IMG/VR virus record: IMGVR_UViG_2841277917_000004 | Coordinates: 13,764 to 77,763 of that record | Length of the DNA: 64,000 bases | Origin: a virus | Taxonomy: Duplodnaviria > Caudoviricetes | Strand: one strand, 5' to 3' | Shown: positions 1 through 64,000 of the stretch, in pieces | How positions within the stretch are numbered: position 1 is the stretch's first letter | How the letters are laid out: each line of letters opens with the position of its first letter | Translations under genes and position numbers: made by a program | The notes under the pieces: model-generated | Told to the model about the DNA's origin: nothing | Seen by the model: the letters and a program-made list of their open reading frames with translations, nothing else | Databases searched by the model: none

Positions 1-102
1 TAGATTGCCAATACTTAAGTTCAATAAGGATTCAGATGGATACACATTTGCAGAGATATAGTACCAATTAAAACAGCGATTTTAAGGGGGTAGAGATTAA
101 TT

Positions 103-621
103 ATGTTAGAATTAGTGTATGTTGAAACTTATTCCAATGATAAAAAGAAAATTCTTGAAAAAGAATCTGTTACTACGCCCGGTTTCAATTGTGTACTTGA
201 TGTAGCTAAATATCTTTATTTAGAACGAGAATTTGATTTAAAACATTGCATAGACGAACATCTGATTTCAGAAGATTGGTTTGAGCATGGAGATAATTTT
301 GCTAATGAAACTGGATACAGATACTCTAAATCCTATTATTTCATTAACAATTTCCAAGAAATAAAGGATATTAGTTTGAAAGCAGCAATGGAAATAGTCG
401 ATGCATTATACTTGATAGAAGAACACACTCACACAATGAGCAAAGAGGTTAATGAATTTGGAAAAAGATTTGCAAATGATGTGTATCTAGATAACATTAA
501 ATGTTCAATGGATATTGTTAGAATTAAAAAGAATGTTCTTTTGCGATATGGCTATTCTCAAGCTCAAATGACAGAAATGATAAGGTGCTTATATCACAAA
601 AATTATCATTTTGCGAGATAA
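103..621 (+). CDS. hypothetical protein
   Basis: 172-aa ORF with RBS; bounded by palindrome copies at 68 and 625. Confidence 0.7.
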   Translation: MLELVYVETYSNDKKKILEKESVTTPGFNCVLDVAKYLYLEREFDLKHCIDEHLISEDWFEHGDNFANETGYRYSKSYYFINNFQEIKDISLKAAMEIVDALYLIEEHTHTMSKEVNEFGKRFANDVYLDNIKCSMDIVRIKKNVLLRYGYSQAQMTEMIRCLYHKNYHFAR

Positions 622-688
622 GTAATGAAATTGGTATTTTATTGAAACGATAATAGGTATTCTAAATTCTAAACAGAGGAGCTAGGAA

Positions 689-1243
689 ATGAATCTTTAT
701 AATGACATGACCGAACAAGAACTGAAACATCTGTTGGATAATAAAATGGGAAAGTTGTTGGGTGAAGGAAATCATGGGAAAGTGTTTGAACTTGGGGACG
801 ATTATGTAATTAAGTATTTTATTGGACGTTCGTATACTGAGGATTATGTGGCGTTAGAAGCTTTACAAGAATCAAAATTCACTCCAAGATTGTATGCGCA
901 TGTTCATGACACATATGTTGTAATGGAGAAAGTAGGAGGTATTACTCTTAGTGACTATTTAACAATAAATAAAACTCTTCCTGATGGCATAGAAACACAA
1001 GTGGAAGAACTAATTAGAGAATATGCAGAACTTGGCTGGCAATTACCTGATTTAAAAGAAAGAGAACATATTCTATGGATTGAAGAAGATCGAGCCATTA
1101 AATACATCGATTTTGGCGTGATGGACAACTTCATTACTGTAAAGGAAAGACATCCAGAGTTTTATAAAAAAACTATCGATAATCAAGTTAAAGATTCAAT
1201 AAGCGTCATTACAAAAGCTAAAGAATTTGGCATATTTGTTTAA
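689..1243 (+). CDS. small protein-kinase-like (Ser/Thr, RIO/Bud32-like fold) protein
   Basis: LGEGNHGKVF Gly loop, VIK lysine, VMEKV hinge, PDLK catalytic loop, IDFG. Confidence 0.8.
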   Translation: MNLYNDMTEQELKHLLDNKMGKLLGEGNHGKVFELGDDYVIKYFIGRSYTEDYVALEALQESKFTPRLYAHVHDTYVVMEKVGGITLSDYLTINKTLPDGIETQVEELIREYAELGWQLPDLKEREHILWIEEDRAIKYIDFGVMDNFITVKERHPEFYKKTIDNQVKDSISVITKAKEFGIFV

Positions 1244-1372
1244 TGTATTCTAGTGAGAAATTATGAAATGGGGATTTTAAGAGGAGAAAACACCGGAGGA
1301 AGATCGCAGCGTTTCCACTGAATATAATAAAAATATAACGAGATTTAATAGCAAGCAAATCTCATAAGATAA

Positions 1373-1969
1373 ATGATTAAGGGTGGTACGATGAAACAAT
1401 TAACTGATTGGGCAATACTTACACTTTATTTTGTATTTGTTTGGTTGGCTTTATTAATTACTTTGAATATTAGTAGATTTTCAATTGATAGTTTTGAAAC
1501 AATCTTTACAATAGTCTTTAGCATTGGAGTATCTGTGTTATGTTTTTTTCTGGTATTTAATGTAACTATACTATTTATTAGTAAAAGAAAATGGAAAATG
1601 CCTGATAAGAACAGTTTTTATAATCCACTTTCCAAGAACGTAGAATTACATTTAGGTAGTTCAGGAAATATTCGATCTGCTTTATTAGTAATTAATAGAG
1701 CAAGAGAACTTAAAATGAATGTATATTTTGTTACTGATCATATTGACAGTGAGTCATTAATAAAAATTGCAAATAAGTATGGTTTTAAAATTGAAATTAG
1801 AAAGGCAACATTTATTCAAAAATTAATGTTTATACCGAAAGCTAAAATTTACAAAGTGCTTAAAAGAGCAAAATCTAGAAATTATGAATGTATTGAATGT
1901 AAAATTTTAATTAGAGAAGATAAGATACTTAAAGAAGAAAATTTTAAAGGTGTAATTAGAAATTTTTAA
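1373..1969 (+). CDS. membrane protein (2 N-terminal TM helices), hypothetical
   Basis: Two hydrophobic stretches followed by a basic soluble domain. Confidence 0.65.
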   Translation: MIKGGTMKQLTDWAILTLYFVFVWLALLITLNISRFSIDSFETIFTIVFSIGVSVLCFFLVFNVTILFISKRKWKMPDKNSFYNPLSKNVELHLGSSGNIRSALLVINRARELKMNVYFVTDHIDSESLIKIANKYGFKIEIRKATFIQKLMFIPKAKIYKVLKRAKSRNYECIECKILIREDKILKEENFKGVIRNF

Positions 1970-1993
1970 GGAGATGAATTTCAGATAGGAACA

Positions 1994-2407
1994 TTGGAAA
2001 AAGCGATTGTTATAGCTATTAAAGCACATGCTGGTCAAGTAGATAAAGGTGGTAATCCGTACATACTGCATCCGTTAAAAGTGATGCTGAAAATGAGTAC
2101 TGAAGAAGAAATGATCGTTGCTGTGCTGCATGATGTTATCGAGGATACAAAAGTTAATGCACATGATCTGATACGAGCTGGCTTTACAGAGAGTGTTATT
2201 GATGCTGTAATTGCTTTGACAAGGCAAGACGGAGAAACATATGTGGACTTTATTAAGCGTGCAAAATGTAACCCGATTGCAAGGAAAGTAAAAATGGAGG
2301 ATATAGAAGATAACTGCGATTTGACACGTATATCCAATCCAACTGACCAAGACTACAGTAGAATTAAGCGGTATAAGAAAGCGATTCAGGAATTGATGTC
2401 TTCATGA
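1994..2407 (+). CDS. stand-alone HD-domain protein (RelA/SpoT hydrolase/MESH1-like)
   Basis: AHAGQ-x5-PYILHP, AVLHDVIED, VKMEDIEDN motifs. Confidence 0.85.
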   Translation: MEKAIVIAIKAHAGQVDKGGNPYILHPLKVMLKMSTEEEMIVAVLHDVIEDTKVNAHDLIRAGFTESVIDAVIALTRQDGETYVDFIKRAKCNPIARKVKMEDIEDNCDLTRISNPTDQDYSRIKRYKKAIQELMSS

Positions 2408-2473
2408 ACATTAATATTCAATTTTTGATAAACTGGAGTTTAAATAAAAAACGTTACCAATAGGGGAAATAAA

Positions 2474-2713
2474 ATGAAGGTTCCGAAATACATAAGAGAA
2501 GCTGTTATCAAGAATGCTAAAGCAAACGCAGTAGCTATGGAAACCGATAGGATTATACGTGATTGGTTAGGAAAGAAAAAAATCTATAATAATTCTGTTA
2601 TCGATATGTATATAGATAGTTGTGATATGGGGAATGATCCTGATGGATTTATAAAATTCTTAGAAGGTGATTCATATAGAAAAGAAAATGATAGCTGGTA
2701 TTGTGAGGATTAA
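2474..2713 (+). CDS. hypothetical protein
   Basis: 79-aa ORF with RBS. Confidence 0.6.
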   Translation: MKVPKYIREAVIKNAKANAVAMETDRIIRDWLGKKKIYNNSVIDMYIDSCDMGNDPDGFIKFLEGDSYRKENDSWYCED

Positions 2714-2791
2714 GATTAAATAGGATAAAATACTGTTTTTATTGCCTTGCGCTCTCATTTTACTTATAATCATTTGCGGGGTGGTTATAAG

Positions 2792-3394
2792 ATGGCATTA
2801 ATAGTTAAAATTTCCATTAAAGATGATAAGGGGAAAGAAACTGAACTAGAGTTACAAGAAACTGATAGCCTTTCAAAATTAGTGATCGTGCAAAATGTGT
2901 TTAATTTATTTGGTATTGATAAAGATATTTTGAAAACAGTAAAAGAGTTTGAAAAGATAGGTAAGGCTTACAGCCATTTCTTTGCCAATATGAAGCAAGA
3001 AGAAGAGCAAACAGAAGAGAAACAAATTAATAGCGAAGAAATTCGAGGGCAAATGATTAAAGGGCTTCAAGATAATAATGAATCTCCAGTAATTCAAGAA
3101 GATCAAGATAATCAAACGAATACTGTTCCTGATAATGTTGTTCAGGTTTCAGACTATCTAACAACAGGAATTAAAGAAGATTCCAGCGGGACAAAACGCT
3201 ACAAATTAAGATATGAATGTCCTATATGTATGAATAAGGGCGTTCATTATGTTTATAAAAATTCGTCCGAAACGTGGTGCCATGCTTGTGGAGTAAACAT
3301 GCAAATAAAAGCAGCTCACAAAGAAGGATTTCCTAATAGAGATTCATTCGGAAATTTTTATCGAGCAGGGGATTATTACGACTACTCTAGCTAA
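2792..3394 (+). CDS. hypothetical protein with C-terminal CxxC...CxxC zinc ribbon
   Basis: YECPIC...TWCHACG; ATG at 2792 after a GGGGTGG RBS-like site; hairpin at 3378-3406. Confidence 0.7.
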   Translation: MALIVKISIKDDKGKETELELQETDSLSKLVIVQNVFNLFGIDKDILKTVKEFEKIGKAYSHFFANMKQEEEQTEEKQINSEEIRGQMIKGLQDNNESPVIQEDQDNQTNTVPDNVVQVSDYLTTGIKEDSSGTKRYKLRYECPICMNKGVHYVYKNSSETWCHACGVNMQIKAAHKEGFPNRDSFGNFYRAGDYYDYSS

Positions 3395-3538
3395 AAGGGT
3401 AGTCGTTTGCTTAGTAATGATTGCTCTATTTGGATATATGAGAAAGAAATCACAATATATTAAATAAAATATTGTATATTAAGATTCCTTATGTTATAAT
3501 GAAAGTGTTAGGGATTAACTGGTTGTGGAGGTAATTTT

Positions 3539-4883
3539 ATGATTTATTCAGATTATCAAGAATTGCAAGTACGTCTAAGAAATGAGATTAATATTAAAAG
3601 AAAATCTCAAGGCTTAAAATTAAACAAATTAGCTGAGCTGTTAGGGATAGATAATGTAACTAATCTTACAAGGACTCTAAGACCTAGCGATTCAATTGAT
3701 AGGAAATTCAATGTAGAAATGATTGATTCCATCACATCTATCCTATGTCTCCCAGAAGGCTATTTTTATCCTTTATCCTTTATTTTTGGGTGAGTTAAGA
3801 AGGAAAACAAAGAAAAATGAAAGTGGTACTTTTATAGAGGGAAAAACAAAAGATTTTATTAAAAGATGCTTAGACTTGTCACTGTACGATATTGTATCGG
3901 GATTGATTGAAGAAGTTATCAATGAAAAAAATACAAAAGTTATCTTTGATTTAGCGGAAGAAATATTTTCTCATGCAGAAGAAAAGTACCCTTATGATCC
4001 AAGCACTGTAAACTACAAACAACCAGAATATACTCATGCACTGTATTTATATCAACTCATTGCAGAAAAAGAAAAAAGCTTCTCTCCACAGTTGGCAGTT
4101 TGCTACCTTAGAATTTTTTACTTGCTCAGATTCGATCCCCAACAAGTACATGAGCGATTTATCTTAATGAAAAATTTTATAAGATTTATGCCAGAGGACG
4201 AGCAATTAGTCGCTTATGAACGGGTTTGTGCTTACTACAAGATGTATTTTAAATGGGACAAGTTATATGAAGCAGCAGTTACTTTAGAAGAATTAGCAAA
4301 AGAGAAGAATGAGGATAAATTTGGTTTTGCATTAGTCTCAAAAGGATTTGCTCTTAATGGACTTCATAAGTATAACGAGGCTCTAAAAGTTATTAATGAA
4401 TATAAAAATATTAATGGGTTTGGAGAGCAAGCTATAATTAATCAATTAATTACACAGATACATCTTGGTGACATGACCAAAGCTGATGAGCTAATTGAAA
4501 TTGCATTGAGAACTCCTTCGCCCACTAAAGAATCTACACTTGCTATAGTTCTTGAAAAATATTCGGAAACAGGTCAAATAGATTCTGCACTAAAGTTAAT
4601 GGAAAAGTGCAATCAACATTTAAATTTGGATAAGAATGACAAAACTCATCTTGCCTTTAAAATTATGAAGTTTAAAAGAGCGGAAGGGTTAATACATATA
4701 CAAAATCAAGCGTTCGAAAAAGGAATAGGTAGATTATTAGAATCAGCAGGAATTGCAATTCATCTCAATTTAACTCTTGAGTTTGGCGAGTTAGTCGCTT
4801 TATTAAGTAAGAATATTGAAAACGCAAATGATAATCAAAAAGAGTTTTTATATAAGTTATATAAAAACAATGAAAGGAGGTGA
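3539..4883 (+). pseudogene. aimR: AimR-like arbitrium receptor (HTH + TPR, RRNPP family), frameshifted
   Basis: HTH ORF 3539-3793 (LPEGYFYP) and TPR-like ORF to 4883 are joined by removing one TATCCTT copy at 3767-3780, giving 445 aa; followed by a signal-peptide gene. Confidence 0.85.
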
Positions 4884-4889
4884 TCATAA

Positions 4890-5009
4890 ATGAAAAAACT
4901 ATTACTTTCAATGCTTGCAGTATTGTGCCTTGTTTCGGTAGCAACAGCAGTAAGCGCAGATGCAGGTGAGCGACCAGTGGCATTAATGGACGCAGGAGAA
5001 CGACCATAG
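4890..5009 (+). CDS. aimP: AimP-like arbitrium pro-peptide, 39 aa: MKKLLLSMLAVLCLVSVATAVSADAGERPVALMDAGERP
   Basis: Translated by hand (below the ORF-track cutoff); strong AAAGGAGGTGA RBS; Sec signal peptide; directly after the aimR-like gene; terminator follows. Confidence 0.88.
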   Translation: MKKLLLSMLAVLCLVSVATAVSADAGERPVALMDAGERP

Positions 5010-5026
5010 AAGTACATAACTACCTT

Positions 5027-5059
5027 AAAGCCTCTCAATATTATTTGAGAGGTTTTTTT
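5027..5059 (+). terminator. rho-independent terminator after aimP
   Basis: AAAGCCTCTCAA-N6-TTGAGAGGTTTT followed by a T run. Confidence 0.85.
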
Positions 5060-5263
5060 ATTGAAATTAATGTCGAATTATGTCGTAACAATTCCCTTTT
5101 AAATGTATTTTATTTCTTTTGGATGTGTGTTTAAATGTAAATAGTAATAAAGAAATAGAAATATCAGTTAAAATTGAAAATATATTAAAAAATAAATAAC
5201 CAATAAAGATTCAACGTAATTAAGAGCTTTATTAAACCAACATTGAGGGGAGAATATATATAA

Positions 5264-5659
5264 ATGTTGATTTATCTAGAAGACCATATAAATAAAATAA
5301 TGTATGCAAATGGAGTTTTCTCTTTTGAAATTGATGACTCTAGCTTTGACTTCTGTGGCTTGATAACAAATCAACATGTCATAGTAGGAACCACAAGTGG
5401 AACAGATATTGTATTAGATGTAATTAAGGCTACTGTAGTAGGGAAAGAAGTGTTCGATGAAGTAACGCATTATGAAATACATATGAATGTCCGTTTGAAA
5501 TTAGGAGAGGAAGAAGAGCTTGAGGGCGTAGAGCCAGCCATATGCGCTGAGATGATGCTTTCGTATTTAAATTTAGACTGCGAATTTATTGAATTGGAAT
5601 TCGGAGATTATTCTTGTGTTTATAGAGTGCTAGAGTCAGACATTAACTGGACTAATTGA
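5264..5659 (+). CDS. acidic hypothetical protein at the aimX position
   Basis: 131-aa ORF between aimP and the DndB-like gene; own terminator at 5654-5685. Confidence 0.65.
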   Translation: MLIYLEDHINKIMYANGVFSFEIDDSSFDFCGLITNQHVIVGTTSGTDIVLDVIKATVVGKEVFDEVTHYEIHMNVRLKLGEEEELEGVEPAICAEMMLSYLNLDCEFIELEFGDYSCVYRVLESDINWTN

Positions 5660-5685
5660 CCCCTGTAATAAAGGGGTCAATTTTT
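5654..5685 (+). terminator. rho-independent terminator
   Basis: AATTGACCCCT / AGGGGTCAATT stem followed by a T run. Confidence 0.8.
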
Positions 5686-5773
5686 GTTGTCATTACACTA
5701 TGTTAAATTGTATAATGAATATACAATAGACTATAATTAAATTTATATATCTTTTTTGGAAGAAGGTGATCAA

Positions 5774-7144
5774 ATGCAAATTGGCGTAACCAGAGATATG
5801 GTGGAAGAAGTATTGCACAAAGCCATAGCAGAGATCAAAAATAGTAAGAAAACAGTTCACTTATTTAAAAAGAAATTATCGACTCATGGAGTAGGATTGG
5901 CTGACACTCAGCGTATAATAAATGGGAAAACCCCTTTGGATCAAGTAGAGAATAGCGTTTTATGTTTATTTCTTATTTACATAAGAGAATTCATTAGTGA
6001 TGATAGTGATTTAAAAGCAAAATTAAAAGTACAAAATTATTATACTCAGAATGAGATCAATGAAGTAAAATTAATAGAGTATGCTCCTGAAAGGGTAAAA
6101 AACGAAAGTTTATTACCGTATACTTTCACAGAGGCAATACAGTCTGATTTGGATGATTATGATACCCTTATTACTGAAAGACAAATCTTAGAATTAATTG
6201 ATGGTAACATCATACAGTATAATTTCGAAACTCAACGAGAGGCGAAAATAATCAAATCAAGCAATTCACCAACAGGGATTATAAAAGTACCAAAGATAAA
6301 CGAAGAAGCACTGAAAGACATTACAAAATTGATTTTAGCAGGGAAATTAGTTAGAACAACCATTATATTAAATGCAAGATTAAACTCATCTGATTCTGGA
6401 CAAGAGATTCTTTTTGATAGAAAGGGTAGGACTTTAACTGTAACTGAGGGAACTAAGCTAGATTGTATAGATGGATTTCATAGGATAATGGCTGTAGTAA
6501 ATGCTCTTAAAATAAATCCTGATGTCAAGATGACATTTGGTTTAAGAGTAGTTAATTATAGTGAAAAAAAGGCTCAAATTTTATTCTCTCAAATAAATAC
6601 TTTTACCAGCCAAAGTGCTTCAAGATTAGCAGAAATGCGTCAAAGTTTTTCTTCTTATGTCGTTAAGCAACTTAGAGAGGAAAGTGTGATAGGAGATAAA
6701 ATATCTTCAAGTGACTCGCTTTTTTCTGATCAATTGGTAACTTTTAATGTTTTAGATTCAATAATAGATGAAACTTTTCATCCAACAAATATTATAGAGG
6801 CTAAAAATGTCGTAAATATATTAAAAGAGACTTTTGACTCTATTGCTATGAAATACCCTAATGAATTTATAACAGAAGTAGACAAATCAAAAAAAGAAAC
6901 TGTTGTAAATCAAAACCATATGTTTAACGCCTATGTAGTACTAGCTAAAAAAATAAATGACTTAGGTCTGCCTATAAGTGATATAACAAAAATTTTGAGT
7001 AAATTTGATTTCTCACGTAGCAATCCACTATGGCAAGAGGTGGGCATTCTAGACCAAAATAAGAACATGGTTTCGAAACCTAAGAAAAAAATACTTAACT
7101 TGTTTAAAAAAATTAACGCTAAAGAGGAGATATTAGATGTCTAA
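5774..7144 (+). CDS. DndB-like DGQHR/ParB-domain protein (SPbeta YopQ/SroE-like)
   Basis: IDGFHR motif; syntenic directly upstream of the YopR-like gene. Confidence 0.8.
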   Translation: MQIGVTRDMVEEVLHKAIAEIKNSKKTVHLFKKKLSTHGVGLADTQRIINGKTPLDQVENSVLCLFLIYIREFISDDSDLKAKLKVQNYYTQNEINEVKLIEYAPERVKNESLLPYTFTEAIQSDLDDYDTLITERQILELIDGNIIQYNFETQREAKIIKSSNSPTGIIKVPKINEEALKDITKLILAGKLVRTTIILNARLNSSDSGQEILFDRKGRTLTVTEGTKLDCIDGFHRIMAVVNALKINPDVKMTFGLRVVNYSEKKAQILFSQINTFTSQSASRLAEMRQSFSSYVVKQLREESVIGDKISSSDSLFSDQLVTFNVLDSIIDETFHPTNIIEAKNVVNILKETFDSIAMKYPNEFITEVDKSKKETVVNQNHMFNAYVVLAKKINDLGLPISDITKILSKFDFSRSNPLWQEVGILDQNKNMVSKPKKKILNLFKKINAKEEILDV

Positions 7145-8147
7145 TCTAAGGTATAAAGATGGTTTTTACAACGAAAACTATAAAAAAGCTTTTTTAGATC
7201 AGTATAGTAGCAGTATAAAAACGTATGAGGTATACGCTAGGATTTTTAAAGCAAGTAAAGATATTGAAGAAGAAAAGGAAAAAGAATTAGGAAATTTTAA
7301 TGCAGGAGATTTAGATGATTTGTTTACTCATCTAAATCCTCGTAGTGCATGGGTTAGTGCAACCAATATAAGTGTTGTTAAAAACTATATTCATTGGTTT
7401 ATAGAGAATGGGTATAGAGAAAATAATATTAATCCAATAGTTATGTTAAAACATGTGGAAGGATATGCAAGACAGTTTGTAGATGAAAGCGTGCAACAAT
7501 ATTATTCGAAGAAAACGATTGAAGAAATTGTTGATTATGCAGTTAATAAGCAGGATGCAGTTATTCCATTAGCCCTGTTCGAAGGTATAGCAGGAAAAGA
7601 AAGTTGCGAGATCAGAAACTTAAAATACTATGAAATAGATTTTGAACGAAACATCGTCTTGCTGACTGATTTAGATGGCACTAAAAGAGAGCTTACTATT
7701 TCTGATAAATTAATCGAACTTTTAAAAGCTGCTTATTTTGAATCAGAATATATTAAGAAAAACGGAAATGAATTTTCAGAAACAACTAGAAATAAAAAAG
7801 AAGGTATTGAGCTGCTAGAGACAGGTTATATATTAAAGCCAGCCAAAACTAGAGTTGTCCATGAAGATGCAGTAAAAAAACATGTTGTATCCAGACGTTT
7901 GACATCACTTGGAGAGTTTTTTGGTATTCAGAATATAACTGCTTTAAAAGTAATAAGATCTGGCATGATTTATATGGGGCATAAACTCTATAAAAGAGAT
8001 GGTGTGTTAGGAAAAGAACAGATAGCTGAGATTTGTCAGCAATTCAATATACCAAAAGTACATTCTGCTGGTGTATATGATTACAACTACACTCGGATTG
8101 GCGAGTATGTAAACTTAGATATAATAAAAGAATTATATGGAGAATAA
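7137..8147 (+). CDS. mrpR: tyrosine-recombinase-fold master repressor (MrpR/YopR/SroF-like)
   Basis: LALFEGIAGKESCEIRNLK and IRSGMIY motifs, catalytic R/H set degenerate; SPbeta synteny. Confidence 0.75.
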   Translation: MSNLRYKDGFYNENYKKAFLDQYSSSIKTYEVYARIFKASKDIEEEKEKELGNFNAGDLDDLFTHLNPRSAWVSATNISVVKNYIHWFIENGYRENNINPIVMLKHVEGYARQFVDESVQQYYSKKTIEEIVDYAVNKQDAVIPLALFEGIAGKESCEIRNLKYYEIDFERNIVLLTDLDGTKRELTISDKLIELLKAAYFESEYIKKNGNEFSETTRNKKEGIELLETGYILKPAKTRVVHEDAVKKHVVSRRLTSLGEFFGIQNITALKVIRSGMIYMGHKLYKRDGVLGKEQIAEICQQFNIPKVHSAGVYDYNYTRIGEYVNLDIIKELYGE

Positions 8148-8153
8148 AAATGG

Positions 8154-8183
8154 AACCCCCAGATAGACTCTGAGGGTTTTTTT
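8154..8183 (+). terminator. rho-independent terminator after the repressor operon
   Basis: AACCCCCAGA / TCTGAGGGTT stem followed by a T run. Confidence 0.8.
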
Positions 8184-8236
8184 GTGTTGATTTCAAGGGT
8201 AGAGGAATGAAAATATTTTTTAATTACTAAAAGGTG

Positions 8237-8265
8237 TTTACAAGCTTGGAAAGAAGGTGTAATAT
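8237..8265 (+). promoter_or_regulatory. sigmaA-like early promoter
   Basis: TTTACA-N17-TAATAT, followed by AAAATAAAAATATGTAT. Confidence 0.6.
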
Positions 8266-8304
8266 AAAATAAAAATATGTATTAAATAAAAGGGCGGTGA
8301 TAAT

Positions 8305-9619
8305 GTGAGTGAGGTTTGGGACTGCACAGATTTAATTTCTACTAAAGATTTAATTTCATTATATGAGAGAGAAATTGAAAGAAAGGAATCTAAACTAAAT
8401 GAAACTAAAGAGTCTCAGATTGAATACAACATATTAACTAGAGAAATTTATGAATTAAAAAATAAACTATATAAAATAAAAAATAAATGTTGAATCATGA
8501 ATAGCGGGCAAAGAATAAAATCTGGCTTTCATTAGATAGGAGGGAGCGATGGTGAAATATGTAGCACATTTAAAGCAAATCGGAAAGATGCTAGATGATC
8601 CAAGTTGCAATGAAAAGCTCAACAACACATTGGGCAATGTATTTTTACAACTTGAGGAAAACTACAAAATTGCTGATCGAATTGAACTTTACTATTTAGG
8701 AACAAATGTAAGGGTGAGGATAGGTGACAGAGTAATTTCAAATGATGAAGAAGAGTACTGGGGGGAGCAAGTGACCCGAATAAATGAAGATGGAACAATT
8801 AACGTAACCTCACCACTAGATACCTTTAAAGGAGTCTCGTATAAGAATTATAGATTACATACAAAACAAAATGTCTTTTTTGAGGAGTGTGAAAATGCTA
8901 TCCGAAAATGTAAGAAAAGAACTTGAAAGTGCTTTTGATCATATAGAAGCTGCATATGATTTGTTGCATGGACAAGATGATTATTACGATCCGAAGCAAA
9001 CAATTTTTGATTTCATATATGAATTTAATGAAAGCAAAGACACTGTTAGAGCTAAGGTTAATGTTCTTTATCGAGCTTTGTTGGCATTAAGCACAGAATA
9101 CAAACCTGATCCTGCCGATGACAAGAAGTGGAGGGAATATTATGACTGATACTGAAAAGCAACGTGCAATTGCTTTAGGTGAGCAATTTGGATTAGAAGT
9201 TACATTCGACAACAAAGAACCAGGTGCTTTTATTGGGGATAAAAAATTGAGTTTTGGGGAATTGTTTAAGGATTGGCTTGATGATGTAAATGAGGAGGGA
9301 TGAACATGAACTATTATCAGGCAATTGAATTAATGAAAAATAAGAAGTAGTAGAAAGTCTAGAATAGGAAGTTGGCAGAGCAGATTGTTGCGAGTATAGC
9401 CATGCATAGGGAGTTGAGAAAGTGGACAATTTTCAATTTAAACTCAATAAAGAAGAGGACAAAACAGCAGATGACACTATTTTTTCTGTTAAACCAAATG
9501 GGGAAAAATATAAGATTTCTTGGGAGTGTGAAGGTGCTAAGTATAGCATATTTTATCCTGTATTAGTGGTAGAGGCGTTATTAGAAGATGGAGCATGGAT
9601 TATTGTTGATAACAAATAA
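8305..9619 (+). other. cluster of small hypothetical phage genes (8305-8493, 8549-8926, about 8895-9149, about 9142-9303, 9422-9619)
   Basis: Co-oriented short ORFs with RBSs; no recognisable motifs. Confidence 0.6.
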
Positions 9620-9658
9620 AACATGAATTTCATTATAGGCGTATAGGAGGGAAGAAGA

Positions 9659-9890
9659 GTGTTTGTTCCACAAGAAATTAAGAGAGTAATGGAAGCTCTT
9701 CAAAGTAACGGTTATCTTACATATTTAGTTGACGATTGCGTCCGTGATTCACTAGTCGGATCGAAACCAAAAGATTATGACATCGCAACTTCAGCAACGT
9801 CAGAAATTATACCAACAAGAATACAACAGGGAACAGTAACAGTTATTGTAGATGGAAAGCATATTTAAGTAACTTTCACAAAAGATTTTA
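9659..9890 (+). pseudogene. N-terminal remnant of a CCA-adding tRNA nucleotidyltransferase / poly(A) polymerase
   Basis: YLVDDCVRDSLVGSKPKDYDIATSA (canonical VGGxVRD...DxDIAT); stop at 9866-9868 where E of HIEVTTFR is expected; the rest of the gene is missing. Confidence 0.8.
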
Positions 9891-9922
9891 AATATAAAAT
9901 AAAAAAATAGGAGAGTGTAGAT

Positions 9923-11107
9923 TTGGAGTTTAAATTTGAAAAGAGCAAATTATACAATTATCTAGGAAAAGAGTTAGTTGGGGAATTAAAAAGAACTAAA
10001 GCTTATATTGCAGGTGGTACGATCACAAGCTTATTTTGCAATCGTGAAATTAATGATTTGGATGTTTATTTTAGAAATGAAGAATCTATGATTGATTTCC
10101 TTGAATCACTTTGGGATGAAACAGGCACTTATGTTGTTTCGTTAACAAAGAAATCTATTTTGCTGTTGAAGAATAGCCTACAAATTCAATTAATACACGA
10201 TAGGATGTATGAATCACCAAAAGAAATTTTCAAAGCATTTGATTTTACTGTCTGCATGGGCTGCTACGATTTTGATACAGACTCATTTATCTTGCATGAA
10301 GATTTTTTAAGACATAATGCACAGCGCCAGTTAACTTTTAATCCTGATACATTGTACCCAGTGGTATCAGCTTTAAGAGTACAAAAATATGAAGATAAAG
10401 GATATGAGATATCAAAAACAGAGTTTCTAAAAATTATGCTTTCTTGCATGAAGCTAGAAATTAACTCTTATGATGAACTCAAAAATCATTTGGGGGGCAT
10501 GTACGGGATCAATCTTGATAAGGTTTTCGATGAAACAAAAGAGTTTTCATTAGAAGACGCCATTATTCAAATTAGCAATCTATTTCACAATGAAATCTAT
10601 TTTGTAAAGCCGTTACATATTGAATTCAATAATTTAGAAGACATTATTACTCAAATTTCAATAACCCCTATTAAATACATAGAACTAAAAAATAAATTCT
10701 ATAAAATCAAATCTGATGGAACATTGGCTGGTATTACTAAAAGACCTGAAAACGGAATTGAAGTTAACAAAGGAGAATATTTTGCAGATAAAAAGTTTTA
10801 TAAATTTGTAGAGAAAAAAGATGGAAAATATTTCAGTTATTATGATAAAAAATTTGAATATATAATCGGAGCCGAGGCTCAACCTAAAAATGATTATCTT
10901 TATTTTGGTTTTATTGAAGATGTATTTGATTTCTCTTATAAAGATAGAGTAAATAGCGTTTTACTTGAGGCATTGGTTCTTCCAAGTTCTATTAAAGGAT
11001 TTGATGACGTAGCTTTCTTAATTGATAGATGTGAGATTCTTCGAGAAGTTCCAGAAAAAGAGTACAAGCAATTTATTGAAGACAGTGAAATGAATTGGGG
11101 AGGTTGA
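9923..11107 (+). CDS. phage nucleotidyltransferase-superfamily protein
   Basis: IAGG...NDLDVYF and FDFTVC motifs. Confidence 0.75.
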   Translation: MEFKFEKSKLYNYLGKELVGELKRTKAYIAGGTITSLFCNREINDLDVYFRNEESMIDFLESLWDETGTYVVSLTKKSILLLKNSLQIQLIHDRMYESPKEIFKAFDFTVCMGCYDFDTDSFILHEDFLRHNAQRQLTFNPDTLYPVVSALRVQKYEDKGYEISKTEFLKIMLSCMKLEINSYDELKNHLGGMYGINLDKVFDETKEFSLEDAIIQISNLFHNEIYFVKPLHIEFNNLEDIITQISITPIKYIELKNKFYKIKSDGTLAGITKRPENGIEVNKGEYFADKKFYKFVEKKDGKYFSYYDKKFEYIIGAEAQPKNDYLYFGFIEDVFDFSYKDRVNSVLLEALVLPSSIKGFDDVAFLIDRCEILREVPEKEYKQFIEDSEMNWGG

Positions 11108-11111
11108 CCAA

Positions 11112-11501
11112 ATGTATCTCACAATTATTGAGGGAACTGTAGAAGAATTTGAAACCATAGAAGATGTAATCGACCACATTCAAAGTAATGTTTATTTCGA
11201 AGTAGATCAGACTGCACTTCGATGGAAATTAGAGCATATGAATTTAAATGAATCAGTCAAATTAAGAAATGATTGCATGGTTGTCAAGTGTTTGAATCAA
11301 GATGAAATCAAAGAAAGAGCAGACCAGATGTTTGAAAAGGTAGCAAATCAAGCAAGAAAAAACGGGAGTGTAAGTATTAGTTGGGTTCAAAACGTTTTTC
11401 GATTAGATTATTACACATCAGCTACTATTGTTGATCGAATGGAAGATGAAAAAATTTGTGAGAGATACAAAGGGGAAAGTCATCGAAAGATTATCGGATA
11501 G
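11112..11501 (+). CDS. small protein with C-terminal FtsK-gamma-like winged helix
   Basis: SVSISWVQNVFRLDYYTSATIVDRME resembles the FtsK gamma pattern ASxSxxQRxxRIGYNRAARxxDxxE. Confidence 0.6.
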   Translation: MYLTIIEGTVEEFETIEDVIDHIQSNVYFEVDQTALRWKLEHMNLNESVKLRNDCMVVKCLNQDEIKERADQMFEKVANQARKNGSVSISWVQNVFRLDYYTSATIVDRMEDEKICERYKGESHRKIIG

Positions 11502-11528
11502 AGACATAATTTTAAAGGAGAGTAGCTA

Positions 11529-12704
11529 ATGAAAGTTGAGATAGAACTAACAAATGATGAAGTATATTTTTTGAGACGAATTCAAAACGACTATCAGATT
11601 CAGCAAGAAAATGAGCTGGTTCCTACTCCGAATCTTTATGTGTTGGTTGACTACAAAGAAGTTATTGTAGATCGGGATTTTGAAAGTGACTATGAGACTA
11701 CATATAATGATTCAGAAAATGGAGAGTATGGCATTAGGATTTCTGAATTAAAAAAATACTTAACTGAAAATCATAAAGAAGAAATCGATGAGTTTATAAA
11801 TAATGATGAATACATAGACAGTGTAACTGGTGAAAGTTTATTTGACTGGGAAGATGAAGATCATATTGACGAATTGATTGAGTACCTTCACATGGATATG
11901 TACAAAGCTGATACTACATTGAAAAAAGAGGACGTTCAAACTTTCCTTACACATGAAGCTGCTCAAAAACATTTAGAGTCCAATTACTATAATTATCATA
12001 GAAATGCGTTTATTGATAGACGCAAGCCTTGGAGAAACTTTGAGATGGAAACATTGATAAAGTTACTATATAGAATCCCTGTAGAAAAGGAGTGATAAAT
12101 TGAATCTAACTAATTTAGAAAAATTGACAATCATTCAATGGTTTAACTACATACGTTCAACAAATCCAATTCATCTAAACGAAAGTGATTTTAAAGCTGT
12201 AAAGAAAATTCGAAAGTCAATGTTAGACGAATAAACATTGGTTGTTTGAGGAGGAATTATGTTTTCAATATTTAGAAAAAAACCAACATGCAAACATAGT
12301 TGGATATTGAATGACATTCATGTCCAATATATTAATTCGTATATTGAAGTGTCGGGTGACGATAGATTTGTTCTTTACTGTACTGAATGCAAACGTGAGA
12401 AAACTGTACGTGAACATGAATTAATGCAAATGGAGAGTTATGGCTTAGTAAACAAATGAGATGGTAAAAGGGAATGGAGAGTGAACTTTTGAGTAAAGTA
12501 ATCCAGAATGTCCGTCAAGAATCCGCAGCAGGATGGTATGTAGGTGGCTTAGAGTTTTTAGATGACAATGTAGTGTGTTGGGATAAAGCAACTGGTTATT
12601 TTCCATCAGAGGATATTCTAAAAAATCATTATCCCTATTCTATCAGTATGGAAAAAGCATGCATAAAAGCGAAACAGCGCAAATGGATAGATTGGGAAAT
12701 CTAA
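11529..12704 (+). other. hypothetical phage genes (11529-12095, 12259-12459, 12474-12704)
   Basis: ORFs with RBSs. Confidence 0.6.
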
Positions 12705-12754
12705 TAGGATAAAATAGTGATTTTAACTGATAGATATAAAATAAAAAATTAAAA

Positions 12755-13678
12755 ATGATGATATCTGAAATGGAACGTAAAAAGTATATAGATGTAATTC
12801 GTTATGGTCATAAAACTACAGTTGGAGTCTTAAATGAGGGTGATCAAATTGTTATACAAGAAAAAATCGATGGAGCCAATGCTTCATTTATGTTTGATGA
12901 GAAGAGTAGAAAAATTCGAGCATTCTCACGTAATACTGAATTAGATGAAGAAAATACATTGGGCGGTTTTTATCAATGGACTCAGCAACTTAATCCAAGT
13001 GAATTATGTATTGGTGGCATTTACTTTGGTGAATGGCTGAATCCACATAAGGTAAAGTATGCAAATTATGAGAAACAATTTTTCTTATTTGATATTTATA
13101 ATACATACACAAATGAATATGTAGATTTCCCAATAGTTCAAGAAGAAGCTGAACGGCTAGTTTTAAATCTTGTTCCGGTATTTTATCAAGGAGAGTATAA
13201 GGGATATGAGCATCTTAAGTCATTTGTTGGCAAAACATTGCTTGGAGGTAGGCTTGGTGATTTAGAAACTGGAGAAGGGATTGTCGTAAAAAATATTGAC
13301 TATAAAGACAAATTTGGAAAGCAGGTATTTGTAAAATTGGTGACTGACAGTTTTCGAGAAGTACAAAAACAAAAAGCACCAAAAGACCCTAATCAATTAA
13401 AGACTCCAGAGATGTTATTTATTGAGCAATATGTAACACAGGGAAGGGTTGAAAAATTTTTATATAAATTAGTTGATGAAGGAATACTTGATGAAAAATT
13501 TGGTATTGAGGAAATGGGGGTAGTATTAAAGAATCTGAATGTGCGGATTTACGAGGATTTATTAAAAGAGGAAAGTGATTACCTTCCGAAAGAGTATGAA
13601 GAAAAAGTACTGCGTAAGAGCTTGGGTAGATTATTGCCAACTCTAGTAAAGAAAATACTTTTGAGCGATGTCGCTTAA
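12755..13678 (+). CDS. RNA ligase family protein (Rnl2-like)
   Basis: QEKIDGANASF (motif I), FGEW, LFDI, GEGIVVK. Confidence 0.85.
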   Translation: MMISEMERKKYIDVIRYGHKTTVGVLNEGDQIVIQEKIDGANASFMFDEKSRKIRAFSRNTELDEENTLGGFYQWTQQLNPSELCIGGIYFGEWLNPHKVKYANYEKQFFLFDIYNTYTNEYVDFPIVQEEAERLVLNLVPVFYQGEYKGYEHLKSFVGKTLLGGRLGDLETGEGIVVKNIDYKDKFGKQVFVKLVTDSFREVQKQKAPKDPNQLKTPEMLFIEQYVTQGRVEKFLYKLVDEGILDEKFGIEEMGVVLKNLNVRIYEDLLKEESDYLPKEYEEKVLRKSLGRLLPTLVKKILLSDVA

Positions 13679-13686
13679 ATTATAGG

Positions 13687-13812
13687 AGTGAAGTAATTGC
13701 TGTATACGATGGAGGGAAAGGTGGTACAGCAAATTGTCTCTTATATGCCAGGCAGAGCGTTGATAGTCGAACGCTCTATCGATTACATCCAAACTATGAT
13801 TTTGTGAACTAG
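13687..13812 (+). pseudogene. C-terminal remnant of a YspA/YoqJ-like SLOG protein
   Basis: Hand translation SEVIAVYDGGKGGTANCLLYARQ...NYDFVN*, no start codon. Confidence 0.65.
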
Positions 13813-13864
13813 ATATAAGTTATTTGGGATATTGCTAATGATCATTTGAAATGGAGAGATAGGA

Positions 13865-16181
13865 TTGTCTTTATTCTGGCGTAAGAATCGTATTAGAGAG
13901 TTAGAAAATGAGAATGAGAAATTGAGAAAGAGAAATGAAGAATTAGACGATAAGCTTCGAGAAGTAACTAAATGGAGAGAAAGACCTAATTGGAGATGGA
14001 AGAGCATCACGGTATCACCCTATATTTTTGAGAAATACATATATGGCTGGCAGAAAACTTTTGGGGGTTATCTTTGGAAGGGATACCGTGTAGAAGTAGA
14101 TGAAGCAATGCCAGATGGATATGTAAGATATGAAGAGGCGATAGAAGAACCACATAAGAATTGTAAGAATTGTGATATTAACTTTAAGCTTGTATTGGGA
14201 TTCCCAAGTGAAACCAGAGATTTTTGTTCAAATGAATGTTACGTAGAAAAGATGATGAAATGAATATTTTATGAGATGAGGCTAAAACATGGCAGAACCT
14301 GCTATAGAGATTGAATTGAAATTTGAGGACGGGAGTAGTTTTGAGTATCGAGCAAATGCAATACCAAGAGTGGGTGAGAATATAGATATTTATGTAGATG
14401 ATATGATAGGTAATTTTGAAGTTTTGAAGGTCAAACATCGTGTATCTAAAACTAAAAGATCATATGGCATGCCATCACAGATTTTTTCATATGTAACAGT
14501 TTATATAAAGTAAAAATAAATAATAGTGGAGATATAGCGAATGATTAAAATAAAGAAAACTAATATTTATGAAGTGGCTGCCATAGCTAAGAAATCTTGG
14601 CTGATAGAAAGACCTAATGAAGTGGAGTATAAAAAGGTTAAAGAAGCCCAAGAAAATATTGAGGGACATGTTAATGAAATTAGAGAAATTTATATACAAA
14701 AAATGTTTTTACAAACTTAGCTTAAAGGACAAGCAAATAAAAAATATTTAGGAAAAATGGAGAGGTTAGTATGAAATTAATAAAGGAAAAGTTAATAGAT
14801 GTGTTACCAGCATTCGGTTTCGTTCAATGTAACGATGGAACTGATTACTACAGTGGAACTCCGCAATGGTTCGTAGCTCTTGTTCGCTATTATGATCAAA
14901 AAGAGGAGTTAATTAAGTTCTTTAATGAAGTAGGGATTGAATACCCTACATGGATTAATGAAATTAAAATGCCATATGAATATGGTGAAGAAGAGTTAGA
15001 ATTAATATTTAAAAATTTAAATCGAATGTACGTTTGCAATGGTGAAATTTATAGTAATAATCTGCAATATTGGTATGAATATTGGCACTATAGAAATTTT
15101 AATGTTCAAGATGCTTTTTCTAAATTGAGTTATTTGGAAATACCGTGGCAGCTTTTTCTCAAGAATTCATTGCTGCTAGATAAAAAATGGTTCGAGAAGA
15201 TTGTGGATTCCTTAGCTCAAGGAAAAGCTCACTCAGATTATTTTCTACGAATTTATCAGTATCAGACACTTACAAAGGAACAAATTGAAGAACTCATTAA
15301 GGCAGTAAAATTTGATTCAAGAAATAGTGATCATAGAGTAATAATGAAGCACGCATTAAAAACATATTCATCATACATGGCTGCAAAAAAGACCCAAAAT
15401 CTATTGTCTGAGTATGAATTCGATTATAAATGGTATCCGGAAGAATATCAGGTTCTATACATAATGCAGAAAGAAGAAATCGAAACTAAAATCAAACTAA
15501 TTAAAAATAGCACTCTTAGTGAAGAGAAGAAAAAAGAACTATTGAGAAAGATTTTGTTATAAAAATAAGCTTCAAATAAAAATATGAATAAATGATTGAA
15601 GGCAGGTGCGATTTATAGATACTTCACCATATTACAAATTAATATGTCAGAGAGCTAAAGAATTGCAAGAAGTTTGGAAGCCAAAAGTTGGAGATTTTAT
15701 TTCAACAACCTCATGTTATTGCAGTAATCCAAAAAACTGTAGTGATGATCAAATGTGCTTAGACTGCACGAAAAGGTCAAATACATACGTTATTTCAGGT
15801 CAGTACGATTATGCGGAGTCAATAGGAGGAACTCACTGGTTTTATGGTGGTCACGCTTGTGTTCGTGGTGATGGAAATAGACTGAACAGTACGGGTTGCT
15901 ACGTAATGACGGAAAGTGGGGTTTCAGGAATTTATACAAGTAAATATGAGTGTGGTTCGAAGAAATGTAAAATTTGGTTGCCTCGACAAGAGCAGTTTCA
16001 AAATATGCTTTGGGAGGGACTATCTAATACAAGTAAAGTTAGAAAGTTTATAGATTATATTGGGAATAAAGCATACACCGACTCAATTGAATCATTATGG
16101 TTGCATCTATATATGAAAGAACGATATGGAAAGAGATGGAATTTATTGTCAGATGTGATGCAGTGGGAACACATCGAATAA
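13865..16181 (+). other. hypothetical phage genes (13865-14263, 14289-14513, 14771-15562, 15606-16181)
   Basis: ORFs with RBSs. Confidence 0.6.
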
Positions 16182-16208
16182 AAGAAGGAATTCATTAGGA
16201 GGAAGTTA

Positions 16209-16625
16209 ATGCGAGAGATAAAATTTCGAGGAAAAGCCTTTAGTGAAAACGGAATCGAGTGTTTACCAAAATGGGTTTACGGGAATCTGATCATATCAGA
16301 TAACGGAGATTGTTTTATTACTCGATGGACACGTTCAACTGGCATTGGATACGAAAGTGTAACTTATCAAGTCGATCCTAAGTCCGTAGGACAATACACT
16401 GGACTCGAAGACCGCACCGGCAAGAAAATTTATGAAGGGGCTATCGTTAAAGGAAAAAGTTATAGGCAAGCTACTCCTATACGATTTATTGGAAAAGTCC
16501 AATATAGATATAACGAATTTAATGTGTACGGCATTGGGAGATACAGAGGAAGGGCTGAAGAGCTAAATACTACTTTCGAAATCGTCAGTAATATCTAGGA
16601 AAATCCAGAGCTACTGGGGGTATAA
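16209..16625 (+). CDS. YopX family protein with premature TAG at 16596-16598
   Basis: MREIKFRG...GQYTGLED..GKKIYEG; NI*ENPELL tail continues to 16625. Confidence 0.85.
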
Positions 16626-16627
16626 AG

Positions 16628-17098
16628 ATGCGAGAGATAAAGTTTCAATGTATTTATAGACCAACAAAAGAAAAGTTTGTACCTAGAAAAATCGATTTCG
16701 AAAATGGAATTGTATATGGGAGCTTTGATGGAAAACTAAACGATTATTGTCATTTCTCCCTCACTCCAAATGGGAACGGTGATGCGTGGTTAAGACAATA
16801 TACCGGACTCCATGACAATACCAAATGGGATGATTTAACCGATAAAGAGCAACAAGAATGGCTAAACAAAGGAAAGACTCAAGAGGATTGGAAGGGCAAA
16901 GAGATTTATGACGGAGATATTGTTCGAATAAGCGATCATCCTTTTCATGGTTCGATGACAGTCAATGGCAATTATGAAATAGGTTACAACGAGCAAATGG
17001 AGCTTTGCTGTGGTAGTTGGTTATTATTCCGAGTGAAGAAGTATGCAGAAGTCATCGACAACATATATGAAAATCCTGAGCTACTAAAGAAGGGGTAA
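16628..17098 (+). CDS. YopX family protein
   Basis: MREIKF...QYTGLHD...GKEIYDGDI...NIYENPELL. Confidence 0.9.
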   Translation: MREIKFQCIYRPTKEKFVPRKIDFENGIVYGSFDGKLNDYCHFSLTPNGNGDAWLRQYTGLHDNTKWDDLTDKEQQEWLNKGKTQEDWKGKEIYDGDIVRISDHPFHGSMTVNGNYEIGYNEQMELCCGSWLLFRVKKYAEVIDNIYENPELLKKG

Positions 17099-17105
17099 TC
17101 AGGTA

Positions 17106-20100
17106 ATGACAATGGTATGCGGGAGACCTTATGTTTTGTTTGATCCAGAGCAAACAGCAGAGATAAAGCGCATTGAACGGAGGAATGACTTAATAAATCA
17201 AATAATATCAAATTTAAATGAAGTATTAGTTCCAATTGATGAGTATGTTCATTTATATACGAGTGATGAGGACTTAAGAAAAACGCTACTTGATGCAATC
17301 GTTATAATTCTACACTTATCAGGTTTAGTGTATGACGAAGATATTGAGAAACTTATTGAATGTGAAGTTTTACCGCAAATACGTTGGGAAGGGGAACAAG
17401 AGATTTTATGCTAGGACGTGAAGAATTGCAAGAGATTCGTAAACGTATTAAAAGGGCAACTAAAGGAACATGGAAATGGAAAGAATGCCATGATTGTTCA
17501 CTATTGAATAGTGAAGGTAACGAGATCGTTACAGTAGTTGGCGATGATATGAGTTATATCAAGGTTTTACGTAATGAAGATGCAGAGTTTATAGCCCATG
17601 CACGTGAAGACATTCTAAAGTTACTTGAAACAATAGATAAGCTGGAAGTGTATAGAGATAGATATAAAGCTTATTTTGATGGGTACAAACAAGGTCAGTA
17701 TGACATGCAGATGAACAATCTAAATAGTAACATTTCTTACTATTAAGATATTGATACATAGGAATGAAAGTAGAAAAGGAGACGAAGACAATAGAATGAT
17801 GGATGATATTCATATTTATCTGCCAAACGGTATGCGAGTTGTAATTGTGGAACCAACTGACCGTTTTGAAAGAATGGAATTTGCATTTAAAGGCTGTTTG
17901 CAAGAACGAAAATGGCATGGCTGGTCTACAATTTCATCATGTGGTATATCTGATATTAATATCACAAAATTAGATAAGTATATTAATAAGATGATTCGTG
18001 GACTCATAACCAGATACGAACATAAGTTAAAAGAAAAACTGGCGAATATTCAATTACAGGCTAAGTATCATGGAAAAGTACTGACAGAGTTAGAGTTGCA
18101 GATGATACGTGAAAACAAGATTAATAGTAACGGAGAGATTATGAAATGACCGAACAAGAAAGTTTAATAGCGTGGTTATATCGTAGGATACAACAGTCTC
18201 CCGATCTTGGTACGATACGATTTTATTATTTGTACTTTAAAGATATGTGGCTCAAAGAGTTCGGCACACTGACGAATATTCCTGAAGAAGTGTACGATCA
18301 GATACGTATGAAACGTGAGTCACTAAAGGAGTTAATTGATTAATGGACAAAGCGCAAATAAATCTGGTTTCTTGGATGTACAACCTTATTGTTGTTGAAA
18401 TGAAGCTTAATCCTCAGAAATACAACAATAAGGATATTGAACTACTTCAACAAGCTATCAAAAGGAGATTCCCTAAATATTATCATTCAATTGTCAGTGA
18501 ACTTTGCAAAGGTGAGTGAAGAAATGCTATATCACGAATTAAATGAACAGCTAAAAGCTGGAGATATTGTATACATATGTGATTATCGTTTTAACAATAT
18601 AGATCAACAGCCAATTCGACATATTATACCGCAAAGAGTAATGGTATTCAGCAATAGTGATTTACCTAAAGGTAAAAAAGTATATTATTCTGAACACCAT
18701 TTTAGACCTTTAAATAAAAAAGACAAACCATTAAGTAGAATTATTGCTCCTTATGACAATACGGGATATCGAAGTTATAAGGGTGTATCATTAAATATCT
18801 TCTTTACTAAAGAAGAATGCATTAAGCATTACCAACAACAGTGTAAACAAAATATTAAGGAATATGAAAAGGCTAAAATTGATAAATTGAATTACTATGA
18901 AAACAAAATAAATGAAATTAAAGAAGAGATGTCTGGATTGCAATTAGAGTAAGAGTTTAAAAAAAGTAAATAGAGGGGGATTTAATATTTCTTATACAGC
19001 ATTTGAGCGTGAAACAGTAATGACATGTGATGATGAGACTAAAATGTGGACAATTTACACGTTGCAGCCAACTATTATCACAAGATTAAGAAAGGCTGGA
19101 ATAGAGCCTTTTCAGATTGATAAAGATGGGGGACATTATAATAAAGAAGTAACTTTTAAGCAAATATCCTTTAGGTCAAAGACTAAAGGTCGGGAGATGA
19201 CAGAGGAACAAAGAAGAGAAGCTGCTGAACGATTTAAGAGGGCTAGAGAGGGGAAAAGAGGTGGAGGGTGATATTAAGTAAAGAGAAGTATCAGGCTCTT
19301 TGGAAAGTTGAGGATAAAATCAAGGAATTAGCAAAACTAAATCATAAATACATATCCCCAATTTATTTAGCCAAATCAATCAATGAAAGTGAATCAGATG
19401 TGCTGGAATGTTTAATTCACCTTCAGCGACAAAAGAAACCAAATAAGGGAGGTCTGATGTTTAAAGTCATTTGCCCAGCACATGACAAAGTAATTGAAGA
19501 GATAAGAGATGTATGGTTGAACGGATTGGCTGTGGAGTTAAAAGATAGATATTGGTGTGGGTGTTGTATTGAATATAGACCAATGAATCCTGATAAGATA
19601 AGAGTTTCATTTGAAATCAGTGACCAGTATCTTGGCTACATTAGGGACTATCAATTAAAAGGATAATTATATGCAGATAAATACATATGCTGAGAACGTG
19701 CGTTTCAAAATTTTCGGGGCATTAGGAACACTAACTATGAAATGAAATGATGTTTTATCTGACGACCAAAGGAGGAATAATCATGGCTAAATATCGTAAA
19801 AAACCTGTAGTGATTGAGGCTGAACAGTTAACAGTAGAAATGTGCCAGAAGAACGCTGGATTCGCCAATCCATTTAAAGTGGGTCACAAAATTCTATATA
19901 TCTACTACTACACTGACTACGCAGTAATTGGAACGCTGGAGGGGGAAATGAAGGCTGAGATAGGAGATTGGATTATCACAGGGATAAAAGGTGAGAAGTA
20001 TCCATGCAAACCAGACATTTTCGAAGCCACATATGAAACAGTTGAATAAGTACTAAAGGAGGATTACATTGAAAGCAGAATTGGTTAATAATCTTGAAGA

Positions 20101-21160
20101 TTTAAAAGCGGTACGTCAATTAGTTAATGAATTACAAATCAAAGATTCTAGTAAAAAGATCATTAAGTCAGCTATTAATGACGCATTTAAAACTGTGAAT
20201 AAGAAATTGTACATTATCGAAAGTAGAGAAAAAACAAAACTTGAAACTAAAATGATTGATAATCATAAAGTTACAATTCCTAAAGGGCTATACAGTAATA
20301 AAAATGCTGTTTATTACTATGGAAATGGCGTCATTTATCAAATCAGCAAACCAAGATTTGACCAAGATAAAAGCTTTCACATGATAAATTGCGTTTGGAT
20401 TGATGAAGTGAATAGGCAAACAAAACTAATAGTTCGTACTCTAGGTGGAGATAACTACGGAGATAGATATTTTTTGGAAGCAGGTTACTTTAAGGATATA
20501 AGGGATGAATATCCGTATTTGACTAAGGCGATTAGACGTAGCAATTATAAATATAAAGAATATGTAGAAAAGGTTTTGGCATACATAAGAGAGTTTAATG
20601 GATTTGAGAATTTCCATGTAAAAGGGAAAACAAGATAAAATGGAAAGAGAAAGACACATGGACTCTACATACAGTCTTAGCGAGGCTACACACTGGAAAG
20701 CTACTTTTGCTAATTGGGAATGCAAAGAAACGTTATCTGGCGTGACATTAGGAAAGGTATATGAATTAAAAAGAGGACAAAAAGAAGAGTTGTATGTTAT
20801 TGATGATAAAGGTGATTTGAGTACAATATTTCTATGTCACAATGGAGAATTAGTTAAGATAAAAAATTTATATGGAAGTGAGTTAGGTGCATGACTGATT
20901 ATTATGTCAAAAAGTATCCAGAATTGAAAGAGGTGGTTGATAAACACAATCTTAAGTTTGACTTGGACTGTTGGGGTATGGGAGTAATAGTTTTTTATGA
21001 GGGGGAAGAAATCGGATATTGGTTTCAGAGTTTAAATGGGATAAGTATGCAGTACACAATAGGACTTGGACTTCATAATGATTTTCATGAAAATTATACA
21101 CTATTGAGTGAAGGCATTGATTACAGAATTAATACGTCATTTAACCAAATGAAAAGTTGA
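17106..21160 (+). other. array of small hypothetical phage genes (including Ead/Ea22-like 17408-17746, 18437-18952, 18987-19271, 19268-19666, 20069-20638, 20640-20894, 20891-21160)
   Basis: Co-oriented, often overlapping ORFs; EDAEFIAHAREDI motif in the 17384 ORF. Confidence 0.6.
19783..20049 (+). CDS. conserved small phage protein (KYRKKPVVIEA...TLEG...GDWII...YPCKPDIF family)
   Basis: Widely conserved phage motif; ATG after an AAAGGAGGA RBS. Confidence 0.75.
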   Translation: MAKYRKKPVVIEAEQLTVEMCQKNAGFANPFKVGHKILYIYYYTDYAVIGTLEGEMKAEIGDWIITGIKGEKYPCKPDIFEATYETVE

Positions 21161-21185
21161 TTTTATCGTTAACTTATAAAAAACA

Positions 21186-21213
21186 GAGGTACTTCCGTTT
21201 ATAGAAGTACCTC
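21186..21213. terminator. bidirectional terminator between convergent units
   Basis: GAGGTACTTC / GAAGTACCTC stem. Confidence 0.7.
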
Positions 21214-21220
21214 AATATCC

Positions 21221-21805
21221 CTATTTCAAATTGTCAATTGTAGTTATAAGCTCTTTCTCGCTTATAGAAGGAAGTGCTTCTGTTTCGAAAACATTTGTGT
21301 ATTCGTTGTTTTCTTGAGTGTTTAGGCTGTGTGTTTCATTTAATTTGAATAATTGATTTGGAGTGTTTGGAATTAAAACGTTCTTTTTAAGTTCCTCGTC
21401 ATACTCTCCATTTAAGAAAAGTAGATAATCGCCCTGCTTAATTTCTTGATTTTTCTCATCCACAATATTTACCACGGAACTGCCAGCGTCAAATCCAATT
21501 AATCTATATAGTTCGATCGTGCTGCCCACGTCAATCTTTTGAGATGTGAGGTTATTATATACTTTATTGACCTCCACTTCATAAACGTAAAAGATAAGAT
21601 TGCCTACTTTTTCTTGTTTATACTTTTGAGGGACTGATCCATTAACAATTACTTTTGAGTCTTTAACAATTTCTTCAGTATTCTTGAATGTTTTTGATAG
21701 AGCTTGGCTATGTGAAGGTGTAGGACTTAGTTCTTTGTATGCCAAAGCAGAACCAACTCCTATAACTAAGGCAGACGCAATAATTAGACCATAAATCTTT
21801 TTCAC
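21221..21805 (-). CDS. secreted/membrane-anchored partner of the matrixin protease
   Basis: N-terminal signal/TM segment; directly downstream of the metalloprotease gene. Confidence 0.7.
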   Translation of the reverse strand: MKKIYGLIIASALVIGVGSALAYKELSPTPSHSQALSKTFKNTEEIVKDSKVIVNGSVPQKYKQEKVGNLIFYVYEVEVNKVYNNLTSQKIDVGSTIELYRLIGFDAGSSVVNIVDEKNQEIKQGDYLLFLNGEYDEELKKNVLIPNTPNQLFKLNETHSLNTQENNEYTNVFETEALPSISEKELITTIDNLK

Positions 21806-21830
21806 ACTGTATCTCTCCTAACTAGGAATT

Positions 21831-22394
21831 TTATTTGTACAGATTCTTGAGGTTATCTTTATCGTATTTTGTGGGACCATCCACATCAAAAACATCGTTA
21901 GGGTCCATAATGGAATCTGTGAATGATTTTGTGGTATGAGCTAGTCCAAGTATATGACCAAACTCATGAGCTATTGTGTTAATTGTTTCACCTTCATCTA
22001 ATTTATCGCATAAGTAGCGGACAATGATTACTTCTCCTGATGCATAAGGATTTTTGTCAACTTCGCCTTTACTATTGTATGGGATTCCTAGTCCGTATGT
22101 TCCAGCAAAGCCAAGTTTGTTATCTTCACTCCTAGACAGATGTTTTACTTTTACATGAGCTTTCTTTTTATCGGCAGGATAAATGTCAATGTTCTTAGAA
22201 ATACCATTCCATTTATCAGCAGCGTACCATAATCCATCTGAATATTTGCTCTCTAAGTTGTAGTCTTCATAATAAACAGTAGAAACATTCCATTTTCCAT
22301 TTAAGTATTCTGCAAATGCACTAGTAGCGAAAAAGGAAATTGCAGATACTGCTGAAAATAATCCGATTGCTAGCTTCGTAGAAATCTTTGACAT
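21831..22394 (-). CDS. secreted matrixin (M10-like) zinc metalloprotease
   Basis: Signal peptide ending AFA; HEFGHILGLAH zinc motif; SIM Met-turn; own promoter TTTACA-N17-TATATT at 22465-22437. Confidence 0.85.
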   Translation of the reverse strand: MSKISTKLAIGLFSAVSAISFFATSAFAEYLNGKWNVSTVYYEDYNLESKYSDGLWYAADKWNGISKNIDIYPADKKKAHVKVKHLSRSEDNKLGFAGTYGLGIPYNSKGEVDKNPYASGEVIIVRYLCDKLDEGETINTIAHEFGHILGLAHTTKSFTDSIMDPNDVFDVDGPTKYDKDNLKNLYK

Positions 22395-22536
22395 TTTCAA
22401 AATTCCCTCCATTATAGGATATTCTCATTCAGTTATAATATACAAAAAAATACACATTTTGTAAATTCTTAAAATTCCAACTTTTATTCAGACGCAAGAA
22501 CTAGATAGATGAGGTTATAATATATAAAATTATGTA

Positions 22537-22565
22537 TTTACATAGGGTTTGGTATATGGTAATAT
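22537..22565 (+). promoter_or_regulatory. sigmaA-like promoter of the replication operon
   Basis: TTTACA-N17-TAATAT, flanked by ATAAAATTATGTAT and ATAAAATAATGTAT. Confidence 0.65.
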
Positions 22566-22668
22566 TATTTTTAGAAAGAGGTGATTGATTGGGATAGAGC
22601 TGAATAAAAGTCCTCCAAGAAAAATAATATATAAAATAATGTATATAACAAAATAGGAGGAATAATAA

Positions 22669-23586
22669 TTGAGTGAAAATCAAACAACTTTACGTGAAGC
22701 TTTGAATGAGGCAGCTATTGAAGGGATTCTTCAAGAACTACGACTAGAAGAAAAGAAAGTTGATGATAAATTAGCAATCACTGGTGAAATTGATATTAGA
22801 ATTAATGAAAACTCTGTTCATACAGTAAATGTATTCTCTTATAAGCTCACTCAAGAGGGGAAAGAGAGTGGAATTTTTAAAGGTTTAAACACTGTAAAAA
22901 ATGAATATAAATCAATCGCTAGTTATAACGAAGAAGAAGCTGATAGAGTGAGCATTACTGCTGGTAAGCTTGGGGTAAATGAATATTTTGTTCAAGAAGA
23001 GTTAAAAACATATCCTCAACTTTCTACTAATTTTATCAACAGACTAAAGCCTAATGATGAATTCAAGCCACGAGCTAAGTTCGAAGCGGAAGTATATATT
23101 AAAAGTGTTAAAGATGAAATGAAGAATGATGAAGAAACAGGTCGAATTCTTGTTGATACATATATTCCATTATACAAAGGAAAGATTATTCCATTTAGAT
23201 TTATTGTAGCTGACCCACATGCAGTTGAATATGTTAGAAACAACTATGAATCAGGAACAACAGCTTTCGTATATGGTGATATTATTAATGAAGTGCATGT
23301 GAACACAAAAAAAATAGAAGGCGGTTTTGGCAAGCCCCAAGAAAAAATTAAGCGAACAACAGTGCGTGAATATGTAATTACTGGTGGATCAACTCCATAT
23401 GACGAAGATGATGCGAAAGCTTACAAAAAAGAAGTGATCAAAAAAGCACTAACTGAACGTGAAATTTACCTTGAAGAAAAGAAAAACAAAAAAGAAGCTC
23501 CCAAAGTGCAAAAAAAAGGCTTTGACACTAAAGGAAGTAGTGCTACTAAAAAAACCGTAATTTCTGATGACGATTTGCCGTTTTAA
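22669..23586 (+). CDS. SSB-like OB-fold protein (SPbeta YorF-like)
   Basis: Acidic DDDLPF C-terminus; first gene of the replication operon. Confidence 0.7.
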   Translation: MSENQTTLREALNEAAIEGILQELRLEEKKVDDKLAITGEIDIRINENSVHTVNVFSYKLTQEGKESGIFKGLNTVKNEYKSIASYNEEEADRVSITAGKLGVNEYFVQEELKTYPQLSTNFINRLKPNDEFKPRAKFEAEVYIKSVKDEMKNDEETGRILVDTYIPLYKGKIIPFRFIVADPHAVEYVRNNYESGTTAFVYGDIINEVHVNTKKIEGGFGKPQEKIKRTTVREYVITGGSTPYDEDDAKAYKKEVIKKALTEREIYLEEKKNKKEAPKVQKKGFDTKGSSATKKTVISDDDLPF

Positions 23587-23623
23587 AATAAATACAAAAT
23601 AAAAAATGGAGGTAGTTATTTAA

Positions 23624-24601
23624 GTGTTTGATATCTTTAATCCACAAGTATCAGCAGTCGCAAAAGGCTTAGAAGGAAAAGTTATTACAATTTATGGTAG
23701 TAATAACTTAGGGAAGACTAAACAAGCTACACGAATGAATAAACCTTATTATTTACCTTTTGAAAAGGGATTGAATGCTATTGCTGGTATTAAGTATCTT
23801 CCAATTAATAGTTGGAGCGACTTTAAAAAAATAAATAAGCAACTTACTAAGACGTCAACTTTAGTTAAAGTTAAAGAGATGTATCAAACTATTATTTTTG
23901 ATGAGGTTGAAGCAGCATCTCGCTACTGCCAACGATATATTTGCAACAAATATGAATCAGAAACAATTGCAGAGGGGCGTGGCGGCTACGGTCTTTGGAA
24001 AGAATATGAGACTGAATTCTGGGAAGAAATCACCAAATTAATAGGTGCAGGTTTTACCGTTGTTTTTATTGCACACCAAGTAATTGATGAAGGAAAAGTT
24101 TTACCAAAAGGCGATAAGCGTGCTTTAGCTCCTATTATTGACAATAGTGACATTGTAGTTCATGTGCGCTCAAATGGAGTCGATGAAGCAAATAGAGTAA
24201 TTAAGTCAAGTGCCTACTTAGCTGAAACTGATAAGTTTTTTGCTCGAAGTCGTTTTGATTATATTGATACATATATTGAGGAATTTACTGCTGAAAATCT
24301 TGAAGCCACAATTATTAAAGCCATTGAGAGACAAGAGAAAGCAGAAGGGATTTCAGCAGTTACATATACGGAACAAAAATCTATGCAACAATCTGAGGAA
24401 TTGGATTATGAAGAATTAATGAATGCTATTACTAATGTTGGTAAGGAATTGCAACAACAAGGAAAATTGGAGCAAGTAACTGAAGTAGTAGAAAAACATC
24501 TAGGGCCAAACAAAAAAGTAACTGAATGCACAAAACGGCAGGTTCAAGTAATGGCTATAATTTTGGATGACCTCAAAGATTTATTGAGCGAAATTGAATA
24601 A
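23624..24601 (+). CDS. Sak4-like AAA ATPase/recombinase (YorG-like)
   Basis: GSNNLGKT Walker A, IIFDE Walker B, FIAH. Confidence 0.8.
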   Translation: MFDIFNPQVSAVAKGLEGKVITIYGSNNLGKTKQATRMNKPYYLPFEKGLNAIAGIKYLPINSWSDFKKINKQLTKTSTLVKVKEMYQTIIFDEVEAASRYCQRYICNKYESETIAEGRGGYGLWKEYETEFWEEITKLIGAGFTVVFIAHQVIDEGKVLPKGDKRALAPIIDNSDIVVHVRSNGVDEANRVIKSSAYLAETDKFFARSRFDYIDTYIEEFTAENLEATIIKAIERQEKAEGISAVTYTEQKSMQQSEELDYEELMNAITNVGKELQQQGKLEQVTEVVEKHLGPNKKVTECTKRQVQVMAIILDDLKDLLSEIE

Positions 24602-24655
24602 AATTAAATATGGGGGAGTAAATTGCTACTCCCTTTTTTCATAGGAGGTTTTAAA

Positions 24656-25135
24656 TTGGCTAGGAAGCCAAAATGCCCGAAATGTGAAAATGAAGTTGAG
24701 AAAGACACAGCCGTTAAACATTCTTCAAAGCATTATCATGAAGAATGTTATGCAACTTTTATTAGAGATAGAGATGATAGAAAAGAACTTATTGAATATA
24801 CCTGTCAGTTATATAAAACAAAAGCTCCAAGTGGAATGATACTTAAGCAGATCAAAGAGTTTGTTGAAGTCTATGGTTATACCTACAAAGGAATAACATT
24901 GACCTTAAAATATTTTCATGACACAAGAGGGAATCAGAGTCGTGAAGGTGATGGGATAGGTATCGTTCCATATAAATATGAGGAAGCTAAAAAATTCTTC
25001 ATATTAAAGAGAAACGTTGAGCGTTCAGTAGGGGATCTTGAGGGAGAAGCAATAAAGAAAAGACATATTAAAATTAAATCTCCCTCGTTAAAAAACGTTG
25101 AGTGGTTGCCAACAATTGATATTTCTAAATTATAG
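24656..25135 (+). CDS. Zn-binding replication protein (YorH-like)
   Basis: CPKC...HxxC, GIGIVPY; lies between the ATPase and helicase genes. Confidence 0.65.
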   Translation: MARKPKCPKCENEVEKDTAVKHSSKHYHEECYATFIRDRDDRKELIEYTCQLYKTKAPSGMILKQIKEFVEVYGYTYKGITLTLKYFHDTRGNQSREGDGIGIVPYKYEEAKKFFILKRNVERSVGDLEGEAIKKRHIKIKSPSLKNVEWLPTIDISKL

Positions 25136-25149
25136 AGAGGAGTCAATGA

Positions 25150-26697
25150 ATGCCCCTACAAGATAAGGTAAGTATTTTTCAGGTGATTGGCTGTTTAATG
25201 AAAAAGCCAGATTTATTAAGAGAAGGTAGCTATAAGATAACCAAAGATGATTTTCCGGAAAAATTCCATAAAATTGTGTTTGGTGCAATCAATAATGTAA
25301 TATCCCAAGGTCTAGAAGAACTTGATTTTATTTCAGTAGACAGTTTTTTATCCAGCTATGATATTCAGCATAAGATTTTTGAAGATAACGAAGGTCTGGA
25401 TTATATTCAATCTGCTACTGAAACAGCAAATTTGAGTAATTTTGAGTATCATTATAACCGATTGAAAAAGTTTAGTTTGCTTAGAGCCTATGAGGATGCT
25501 GGTATTGACATCAAAGAAATTTATGATGATGATCTTCTAAATCTAAGAGAAAAAGAGGAAATGCAAAAAAGGTTTGATGAGTACTCCATAAAGGATATCG
25601 TAGACATAATTGACCAAAAACAATTAGAAATTAGAGCTAGATTTCTCTTTGATTCTGATTCATATAGCATACACATTTCAGAAAATCTATTTGAATTAAA
25701 AGAAAAGTTGAAAGAAGAGCCAGATTATGGTGCACCATTAGTAAGTGGGGTTTTAAATAAAATATTTCGAGGGGCAAAATTTGAGAATTTGTTTATGCGA
25801 TCTGCTCCTTCAAATTTAGGTAAAACAAGATTGTCAATGGCAGATGCTCTTTATCTTGCTGTTGATGAAATTTTTGATCTTTCTACAAATAAGTGGGTAA
25901 GTACCGGAGAAAGAGAGCCAACCCTTTACATTACAACTGAGATGAAAACAGAGCGCTTACAGCCTTCAGCAATAGCATTTGTAAGTGGAGTAAATGAAAC
26001 TAAAATTAAAAATGGAGAATATACTGAAGAAGAAGAAAAAAGGATTGATCGAGCAATTAAAGTCTTGAAAAGATCCAAGCTATGGATGCACTATATCCCG
26101 AATTTCAACATTGCTGACATAGAAACAAGCATTAGGAAATTTATTACTGAGCATGGCGTGAAATACATATTTTTTGATTATGTTCATATTTCAATAAAAC
26201 TACTTGAAGAAATTGCTAATCAGTCAAGAGGAGTAAAGTTAAGAGAAGATATTGTGTTGCTAATGTTTGTTGATCGACTTAAAACACTGTGCAACAGACA
26301 TAAAGTTTATATATCTACATCTTCACAGGTAAATGGCGATTGGAAAAATGTAAAAGATGCTGATTCCACTATTTTACGAGGATCGAAAGCAATGGCTGAT
26401 AAGCTTGATATGGCTATTATTGCTTTACTTCCTACAAAAAGTGACTTAGAAGCTCTAGAGCCAATACTAAGAAAAGGGTTTTCCCCAGCGCCAAACATGG
26501 TTTATCACATATATAAAAATCGAGAAGATGAGTATGTTAACGTTAAATTGTGGTTGTATGCTGATATGGGAACACTAAGAACAACAGATCTCTTCCTCAC
26601 GAACTCTGACTATGAGGTGATTCCTATAGAAGCTGTTAACATTCAAACCTATAGCTACGACACAGAAAATGAACAAAATGAAGAGGAAATAGTTTAA
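25150..26697 (+). CDS. replicative DnaB-like helicase (YorI-like)
   Basis: SAPSNLGKT, ITTEM, FFDYVH, SSQVN, LRGSKAMADK. Confidence 0.9.
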   Translation: MPLQDKVSIFQVIGCLMKKPDLLREGSYKITKDDFPEKFHKIVFGAINNVISQGLEELDFISVDSFLSSYDIQHKIFEDNEGLDYIQSATETANLSNFEYHYNRLKKFSLLRAYEDAGIDIKEIYDDDLLNLREKEEMQKRFDEYSIKDIVDIIDQKQLEIRARFLFDSDSYSIHISENLFELKEKLKEEPDYGAPLVSGVLNKIFRGAKFENLFMRSAPSNLGKTRLSMADALYLAVDEIFDLSTNKWVSTGEREPTLYITTEMKTERLQPSAIAFVSGVNETKIKNGEYTEEEEKRIDRAIKVLKRSKLWMHYIPNFNIADIETSIRKFITEHGVKYIFFDYVHISIKLLEEIANQSRGVKLREDIVLLMFVDRLKTLCNRHKVYISTSSQVNGDWKNVKDADSTILRGSKAMADKLDMAIIALLPTKSDLEALEPILRKGFSPAPNMVYHIYKNREDEYVNVKLWLYADMGTLRTTDLFLTNSDYEVIPIEAVNIQTYSYDTENEQNEEEIV

Positions 26698-26712
26698 AGG
26701 GGGAATCCCCAC

Positions 26713-27798
26713 TTGTATTTAGACAAGGACAAGATTAAAGAATCACTAACAGATTTTGATGTTTCAGAGATATTAAAACGTCTAGGAAGCACTGAGGGTA
26801 AAAAAAGTATTGATGGTAAATACATAGCATTTCAAACAGTGTGCCATTGCGGAGCTAAACAGAAGCTTTATTATTACAACGATGTGAAATTTTTTCACTG
26901 TTACACTGATTGTCAAGATAGTTTTGATATCTATGAATTATTAATCAGAGCTAATCGGGCAAGAGGTATTGAAATATCATTTAATGAAGCGGTAAAGCTC
27001 GTTTCTTCAATTACTGGAAAGACTTTTACTTTAACCAATGTAATAAAGGAAAGTCACATCATAGATGATTGGAACTGGATAAGAAAGTATCAAATGAAAG
27101 AGAAACAAAGAGTTTCTTTACCAATACGAAATCCTCTGGTATTAGGTGTGTTTCGCAAACTCCCTCATGAGAGTTGGATTGAGGAGGGGATTTCGTCAGA
27201 TACCATACATAAATTTAATATTGGATATTACATAAGGGAAGATCGAATATCAATACCTCATTATGATGTAGATGGTAATTTAATTGGAATTCGTGGTAGG
27301 GCAATGTTAGACAAGGATATAGAGGCAGGTAAAAAATACTTGCCTCTAATAATAGAAAATAAATTATATAATCATCCCACCATGTTTAATCTATATGGAT
27401 TAAATAAATCAAAAAACGCTATTAAGCGGTTAAGAAAGGCTATTGTTTTTGAGGGGGAAAAATCAGTATTAAAGTGTGAGGATTTCTATGGAGATGATAA
27501 TTTCTCTGTAGCGACTTGTGGTGGCTATATATCTAAATATCAAATGAAGATGTTACTTTCTTTAGGTATTGAAGAATTTATTTATGCACCAGATAAGCAG
27601 TTTTATGATCATAACTCCGAAATGGCTTATGAATTTGCTAAAACCGTCTTAAAGCAAGTATTGAAGTTTGCACCATATGTAAGAACTTATGTTCTGTGGG
27701 ATGAAAAGAGCCTTCTAGACTATAGCGATTCTCCTGCTGATAAAGGAAAAGAAGTGTTAGAGCAACTTATGAAAGATAAAAAAGAGGTGTCAACTTAG
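26713..27798 (+). CDS. DNA primase (YorJ-like)
   Basis: CH...CYTDC zinc domain, IGIRGR, LYGL, FEGEKS TOPRIM. Confidence 0.88.
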   Translation: MYLDKDKIKESLTDFDVSEILKRLGSTEGKKSIDGKYIAFQTVCHCGAKQKLYYYNDVKFFHCYTDCQDSFDIYELLIRANRARGIEISFNEAVKLVSSITGKTFTLTNVIKESHIIDDWNWIRKYQMKEKQRVSLPIRNPLVLGVFRKLPHESWIEEGISSDTIHKFNIGYYIREDRISIPHYDVDGNLIGIRGRAMLDKDIEAGKKYLPLIIENKLYNHPTMFNLYGLNKSKNAIKRLRKAIVFEGEKSVLKCEDFYGDDNFSVATCGGYISKYQMKMLLSLGIEEFIYAPDKQFYDHNSEMAYEFAKTVLKQVLKFAPYVRTYVLWDEKSLLDYSDSPADKGKEVLEQLMKDKKEVST

Positions 27799-27812
27799 GT
27801 AGAGGTGAAAAT

Positions 27813-29504
27813 TTGAAATATAAATTAATTGGGAACAATGATTATTTTTTTAATCCGATCGAAACGATCTTACATAATAGAGGCATTGCTAACATAAAGG
27901 AATTCTTAAAATTGAATGAAAGTGTGATTTATGATTGGAAATTACTGAACAATATTGAAAAGGCAGCATTAACTACTATTTCAATGATTCAATCAAATAA
28001 AAAGGCTTGGATTCAAGCTGATGCTGATTGTGATGGAATGGTCAGCGCTGCCGTATTGTTTAATTACTTAAAAAAGGCTTTTCCTAATGCAGACGTTGCA
28101 TGGAGAGTACATGAAGTAAAGATGCATGGTGTTATTGCTGAAACAGTCCCAAGTGATGCAGATTTGATATTCATCCCAGATGCAGGGAGTAATCAATATA
28201 GAGAGCATAAAATATTAAGAGATTTAAGTAAAACAGTGATTATTCTTGATCATCATTTATGTGAGAAAGAGTCTGAAGATGCAATTGTAGTAAACAATCA
28301 GTTGTCATTGAAATACCCTAATAAGAATTTATCCGGTGTAGGGATTGTATATAAGTTCTGTAAAGCACTTGATCATTATTTAGAAATAGATTATGCAGAT
28401 GATTTTTTGGATTTAGTTGCTATTGGTAACATTGCAGACTCCATGGATTTAAGGGAATTGGAAACAAGATTCTATGTCCAGACTGGGCTTAACCAGATAA
28501 AAAATAGATTTCTTTCAGAGATAATTAAGAAACAAGAATATCCAATGAAAGGGGTTGTAAATATAACGAATATCTCTTTTTTCATCGTTCCATTGATCAA
28601 TGCAGTAACACGAGTAGGAACAATAGAAGAACGAGAAAATACCTTCAAATCCTTAATTGAGTCTGAAGAGAGTGTATATTACAAAAGAAAAGATACATGG
28701 GAATCAATTATCGATAATACCGCTAGACAGGTAAACAATGTGAGAAATAGGCAGAACAGATTAAGGGATAGTGGAATAAATGAGATTGAAGAGAGAATTA
28801 ACACTAAAGGGTTAAAGAAAAATAAAATTTTAGTTGTTAATGTAAGTGATATCCTTGAATCTTCATTGACTGGTTTGGTTGCCAATAAAATATCAGAAAG
28901 GTATATGCGTCCAACTTTGTTACTGAAAAGAAATGAAGAAGGAGTCTATAAAGGTTCAGGTCGGGGACATGAGAAGTGTAATATAAAGGATTTTAGGAAT
29001 TTCTTATTAAATACTAGAAGATTTGTTTTTTGTGAAGGACATGCTCAAGCATTTGGAGCTTCCATTACAAAAGAGCAGCTAGTTTCATTCTTAGATGATA
29101 TTGAGTTATTTACTGAGGGAGTTTCATTAAATGACATAGAGGTGGACTTTGAGATTCCATTTACTAAAGTAAACAAAAGACTGTTTGAAGAGTTGTACGG
29201 TTATAGTCATCTTTGGTCGAAAGGAGTGGAAGAACCACTTGTAGTTATTAAAGAAGTACCAATACATAATGATAGCTTTGTAATTACGGGGAAGAAACAA
29301 GATGGTATTAAATTCGTGTCAAGGGGCGTGGAGTTTTTGAAAACCCAATGCTCTGAAGAAGAAGTAGATACCTTCGCAAATAATCAAAACAAATGTGTAA
29401 ATTTAATTGGGAAATGTTCTATGAATGAATGGAAAGGGGAGAGGAAACATCAATTTATCATTGATGACTTTGAGTTTACTAAGAAGTTTAGTTTAAATTT
29501 TTAG
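27813..29504 (+). CDS. recJ: RecJ-like DHH ssDNA exonuclease (YorK-like)
   Basis: DADCDG, ILDHH, GNIAD, GSGR, GHAQAFG. Confidence 0.9.
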   Translation: MKYKLIGNNDYFFNPIETILHNRGIANIKEFLKLNESVIYDWKLLNNIEKAALTTISMIQSNKKAWIQADADCDGMVSAAVLFNYLKKAFPNADVAWRVHEVKMHGVIAETVPSDADLIFIPDAGSNQYREHKILRDLSKTVIILDHHLCEKESEDAIVVNNQLSLKYPNKNLSGVGIVYKFCKALDHYLEIDYADDFLDLVAIGNIADSMDLRELETRFYVQTGLNQIKNRFLSEIIKKQEYPMKGVVNITNISFFIVPLINAVTRVGTIEERENTFKSLIESEESVYYKRKDTWESIIDNTARQVNNVRNRQNRLRDSGINEIEERINTKGLKKNKILVVNVSDILESSLTGLVANKISERYMRPTLLLKRNEEGVYKGSGRGHEKCNIKDFRNFLLNTRRFVFCEGHAQAFGASITKEQLVSFLDDIELFTEGVSLNDIEVDFEIPFTKVNKRLFEELYGYSHLWSKGVEEPLVVIKEVPIHNDSFVITGKKQDGIKFVSRGVEFLKTQCSEEEVDTFANNQNKCVNLIGKCSMNEWKGERKHQFIIDDFEFTKKFSLNF

Positions 29505-29521
29505 GGGGGTGGGAGAGAACG

Positions 29522-32500
29522 ATGTGCTTTATTAACTGCCACAATCACACTGATTATAGTAACTTAAGACTATTGGATTGTACGAATTCAGTTGAAGATT
29601 TAATCAAAACATCCAATGATCTAGGATATAAAGGCATTGCTATTTCAGATCATGAATCTGTATCTGCTCATGTTCAAGCTATTAAAAAAACTAGAGAGTT
29701 AAAAGAAAAAAATGTAATCCAACAAGATTTTAAACTTATTTTGGGAAATGAAATTTATCTTGTTGATGATGTTGAATATATAAAAAATAATTACGTATCT
29801 GGAGTTACTAAGTTTCCTCATTTCCTACTTATTGCTAAGGATAAAGAAGGGCACAAACAATTACGTTATCTTAGCAGCATGGCTTGGAAAAATTCATTTT
29901 ATACAGGCACAATGGAACGTGTACCAACTGATAAAAAGATTTTGGAGGAGGTTGTAAAGTCTAACCCTAATCATCTTATAGCTTCAACAGCTTGTTTAGG
30001 ATCAGAGACAAGTATTCATTTATTGTCTATTAGAGATGCAGAACAAACAAATGACTTAGCTACTGCAAATGAACATAGAGATAAGCTAAATAAATTCATC
30101 AATTGGTGTATCGATTTATTTGGGAAAAATAATTTTTTTATTGAATTGCAACCTGCTTATAGTGAAGAGCAAATATTTGTCAACAAAGAGTTAGTCAAGA
30201 TAGCTGAGATACATGAACTTAAAACAATAATCACAACAGATACACATTACCTTAGACCAGATGACAAAAAGGTACATAAGGCATTTTTGAATGCAAAAGA
30301 TGGGGATAGGGAAATAGATAGTTTTTATGAGGCTACTTTTTTACAGACGGTGGATGAGATTTATGAAAGAATGAATTATTTTGATAAAAATATTGTAGCA
30401 GAAGCTTTGAATAACACTCTGTATCTTGGTGAGATGATTGATGATTACACAATAGAACACGAAACGATCATTCCCAAAATTTCATTACCTAAGTTTGAAG
30501 TAATACATATGTTTAAACCGGCATATCAACAATATGAATACATAGAAAAAATGGCGAATTCGGATAATGAGCAAGATAGATATATTATTAAGCTCATAGA
30601 AGAAGGATTTAATGAAAAAGTTCCACGTAACACACTCTCAAAAGAGAAATTTCATATCATTCTCAACCGAATTAATATTGAATTAGGTGAGATATGGGAA
30701 ATTAGTCAAAAGCTAAATCAAGCTATGTCAGCGTACTACATAACAGTAAGAGAAATTATAAATATAATTTGGGATGATGATTGTGGTAATAGCTTAGTTG
30801 GAAGTGGGCGAGGCAGTAGTTCAGGTTTTTACATTTGTTTTTTATTGGGGATAACTCAAATTGATCCTTTAGTTTATGGGACTGAGATGCCACATTGGAG
30901 ACATTTACATAGAAGCCGCCCTGATGTGGGGGCTTTAGATATCGATATTGATACCGAAGGGAGTAAGCGTCCACGTATCATTCAAGCTTTAAAAAAACAT
31001 TTTGGAGATGAACGGTTACTACAGGTTTGTACTTTTGGTACAGAAGGGTCTAAGTCAGCACTGCAAACGGCAGCTCGTGGATTGGGTATTGATTCGGATA
31101 TTAGTTTACATTTAAGTAGTCTAATTCCTTTTGAGAGAGGGCAAAACTGGTCGCTATCTGACTGTCTGTATGGAGATAAAGAAAAAAATAGGAAGCCAGT
31201 GAAAGAATTTATTAATGGAATTGATAAATATGAGGGACTAAAGGAAACTGCGCTTAAACTTGAAGGGAAGATTAATAAGCGAAGTATACATGCTGGAGGG
31301 GTCATACTCTTTAACGAGGAGTATTATCACTCTAATGCATTGATGAAAGCCCCTAATGGATTGCCAATTACACAATTTAATTTAGATGACTGTCAGGCAG
31401 TAGGAAATGTAAAGTTTGATCTTTTAACAATTGAAGCTCTAGATAAGATTCGAGTAGAGTTAGATATGTTACTAGAGTATAAAGAAATCGAATGGCAAGG
31501 ATCACTTCGAAAAACTTTTGATAAATATCTTCATCCTAACAATTTAAATATGGACAATCCAAAACTATATGAAATGCTAGGGGAAGGAACTGTAACAGAT
31601 TTGTTCCAGTTTTCTACTGAGATAGGTTATCAAGCAGCTATAAAGGTAAAGCCTAGTAATTTACTTGAAGTAGCGGCAGCTAATTCATTAATGAGGCTTA
31701 AATCGGATGGAGACGAGCAACCAATTGATGTGTTTATTAAACATAAAAATAACATTCAACTTTGGTATGAAGAAATGGCTGAGTACGGTCTAACTAATGA
31801 AGAAATTGAAGTACTTGAAAAACACTTATTAAAACTATATGGGGTAGCTGATACTCAAGAATCTGTAATGTTACTTGCAATGGATGAAAAAATAGCTGGC
31901 TTTTCTATTCAACAAGCAAATAAGTTAAGGAAAGCAATTGCAAAGAGATCAGAAAAAGACCTAATTGAAGTAACAGAATTGTTTTTTGAACAAGGAAGAA
32001 AAAAAGAAATAAGTAATAATTTACTAAGCTATGTTTGGGATGTGCAAATCAAAAGACAGCTAGGTTATGCATTTTCAATTTTGCACACTATTCCTTACTC
32101 AATTATTGCTTTACAAGAACTTAACTTAAACTATCAATTCAATTCATTATATTGGAATACAGCATGTTTGACGGTTAATTCAAGGTCTACAGACGGAAAT
32201 GATGATGAAGAAATAAGCAGTGATGAAGAAGAGACAGATACAAAGAAAAAATCAACTAACTATGGAAAAGTAGCATTAGCAATTGGGCAAATGCATAAAA
32301 GAGGGATAGAAATTGCTCTTCCCGATATTAACAATGCAGGATTTGGATTTAAGCCAGATTTGAGAAATAATCAAATTATATTTGGGCTAAAGGGCATTAA
32401 TGGTATTGGTGATGACATTGTACATATCATTATCAAGAATCGCCCTTATTCTTCTTTTGATGATTTTATAAATAAACTCTTTAAAACGAAACAAATTAAA

Positions 32501-33481
32501 AAAGGACAAATAGTTAAACTAATTAAGGCAGGATGTTTTGATAAATTTGAAGATCGCTTTAACATAATGAAACAATTCATCAACAAAATTTATGAGCCAA
32601 AGCAGAAGTTAACTATGCAAAATTTTAATGGACTTATTGAAAACGATTTAATTCCTGAATGTTATGCTTTACTGGTGAGATTATATAGATTTAGGAAGTA
32701 CATTAGCCAAAATGTCTATAAAACGATAAGTAAACCAAAAGACAAGTGGTTACTTTTAGATGATATATCAACAAATTTCTTTAATCAGCATTTTTCTGAT
32801 CAGAGTATAGTCGAAGTTAACGATGGGAAAATTGTTGTGTCTGAGTCAAAGTTTAAGAAAGAATATGATAAGAAAATAGAACCGTTCAAATCATGGCTTC
32901 AGAATGAAGATACCTTAGAAGCCTTAAACAAAAAACTCTTTTCGCAGCAGTGGGATAAATATGCTGAAGGAACTATTAGTAAATGGGAAATGGATTCCTT
33001 ATCTTTTTATTATCATGAGCATGAATTATCCCATGTTAATGCAGACAAATATGGAATCGTTGATTTTGAGAAATTACCTAAAGTACCTAAAGTAGTTAGT
33101 AGTTATAAATCAAGAGGAGTAGAAAGACCTAAATTTGAAATAGTAAGAATTGCAGGAACAGTATTAGACAAAGATAAAAGCAAACACACAGTTACAGTTC
33201 TTACTACTACCGGAGTCGTGACAGTTAAATTTTATGATGGAGTATTTGCTCACTATAATAAACAAATAAGTAGGACAAATGATGGGGATAAAGAAATTTT
33301 GGAGAAAAGTTGGTTTACTAGAGGAAACAAACTTTTAATTGCTGGTTATCGTAGAGATTCAAACTTTAGACCTCATAAATACACTGATAGTGTTTATCGT
33401 CACACAGTAAGTTTAATTGAGAACATTGGAGAAAATGGGGATATAACTCTTAAAACAGAAAGAGAGGGTTATATAAATTAA
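29522..33481 (+). CDS. dnaE: DNA polymerase III alpha subunit (YorL-like)
   Basis: PHP domain HNHTDYS/ISDHE, GSGRGS, DIDIDTE catalytic motif, KFDLL; no intein seen. Confidence 0.95.
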   Translation: MCFINCHNHTDYSNLRLLDCTNSVEDLIKTSNDLGYKGIAISDHESVSAHVQAIKKTRELKEKNVIQQDFKLILGNEIYLVDDVEYIKNNYVSGVTKFPHFLLIAKDKEGHKQLRYLSSMAWKNSFYTGTMERVPTDKKILEEVVKSNPNHLIASTACLGSETSIHLLSIRDAEQTNDLATANEHRDKLNKFINWCIDLFGKNNFFIELQPAYSEEQIFVNKELVKIAEIHELKTIITTDTHYLRPDDKKVHKAFLNAKDGDREIDSFYEATFLQTVDEIYERMNYFDKNIVAEALNNTLYLGEMIDDYTIEHETIIPKISLPKFEVIHMFKPAYQQYEYIEKMANSDNEQDRYIIKLIEEGFNEKVPRNTLSKEKFHIILNRINIELGEIWEISQKLNQAMSAYYITVREIINIIWDDDCGNSLVGSGRGSSSGFYICFLLGITQIDPLVYGTEMPHWRHLHRSRPDVGALDIDIDTEGSKRPRIIQALKKHFGDERLLQVCTFGTEGSKSALQTAARGLGIDSDISLHLSSLIPFERGQNWSLSDCLYGDKEKNRKPVKEFINGIDKYEGLKETALKLEGKINKRSIHAGGVILFNEEYYHSNALMKAPNGLPITQFNLDDCQAVGNVKFDLLTIEALDKIRVELDMLLEYKEIEWQGSLRKTFDKYLHPNNLNMDNPKLYEMLGEGTVTDLFQFSTEIGYQAAIKVKPSNLLEVAAANSLMRLKSDGDEQPIDVFIKHKNNIQLWYEEMAEYGLTNEEIEVLEKHLLKLYGVADTQESVMLLAMDEKIAGFSIQQANKLRKAIAKRSEKDLIEVTELFFEQGRKKEISNNLLSYVWDVQIKRQLGYAFSILHTIPYSIIALQELNLNYQFNSLYWNTACLTVNSRSTDGNDDEEISSDEEETDTKKKSTNYGKVALAIGQMHKRGIEIALPDINNAGFGFKPDLRNNQIIFGLKGINGIGDDIVHIIIKNRPYSSFDDFINKLFKTKQIKKGQIVKLIKAGCFDKFEDRFNIMKQFINKIYEPKQKLTMQNFNGLIENDLIPECYALLVRLYRFRKYISQNVYKTISKPKDKWLLLDDISTNFFNQHFSDQSIVEVNDGKIVVSESKFKKEYDKKIEPFKSWLQNEDTLEALNKKLFSQQWDKYAEGTISKWEMDSLSFYYHEHELSHVNADKYGIVDFEKLPKVPKVVSSYKSRGVERPKFEIVRIAGTVLDKDKSKHTVTVLTTTGVVTVKFYDGVFAHYNKQISRTNDGDKEILEKSWFTRGNKLLIAGYRRDSNFRPHKYTDSVYRHTVSLIENIGENGDITLKTEREGYIN

Positions 33482-33804
33482 AATAATGTATACAATAGAT
33501 TTGTATTATGGTATTGTATTAAATATAGAATATAAAATAATGTATGAAAGGGTAGGTTGAATGAAAATATCTCCTGTACAACATATTTCCGATCGAAAAG
33601 CACATACATATATGATTAATCGTAAAATCAACAAAAAAGAAGGGCGAGATTTTCAAGAGCAATTACTTAAAGCCCTTGGGAATAAATCAAAGCTTAACCG
33701 AATGTACGTATGATGAAATACATATTTCATTATATTAATTAAAAATAAATAATACACAAATATATTAATTTCATTCAAATATTTAAAACCAAAAAATAAA
33801 GAAG

Positions 33805-34446
33805 GTGGGTTTGAAAATGTACGGTTATGTAGATAAACATTTTGATTTCAACACTGATATGAACAAGTTACTTGATCAAGAAGTGGAGAAACGTCTGGAA
33901 GTCAAGGTAAACGGCTACTATGCTGCTCTTGAACAAGAGAAGGAGGCTACACAAAAGCAATATGAGCAGGAAACAACTATTCGAGAGTTGGAGCGACAAC
34001 TGAGGGAAGCCAAAAAGACCTTTGTTAAACAGGGAGCGGATCAGACAAAACGTGAACTGATGGGCGCATTTAAGCTTGGGGATGAAGTCTGGTTTGTCAG
34101 AAGGGAACACAAATATATACCTTGCGAGATGTGTTCAGGAAAAGGAAAGTTAAAGGCTAAGGCTATTGAAGTACCTGAACCTTTCAAGATAAATTGTCTT
34201 AATTGCAAGGGGTACGGAGAGAAATCAAATTACGAGTACAGTGTAGCACAAGGGATCATCTGCGAGATCAAGATACACACTTGGGCGCGGGAACAATGCT
34301 TTGAAAGTACATTCTACATTGAGCCAACGAGTTATAGAGCAAATGATTCTGTGCAAAGGGAGCACAGTAAGATATTCCATACCGAGGAAGAGTGCCAAAA
34401 AGCGATCAATGTTATTTTAAATCCCCCAACGCCAGCAGAAAAGTGA
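33805..34446 (+). CDS. hypothetical protein with CxxCxGxG (DnaJ-type) zinc motifs
   Basis: CEMCSGKG...CLNCKGYG. Confidence 0.7.
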   Translation: MGLKMYGYVDKHFDFNTDMNKLLDQEVEKRLEVKVNGYYAALEQEKEATQKQYEQETTIRELERQLREAKKTFVKQGADQTKRELMGAFKLGDEVWFVRREHKYIPCEMCSGKGKLKAKAIEVPEPFKINCLNCKGYGEKSNYEYSVAQGIICEIKIHTWAREQCFESTFYIEPTSYRANDSVQREHSKIFHTEEECQKAINVILNPPTPAEK

Positions 34447-34624
34447 TTTAACACAAGCTCAAATGCTGTGCCGTGTCATTGAAACTAGCTAAGTAGATCA
34501 ACGACACGGCACAAGATAATAAGACGATTTTTGTATGATACCCTTTGATAGGGCGTAACAACAGAAGGAGGGACAAAAAAACTTAGATAGTTGGATGAAA
34601 AAAGTAAGTTAACACATTGTGCAA

Positions 34625-34972
34625 TTAGTCAAAAACAAGGTAGTCATCAAAAATTTCTCCATCCAGCGTAAAGAATAGTTTATACCACCCAAATTTTTTA
34701 TCATTAAAAACGATTGGGATGTAGGAGACAACATAATCAAATCCATATGAGATTGCCTCATAGGTTGCATTCTCATCCCATTTATCTATGTACAAGGCTA
34801 CTTCCTTCAGTGCCACAGTTAAATTTTCTGGTTTATAGTTATCGCTAAATAAAGATTTGAATCCTATGGCATCTTCACTTTGGAAGTTCCGAAAACATCT
34901 CCAAAATCCATTTATTGATCTGGTTTCGACATCATGCTCAAGGCACCATTGCTTCAAAAATCCACTATTCAT
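34625..34972 (-). CDS. hypothetical protein (counter-oriented moron)
   Basis: 115-aa ORF with AAGGATGTGA RBS on the minus strand. Confidence 0.65.
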   Translation of the reverse strand: MNSGFLKQWCLEHDVETRSINGFWRCFRNFQSEDAIGFKSLFSDNYKPENLTVALKEVALYIDKWDENATYEAISYGFDYVVSYIPIVFNDKKFGWYKLFFTLDGEIFDDYLVFD

Positions 34973-35095
34973 TAGATCACATCCTTAAATTGTTTAACTG
35001 TAATTTACCACAATAGTTGTCAAGGGAAATAGCCTTGAATAAGGAGGGAAGCACAATGACCGAACAACAGATCGCTATGATAGGGAGGGCGTCAG

Positions 35096-38000
35096 ATGAC
35101 AGTCATTAAGGACAGATGGTACACTGCAAGACAATCGTACACTTGCGACGGCTGCCACAAGGACATTAACGCAGGAGATCGGTATAGACGGTTATTCGGA
35201 TCGGCAGAAGCTTCTGATCCAATGCATGAACTGATCTTGTGCAGCAAACCATCGTGCGGCGGAAAAGAGGAGGAAGCCCAAAATGATACGTTATACGTTA
35301 TGCGATGAGTGTGAGCGAAAACAAGATAAAATGTTTAGTCGAGATTCGAGAAAAGTAGAACGATGCCAAAGGTGTAAGCGAGATTATACTACTCGTGCCC
35401 ATGAAACATATTGTTCTGATTGCGCTAAAGAAGCTAGCATTTGTATAGATTGCGGTAAGGGTTTGCATAGGGATTAAACTTGTTTCTTTAATTACAACAC
35501 AGGCTTTGTAAATGGGAGGCAAATATGACCGAACAGCAGATTATTGTAACACTGGCAACTAAGGTAATGGGGTGGAAAAGGTATCAAGAAACAGACTTTT
35601 GGTTTGGCGATAATGGTAATTTGTTTAATTCTAGTCTTTGGAACCCACTCCAAAACATAGCTGATGCGTGGATGATTGTCGAGAAATTCAAAAACGGTGA
35701 TCCGATACTTCGGGCCAAGTTTGCAGTGCTCTTGCCTGTTCTCATCTACGAGATTGAACCGAAAGACATTTGCAAAGCTGCTATGAAAGTGGTTGAACAG
35801 GGGGAATCAAATAGTGAAAAAGGCTTGCAAGTTCAAAACCATTCAGAACATCTATTGGGATAACTGGGGGAAATACGTTACTGCGTTTCCAAAAGGCGGT
35901 GTTTACATTGGGACGGTTCATTACAATGATAGTGGTGAAATTCAGGCAATAACAGCTAGAAGCCCCATATATGATGTGAAAGATGATGTGGATATGGAAT
36001 GCATTGAAATATTGGAAATTACAGAAGAGCTTTAACACAACACACGATAAATGGAGGTATTGATTATGAGAAAAAGACCTGTAATGTGGGCGATTGGTTT
36101 CAAGTATAAGGAAGATGCATTTTACAATTTCATGAAAGGTGAAGAAGATACCAACCTAACTTTTAATCATTTAGTCCCATCAAAAGATATGGCAGAGGAT
36201 TTTATTGAGGATTACTTGGCAATTTCATATGTTCCAATTCCTGTAACAATTATCAGTTATTCCGATGATGGAACTTTTGCCTACGCTTATGATCCACTAT
36301 ATGAATGGGAGTAATAGTTGAAACCATTGCTTGTGATAAGGGAGGATGCGGAATGAACGAAAAAGAAATGCAAGATCTTATTGTTGGCGTAAGAGATAAA
36401 ATATTATGGTGGGCTTTAAGTTTAAAATCGGCTCGAATGACCAAGGCAGATTATGCGGAACTACAAACAGTTGTTCAGCCACTGTTTGATGCGGCAAAGG
36501 TAATAGAAAAAGCTAGGGAAGAAGCTGAAATAAATGAAAAAGAATATGTGATATAAATTCAGCGAAACGACGATTGGGAAAAGCTAACCACTGTCAAAGG
36601 TAAAAACGGAGAAAGTGCGATAGAAGCGATTCGTAAAAGTTATCACGATCAATTCACTGAATGGTTTGGGGAAGGAAACGAACAACATGTCAACCTTGAT
36701 TATGAACTAGTGGCTATTTAACAAACCATTGCTTGTGATAAGGGAGGATGCAAAATGAACGAATACAAACTATTCAAGGTGAATGAAGAATATCCGGAGT
36801 ACATCGTTGCTCAGACAGCAGCAGAAGCTCTAAATGATCATAACAAACGTGGCGGAGAAGGCTTTGCGGTAACGATGGATGAGGTTGAAGAAATATCGCT
36901 TGATATGGTTGGTAACTTTGAGCAAGAGGACGGTAGCCGTAAGCTAATGAGCTTTTATGAGTTTATCGGACACGACTTTGTATACGAAAATCCAACCCTT
37001 ATTTGCTGGACAGAATAAACCTGGTAGGTGACCTGCTAAATGAATTGGATGTTTCAGGGCATGAAGTGGTACGAGATATTATTATTCATTGTTAAACTTC
37101 CCTACTTCTATGCGGTAGAAAAAGGATGGCTACCAAAAAAATTTGATCATAGAAAATAGATTAATTTTAGGGGGGCTGATACATGGTAGAAGAGATAAAT
37201 AAGAAAATATTTGAGCTTTTGGGTCTGGTAGAAAAGGATAACGGGTTCTGGTGTTTTGTTGAACGAATTGCTGACAATGAAATAGTTGCTGAAGGATATG
37301 AAGGACATTTCTCTTTTCTTACTGGCGATGGTATGTTGCTGTTGATTGAAGAGGCGAGAAAGCATGAAGGTTTGCTTTTTAGGATCACTCAGTATGAGAG
37401 TTTGTACTTTGTCGCTGTTGGTAAAACCGATGGTGAACATTTCACTTTTGTGTGTGATGAAAGACACCGTAATCTCCCTAAAGCAATCTTGTTCGCCTAT
37501 CTGAAAGCTAAAGGTATGGATTTTGCGCTATACATGTCGGTGGATGGATATGAAGGGAAGCGAAATAGATCAATGTCCACATTGTAAAGTATGGTTTGTG
37601 CAGCGCCCGTGTTACGATGAAAGTTTTTGCAATAATTACGGCTTATTAGAACGTGATGCGGAAGGTGAATCTCTAACTTAAGGGAACGGTGAATTAAAAT
37701 TAAAAAATTATATCAAGAGATTCTTTATTTCATGTTTGCTTTTTCTCTAGTATTTGGGCTGTCAGTATGTATGTACGGAATCGGTTGTATTGTTGGAAGC
37801 TTTATAGGGGAAACAGAAACATTCTCGATAGTTGGCTCTTTTGTAATTGTAATGCTGTTATGGATACTAGCAGAAATCATCGAGATAAATAACAGCCATT
37901 CAATTAAAGAAGATTATTTAAATATAGGTAGAGAGAGGAGATAAGCGTATATGTCACACTTTCGTATTGATGATCATGTTGAGATTATTTCAACTAGCTA

Positions 38001-38398
38001 TGATACAGAAGGGCGTAAATTTTATGGATCAGTAGCCAAAGTGGTTGATATTAAGAAGTCACAGAATGGGAAATGGACTGATACTGATCTACGACTAGTA
38101 TTTAATGATGGATATGAAACATGGCTTGCAGCAGAGGATTGTGTAAACCATTAAGAAGGAGGGAGGGGAGTTGTCAAAAAAAGGTTCTGCTTGGAAGGCT
38201 TATAAGCGTGAAATGAGAGACTTTTATAGCTTAGAAAATCTTCTTATGGGGCTTCTGGGGTCAATCATTGTAAATCTGATTTCTTCTTATACTGGTTATT
38301 CAGTAGTTTCAATAATAGTTGTATCTACTTTAGGACTGACTCTATTGTTTATATTGGCTACTTCAATAATTCTAATTAAAAACAAAATAAAAAAATAA
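35096..38398 (+). other. array of small hypothetical genes (Zn-finger 35096-35308 and 35283-35477; BC1872/ABA-sandwich-like 35525-35863; others to 38398)
   Basis: Short ORFs with strong GGAGG RBSs; WNPLQNIADAWMIVEK motif. Confidence 0.6.
36321..36751 (+). repeat. 29-bp direct repeat AAACCATTGCTTGTGATAAGGGAGGATGC (36321-36349 and 36723-36751)
   Basis: Identical copies, each followed after 3 nt by ATGAACGAA. Confidence 0.9.
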
Positions 38399-38622
38399 AA
38401 GGTTTAGTGTAATGAAACTCAAATTTCAATAGGTGGGGAACAGGTTGAATGGAGTAGAAATTTTTCTGGCTGTAACAATCGGTATAATACTTTTATTAAA
38501 AGGGGTTAAGTTAGCTCAAAATATATTAAATATGGATGAAATAGACGGGTTCATCAGTATAATTTCTTTCGTTTCGTTACTGATTTGGTTAGCAATTAGA
38601 TTTAAATAATAGGAGGAAATGT

Positions 38623-39114
38623 ATGTTCAACTGGATTAAATCATTATTTCAAAAACAAGAAGCACCGAAAAGTAATTATAATAAGCCCTTAACGGAGACA
38701 GAACGTTCTGATCTATTTAGTGAAGATTTAACATACTCGAATAATATCAATGGATTAGGCGAACCAAAGAAGACGACCTATGCCAAACCTAACACATATA
38801 GACCAGAAAAACCAAGACGGTCATCACGAACGCAACCAACAAGCACAAGTAGATCTCGCTCATCTAAGAATAGTGAGACATATGATTATGCAACCGACTT
38901 ACATAATCCATTAAATCCAATTAGTCCGTTCAATGTCAGTAACTCTTTGAACTTGGACGATGATAGTCATAAAAATTCCTGCTATTCAAGCTCAAGCTCT
39001 TCATATAGTAGCAGCTCTTCATTTGATAGTAGTTGCTCATCTAGTTCATCAAGTTCTAGTGACAGTAGTTATTCATCGTCTGATTCTTCATCCTCTAGTA
39101 GTTCAGACTGGTAA
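38623..39114 (+). CDS. hypothetical protein with Ser-rich low-complexity C-terminus
   Basis: Poly-Ser tail ending SSSDW. Confidence 0.7.
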   Translation: MFNWIKSLFQKQEAPKSNYNKPLTETERSDLFSEDLTYSNNINGLGEPKKTTYAKPNTYRPEKPRRSSRTQPTSTSRSRSSKNSETYDYATDLHNPLNPISPFNVSNSLNLDDDSHKNSCYSSSSSSYSSSSSFDSSCSSSSSSSSDSSYSSSDSSSSSSSDW

Positions 39115-39153
39115 CAAATAAAGCTCCCAAATAGAAAGCTCCCAAATAGGGAG

Positions 39154-39996
39154 CTATGAAACAAATCGAACAAAGCTAGGAGATCGTAATAGACCTGATT
39201 TCGTGTAGCACTGGAATTTAACTTCACATTTTATAACTGGGTGAACATGTTTCCATTTGTCAGTGTCTTTTGAAACGATTTGATCTGATATTTGATACAT
39301 TTTCTTTCTCGCATCAGGCGGAACAAATTCCATGACTCCTAAATAATTACCATCTTTAGACAAAGACCACCCAAACTCATTTTTCCTAATTCCATTGATA
39401 TTAACTGTTTCATATAGATAGGCTTTTGTCTTTGTCCAATGGTGACTTCGTGTATCTAATAGGTAGGGACTGTTCAAATCTTTTGATACAATACCTTCAA
39501 GTCCAAGTTGCTTTGTTCTATTAAATAGTCCAATTCCATCATCTGACGAAGGACATATAGAAATTTCATTTGAAGGAGTAATTATGGATTGTAAAATATC
39601 TAGTCGCTCATGTAAGGGTAGCCTAGTTAAATCTTTATCATTCAAAAAAAGAATGTCAAAAGCTACAAAGTGACTAGGTAAGGTCTGGGATAGTCGTTTA
39701 ACTTGTTGCTCATTTTTTGTCATAAAGCGTTTCATGACGGATTCAAAACAAGGTTTTATTCCGTCCATCACAACCATTTCTCCATCAATAATAGCATTCT
39801 TTACAGGTAAGGATGGTCTAATTTCATGGAATTGTGTAGTGCATTCGTTCTGATGTCGGGTAAATAGTCTGGTGTTTCCACTGTCGTATGACATTATACA
39901 GCGTATACCATCAAATTTAAGCTGGTGAATTAAATTTCCTTGAGGCGGTACGTCAGACTTATACAATAACATTGGCTTTATGGGCTTGTTTAACAT
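39154..39996 (-). CDS. ligB: ATP-dependent DNA ligase (SPbeta LigB/YoqV-like)
   Basis: KPML, QLKFDGIR, IDGEMV, AFDIL, LEGIVSK, LRSPSF. Confidence 0.9.
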   Translation of the reverse strand: MLNKPIKPMLLYKSDVPPQGNLIHQLKFDGIRCIMSYDSGNTRLFTRHQNECTTQFHEIRPSLPVKNAIIDGEMVVMDGIKPCFESVMKRFMTKNEQQVKRLSQTLPSHFVAFDILFLNDKDLTRLPLHERLDILQSIITPSNEISICPSSDDGIGLFNRTKQLGLEGIVSKDLNSPYLLDTRSHHWTKTKAYLYETVNINGIRKNEFGWSLSKDGNYLGVMEFVPPDARKKMYQISDQIVSKDTDKWKHVHPVIKCEVKFQCYTKSGLLRSPSFVRFVS

Positions 39997-40089
39997 AGCA
40001 ACATTCCTCCAAGGCTAGAGTAACATTAAAAGGAATGATTATTTATATAAAAATAATGGAATTGAAAATAAACAGTTAGGAGGATAGTT

Positions 40090-41775
40090 ATGAAGATTTA
40101 TCTTGTTTATAGTATTGAATCTTTTGATGGCTATACACAATTGATTAGTGCTCATAAAAATGAACAAAATGCCAAGAAACAAGTTGAATCCTTAACAAGT
40201 GCCGAATTAGAAAGAGTAGAAAATTATAACTCTTGGGTTGATATGGAGGATGGATCAATACCTGACCTTCCCCATGATTGTATTTATACATATGTAGCTC
40301 TAGACCTTGTAGATTAAAAAAAATAAATGTGCTGAGGTGTTTAATTGCAGAATTATGACCCAATCTATCCACAGAAGAGTTTCGTTTGTGGAAGTAAATT
40401 GATTTTCAATAAGAGGAGTGAGAAAGGAATATCGCTGATAACTGGTACGGTGCTTAGTAATAGCAAATGGACGCAAGATGGCAAACCATATATTGAAGTA
40501 GGATTTAACCAAAAGATTTGTAAATACATTACAAATTGGGATAGATGAAAGATTGATTTTATCACATACAAAATAAATATTTGAAAAGTCGAACATTCCA
40601 AAGTAACAGTGCTATACTTAAGTTACGTTATAATACAGGAATGGGCTGATTAGTTGTTTAGAATTGTAAATGCTTTTGCTTATGATAAGAACGGTGATCC
40701 GATTGACAATATCAAACGTGTTATTGTTAAACCAAACAACAATGATTCAGGAGCTAAAGTAAAAGTAGTTATTAAAGCCAACTCTGAAATTCGAAATATT
40801 ATTAATAATAGTTTAAGTGAAAACAAAACACCTATTTTAAACCGGATTATCGGCAATTTAGAAGGATTAAATAAAAGAGTTGAGTTAAGAAATGTGCATC
40901 TTATAATCGACCGTCAACTTCCCTCTGAGTCAGGCTTGTCTGATGAATTAATGATGCTTAGGGGTGTGGTAGATAAACATTCATTCGTAGATTAATCTAT
41001 GAATGAATAATAAAGTAAAAATATAAAATAAAAAAATCGCAACGAAAGGAGAAAAAATGAATTCAATTGTAAGTATCGAAGAAGCCATAGAACTTTTAAA
41101 TACACTAGAAGTAATGTACTCAGAGAATGGAGAAAGACCAGATGTTTTGATTAAAGATGATGAACAATTTCGAGAGGTTTGTAATGCATTAAGCATATCA
41201 GAAACAGTTATAAATAGATTTATGACAAAAAACAACATGATAGAGATATTGGCTCTTGCAGCAAATACTTATGGGCTTGGATATTACGATTTTGAAAAGG
41301 GCTTTTTGATTGATAAAAGCTGTACAGAATGAAATTGTAGTTTTAATAGAAGAGGAGGCAAATATATGAAGATCATAACCAGTAAAAACACTCGCTTTAT
41401 AGTTGGGATGACGGGTAAAGCTAAAGAGATTAATGAATACATTAAACTAATTAAAAATAAAAAAGGGGAATTAAATTATAGATGATGATTGTTAGACCAT
41501 ATGTGCTTACATGGGAAAATATTAAGGAAGAGAGTTTAGAAGCAGTCATTACAATTCCAAGGTACTCTCAAATTTTATCGTTTGAAACAAGCGAACAAGA
41601 GTTAATTGTAAATGTGCTTATTGAAAGTGATCAAACGGAATTGCACACAGTTCCTATAAAGTTAGTTCAGAATGGAATAGATGTGAGTGATTTATACGAT
41701 TCAAAACTTATATTTAATCAGACAGTTCGATTTAACAATAAGTCATACCATATTTTTTGCAACGAATATATCTAA
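40090..41775 (+). other. hypothetical genes (40090-40317, 40345-40548, 40654-40995, 41057-41332, 41482-41775)
   Basis: ORFs with RBS-like sites; palindrome copies at 40545 and 41329. Confidence 0.55.
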
Positions 41776-41796
41776 GACACAATAAAAGGGGGCGCT

Positions 41797-42399
41797 ATGC
41801 TAACACAGCTTTTAACTATGTCGTTGCTTTTGCAATTATATGGAGGAGTAATTGATAAGGCATTAATTGCAAATAGCGAGAAACAAGCTAAGAGCCAAGA
41901 GGTATATGCAGCGACTGAAAAAGAACATACATATAAACGATACGACATTCCATTATCAAACGACTTACAGAAATACATATATAATCAAGCGGAAAATTAT
42001 GATCTAAGTTACGAGTTAATGCTTGCCATTGCACATACAGAATCAACTTTTAGACCAGATATTGTTTCCTTTGATGGCACTAGTGTGGGACTATTTCAAA
42101 TCAACACAAGAAATACAATTAACTGGCTAGGAGAAAGCGTTGGACTTGATAAGCCAAATGCAAAAAATCCGTATCATTCAGCTAAGATGGCAAGCTGGTA
42201 CGTGAATTACTTAAAGGAAAAGTATCTTAGCGAAGGATATAAAAAAGATACCGTTATCAAAAGAGTGTTAATTGGTTACAGGTATGGAGTAGGGAAGAGT
42301 GCAAAATATGTAAGACAAAATGGACTGCACCATAAATACATAGACAAAGTATTAGCATATAAAAACAAACTTGAAAGTGGGGAACTAGATGCAAAATAA
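41797..42399 (+). CDS. exported lytic transglycosylase (SLT domain)
   Basis: LAIAHTESTF catalytic Glu, GLFQIN, hydrophobic N-terminus. Confidence 0.8.
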   Translation: MLTQLLTMSLLLQLYGGVIDKALIANSEKQAKSQEVYAATEKEHTYKRYDIPLSNDLQKYIYNQAENYDLSYELMLAIAHTESTFRPDIVSFDGTSVGLFQINTRNTINWLGESVGLDKPNAKNPYHSAKMASWYVNYLKEKYLSEGYKKDTVIKRVLIGYRYGVGKSAKYVRQNGLHHKYIDKVLAYKNKLESGELDAK

Positions 42400-42697
42400 A
42401 AAATTTGAGGAAATCGGAAAAACAATTGGGGCATTTACAGACTTAAAACAAGAAGCATATGGGAATAGCGTAGAAAAATCATTTGAACTGATGAAGATTT
42501 TCCTTAAAGAATATAAAAATAATGATGATACATATACAATTCCAGAAGTTCTTTTAAAACACTTATTGCTACAGGTTCGGATGATCGACAAACAGAATCG
42601 GATTTTTTCAAATCCAAAAGGAGATTTAATGGGAGAGTCACCTTATAAAGACTTAGTTGGCTATAGTCTGATTGGGGTAGAAATGGATAACTTTTAA
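42389..42697 (+). CDS. DUF1599/Nmad1-like small helical protein
   Basis: KQEAYGNS...RMIDKQNRI...ESPYKDLVGYS pattern. Confidence 0.55.
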   Translation: MQNKKFEEIGKTIGAFTDLKQEAYGNSVEKSFELMKIFLKEYKNNDDTYTIPEVLLKHLLLQVRMIDKQNRIFSNPKGDLMGESPYKDLVGYSLIGVEMDNF

Positions 42698-42703
42698 AGC
42701 AAT

Positions 42704-42988
42704 TTAGAAGGTGTGAAAATTCTCTTTGGTGTATCTTTTCCAAGGGATTTGCGAGGGGTGTGTAGCACGCAAGAGATTTACAATATCTCTTCTTCCTTTG
42801 TAATGCAGCATTCCCATGAAATCTTGAGTGGCTAATATTACATCGTTGGAATTAAAGTAGCGAGCGTAATATCTCATTGCTTTATCTGAGGCAAACTTAC
42901 TGTTAAATTCACTCTTGGGTAACAGCACGATTGGAAAAGATACGCCAGAATGTGTAATCACAGTAGCTTTAAACGTCATATTCTTCAC
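42704..42988 (-). CDS. hypothetical protein
   Basis: Minus-strand ORF with GAGGTGA RBS. Confidence 0.6.
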   Translation of the reverse strand: MKNMTFKATVITHSGVSFPIVLLPKSEFNSKFASDKAMRYYARYFNSNDVILATQDFMGMLHYKGRRDIVNLLRATHPSQIPWKRYTKENFHTF

Positions 42989-43636
42989 CTCATGAGCAAC
43001 AAAATTTTAATGGCACACATCCTTTACTTTATTATCTAATGAAAAAATTATTCAAGATAAAAACAAAAATAATTCTTTCGCCTATAAGTTGGGAGCTGAT
43101 TATGATTTTTAAGTCTGAAAAAACAATGTTAATTTCAATTGTAGTAACACTCATCTTAATAGGAGCAATACTTCTCACTATTATTGTTCACAGAGGAAAT
43201 AATCTTAAAGAGTCTTGTATTAAAAAGGATGGGGAGTATCATTATTTTCGATCTGGAAGTTTATGTATTAAACAAAATTCCATAATAGAAATAGAATAAA
43301 GATTATATTGTCCTAACTGGTTTGTGCAGGAGCATATAGTGAAAGAAAATAAGACACGGAGGGAACTAAAATGTGCTGGTATTATAAATGCAATCTATCC
43401 GATGTGGAATTTCGCAATTTAGAGCCACGTCTTATCGAAAAAATATTAGCAGATAGACTACTGAATGACTTTTTAAATTCTATAGACTACATACCTATAT
43501 TAAATAAATTAAATAATAGCATAAGGGGATAGTGTATGAGAATTTTATCAATATGTTTAAAAGAAAGTCTAAGCCTGAAATTAGCTTAGAACAAATGTAT
43601 CAATTGGTGCGTAGCCATAGTGAGATTATAATGGAG

Positions 43637-43811
43637 TGGGATTAGTACAGTTTCATGGACACATCTTAGTTAAGTTCTTACAATGAACGTAGAGGAGATG
43701 GTACGGATGAAACAAAAAAGTACGAACAAGAAATGCAACGATGATTTTAAGAGACCGATTGTAGAACTTTATCATTCCGGTCAAAAGGTAAAGAGCTTAT
43801 CTAGTGAGTAT
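43637..43811 (+). mobile_element. IS3-family left-end remnant (IRL + orfA 5' part) fused to a phage gene tail
   Basis: TGGGATTAGTACAGTTTCATGGACAC IR-like end; from 43707 MKQKSTNKKCNDDFKRPIVELYHSGQKVKSLSSEY resembles the IS3 OrfA HTH. Confidence 0.6.
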
Positions 43812-44263
43812 GTCATTTATCTTTCAAGTGAAGAAAAGCCAAAAGATATGAATAATTCATATGGATATTGGGAAGGAAAAACATATACTTTTGGAGGGAT
43901 ACTTATACCAGTAACAGGGAATCGCATTAATGGTAATACGAAAAGATATAAGTCAAAACAAAGAGCAAAAAATATGGCTGAAAAACTTGGTGATAGATGC
44001 GGTTATGTTTTGTCTTGGGTGGTTGATGAAATTTAATAGATTTTGAAAACGAATATGGGTCTATTTTAACTCAATTAGAGAATTAGAATTCAAACACACT
44101 TAAATTTGTTTTGATTATTAATTTAAGGAGGTTTATATGAAGCGATTTAAGGTTACTGTGGAAAGAGAAGATGTATACATAATTGAATTGAATGAGCTGC
44201 TATTTAGTGAATAAAAAATTAAGCAGTTGACGACTGCAAACTACTAGGAAGGATAATGAGCAA

Positions 44264-45300
44264 TTGTTTCTACTAATAGGGAGCTATCTAATTACTGTGC
44301 TCTTAGCATATTACTCTATAAGATATCTTCGAATACATAAATTTATTTTCGAATCAAAAATTGAAAACCTTGCCGATCTGATAATGTACCTTATTTTTAT
44401 ATTTTGTCCGTTTGTAAATCTATATACAATAGCAGATGCATTATTTACGTTAATTTACAACCTACTTTCAAATATTAAACCAAATAAAAAATAACTTTCA
44501 TTGGAGATGAGATTAACTTTGATAATCTTTGCTGTACTGTTAAAACTATACTTGACATCTTTATACCAGATGAAGTTATGCAATTAGAGTATTTGAAGTA
44601 ATTAACTGATAAGGAGGAGCAAAGAATGAAAAAAGGTTGGGAATTGATTAATGAATTATTTGGTGAAGATTTTGATTTCATGGGTGAAATTATAGATATG
44701 GATGGAGTAGTAGAGATTTCTGATGTTATATCATATAACGATGATTGGTGGAATTATCATTTAGTAACTATCGAATATGAAGGAAAATATTATACATATG
44801 AATATCGTAAACATGTCGCACCCATTTGTGGAGATATTGAATATTATGGCGAGACTTTTCAAGAAGTAGAAAATAAAGAAGACATTGAGGAGAAGTGGAG
44901 AATTCTAAGAAATAATATAATTAGTGAACTAGAAGGGTTAAGGACTGCTGGGCTTTATGGTGACTCTTATGAAGCTGAAAAGGCGTTTGTGTGGGTTTTG
45001 AGCAAAATGGATGAATTGCATAAAGTCAATGATAGTGACAATATCTTATCGTGAGAGGAGTAGAGAAAATCTATGCTGAGCTTAGAAGATTTAATTGAGC
45101 TAGAGAAAATAGTTGAAGACAGAATTAAGATATGCAGAGAGACGAATGAAAGATTTAATAGTTCCATAGTGGGTAAACAGCTAGAGGAGAGCAGAAAAAA
45201 GGAAATATTAAAATATGAAAGATTAAAAGTGAAAATCCATGATCTAATGAGTGATTCTAATGAGGGGAAAAGGTTTGATGGATACGAGACTTGCAGATGA
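44264..45300 (+). other. hypothetical genes (44264-44494 membrane, 44626-45054, 45073-45300)
   Basis: ORFs with RBSs. Confidence 0.55.
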
Positions 45301-45625
45301 AGTGAGGAGAAGTCAATGGACGATAACGAGTTAGAATACAAAAAGCATAAGCTTGAAGTGATTTTTTGGTTACTATTTTGGTCATTAATTATCGGTGGAT
45401 GTACAGCTTCGACTATTTGGGGACATTAAATAATGAGATATAAAATGAAGAAGGTCTTAGGTATCGTAATGTTTATTGGCGGAGTAACATTAGGTATTTA
45501 TGTGGGTGGATGGCTATGCTTCATAGGTGGTATTGCAGGGTTAGTTGATAATGTATCCGATGCAATAAATGGAAAAATAAAGTCCCCTGAAATAACCTCA
45601 GGGGAGGAGAACAGAGCAATGTATT

Positions 45626-45904
45626 TTAGTATTGATAATACATCCAACCAGAATATGTCCAATCACAACCTTCAGGAAGGCAGTTAGTCCCAACGCCTCT
45701 CTTTAATGTACCTATATAACCACGTCCGTCATCATAAGAAATTTCTTCAGGCGCTTCAAAAGCAGTATATTTTTTTGTGATACTTGCCCAATACTTATCA
45801 GAAGCTGTGCTGTTGCTAAGCTGTGTTTCATTAGCAAATGCTACGGAAACGGAAAATGCCGAAACAATAACTAAAGCGAAAGCAATTATAGATTTTTTAA
45901 ACAT
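45626..45904 (-). CDS. small secreted protein, possibly LCI-fold antimicrobial-like
   Basis: Signal peptide ending AFA; SYDDGRGYIGTLK...WTYSG beta-rich motif; terminator at about 45582-45606. Confidence 0.55.
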   Translation of the reverse strand: MFKKSIIAFALVIVSAFSVSVAFANETQLSNSTASDKYWASITKKYTAFEAPEEISYDDGRGYIGTLKRGVGTNCLPEGCDWTYSGWMYYQY

Positions 45905-46316
45905 AAAAACACCTCCAAAAATGTATTATTTGGTAATAATTAGATGATAGAATATTGTGTATTTAGTGTCAATTAATGTAAATGTAAGAGCAAGAATATA
46001 TTATAGTGAAATAAGTGATAGTAGGTTCAACATGGTGCGATTAGAAATGCGATTGATAAACCTGTAAGAATTAGAGTTATAAAATAAGTAGCTAAGGAGA
46101 TTCATAGTGTACAAATGCCCAGAATGCAAGGAAAAGCTTGTATGGCTCACAGATCAAGACAACGGAGGCATTATAAGTAATGAGTACTATTGTAATACAT
46201 GTGATATCGAAGTTATTAAGTATAGAGAGGTAACAATTAAAGATTAAGGAACAGAGCAGTCATATAAAATAAAAACTCTGCATCACTTAATCGATGCAGA
46301 GTAAAAATTATGACAG

Positions 46317-46808
46317 TTAACGAGTTAAAGTAACTGAATAAGCGCCGCCCTTCCCCTCTCCAATCCATTCATTATTGGAGAAAACCCATCTTTTATCATT
46401 ATATTCAACTGTAAAAGACGTTGGATACCATCCTGGCTTATTCCCTGTGCCGTCTGAATATGCCGTAATAGCTAAAATCTCACCAAGGTCTTTGTTTACA
46501 GTTATATAATATTTGTCTTTAGCGCCACGTTCAAAATCGTTATAATTCGGTATATCAAAAAGTGTTGGTTTTGACATTCCATTTTTGCCTTTTAGTGTAA
46601 CATAAATGTTCGAATCTGTTCCTGCATCCTTTACATCACCTGTTTGTACAGTGACAGCGTAAATATAGGAGGCAGCCACATTGATTTGAGGATTTACACT
46701 AGCTTTGTGGTTGCTGTTGGAATTCTGAGCAATATCACTAGCATAAACACTTTGACCAGCAAATAAAAGAGCTACTGTCATCATTGTAGATAGAGCGAAA
46801 CGTTTCAT
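46317..46808 (-). CDS. secreted PLAT/LH2-domain protein
   Basis: Signal peptide; YAVTVQTGDVKDAGTDSNIYVTLKGKNG, DFERGAKDKY, DLGEI, PGWY; terminator at 46275-46302. Confidence 0.88.
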   Translation of the reverse strand: MKRFALSTMMTVALLFAGQSVYASDIAQNSNSNHKASVNPQINVAASYIYAVTVQTGDVKDAGTDSNIYVTLKGKNGMSKPTLFDIPNYNDFERGAKDKYYITVNKDLGEILAITAYSDGTGNKPGWYPTSFTVEYNDKRWVFSNNEWIGEGKGGAYSVTLTR

Positions 46809-46982
46809 AAAAACCCTCTCCTTTATTAATGGTATTTTATGGATCAATTAAATTATACTTCCATTTTATGAGTTTTGTAGTTATCAGATGTGTGTATTTT
46901 GTGATAAATCAGTAATTTTAAAATTTGTATAATAAAATCAAGAATTTATTATGTATCAATTAGAAAGTGGGAGAGTGAATAT

Positions 46983-47633
46983 TTGGAGAAAGAACAATTA
47001 GGAAGCTTAGAAATTAACCGTATTTATCATATGGATTGTTTAGAAGGAATGAAACTAATACCAGATAAAAGTATAGATATGATACTGTGTGACTTGCCAT
47101 ATGGTCAAACCGCAAGAAACAAATGGGATACTGTTATTCCTTTTAAGCCTTTATGGGAACAGTATGAAAGAATTATTAAAAGTAATGGAGCTATTGTGTT
47201 ATTCGCCAATGGAATGTTTACCGCAGATTTGATGGCAAGTAATAAAAAAATGTGGAGATATAACCTAGTGTGGGACAAGGTGTTACCAAGTGGATTTTTA
47301 AACGCAAAAAAGATGCCATTGAGAAGTCACGAAGATTTATGTGTTTTTTACAAGAAACTTCCTTTGTACAATCCCCAAATGGTTGAAGGAGACGAATGTC
47401 ACAGTAGAGGTAAAGCAGTAGGGAAATCTCAAGAAGATTTTTCAAGAAACACAAATTATGGACAATTCCAAGCAGTAAATACTAAAGGTAATCTAAAATA
47501 TCCTAAGTCAATCTTAACATTTAAGAAACCACATCCATCAACTACACAGCATCCAACACAAAAATCAGTAGAATGTATATTAGAAAGTAAAATAAAAAAG
47601 GAGAGAGTTGATGACACTACAAGAATTTATTAA
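46983..47633 (+). pseudogene. beta-class N6A/N4C DNA methyltransferase, C-terminally truncated
   Basis: DCLEGMK, ILCDLPYG (motif IV), HPTQKS; the SAM-binding FxGSG motif I that should follow is absent. Confidence 0.8.
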
Positions 47634-48116
47634 TATGAAGAAAAATGAATTAATCAGTACTGGACTATATAAAGGGGTACAGTTTTCTTCTGCTATAGAT
47701 GTTGGGCTAAGTAAAAATAGTACAAGAGAAGAGTTTATTTCTACCGATAGCGATTTAAACAAAAATGTAACTGAAGTTTTATCGTTTAGTACACTCCATA
47801 AAGCCAGATGCAACTGTAAATTATCAACACCAATACTCGATATCAGTAATGTGCAACGTCCTACGACTTTCCAGAGCACGTATTACTACCAAGCAAAAGA
47901 AAGAGTATCTGAGGATATACTACAAAGTAAAGGAAAATTGAGCCTACATCGCAACTTTTCGCTAGTAGAAGTATACAATAGGCTCGTTTTGGGTTAATTT
48001 TACATATTATTTTTCGGGCTATTTAGAATTATTTTGCTCATATGTTCATTTGTAGTTGACTAATAATAGTCATATAGTTATGATAATTATGAATACATAG
48101 AAAGGGGAGGTTAACT

Positions 48117-48299
48117 ATGAAAAAAATGATAGCAATTTCTTTTTTGTCTTTGGCGGTAGTTGGATTATCCTTTTTCCCAACTAACGTTCAGGCATATCTT
48201 GGGGGTATAAAAGATCCGACTAATGGTGGTAGTCCTAGTCCTGGTGGTGGTGGCTGTGCTAATCTTAGTGGCTGTCAATGCCACTCACTTGATTGCTGA
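48117..48299 (+). CDS. small secreted Gly/Cys-rich peptide
   Basis: Signal peptide ending VQA; tail GGGGCANLSGCQCHSLDC; own promoter TTGACT-N17-TATGAT (48056-48084) and GGGGAGG RBS. Confidence 0.7.
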   Translation: MKKMIAISFLSLAVVGLSFFPTNVQAYLGGIKDPTNGGSPSPGGGGCANLSGCQCHSLDC

Positions 48300-48643
48300 A
48301 AATAGATACTACCTGTGAAAACTATGAAGACCTGAGTTATTCTATATAAGATGAACGAAAGAATGCAGCGGAATAAGACATCCCATATCCTACATGAAAT
48401 AATCAATATTACTTTACAAAAAACATGCGAAGTATACAGGTTTGTGTCACTTTCGTATACAAGTTTGTGTCACTCGACAATAGAGGCTTCCAACAATGGC
48501 TCTATTGTCAGTTTTGTCATCTTAAAGAAGAGAAAACGAAAATATGGAGCAATGAACTTTTATGTGCTGTACCAGTAGAACGTTGATGATAACAAAAAAA
48601 TACCTCCCTCAGACGAATTGTTATTGAGGGAGGCTTATTTCTC

Positions 48644-48991
48644 TTAATCCATTGTCCTTTTGTCAAACTTATCTGTTCTAACATCAAGCAATCTACCATT
48701 TATTCTTATATGAGTGTCATCCGTCCATTCAACATCAGTATTTGATTCTTTCCAACTCCAATAAATAAGCTTGTCACCAAAAAAACCGACATTTACATCT
48801 ACTCTCAGCCCACCTTCATCCCCAAAACGATAAACTTTTGCAGTGTATGTATTATTAGGAGAGTTCACTTTTTGAACTAAATTGCCCTGTTGTAGAAACA
48901 GTGTGGAATAGAATGCTAAATATACGACTAGAGATAGAAACACTATTAAAGAGATTAATATTATCAGCAGTCTTTTGAATAGTGTCTTCAT
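48644..48991 (-). CDS. membrane-anchored protein (DUF5412-like)
   Basis: N-terminal TM; SPNNTYTAKVY...IYW...VEWTDD...INGRLLDV; terminator at 48603-48633. Confidence 0.6.
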   Translation of the reverse strand: MKTLFKRLLIILISLIVFLSLVVYLAFYSTLFLQQGNLVQKVNSPNNTYTAKVYRFGDEGGLRVDVNVGFFGDKLIYWSWKESNTDVEWTDDTHIRINGRLLDVRTDKFDKRTMD

Positions 48992-49214
48992 AGCGTTTCA
49001 CTCCATTTTTAGATTAGAGTCTAATCTTATTCAAAAATCATTTAAATACCAGTTAATTCCTCTGCGGATAACTTTTCTAATTTTATTATTATCTGAATAT
49101 TGTTTCAATCATAAATATGTAATTATACCCAAAAATATATTAATAAAAAATTTAAGATAGGGTATTGAAAATAAAATTATGTATTGTATAATACTAAATA
49201 AGGAGGTGAACAAC

Positions 49215-50142
49215 ATTCAAAACATTACATTAAAAACAATGAGTGGAAATGAAATAGTTTTAGAGACATCTTTAAGCTTAATGGGAGGAGATATACTTAT
49301 ACAGAAAATACCTGAGAATTACCCATTAGATGAAGCAAAAAAGGTACATAAATTCCTTAAAGACTCCCTTGAAAATAATGCTCAGGTGATTACAATTGGA
49401 CAGGGTATTGAGTTACAAAAATTAACTATTAATAGTATATAAAATAAAAAAATAAAGGTGATATTAATGTATATTAACTGGTCGAATGTATTGAATAAAG
49501 AATCAAAATTTGCTGAAGTAAAACGCCACCGTAATCATTATTATGGAATTGGCTCCAAGGGGAAAGTGATTGATTGCTTTGGTAAAACTCGCTCCGAGGC
49601 AAAAGCATTTATTGAAACTGAATTGACTTTGTTTAATCAAGAACTTAGTTTTTTAGGGGTTTACCATTCATAATGACGAAAAACGTACCATCTATAGAAG
49701 ATGCTAGAGATTACATAATTCAATTAAAAGATCATTACAAAATAGATATTGATAGAGTGTATGAGTTATCAAAAGGCGATTTTACGCAGGGCTATGAAGG
49801 ACACGAGCAAAAGAAAGCATTAAAAAACCTTAAGAAAGCTTACTTAGAGTTGACTCAAAAAATCAAGAACTGAGGTGTAAAATGGAGAGATATGTTCCGA
49901 TTCTTCAGTATGTAAATGCAACTCAAGTGAATACGGACTTTACGCTTTGCAATCAAAGCAGATGTTTTATAGGGAAAACTGGAGATTATATCATTACAGA
50001 AAATGGTCAGCAATATGCTTTCCCAAAGCATGTATTTGAAAAAATTTTCAAAAAATCAACAATAGCTGACAGTATGCTACAGGTTGATTACGAGCAAGCT
50101 TATAAAGAAATGTACAATGATAAACCGTTAGAGAAGGTTTAA
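49215..50142 (+). other. small hypothetical genes preceding the nrd operon
   Basis: ORFs 49215-49442, 49458-49673, 49673-49873, 49882-50142 after a promoter at 49165-49192. Confidence 0.55.
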
Positions 50143-50150
50143 ATTTAAAA

Positions 50151-50543
50151 ATGAAAAATCCTCTAGTAATTTACGATTCATTAACAGGTAATGTTGATCG
50201 TTTTGCATCACGATTAGAGTATAGAAAAATGAAATTGTCACCTGAACTAGAAGTGAATCAACCATATTTCCTTGTAACTTATACTACTGGGTTTGGAGAA
50301 GTACCAAAAAGCACACAAGTGTTTTTACAGAGCAATTATAGTAATTTACTTGGGGTAGCTTCTAGTGGGAATAAAAACTGGGGGCAACTATTCGGGAGAA
50401 GTGCTGATATTATCTCATTACAATATAATGTCCCAATATTGTGCAAATTCGAGCTTTCAGGTACAACCAAAGATACAGAGCGCTTTATTCAGGAGGTTAA
50501 TAAGATTGTCCAATGTCATTTCGAAGTGGATAGAATTAAATAA
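50151..50543 (+). CDS. nrdI: class Ib RNR flavodoxin NrdI
   Basis: YDSLTGNVDRF, TYTTGFGEVP, SSGNKNWG, KFELSG. Confidence 0.95.
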   Translation: MKNPLVIYDSLTGNVDRFASRLEYRKMKLSPELEVNQPYFLVTYTTGFGEVPKSTQVFLQSNYSNLLGVASSGNKNWGQLFGRSADIISLQYNVPILCKFELSGTTKDTERFIQEVNKIVQCHFEVDRIK

Positions 50544-52605
50544 TGAAGTAGTCATAAAGAAAAACGATCAATTTCAATTCAACAAAGACAAAGAGGCAGC
50601 AAAGAGCTATTTCGTTGATTATATCAATCAAAATACTGTGTTTTTTCATGATCTAAAAGAAAAGCTAGACTATCTCATAGAAAACGATTACTACGAAACA
50701 GAGTTCTTAGACAAATATACATATGAACAGATAAAAGAAGTATTTGATCTGGCTTACGAGAAAAAATTTCGTTTTCCATCATTTATGAGTGCGTTCAAGT
50801 TTTACAATGGTTATGCTTTAAAAACTAATGATAGGCAAAAAATCCTTGAACGTTATGAAGATCGAAATGCTATTGTTGCATTATTTTTAGCAGATGGAGA
50901 TTCTGAGAAGGCAAAGCAATTTGCTAAGTTACTAATGAATCAAGAGTTTCAACCTGCAACACCAACATTCCTTAATGCTGGACGCAAAAGACGTGGTGAA
51001 CTGGTAAGTTGTTTTCTTTTAGAGGTCAATGATTCCCTAAATGACATTTCAAAAGCAATTGAAACTTCGATGCAACTTAGCAAGGTAGGTGGAGGAGTTT
51101 CCCTTAATTTAAGCAAGCTAAGAGCAAAAGGGGAGACGATTAAAGGAATAGAAAATGCCACTAAGGGTGTCGTAGGAGTAATGAAGCTTTTAGATCATGC
51201 CTTTAGATATGCCGACCAGATGGGACAAAGAGCTGGTAGTGGAGCGGTGTACTTAAATGTGTTTCATGCAGATATTAATGATTTTCTTGATACAAAAAAA
51301 ATTAATGCTGATGAAGATGTTCGAGTAAAAACTTTATCAATTGGAGTTGTCATCCCAGATAAGTTTATTGAACTCGCACGAGAAGATAAAGCAATGTATG
51401 CCTTCTATCCTCATACAGTCTATGAAGCTTATGGAGTACATTTAGACGAGATGGATATGAATGAAATGTATCAGCAGTTAGTAGACAATCCAAATGTTCG
51501 AAAAGTCAAGATGAACCCACGTAAATTGTTAGAAAAGATAGCAATTGTACGCTATGAATCAGGATATCCATACATAATGTTCGAAAGTAATGTGAATAAG
51601 GTTCATGCACTAAATGCAATTTCGAGGGTTAAATTTAGTAATCTATGTAGTGAAGTACTTGAATCAACGGTTGTTTCTACATATAAGGATTATGGAGAAA
51701 AAGATAGTATTGGCTTAGATGTCTCATGCAATCTCGGCTCTCTTAATATCGTTAATGTTATGGAGAATAAATCAATTAAGGAATCAGTCAAATTAGCAAT
51801 TGATGCATTAACGACTGTATCTGAAAAGACTTCGATAACTAACGCTCCAGCGGTTCAAAGAGCAAATGAATTGATGAGATCAGTTGGACTTGGGGCAATG
51901 AATTTACATGGGTATCTTGCCAAGAACAGAATTCGATATGAAAGCGAAGAAGCAAGAGATTTTGCTAATACATTCTTCATGATGATGAATTATTACTCTT
52001 TAGAAAGATCAATGGAGAGTGCAAGAGATACTGGTGTAAAATTTTATGGTTTTGATAAATCAACATATGCTACAGGCGAGTATTTTGAAATGTATCTGAA
52101 AGAAGATTTTTCTCCAAAAACTGAAAAGGCTAGGAGCTTATTTGATGGAATTTATATTCCAACAAGAGAGGATTGGGCTAATTTAAAACGGCAAGTTATG
52201 GACAATGGGATTTCTCATAGTTATCGTTTGGCAATTGCTCCTACAGGCTCCATCTCTTATGTTCAATCAGCTACAGCTTCAGTAATGCCAATTATGGAAC
52301 GTATTGAAGAACGTACATATGGAGATTCAAAAACATATTATCCAATGCCATATTTATCTCCTCAGAATTGGTTCTACTACACAGAAGCATACGATATGGA
52401 CATGTTCAAAGTGGTAGACATGATTGCAACTATTCAAAGGCACGTTGATCAAGGTATATCATTCACACTTTTTCTAAAGGACACTATGACAACAAGAGAT
52501 TTAACCAGAATTGATTTATACGCCCATCATAAGGGTATAAAGACACTCTATTATGCACGAACAAAAGACACTACTAGAGAAAATTGTTTATCATGTCAGG
52601 TTTAA
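50506..52605 (+). CDS. nrdE: class Ib ribonucleotide reductase alpha subunit
   Basis: [31 protein letters not shown]-terminal CLSC; TTG start after AGGAGG. Confidence 0.96.
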
Positions 52606-52618
52606 AGGAGCTATGTAT

Positions 52619-54623
52619 TTGAGTAAAGTTTACGATGCTGCTAACTGGTCATTACACGAAGATAATTTCACACAATTATTTTATGAGCAAAATGTTCGTC
52701 AGTTTTGGCTCCCTGAAGAAATTAGTTTAAATGGGGATCTACTGACTTGGAAAACTCTAAGCAAAGAAGAGCAAGATACTTATAAAAAAGTGTTAGGTGG
52801 ACTAACTTTACTTGATACAGAACAAGGAAATGTTGGCATGCCAATGATTGCTCAACATACAAAGGGACATCAAAGAAAAGCTGTTCTTAATTTTATGGCT
52901 ATGATGGAAAATGCAGTCCATGCCAAGTCTTATTCTAATATCTTTTTAACCTTAGCATCCATGGAAGAGATAAATGATGTCTTTGAATGGATTAAAGAAA
53001 ATAAATATCTACAACACAAAACGGAAATCATCGTTTCTTATTACAACACAATTAAACCTGATGACATCGTAAGTCTTTATAAAGCAATGGTCGCTTCTGT
53101 ATATTTAGAAAGCTTCTTGTTTTACAGCGGATTTTACTATCCATTATATTTTTATGGTCAAGGTAGGTTAATGCAAAGTGGTGAAATTATTAGCCTTATA
53201 ATTAGGGATTAATTTGAGTCCTCCTTTAAAGTAATTTAGAGGTAATAAACCCCTTTAATTCAGGGAAACCCCTAACGTCAAGCCGAGGGCAATCCTGAGC
53301 GAAGTTCATTATGCGAATAGATAATAAAAGGAGTAGATGACTGCAAAGGGTATTTACATGATTACAATTGGTGACAAAAGTTATATAGGTAAAGATTCAA
53401 GAATACATAAGAAAACAAGATGTAGAGAGCACAATTGGCAACTGAAAAAAGGAATTCATCACAATATAAAAATGCAAAAAGCTTTTAATGAAAATAAAAA
53501 TATTGAATATAATGAATTAGAAATATTTGAGGATATTGATGATAATGCTCTCTGTCAATATGAAATCTATTATATTAACAAGTATGGGACGTATCTTAAT
53601 GGATATAACGGAACTACAGGTGGCATTGGTGGAAACGGACTAATTATTTCTGATGAAGAAAAACTTAGAAGATCTGAAAGAATATCGGGAGAGAATAATC
53701 CGCAATCTAAAATTTCAGACGAAGACTTTTTTAAAGTCGTTGATATGCTTAAAGCTGGTAAAACCAATCAAGAAATTGCAAAAGCATTTAACTTGCATGA
53801 TCGATATGTCTCATTAATTAGACATAAGAAAAGGTTTAAGAAGTTGTGGAAGACAATTTCAGATTATACACCGATTAAATCTGAAGGACAGTTAATAAAT
53901 CAAGGGAAAGTAAGTGAAACTTCATTTATTGAAATAGTGCATAAAATAAAAAAAGGGGCAACAAATGCATCAATAGAACGAGAATATGGTTTATCTTCAG
54001 GCACTGGAAGCCGAATAAGAAACAAGAAATTATATAAGCAATGGTGGAAAAGATTATTTAATGAATAAAATCATTATTCGCATAATGAAAACGTGCAACG
54101 ACTAGCTCATAGAGCGTACACTGCAAGCTAATGGCAGTGGAAACAGGGGGCATCCTTATTAGGATGAAGATATAGTCTCGTCTCTATGGAAACATGGAGC
54201 TGCTATGCGGCACAAGCTTTGCGATCTTGTGTGAAGATTACGGAAAGTATTCATGGTATTTACATTGGGTTATTATCTCAGGAATTGTTTAAAAAGTTAA
54301 GCCAAGAAACTCAAGAGGAGTTAAAACAATTTTCTTATGATTTATTAAATAAACTATATCTCAACGAATTGTTGTATACTGAAGAACTCTACAATCAAGT
54401 TGGTCTTGCGCACGATGTAAAAAAATTTCTACGTTATAACGCTAATAAAGCTCTTATGAATCTAGGTTTCGACCCTTATTTTGAAGAAGAAGAGATTAAT
54501 CCAATTGTACTGAATGGATTAAATACAAAAACAAAGTCTCATGACTTCTTTTCAATGAAAGGGAATGGATACGTTAAAGCAAAGGTAGAACCAATTTGTG
54601 ATGAGGACTTTTATTTCAACTAA
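52619..54623 (+). CDS. nrdF: class Ib RNR beta subunit, two exons (52619-53209 and 54243-54623)
   Basis: Exon 1 ends IIRD and exon 2 begins ESIHG, restoring the RDExxH metal ligand; C-terminal [11 protein letters not shown]. Confidence 0.95.
53210..54242 (+). ncRNA. group I self-splicing intron in nrdF
   Basis: 5' exon ends in U, pairing with IGS GUCCU; P/Q (AATTCAGGGAA, AATCCTGAGC), R (CAACGACTA) and S (AAGATATAGTC) elements; terminal G at 54242. Confidence 0.92.
53337..54068 (+). CDS. intron-encoded GIY-YIG homing endonuclease
   Basis: [14 protein letters not shown]...R..EH...E..YI...GYN; ORF looped out by a 15-bp stem (53305-53319 / 54075-54089). Confidence 0.88.
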   Translation: MTAKGIYMITIGDKSYIGKDSRIHKKTRCREHNWQLKKGIHHNIKMQKAFNENKNIEYNELEIFEDIDDNALCQYEIYYINKYGTYLNGYNGTTGGIGGNGLIISDEEKLRRSERISGENNPQSKISDEDFFKVVDMLKAGKTNQEIAKAFNLHDRYVSLIRHKKRFKKLWKTISDYTPIKSEGQLINQGKVSETSFIEIVHKIKKGATNASIEREYGLSSGTGSRIRNKKLYKQWWKRLFNE

Positions 54624-54635
54624 GGGAGAATAGCA

Positions 54636-55250
54636 ATGAGTAAAATGGATGAACAAATTCTAGTAGTAAAACGAACGAACCTATTTGATAATGAGAAGTT
54701 AGTTTTCCAAGGGATTGAAAAAGAACCTGATAGAATCACGAAGCTAATGAGTAATATCTCAACTCATTACACTGTTATGAGACGTGGAGATGCCGAGGAA
54801 GATCCAAGCTTTAAACAGCCTATTCCATATGTAGTGATTCGCAAGGGTAATGAGCTGTTCATGTATAAACGTCTATCAGGTGGGGGAGAAGCACGTCTCC
54901 ATGATAAGTTATCGTTAGGCACAGGTGGTCACATGAATGATGAAGATACTAATAGCTTTGAGGAAGTCTTAGAGATGAATTTACTCAGAGAGCTTGAAGA
55001 AGAGCTAGACATTCAAGCAGCGGAGAGAGAATTTAACACGATTGGCTTTATCAATGACGATCTTGAAGAAGTGGGTAAAGTACATATTGGGCTACTTGTA
55101 ACACTTGATTTAGATGAGAATGCAATTGTGAATGTAAGAGAAATAGATCAGTTGGAAGGTAATTGGACAACCGTCGAGGAGTTGTTACAGCCTGATGTAT
55201 ATGAAAGATTAGAAAGCTGGTCAAAATTTGTAGTAGATGTATTGAAGTAG
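54636..55250 (+). CDS. YmaB-like NUDIX hydrolase
   Basis: KQPIPY, SLGTGGHMN, RELEEEL; follows nrdF as in the B. subtilis nrdIEF-ymaB operon. Confidence 0.85.
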   Translation: MSKMDEQILVVKRTNLFDNEKLVFQGIEKEPDRITKLMSNISTHYTVMRRGDAEEDPSFKQPIPYVVIRKGNELFMYKRLSGGGEARLHDKLSLGTGGHMNDEDTNSFEEVLEMNLLRELEEELDIQAAEREFNTIGFINDDLEEVGKVHIGLLVTLDLDENAIVNVREIDQLEGNWTTVEELLQPDVYERLESWSKFVVDVLK

Positions 55251-55301
55251 GTGATGGGGGAAGCCCCCTCATACAATTAACATGGTCATATACTACAAAA
55301 A

Positions 55302-55679
55302 TTATTGTTTTAGACTCTCCCAAGGTTCTTTAGGTCTAACTGTATAATTGTATTCTAAATAGTTTTCACCTTTGTACCTAACTAATACTTCATAAAAACC
55401 AGGAGTTCTTGCTAAGACTCGACCTCTATCGAATAGAAGTAGACCGTCTTTGCTAGATTCAGATAAAAGGTGGTAAGTATAATAAGGGTTACCGTCACTC
55501 CATGGCATTTGCCAAGTTTCACCCACTTTTAAAGTAATATTAATCTCTTCAAAATTTGCTTGTAAATTTGTTGAAGTGCTAGATGTAGTGTTCGAACCTT
55601 CTGCATTTGCAGCAATCTGTCCAGAAAGCAATAAGGGTATAGCAATGGCTGTAGATAATAGGAGATTCTGGATTTTCAT
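55302..55679 (-). CDS. secreted protein (Ig-like beta domain) moron
   Basis: Signal peptide ending ANA; promoter TTTACA-N17-TATAAT at 55736-55708; terminator at about 55252-55272. Confidence 0.7.
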   Translation of the reverse strand: MKIQNLLLSTAIAIPLLLSGQIAANAEGSNTTSSTSTNLQANFEEINITLKVGETWQMPWSDGNPYYTYHLLSESSKDGLLLFDRGRVLARTPGFYEVLVRYKGENYLEYNYTVRPKEPWESLKQ

Positions 55680-56405
55680 TCAAATCACTCCTTTATTAAT
55701 TTAGAAAATTATACCATATTTAGTTTGTTATGTAAAAAGATAGATTTATCGATTAATAAAACAATGATTTCATTATATTGGAGGTTGCAAATATGAATGA
55801 ACAAGTAGATAAAATAAAGGAGCTAATCAAGGGGCGGTATAATCCAAGGTATTGCGGTTATACGGAGATGAGGTCAGAGGGCAACTACACTGATGTATTC
55901 CAAGACGGATGTGAATATGGTGAGTCTCAAGTTCTCTATGAAATTGGTTGTTTACTGGAGATGGACTTGGAAGAGCCTGAAGAACAAAGCTTCGATTACT
56001 GGTGAAAGGATAATGAGACTTACTAATGAGATAAAGCGGAATTGAATCAATGCTAAATCTATAATGTAAAATAAATAATTAAACGGGAGGTTAAAAAGTG
56101 AGAATAAAAATTGGATTAAAAGATGGAACTGCAATTTATACCGAGACTCTTAAAGAAGGGATGGCTTTTCTTAAGCCAATGGATGAAAAAGATTGGCTTG
56201 TAAAAAAAGCCCTAGTTCCATATAGAAATATTGAATATATAAAACTTATTGCAGATAAAAACGAAGTAACCATCCACAAAAATGGAGATGTAACACTTAA
56301 AGGCGATAATATCAAATTTGATAAAGAGATTTCTGCAAGCAACTTGACAGAGAGCATAGAGAAATAACAATTAAATTTAAATCATACATAGGAGGATAAT
56401 TTTTA

Positions 56406-56948
56406 ATGGGAAATAGCAAATATGGTAGAGGAGAAGTAATCGACCTATCCATTTATGATGAGAATGGAAGGTTTATAACAAAACTAGACTCTCTCAAAAA
56501 TAGTTATATTGGGTCAAAGGGAACTAAGGGATTGGTGAAAGTACAAGACGCTTTAGTTGATCAATTTTTGATTGCCTTTATAGGAGAATGCGAAAAAAGT
56601 AGTCTCAGTGACTTTCAAAAAGATATCCATAATGGGATAAAAAAACATACATATGTTATCAACTCAAAATCAAGAAAGAAGTGTAAGTTAGTTGCAACTA
56701 CTTTATGGTGTAATGAAGATGGCAAAGACAAAAAAGTAATTTTTGAAATTCCTAATGCTGTAACAGTTAATAATACAAAATTTTATAATGACGGCACAAT
56801 TCCATCACCACTTGATGTAACTTTTGCGTTTTATCCATATAACGATAAAGAAGACATCTATAAGATTCATATTGAATCCGATTCAAGCGATTCAGAAGAC
56901 AGATTCATTGGATTCCTAGCAGGATTAGCAGAAGGAAGCAAAAAGTAA
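56406..56948 (+). CDS. hypothetical protein resembling an SPbeta-type major tail tube protein
   Basis: YGRGEVIDL...LDSLK...QDAL...FEIPNA...DGTIPSPLD pattern (recognition from memory). Confidence 0.4.
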   Translation: MGNSKYGRGEVIDLSIYDENGRFITKLDSLKNSYIGSKGTKGLVKVQDALVDQFLIAFIGECEKSSLSDFQKDIHNGIKKHTYVINSKSRKKCKLVATTLWCNEDGKDKKVIFEIPNAVTVNNTKFYNDGTIPSPLDVTFAFYPYNDKEDIYKIHIESDSSDSEDRFIGFLAGLAEGSKK

Positions 56949-56970
56949 ATCAAAACTGGAGGATAAATGA

Positions 56971-57423
56971 TTGGTTTTTCTAGTACTTTTATTTTTTACA
57001 CTCAATCTAATTTCATTATTTAAAGGCAGCTTATTTTACAAATCAAATTATAAGGCTTATGAATTTACTGTTAGACAGTATGAGGGTAGCTTAACAGAAG
57101 AAGAAACTAAGGATTATGGAATCAGAATTTTTATCAGTTTTATACTATCAATTGCATGGGTTACTACACAAATTATATTTTACTTAAATGCCCTATTTAT
57201 CGACCAGCTTAAGTTTTATACAACTATCATGATAGCAGTTATGATTACAAATATTTTAGTCAATGTAATTAAAAATAAAAAATCTAAAGTGGAAAATGAT
57301 CAAGACTTAGAGGAACTAAAAAAACAAATGTATTCATTAAAGAAACATACTTTTAAGCAGAAATTTCATGCTCTTCTCTGCATCTGTTATTTTGCATGCG
57401 CTTTTTATGTACTGGTACTCTAA
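56971..57423 (+). CDS. integral membrane protein
   Basis: Four hydrophobic segments. Confidence 0.65.
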   Translation: MVFLVLLFFTLNLISLFKGSLFYKSNYKAYEFTVRQYEGSLTEEETKDYGIRIFISFILSIAWVTTQIIFYLNALFIDQLKFYTTIMIAVMITNILVNVIKNKKSKVENDQDLEELKKQMYSLKKHTFKQKFHALLCICYFACAFYVLVL

Positions 57424-57465
57424 TAAAAACAGACTTTCATCATGTTAGTTAGCAAGGGGGATTAT

Positions 57466-58251
57466 ATGATTGCAAGGAACGACCAAGGACAACTAGTTTA
57501 TAACGGTGATACATTTAAAATTGTATTGCAACGATATTCAGATCCTGAAAGACTAAACTCAGCAAGAAATGCAGCTATATATTTAGGAAAATCTGACCGA
57601 GACAACACTAGAAGACCACTCAGTATAATCAAACAAGGTCATGTAATTGAAATTTTTAGAGGTGAGTATGCTGAATTCGAATTTATCGATGTAGATAAAA
57701 CAACATATGATCATATCATTACATACACGACTCGAAATATGCGTGTAGCTGGTGGCAATCGAGCATTGACTTCTGATTCCTACACAATTCCAAGCGATAA
57801 AATTAAAAATTCAGAAGCTGTATCCCAAGCAATTGATAACTCAATGTGGAACTATAAACAATTAATTGAGCTTGGGGAGACAAAACAAGTAGCTAGATCA
57901 GCAATGCCAACATCAGCAAAAATGAATCCTTTCGTTTATCAATTCAACTTTGTCACTCTAATGCAAGCAGTTTTCCCTCAACGAATTTGGGAGAAGGGAG
58001 CACAAAGTAATACTTCAAAAGTTATCAAAGGAATGTGGGAACTGGTTCACTCTATTGACTCCGAGCTGTGGGATATTGCTTATGATACCTTTGGAGTGCC
58101 AGCAGTAGAATGGAAAACTGTTAGAAGTAAATTAAATAAAAATAAAATAACTACAAATCAATTAATTGATAAACTTAAAGAGAATCAATTAGATATGCCT
58201 CTTGAAAGTGTATTACGTTCGATGTTTGGGGCGCAAAAGAGCATGTGGTAA
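57466..58251 (+). CDS. thyX: divergent FAD-dependent thymidylate synthase (ThyX-like)
   Basis: IKQGH..IF...AEFEF, QVARSAMP, R....AQ pattern; nucleotide-metabolism context; RHR motif not canonical. Confidence 0.6.
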   Translation: MIARNDQGQLVYNGDTFKIVLQRYSDPERLNSARNAAIYLGKSDRDNTRRPLSIIKQGHVIEIFRGEYAEFEFIDVDKTTYDHIITYTTRNMRVAGGNRALTSDSYTIPSDKIKNSEAVSQAIDNSMWNYKQLIELGETKQVARSAMPTSAKMNPFVYQFNFVTLMQAVFPQRIWEKGAQSNTSKVIKGMWELVHSIDSELWDIAYDTFGVPAVEWKTVRSKLNKNKITTNQLIDKLKENQLDMPLESVLRSMFGAQKSMW

Positions 58252-58455
58252 TAAAGAATACATAGCAAATTTCAATGTGTGTACGGTGGATATAAGATTA
58301 GTTTTCCGTATCCATCGTTACACATAGAGGTGTAATATGAGCGACTATTGTACAGTCATTAATCAATTTAAAGAGCTACCTGATAGCCCAATAATTGGTG
58401 ATACTTATTTTGTCTGTGAAGCAGCATCTTTTTTCAAATCGACAGTTTTCTTTAT

Positions 58456-59916
58456 TTGGAGCGGAGATGGATGGGAGATATTAAACTATGGAGGAGTTTA
58501 GATATGTGCAGAACAGTTGAACTTGCAAATGTATTAGTTGACACTCTAAATGAACTAGTCAGCATTGAAGAAGTTTCTAGTCAGCAGTTGAGTATCCTAG
58601 ATAAACAACTATCAGAAGCATACCACGACCTTGAAACACTGACATTTAACGCTTCCCAAGGATACAAGATAGCGAAGCATATACAAGAAATACTTCATGA
58701 AAGACGAAAAGTAAAAAATGAATTTAGTTGCATTCAAAGTTTATCTCAATCTATGGATATAGAGAAATATAGAAGAAACATACTCAATGTGAAGCAAAAA
58801 GTAGACAAGGTATTTGAGAAGAGTAAGGATTTAATAGAGAACCGTGGTTCATACGATTACATATTCAATACATAGAAAACTCTTTACTAAGCAATTAATG
58901 AAATGTCCATTTTATCAAACATAGAAGGAGTGAAATTGTTTGCTTAAACAGATATTTGGATTTGACCAAGATACATTAAAGAAAGGGCAGGCTGTAAAGA
59001 TAGGGGATAAAAAAAGAGTTTACCCAAGTAGAAAATATCGTGATCCTAATGAAACTGAATATGAAAATGAAAATTTAGCTGGCAATTACTTAGTTTATGA
59101 TGTAGAAGTGCTTCTTTTAAAATTAACCACCAGTGAAGGTGGGAGAATAAATGTTCCAATTAATCATTTTACAGGTGAGAATCCACGGATGACTATTAGA
59201 ATACTGGAGTAAAGATTATGAATAAAAATTGGAATGAACTATCAGTAGAAGAAAAAAAGTGGCTGTTTGAATGGAATAAAAGAAATGTCAGAAAGGAGGG
59301 AATTAAAAACTGGATGTTATCTATGTAATACATAAAGATGGTAAGCGTTGGGAGAATGATGGTCGAAAAATTGCGTATCTAAAAAAGAGTGCTGCTAAAG
59401 GTGTTATTACAAACGAATGCAATAAGTACGCTTCTGATAGGGTTTGGAATAGGGAAGATTATTTTAGTGAAGCATATCAAATTGCTAAAGATATAGCTTT
59501 TGATGAAGAGTTTGAACGATTTAAGATTGTTGAATATGTTCCAAGAGGGGAGCAAATATGAATACTAAATGTGAAGATGACTAACTAATAAAACGAATTT
59601 TAATCAGACACCAATGGGAGATGAATGCATGAAATCAGTTCCTGACGATTCACCTAAAAGAAATGTATATTATTGCGAATATAAAGGAAAAAACAACTCG
59701 TTTCACTCGATTGTAACTGATGATTATGAATATGCTCTATCGATCGATTCAAAACCGCAATTGGCAACATTACAGCAACTTAAAGTTTATGCGAATGTGG
59801 GAGAAGTATTTTATGGTTTATTGAATACATATGATGGAACTGTTGAATGGAAAGAGTATACATATACTGATAAATTCGGTGAAGAAGAAACATTTGAAGA
59901 TTACATTCTAATTTAA
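58456..59916 (+). other. hypothetical genes (about 58504-58875 coiled-coil, 58940-59212, 59614-59916)
   Basis: ORFs with RBSs. Confidence 0.55.
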
Positions 59917-60184
59917 AGATGGATTCAAATTTACAAGTCTTGTTTTTACATATTATAAGGATGAAAATGTATTGTGATTACTTATTGAGGAGTGGACATC
60001 ATGACAAGCAATACAGAAGAGTATCAAGAGTTTAAGTTACACTTTGCAAAAGCTGTAAGCGAAATGTCTGCAAATGAACAGAGAAAATTATTTAAATTGA
60101 TCAGAAGAGAATCAAAAAGAAGTCCTGTAACCAAAAGGCTACAGCCCTAAATGATTACAGGACTTCAAGAAGGAGGTAGAGAGC

Positions 60185-60748
60185 ATAGCAAAACTTATAT
60201 TTAAGTATGGACAAATGAACAGTTCTAAAACCATGAATTTGCTATCAACAGCTCATAATTTTGAAGAAGGTGGTAAAACGGTATTAATTTTAACTTCATC
60301 AATTGATAATAGGTATGGTGTAGGAAAAGTTACCTCACGAGTAGGTATCCAGAGAGACGCTATTTCGATTGATGAATCTGTTAGGGTATATAAATTAATT
60401 GAAGAGATGCATCCTGATTATGTTTTGGTAGATGAAGTTTCCTTCTTTAAAAAAGAAACAATCATGGAACTTGTAAAAGTGGTGGATGAATTAAACATTG
60501 ATGTTATTTGTTATGGACTACTAAAGGATTTTAGAGGTGAACTATTTGAAGGCAGCTATTATTTACTGGCTCATGCGGACAAAATTGAAGAGATAAAAAC
60601 AACATGCTATTTCTGTAAAAAGAAAGCAACACATATTTTAAAATTTATAGATGGTAAGCCCATTTATACTGGAGAGCAAATAGAAGTAGGTGGCAATGAT
60701 ACATATAAGTCAGTTTGTAGACAGCACTATTTCAAAGGTATTAATTAA
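60185..60748 (+). CDS. tdk: thymidine kinase (probable ATA start)
   Basis: IAKLIFKYGQMNSSKT, VLVDEV, CYGL.KDF.GELFEGS, CYFC...CRQHY zinc site. Confidence 0.9.
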   Translation: MAKLIFKYGQMNSSKTMNLLSTAHNFEEGGKTVLILTSSIDNRYGVGKVTSRVGIQRDAISIDESVRVYKLIEEMHPDYVLVDEVSFFKKETIMELVKVVDELNIDVICYGLLKDFRGELFEGSYYLLAHADKIEEIKTTCYFCKKKATHILKFIDGKPIYTGEQIEVGGNDTYKSVCRQHYFKGIN

Positions 60749-61518
60749 TTAAAAATATATAAGTGGTGATTAATTGGATAGATTTAATTTTAAAGATGAA
60801 AATGAATTAGTGGGGCGATGCTTACTTCCCAGTTGTAATGAAGAATGCTATGAAGGAAACAGTGTGTATTTCACTGATGAAGGTATAATTTGTTCCGATT
60901 ATTGCTTGATTAAATATACCAGTAATCGCTTAGGTGTAGTTTTTGGGACTCTTGATAAAGATGGACAGCTAAAAATGGAACTACCAAAATAAAAAAGGAG
61001 AAAAGAGAAAACATTTGAAAGCAGAAAAGAAAAGGTATTATTACCCAACAACATGTGATAACGAAATTGTATACATAGTTACTAAATGCACTATTGAAGA
61101 AGCAAAAGAAAAAGGATATTTAGACAGACATCCAAGCAAGAAAAGCGCACATAAAAGTTATGTAGGATTAAGCAGCACAGCTTCTCTATATAACCTGCAC
61201 AGAGATTTAAAGGGAAGATATCATGGCTATGAATGACATAAAAATTGGGGGAATAAGATGAATATAAATAACGCAAGTGTCTCTAATTATTATAATTATT
61301 TAATCACAAAATATTGCAACAGAAATTTAAGCGAACAAGATCGAATAATAGCCAAAAGTAAAATGGATGTCATTCAGGATTTAGTCGGGATCTATGAACA
61401 TGGATATGAAGAGGATTTGTTTTTGAATGAAATGGGAAGACCAGCGCTTCCAGAAGAAATAAAAGCTGCAATAAGAAAGTTTAATTAATACATATAAAAT
61501 AAAAAATAAAAATATGGG

Positions 61519-62115
61519 ATGGTCTTATTGAATAAAAAGAAATTTAGACTTACATCGCCAATGCCACCATCAGTAAACCACTATCTGGGATATAGAGCAG
61601 TCCCCAAAAAGAAGAAAGGCAGGACAGTATATATTGTAGTCCCATATCTCACAAAAGAAGCAAGAGATTATAAAGAAATGTTTTCAAAATACGCCATGAA
61701 ACAAGTAAAAGAGCAAGGATGGGATATCGAGAAGACGAGAAATAGGCATTATTACATGGACTGTGTTTATTACTTCCCACGTATTGATATGGACGAACAG
61801 AATTACCCTAAATGCATGAGTGATGCTTTAAATGGAATTACATACATAGATGATAATTTTATCCTTACTAGAGCAAATCGAATATATTACGATAAGAAAA
61901 ATCCAAGAGTTGAAATTGAAATAAGTGAAGTTGATTATATAGGAATTTTTGATAACGAAAAAGAGTTAATTGAATTTGAAAACAAATGTAAGACATGTGC
62001 AAGGTATAAGCGAAACTGTTCAATTTTAAAGAAAGCAAAAGAAGGTCGAATACAAGAAGAAATTGATGAGGGTAAAAACTGCATTAAATTTTCAAGACTT
62101 AAGAAGGAGAGATAG
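61519..62115 (+). CDS. RusA-family Holliday junction resolvase
   Basis: PPSVNHY, DEQNYPKCMSDAL, YIDD, NPRVEI. Confidence 0.8.
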   Translation: MVLLNKKKFRLTSPMPPSVNHYLGYRAVPKKKKGRTVYIVVPYLTKEARDYKEMFSKYAMKQVKEQGWDIEKTRNRHYYMDCVYYFPRIDMDEQNYPKCMSDALNGITYIDDNFILTRANRIYYDKKNPRVEIEISEVDYIGIFDNEKELIEFENKCKTCARYKRNCSILKKAKEGRIQEEIDEGKNCIKFSRLKKER

Positions 62116-62118
62116 CTA

Positions 62119-62298
62119 ACGAATATTATCAATATAAAAGAGGATAAATATATAATCACATACAACACTGATGGCACAGCACAGGCTGAATGTAAAAAAA
62201 ACAAAAGAGGATTCCATGTAATGCTTTCTTTTACTAATTGTAAAAGTAAAAATAAGATTGCTACGGACTCACTAAGAAGATTCTATATAAATGCGTAA
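62119..62298 (+). CDS. unannotated 59-aa ORF (ACG/ATT start), candidate recombination directionality factor
   Basis: Open frame (T)NIINIKEDKYIITYNTDGTAQAECKKNKRGFHVMLSFTNCKSKNKIATDSLRRFYINA* 9 nt after AAGGAG; terminator at 62305-62333. Confidence 0.45.
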   Translation, partial: TNIINIKEDKYIITYNTDGTAQAECKKNKRGFHVMLSFTNCKSKNKIATDSLRRFYINA

Positions 62299-62304
62299 AT
62301 TTTT

Positions 62305-62333
62305 AGCCTTGAACTTATACTTCAAGGCTTTTT
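62305..62333 (+). terminator. rho-independent terminator before the integrase
   Basis: AGCCTTGAA / TTCAAGGCT stem followed by a T run. Confidence 0.75.
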
Positions 62334-62389
62334 ATATTCATATTTTTATTTTATAATTAATATAATAAGGCTGAGGAGGTCTAATTAAA

Positions 62390-64000
62390 ATGAAGAAAAG
62401 AGTATGGGCACTATATAGGGTGTCAACTGATCGTCAAGTTACCGAAGAAGATATTCCCATGCAAAGAAAGGCAGTACATCAGTTTATGCAAAGTAAGTCG
62501 AACTGGGTACTTGAAAAAGAACTTAGTGAATTAGGGGTTTCTGGGTACAAAAAAAGCGTATCAGAACGTGACAAGATTCAATTAATAAAAAAAGGAGCTG
62601 AGAATAAAGAGTATGATATTTTATTAGTTTGGAAAGACGATAGGCTAGGTAGGAATAAATTTGAAATTCCTTTTATGTTGGAATATTTAAAGAAAAATGG
62701 AATCGAAGTTTGGTCAGTTGTAGATGGAGTGCTAAATAAAGATGAGAGACATGAAGATAGCTTAGTGAGTTTTCTTAGATTTTGGGTTGCCGAAGGTGAG
62801 AGTAAGAAAACATCAACAAGGGTTACAGAGGCAATTAAGCAAATGAATGAGGAAGGGAAGTGGACAGGAGCAAGAGTTCCTTATGGTTATGAGGTTTATG
62901 ATACCAATCAAAAACATCTCAAACATGAAAAAACGATGAAAAATATCAGAATAAATGAAGAGCAATCTAGAATAGTTAAGCTTATGTTTCTCCTTGTGTT
63001 AGAAAAAGGGTATGGAGCGGATAGAATTACGAATTATTTAAACGAATGCGGTATACCTTCTCAAAGCGGTGTCAAATGGAGAAACAATGTTGTTAGACGG
63101 ATTTTGCGTAATCCTATTTACAAGGGCGAGCAACGATACGGAACCACGTATAGCAATAATAAGCTAAAGCCTGTTGAAAAGATTAAGCTAAAACCTAAGA
63201 GAGATGATTTAGTAATTATTTCTGATGAGATTTTTGATGAAGTGCAAAATATTATTGATTCTAGAAAAATTCAAAAAGATGAATCTGAATATAAAGTTGT
63301 TGCACCTAGCAAGTATTTGCTTTTAAATGGTTTAGCAAAGTGTGGGTATTGTGGTTCAAGGCTATTTGTGGATTCTTCAACAAAAACAAAAATAAAGAAG
63401 AATGGAGAAAAAAGCAGCTATACTTATTGGAGATATATTTGCCGAGAAGGAACTAATCATAGAGAGACACATCCAAAATGTTACTTCGGGGCAAAAAAAT
63501 ATGACTACGAAACTGAGGAAGTAATTATAGAAACAATGAAATTAATTGAACTCAATGGATTAGAAGAAGCAGTCAATGAATCAAAAAAGTTGAAAATAGA
63601 AAATGAATTGATAGTTAGAAAAAACATCATCAAAGAGATAGATGAAACAAAACAGCAGCTAGAGGCTGTAAAAAAATTGATAATAAAAATTGCTATGGGT
63701 GAAAGTAAATTATCAGAAGAATATGTTGAGGAACAGATCAACAATAAAGAGGAGGAGTTAAAAGAGTATCAGAGAAGACTAGATGAATGTAATGAAAAAA
63801 TTGCAGACCTAGAGAATGAAAATAAAAAGACTATTAAAATTAAATCTGAACTTTGTAATTGGGAAGAAAAATATAGAAATGCCGATTGGGATTCTAAGAA
63901 GACAATGTTATCTAGAGTATTGGATAGCGTGGAGTATGGTGATGTAATAAAAATTAATTTTAATATCATAATAAACGAGCTTTTAAAGCAATCAATGTAG
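62390..64000 (+). CDS. large serine recombinase (phage integrase, SprA-like)
   Basis: YRVSTDRQ catalytic Ser, DRLGRN, PYGY, ILRNPIYKG, CGYCGS zinc ribbon, coiled coil. Confidence 0.93.
   Translation: MKKRVWALYRVSTDRQVTEEDIPMQRKAVHQFMQSKSNWVLEKELSELGVSGYKKSVSERDKIQLIKKGAENKEYDILLVWKDDRLGRNKFEIPFMLEYLKKNGIEVWSVVDGVLNKDERHEDSLVSFLRFWVAEGESKKTSTRVTEAIKQMNEEGKWTGARVPYGYEVYDTNQKHLKHEKTMKNIRINEEQSRIVKLMFLLVLEKGYGADRITNYLNECGIPSQSGVKWRNNVVRRILRNPIYKGEQRYGTTYSNNKLKPVEKIKLKPKRDDLVIISDEIFDEVQNIIDSRKIQKDESEYKVVAPSKYLLLNGLAKCGYCGSRLFVDSSTKTKIKKNGEKSSYTYWRYICREGTNHRETHPKCYFGAKKYDYETEEVIIETMKLIELNGLEEAVNESKKLKIENELIVRKNIIKEIDETKQQLEAVKKLIIKIAMGESKLSEEYVEEQINNKEEELKEYQRRLDECNEKIADLENENKKTIKIKSELCNWEEKYRNADWDSKKTMLSRVLDSVEYGDVIKINFNIIINELLKQSM

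Follow-up and report, generated by a model that had tools for sequence, protein, structure and literature searches.

Introduction

Short elements that recur between genes have been described in several systems. The stoperators of phage L5 and the conserved inverted repeats (CIRs) of phiC31 lie in tens of copies in short intergenic spaces genome-wide, and we know of no association of these repressor operators with mosaic boundaries. Xer/dif core sites have an 11-6-11 layout. Integron attC sites are imperfect palindromes of 57-141 bp at the 3' ends of ORFs, often contain the stop codon, have a variable centre and delimit single-gene units. In T4-type phages, promoter-early stem-loops (PeSLs) are mobile regulatory cassettes (Arbiol et al., 2010; PMC2839356); according to that paper, this short conserved motif is repeated among the non-essential genes of variable regions, insertions, deletions and replacements end at it between related phages, and it combines a sigma-70 promoter with a terminator hairpin, homologous recombination acting over a longer repeat. 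SPbeta-like phages carry a further repeated intergenic element, SPBRE (the SroF/MrpR/YopR box, approximately ACAAATACAAAWAATATGTATAT; 11 sites in SPbeta), whose binder has a tyrosine-recombinase fold; in a recent preprint it is described as asymmetric, read over 24 bp by a monomer, and different between SPbeta and phi3T (bioRxiv 10.1101/2025.11.27.690993).

Here we analysed a 64-kb stretch (the window) of a 77.7-kb phage record. The original prediction held that a palindrome punctuating its accessory genes delimits single-gene cassettes moved by a tyrosine recombinase, as in integrons, or else is the operator of a dimeric regulator. In copy number and intergenic placement the palindrome resembles the L5 and phiC31 sites, but those of L5 are asymmetric and oriented. 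It matches Xer/dif in overall length, arm length and 6-bp centre, but differs in arm sequence, in its tens of copies and unlike centres, and in that its recombinase would be putative only. The placement, variable centre and single-gene units recall attC; unlike attC, it has perfect arms over 18-28 bp, is present at only about one-fifth of junctions, and adjoins insertions at one end only, and the record offers neither an IntI/attI platform nor a PF00589 gene. It shares with PeSLs its repetition in variable regions and its coincidence with the ends of exchanged DNA, but has neither promoter nor stable hairpin, the conserved part being 11 + 11 bp around a variable centre. SPBRE belongs to the same phage family, but lies at promoters, whereas the palindrome is symmetric and conserved across genera; identity with the SPBRE/MrpR operator was rejected since the sequence differs, and the palindrome is absent from the 10 MrpR ChAP-seq peaks (PMC10516654).

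Definition and symmetry of the palindrome

As predicted, ATRAAA-N6-TTTYAT occurs in 12 exact copies in the window, and all 12 cores differ (Table 1). In 100 dinucleotide shuffles the mean was 0.33 and the maximum 2; the arm-product expectation is 0.56. With both arms unchanged, the window holds 12 matches at spacing 6 vs 0-3 at any other spacing from 0 to 30. Nine near copies had also been proposed, of which six (1263, 12709, 16178, 38412, 41329, and 46932) carry one mismatch and belong to a weakly enriched class (15 at spacing 6 vs 4-16 at spacings 2-11), while the other three (68, 46904, and 55732) carry two mismatches and fall in a class without excess (73 at spacing 6 vs 63-97 at other spacings). 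The site is better defined as the 16-mer TRAAA-N6-TTTYA, with 19 matches in the window and 23 in the record (0-5 at other spacings), which recovers the near copies at 68, 1263, 12709, 38412, and 41329. Two of its matches, at 7181 and 21374, are intragenic and probably due to chance; the possible site at 46932, taken alone, is indistinguishable from chance.

Flanking symmetry extends to +/-14 bp around the centre, and the 18-mer is the middle of a ~28-bp palindrome, TYTRRA-TAAAA-N6-TTTTA-TYYARA, whose arms of 11 bp flank a variable centre of 6 bp (11-6-11). Since one transcribed strand bears it in both orientations, five sites (all ATAAAA...TTTCAT) would carry an A-C mismatch as RNA and would not fold on that strand, and RNA hairpins at the sites are weak (mean MFE -2.3 kcal/mol, z -0.95), recognition as double-stranded DNA is indicated. 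A constant position 5' of ribosome-binding sites would fit an RNA processing or translation signal, but the weak or unfoldable hairpins and the lack of any Rfam family overlapping a site argue against one; together with the nuclease target considered below, we regard this explanation as very unlikely.

Table 1. Palindrome sites and candidate genes in the window. X2, X5, X6, and X10 are the four runs in which homology was followed.
Feature	Coordinates	Strand	Remarks
Palindrome, 16-mer core exact, outer bases deviate	68..85		X2 homology begins inside, at 79
Palindrome, exact 18-mer ATGAAA-TTGGTA-TTTTAT	625..642		Homology ends at 641 (X2 contig) and 632 (X10)
Palindrome, 1 mismatch in 18-mer, 16-mer core exact	1263..1280		X2 and X6 homology begins at 1266
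Palindrome, exact 18-mer	2725..2742		X2 and X5 homology begins exactly at 2725
YopQ/SroE-like DGQHR/DndB (ParB-like) protein	5756..7144	+	Pfam DndB 1.2e-11; conjectural palindrome binder
YopR/MrpR/SroF-like repressor, tyrosine-recombinase fold	7137..8147	+	Pfam MrpR_N_CB 3.8e-19, MrpR_C_cat 2.5e-16
Palindrome, exact 18-mer, 3' of YopR-like gene	8515..8532		Breaks at 8544 (X2), 8546 (X6), 8531-8544 (X5)
Palindrome, exact 18-mer	9616..9633		Stop codon 9617-9619 within left arm; X2 homology from 9613, X5 diverges at 9630
Palindrome, 1 mismatch, 16-mer core exact	12709..12726		Breaks at 12734 (X6), 12748 (X5)
Palindrome, exact 18-mer	14255..14272		Stop codon 14261-14263 within core; no breakpoint among the matches listed of the four runs
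Probable palindrome, 1 mismatch (right arm)	16178..16195		Stop codon 16179-16181 within arm; 16203 is the end of X2 and X6 pieces and the place of an X10 joint
Palindrome, exact 18-mer, convergent junction	21149..21166		
Palindrome, exact 18-mer, both arms ATGAAA	33713..33730		~230 bp 3' of YorL-like DNA polymerase gene; counterpart at same relative place in SPbeta (111028) and locus L017 (13946)
Palindrome, 1 mismatch, 16-mer core exact	38412..38429		
Palindrome, exact 18-mer	40545..40562		Arm contains stop codon
Palindrome, 1 mismatch, 16-mer core exact	41329..41346		Arm contains stop codon
Palindrome, exact 18-mer	44484..44501		Stop codon 44492-44494 within core
Possible palindrome, 1 mismatch, divergent junction	46932..46949		Immediately 3' of TGTATAAT -10-like box
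Palindrome, exact 18-mer, divergent junction	55756..55773		RBS 4 nt downstream
Palindrome, exact 18-mer	57423..57440		Stop codon immediately precedes
Palindrome, exact 18-mer	58898..58915		

Distribution among phages and hosts

At N6, the 16-mer was found 23 times in the record, 36 in SPbeta, 34 in phi3T, 40 in Goe13, 38 in BUCT082, 39 in phi6255, and 20 in a Staphylococcus SPbeta-like phage, vs 0-13 at other spacings in these seven. It is likewise over-represented, at spacing 6 only, in Mammaliicoccus SPbeta-like phages. Counts against reversed controls were 26 vs 1 in phi127 and 18 vs 0 in phi36. By hand count, N6 accounted for 42 of the 97 matches at spacings 3-9 in Geobacillus E3 and for 36 of the first 50 matches listed in Psychrobacillus Perkons. 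There was no excess in a 4.7-Mb AT-rich Bacillus genome (35 vs 26 reversed controls), nor, by hand count, in phages K (5/46 at N6) and SPO1 (1/18). The enrichment is not an effect of host or AT content.

Position relative to genes

Every one of the 12 exact copies falls at an ORF junction (genes were called by a heuristic of our own), each of the seven stop codons assigned to an arm or core is located there, and the replication core and nrdIEF are free of sites, no 16-mer occurring between 21374 and 33714 or between 44485 and 55757; on these points the earlier description was accurate. The palindrome occupies the spacer from the stop codon to the next ribosome-binding site. Junctions hold 80-90% of sites in the Bacillus phages, 29/39 in phi6255, and 11/20 in the Staphylococcus SPbeta-like phage. 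In the record, SPbeta, and phi6255, the median distance was 0-18 bp from stop codon to site (mode -3) and 25-32 bp from site to start codon; the Staphylococcus phage has 9 co-directional sites, and their distances were greater (98 and 122 bp).

This placement is what would be expected of an operator or roadblock alone, in which site-bearing junctions would separate units under independent selection. Because the upstream stop codon usually adjoins the site or falls inside it, and the next start codon is 14-33 bp away, there is little neutral space, and only the gaps between stop codon, palindrome, and RBS would permit a crossover sparing both modules, which would place breakpoints at its edges. 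Repressors with tens of dispersed sites are familiar from the L5 stoperators, phiC31 CIRs, and P1 C1 operators, and one site here abuts a -10-like box. The SPbeta family also has a second repressor, SroE, with its target and mode of action given as unknown in the preprint (bioRxiv 10.1101/2025.11.27.690993). We nevertheless consider a purely regulatory role without any part in recombination rather improbable, on account of the breakpoints described below.

Breakpoints between related phages

Homology breaks concentrate at the palindrome's edges in three lineages, including that of the window, and the comparison of related phages that the original prediction proposed comes out in its favour. 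In the window's lineage, among the matches listed (143 pieces and 27 joints lie beyond them), 11 of 52 breakpoints fall at a palindrome vs 1.25 expected (p = 4e-8), and a breakpoint is present in 8/9 site-bearing junctions vs 14/33 site-less ones. Segments between two palindromes are replaced whole, so exchange does take place in units that the sites delimit: in X2, window positions 642-1265 are swapped for 2021 other letters and 8545-9612 for 2871. In the SPbeta genus, 32 of the 177 block ends are no more than 30 bp away from a site vs 2.9 at random, with junction-level odds ratios of 2.9-8.0, although the p-values are non-independent since the four reference genomes share events. In the accessory regions of this genus, a breakpoint is present in 18/24 junctions with a site vs 26/78 without, and stratification by gap length gives a Mantel-Haenszel odds ratio of 4.8. 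Within site-bearing junctions, 15 of 35 breakpoints are on the palindrome +/-3 bp vs 5.3 expected under a uniform null, which disregards the constraint of selection for intact modules, and offsets cluster at the two outer edges. In Mammaliicoccus phages, 14/116 breakpoints are at sites vs 1.6 expected (Mantel-Haenszel odds ratio 4.4).

It is these comparisons that weigh against a site of regulation only: site-less junctions matched for length break less in two lineages, homology stops 0-3 bp from either outer edge at many independent junctions, and the site moves with the upstream gene in some cases and with the downstream gene in others. Clustered breakpoints would also result if a nuclease or nickase (e.g., a ParB/DndB-like or HNH protein) cut at the palindrome and the breaks stimulated local recombination, and dimeric nucleases typically target palindromes with a variable centre; however, breakpoints lie at the outer edges and seldom at the centre.

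Two cases in the SPbeta genus have palindromes on both sides. SPbeta yoqD forms a 99.9%-identical block with Goe13 with a palindrome at either end, and phi3T lacks yoqH-yoqI, the gap running exactly between two palindromes; of the first, phi3T still has the arm and left flank, and of the second, the core. In laboratory-evolved phi3T-SPbeta hybrids, crossovers lie inside long homologous blocks away from the palindromes, which carries no information on the question and is not contrary evidence.

Candidate recombinases and binding proteins

If a phage tyrosine recombinase used the 11-6-11 palindromes as its core sites, a YopP/Xer-like enzyme, encoded beside yopQ-yopR in relatives, would excise, capture, or swap DNA between two sites, and the phage would have a cassette system of the integron kind. 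The ~28-bp architecture with its 6-bp centre, the edge breakpoints in three lineages, the replaced two-site segments, and the yoqD and yoqH-yoqI cases are all consistent with this. YopP-like genes of SPbeta, phi3T, the Staphylococcus SPbeta-like phage, and phi6255 exceed the PF00589 cut-off, their products retain the R...H...K/R...H...Y pattern, and in E3 and Perkons an integrase gene is annotated at the YopP position. Nevertheless, such a mechanism appears unlikely. A PF00589 profile search of the 77.7-kb record gave no match, it encodes no canonical tyrosine recombinase, and its ORF at the YopP position lacks an integrase signal, yet motif and breakpoints occur in this lineage. Most breakpoint junctions are site-less (47/69 in SPbeta, 48/66 in phi6255, and 14/22 in the window, the last among the matches listed), as are most junctions overall. 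Inserted genes often directly adjoin one site, but simple insertions bear the palindrome at one end only, with strict sites at both ends in none of 30 ordered-pair rows. Unlike cores, moreover, block most tyrosine recombinases. The integron-like mechanism originally proposed is therefore not supported. For YopP itself, the function is given as unknown in one source (PMC8612738). The YopR-fold protein falls in the Pfam MrpR families, and its SPbeta counterpart acts as a repressor, no longer functions as a recombinase, and recognises a different motif, as reported in PMC10516654 and the preprint (bioRxiv 10.1101/2025.11.27.690993); it is not the partner of the palindrome in SPbeta.

The YopQ-like protein shares 32% identity with SPbeta YopQ, has homologues in Staphylococcus and Mammaliicoccus phages, and belongs to protein-atlas clusters named DGQHR. 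YopQ-like and YopR-like genes are both present in the record, SPbeta, the Staphylococcus SPbeta-like phage, phi6255, E3, and Perkons, and YopQ-like matches were also found in phi3T, Goe13, BUCT082, phi127, and phi36. As YopQ co-occurs with the motif no better than other lineage-wide proteins (YorF-L, Nrd, and late proteins, the late ones not visible in the record), its candidacy as the binder is a guess.

Discussion

We tentatively favour the reading that the palindrome is a putative conserved protein-recognition site at which crossovers also occur by preference when modules are exchanged, a behaviour comparable to that of T4 PeSLs. A conserved symmetric, presumably dimeric, phage DNA-binding protein would recognise it in the short spacer between stop codon and RBS, and the most economical candidate may be the ParB/DndB-like second repressor YopQ/SroE. 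We think it likelier that the primary function is that of an operator of a dimeric regulator, the alternative in the original prediction. Since the palindrome is the sole sequence common to otherwise unrelated adjoining modules, it might in addition attract the crossovers by which accessory genes pass between related phages, a role comparable to that of PeSL motifs or of the boundary sequences of lambdoid phages. Against this reading, exchange driven by homology would have very little to work on in arms of 6-11 bp, and selection for intact modules could put viable breakpoints at the palindrome's edges without recombination by the site, which would then mark module borders. The palindrome itself is real: a hallmark of SPbeta-like phages that recurs across several host genera, it marks where accessory genes have been swapped among related phages.

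Definition and anatomy of the palindrome

All 12 exact copies of ATRAAA-N6-TTTYAT predicted in the window were recovered at their positions, 12 of 12 with a different centre (N6), versus 0.33 copies in dinucleotide shuffles. When the arms were kept and the spacing varied from 0 to 30, the 12 copies fell at spacing 6, with 0-3 at each other spacing. The original prediction had also counted near copies with one or two mismatches, which stood in part: the core 16-mer, TRAAA-N6-TTTYA, recovers five of these, but the one-mismatch class numbers 15 at spacing 6 versus 4-16 elsewhere and the two-mismatch class shows no excess. The 16-mer (19 in the window and 23 in the 77.7-kb record, versus 0-5 at other spacings) is a better definition of the site than the 18-mer plus near copies. 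Symmetrised profiles showed conservation past the 18-mer, approximately TYTRRA-TAAAA-N6-TTTTA-TYYARA, i.e., an 11-6-11 palindrome of 28 bp that is symmetric to +/-14 bp from its centre. Genes were called heuristically, and some of the larger counts are hand counts.

Gene junctions cover 15-19% of the genome in the Bacillus phages and hold 83-92% of the sites; smaller shares were seen in Mammaliicoccus phage phi6255 (29/39) and in the Staphylococcus SPbeta-like phage (11/20). At co-directional junctions of the record, SPbeta and phi6255, the median distance was 0-18 bp from stop codon to site start and 25-32 bp from site end to the next start codon. The stop-to-site distance has its mode at -3, where the 16-mer begins with the stop codon itself (TAA or TGA). 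In the Staphylococcus phage, the distances for all nine co-directional sites are larger (98 and 122 bp). ORF ends confirmed that stop codons fall within an arm or core as claimed, and site positions confirmed that the replication core and nrdIEF carry none. The palindrome occupies the spacer between stop codon and RBS.

Eleven of the 14 18-mers in the record (12 of the 14 being inside the window) pair one ATGAAA with one ATAAAA arm, in both orientations on the single transcribed strand. As RNA, five of the 14 would carry an A-C mismatch and fail to fold, the mean hairpin energy of sites is only -2.3 kcal/mol, and no Rfam family overlapped any site. An RNA hairpin was therefore rejected as the main function, and these same features, together with the two orientations on one strand, point to recognition as double-stranded DNA by a symmetric protein. 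The mixed arms, a weak signal (one-sided binomial ~0.03), could mean that the site is asymmetric or that the copies descend from a single ancestor. In SPbeta and the Staphylococcus and Mammaliicoccus phages, both arms are nearly always ATAAAA, and Psychrobacillus phage Perkons has many TGAAA arms too. In GenBank, two SPbeta sites are annotated, as stem-loops only. Besides the arm's own trivial match, no -35/-10 was found at a fixed offset from the site.

Distribution among phages

SPbeta carries 14 18-mers and 36 16-mers, with an excess at spacing 6 only. At that spacing, 16-mers number 34 in phi3T, 40 in Goe13, 38 in BUCT082, 39 in phi6255 and 20 in the Staphylococcus SPbeta-like phage, while the strict 18-mer occurs 26 times in Mammaliicoccus phage phi127 (1 in the reversed control) and 18 times in phi36 (0). 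By hand count, N6 accounts for 42/97 matches across spacings 3-9 in Geobacillus virus E3 and, among the matches listed, for 36/50 in Perkons. Unrelated phages showed no excess: N6 made up 5/46 matches in phage K and 1/18 in SPO1 (hand counts), and matches in Twort and A511 were about as frequent as reversed controls. An AT-rich, 4.7-Mb Bacillus genome, the host control, likewise gave no excess (35 matches versus 26 reversed). The palindrome is a hallmark of the SPbeta-like lineage.

Some individual sites are orthologous across host genera, since one site recurs with an identical centre, TTCAGA, in the Staphylococcus SPbeta-like phage (113653), phi6255 (119135), phi127 (120642) and phi36 (126161). 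A second Staphylococcus phage, SPbeta-like 2, has a set of ten sites identical to that of the first. The polymerase gene is also followed by a palindrome in the window, SPbeta and the prophage locus L017, and the replication module is preceded by one in SPbeta, L017 and a further prophage locus, L014 (see table); judged from these genomes, the placement around the module suggests a position conserved across ~60% protein identity.

Breakpoints between related phages

One check proposed with the original prediction was whether gain and loss breakpoints between related phages fall in the N6 core; breakpoints proved to be concentrated at the palindrome in the SPbeta genus, the Mammaliicoccus phages and the window's own lineage. 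For the SPbeta genus, we performed BLASTN of SPbeta against phi3T, Goe13 and BUCT082 and took block ends as breakpoints. Results showed that 32 of 177 block ends lay within 30 bp of a palindrome versus 2.9 for random positions, and that junctions bearing a site were broken more often (odds ratios 5.7, 8.0, 3.9 and 2.9, one per reference genome, with events shared among the four). In base-level alignments, homology begins at the left edge of the palindrome or stops at its right edge, the centre included. For example, yoqD lies in a block 99.9% identical to Goe13 that is bounded by palindromes, and yoqH-yoqI is missing from phi3T exactly between two palindromes.

The palindrome may promote exchange, or it may instead mark borders permitted by selection. 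In the early accessory regions of SPbeta, a breakpoint was found in 18/24 junctions with a site versus 26/78 without, with a Mantel-Haenszel odds ratio of 4.8 when stratified by gap length. Since site-bearing junctions break more often than others of matched length, this comparison argues for some causal role of the palindrome in exchange. Within site-bearing junctions, 15 of 35 breakpoints fell on the palindrome +/-3 bp versus 5.3 expected.

The Mammaliicoccus phages, an independent lineage, gave a similar picture: between phi6255 and phi127 or phi36, 14 of 116 breakpoints lay within 15 bp of a site versus 1.6 expected (Mantel-Haenszel odds ratio 4.4). For the window lineage, window 1-20000 was compared with contigs from four public runs, which came from three studies. 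Homology ended at or beside palindromes at 79, 632, 641, 1266 (two runs), 2725 (two runs), 8531-8546 (three runs), 9613, 9630, 12734 and 16203 (three runs), and between palindromes that were themselves kept, 2021 letters stand in place of window 642-1265 and 2871 in place of 8545-9612. Among the matches listed, 11 of 52 internal breakpoints lay within 15 bp of a site versus 1.25 expected (p = 4e-8), as did 11 of 29 versus 3.2 expected when junction positions only were considered, and a breakpoint occurred in 8/9 site-bearing junctions versus 14/33 others.

Other comparisons were uninformative. PhiSepi-HH3 and the Staphylococcus SPbeta-like phage are 99.9% identical and so say nothing of mosaicism. 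The laboratory-evolved phi3Ts-SPbeta hybrids Hyb1-3 hold a single resolvable parental switch, in Hyb1, inside a 19.8-kb block common to both parents; in further stretches their identity to both parents is below 99.8%, and the hybrids are uninformative for the site. No close relative of the window was found in the phage collection (megablast, window 22000-34000). The polymerase relatives in IMG/VR (L005-L008) are short pieces of the replication module that carry few palindromes, and L014 and L017 align with the window in replication genes alone (63-70%), so that they are too far diverged for breakpoint mapping.

Comparison with integrons and other mobile systems

The sites had been predicted to delimit an integron-like system of single-gene cassettes. 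This was not supported, since most breakpoint junctions lack a site, simple insertions have a site at one end at most, and a PF00589 gene was not found in the 77.7-kb record. Sites occupy 9/42 junctions in window 1-20000 and 31/188 in SPbeta, overall about a fifth, and breakpoint junctions without a site numbered 47/69 in SPbeta, 48/66 in phi6255 and, among the matches listed, 14/22 in the window. Among 30 ordered-pair rows of simple insertions in four Spbetavirus genomes (rows outnumber distinct events), 11 have a site no more than 3 bp from one end and none has sites at both ends. Inserted genes of the SPbeta genus often directly adjoin one palindrome. Introns and an HNH gene are inserted at other places, and a repeated RBS was used in one event; these are unrelated to the site.

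In an integron, attI and a promoter lie next to the gene for an IntI-type tyrosine recombinase, whereas the 77.7-kb record has no PF00589 match, although it is estimated to be 64% complete and such a gene may sit elsewhere. Moreover, each integron cassette ends in one attC that is carried by all array junctions, unlike the palindrome. The site does share the architecture of Xer/Cre core sites (inverted arms of ~11-13 bp around a centre of 6-8 bp), but partner sites of that type have identical centres, whereas all 12 in the window differ. The palindrome resembles the PeSL-type shuffling motif in that close relatives differ by indels and replacements whose boundaries fall on it; however, PeSL combines a strong promoter with a terminator hairpin, and the palindrome has neither. 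It also resembles a multi-site operator of a dimeric regulator in being symmetric, present in many copies in non-coding DNA and specific to the element that would encode the regulator.

SPBRE, the repeated element known in SPbeta, serves as operator for the master repressor MrpR/YopR/SroF, which has a tyrosine-recombinase fold and has lost recombinase function, and the ten ChAP-seq peaks of MrpR all lie at SPBRE promoters (accessible text of PMC10516654). The box shared by SPbeta promoters (11 sites; yorE, aimR, yopM, yopV, yorZ, yorM and yosX promoters inspected) is approximately ACAAATACAAAWAATATGTATAT; identity of the palindrome with this operator was rejected, since the box is asymmetric and unrelated in sequence. 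According to the available part of bioRxiv 10.1101/2025.11.27.690993, monomeric SroF recognises a 24-bp box, and the SPbeta and phi3T boxes are unlike. Clustering with SPBRE promoters was likewise rejected, as the 6/11 SPBREs with a site within 300 bp were not significant versus a junction-only null (p = 0.23). A role as YonO promoter was discarded because transcription of the late genes by YonO begins at a single point, upstream of yonK (accessible part of PMC5467207), and the repeated 11-mer ATATGTATTTC was dismissed as a repressor box, its copies being in coding sequence with no common flanks.

A description of the palindrome was not found in the accessible portions of the SPbeta literature searched (including PMC10516654, PMC8270828, 10.1101/2021.11.22.469490, PMC8612738, PMC5467207, PMC4191935 and bioRxiv 10.1101/2025.11.27.690993); an earlier mention is possible. 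Within those portions, SPBRE is the single repeated element described, and the palindrome is a second, far more widely conserved one.

Gene content of the window

The IMG/VR provirus record spans 77,763 bp, of which the window is bases 13764-77763. Window ORFs match the YorF-YorL replication module of SPbeta (polymerase 60% identical), NrdI/E/F, a ligase-like protein, YopQ, YopR and a large serine recombinase, yet most remaining ORFs have no SPbeta counterpart; judged by these matches, the window is therefore a distant SPbeta-like phage. Its split nrdF, with an HNH ORF and an intron, is an arrangement shared with SPbeta. A one-mismatch palindrome starts immediately after the -10 box of the TGTATAAT promoter. 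At window 3765, 7 letters are missing in 4/4 compared runs relative to the window, and ORFs 3539-3793 and 3723-4883 overlap there; this may be a frameshift in the record or a real variant, within a gene that is one ORF in relatives.

Features of the window and palindromes around the replication module (window positions unless another genome is named)
Feature	Position	Remark
Sigma-A-like promoter, extended -10, TGTTATAAT	3470-3510	Upstream of ORF at 3539
YopQ-like gene	5756-7144
YopR-like gene	7137-8147	Pfam MrpR_N_CB + MrpR_C_cat
RNA ligase family protein	12755-13678	Pfam 2.5e-25
Palindromes flanking replication module	33713-33730; SPbeta 99497, 111028; L017 2914, 13946; L014 2939
Sigma-A-like promoter, extended -10, TGTATAAT	46920-46950	Divergent junction 46848-46983
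nrdF, two parts	52553-3212 and 54186-54623	Whole region 52553-54623
HNH ORF similar to SPbeta YosQ	53337-54068	Between nrdF parts
Group I intron	53985-54199	Between nrdF parts; Rfam RF00028, 51.8 bits
ThyX-like protein	57442-58251	3.6e-08
Large serine recombinase	62390-64000	Continues past window end; 25% identical to SPbeta SprA

Candidate proteins

SPbeta, phi3T, the Staphylococcus and Mammaliicoccus phages, E3 and Perkons have YopP-like genes beside yopQ-yopR, and the trio of these relatives consists of an integrase-like YopP, a DndB-like YopQ and a YopR-like repressor. A catalytic-looking R/H/Y pattern is kept in the YopP-like genes of four complete relatives. In the window, ORF 3723-4883 holds the YopP position and showed no Pfam or PHROG match and no similarity to SPbeta YopP; neither this ORF nor 5264-5659, both upstream of the YopQ-like gene (region 3539-8147), gave an integrase signal or family match. 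Since the record has no PF00589 match, yet relatives have a YopP with the R/H/Y pattern, the recombinase idea is weakened for this window and possible for the family. The YopR-fold protein had also been proposed as the recombinase; because it belongs to the Pfam MrpR family, it is most likely a repressor instead.

The YopQ-like protein (DGQHR/DndB, ParB-like) was present in every phage examined, all of which have the palindrome. In SPbeta, YopQ corresponds to SroE, which bioRxiv 10.1101/2025.11.27.690993 presents as a second repressor, calling its mechanism unknown. No solved structure matched the YopQ-like protein at E <= 1 when searched by sequence. Because it is ParB-like, universal in the motif-bearing phages examined and a second repressor of unexplained mechanism, YopQ/SroE is a candidate reader of the palindrome; other lineage-wide proteins fit equally well.

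Biological significance

The reading that we favor, tentatively, is that the palindrome may be a conserved protein-recognition site of the SPbeta-like lineage, placed between cistrons, at which modules are also preferentially exchanged. Exchange there could arise if the site served as short homology for a Sak4-like annealing system of the phage, were acted upon by a dedicated enzyme, or were prone to breaks. A bolder possibility, which we consider doubtful, is that, in five or more Bacillota host genera, SPbeta-like phages have dedicated gene shuffling, in which the 28-bp site would be recombined by the Xer-like recombinase YopP or by the ParB/DndB-like YopQ, whose gene adjoins that of the master repressor, and single accessory genes would be excised, captured and exchanged between co-resident phages. 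If true, phages would have an equivalent of the integron, within a model that is open to genetics.

As a model phage, SPbeta has been studied for a long time (arbitrium signalling, the MrpR/SroF repressor, the YonO polymerase), and the palindrome offers a concrete sequence for testing as a target of the orphan proteins SroE/YopQ and YopP. It also provides a simple marker of the SPbeta-like lineage in metagenomes and a handle on the trade in cargo genes among the large temperate phages of Bacillus and staphylococci. If the palindrome is an active recombination site, the origin of phage mosaicism at gene boundaries, an old question, would become directly testable in B. subtilis.
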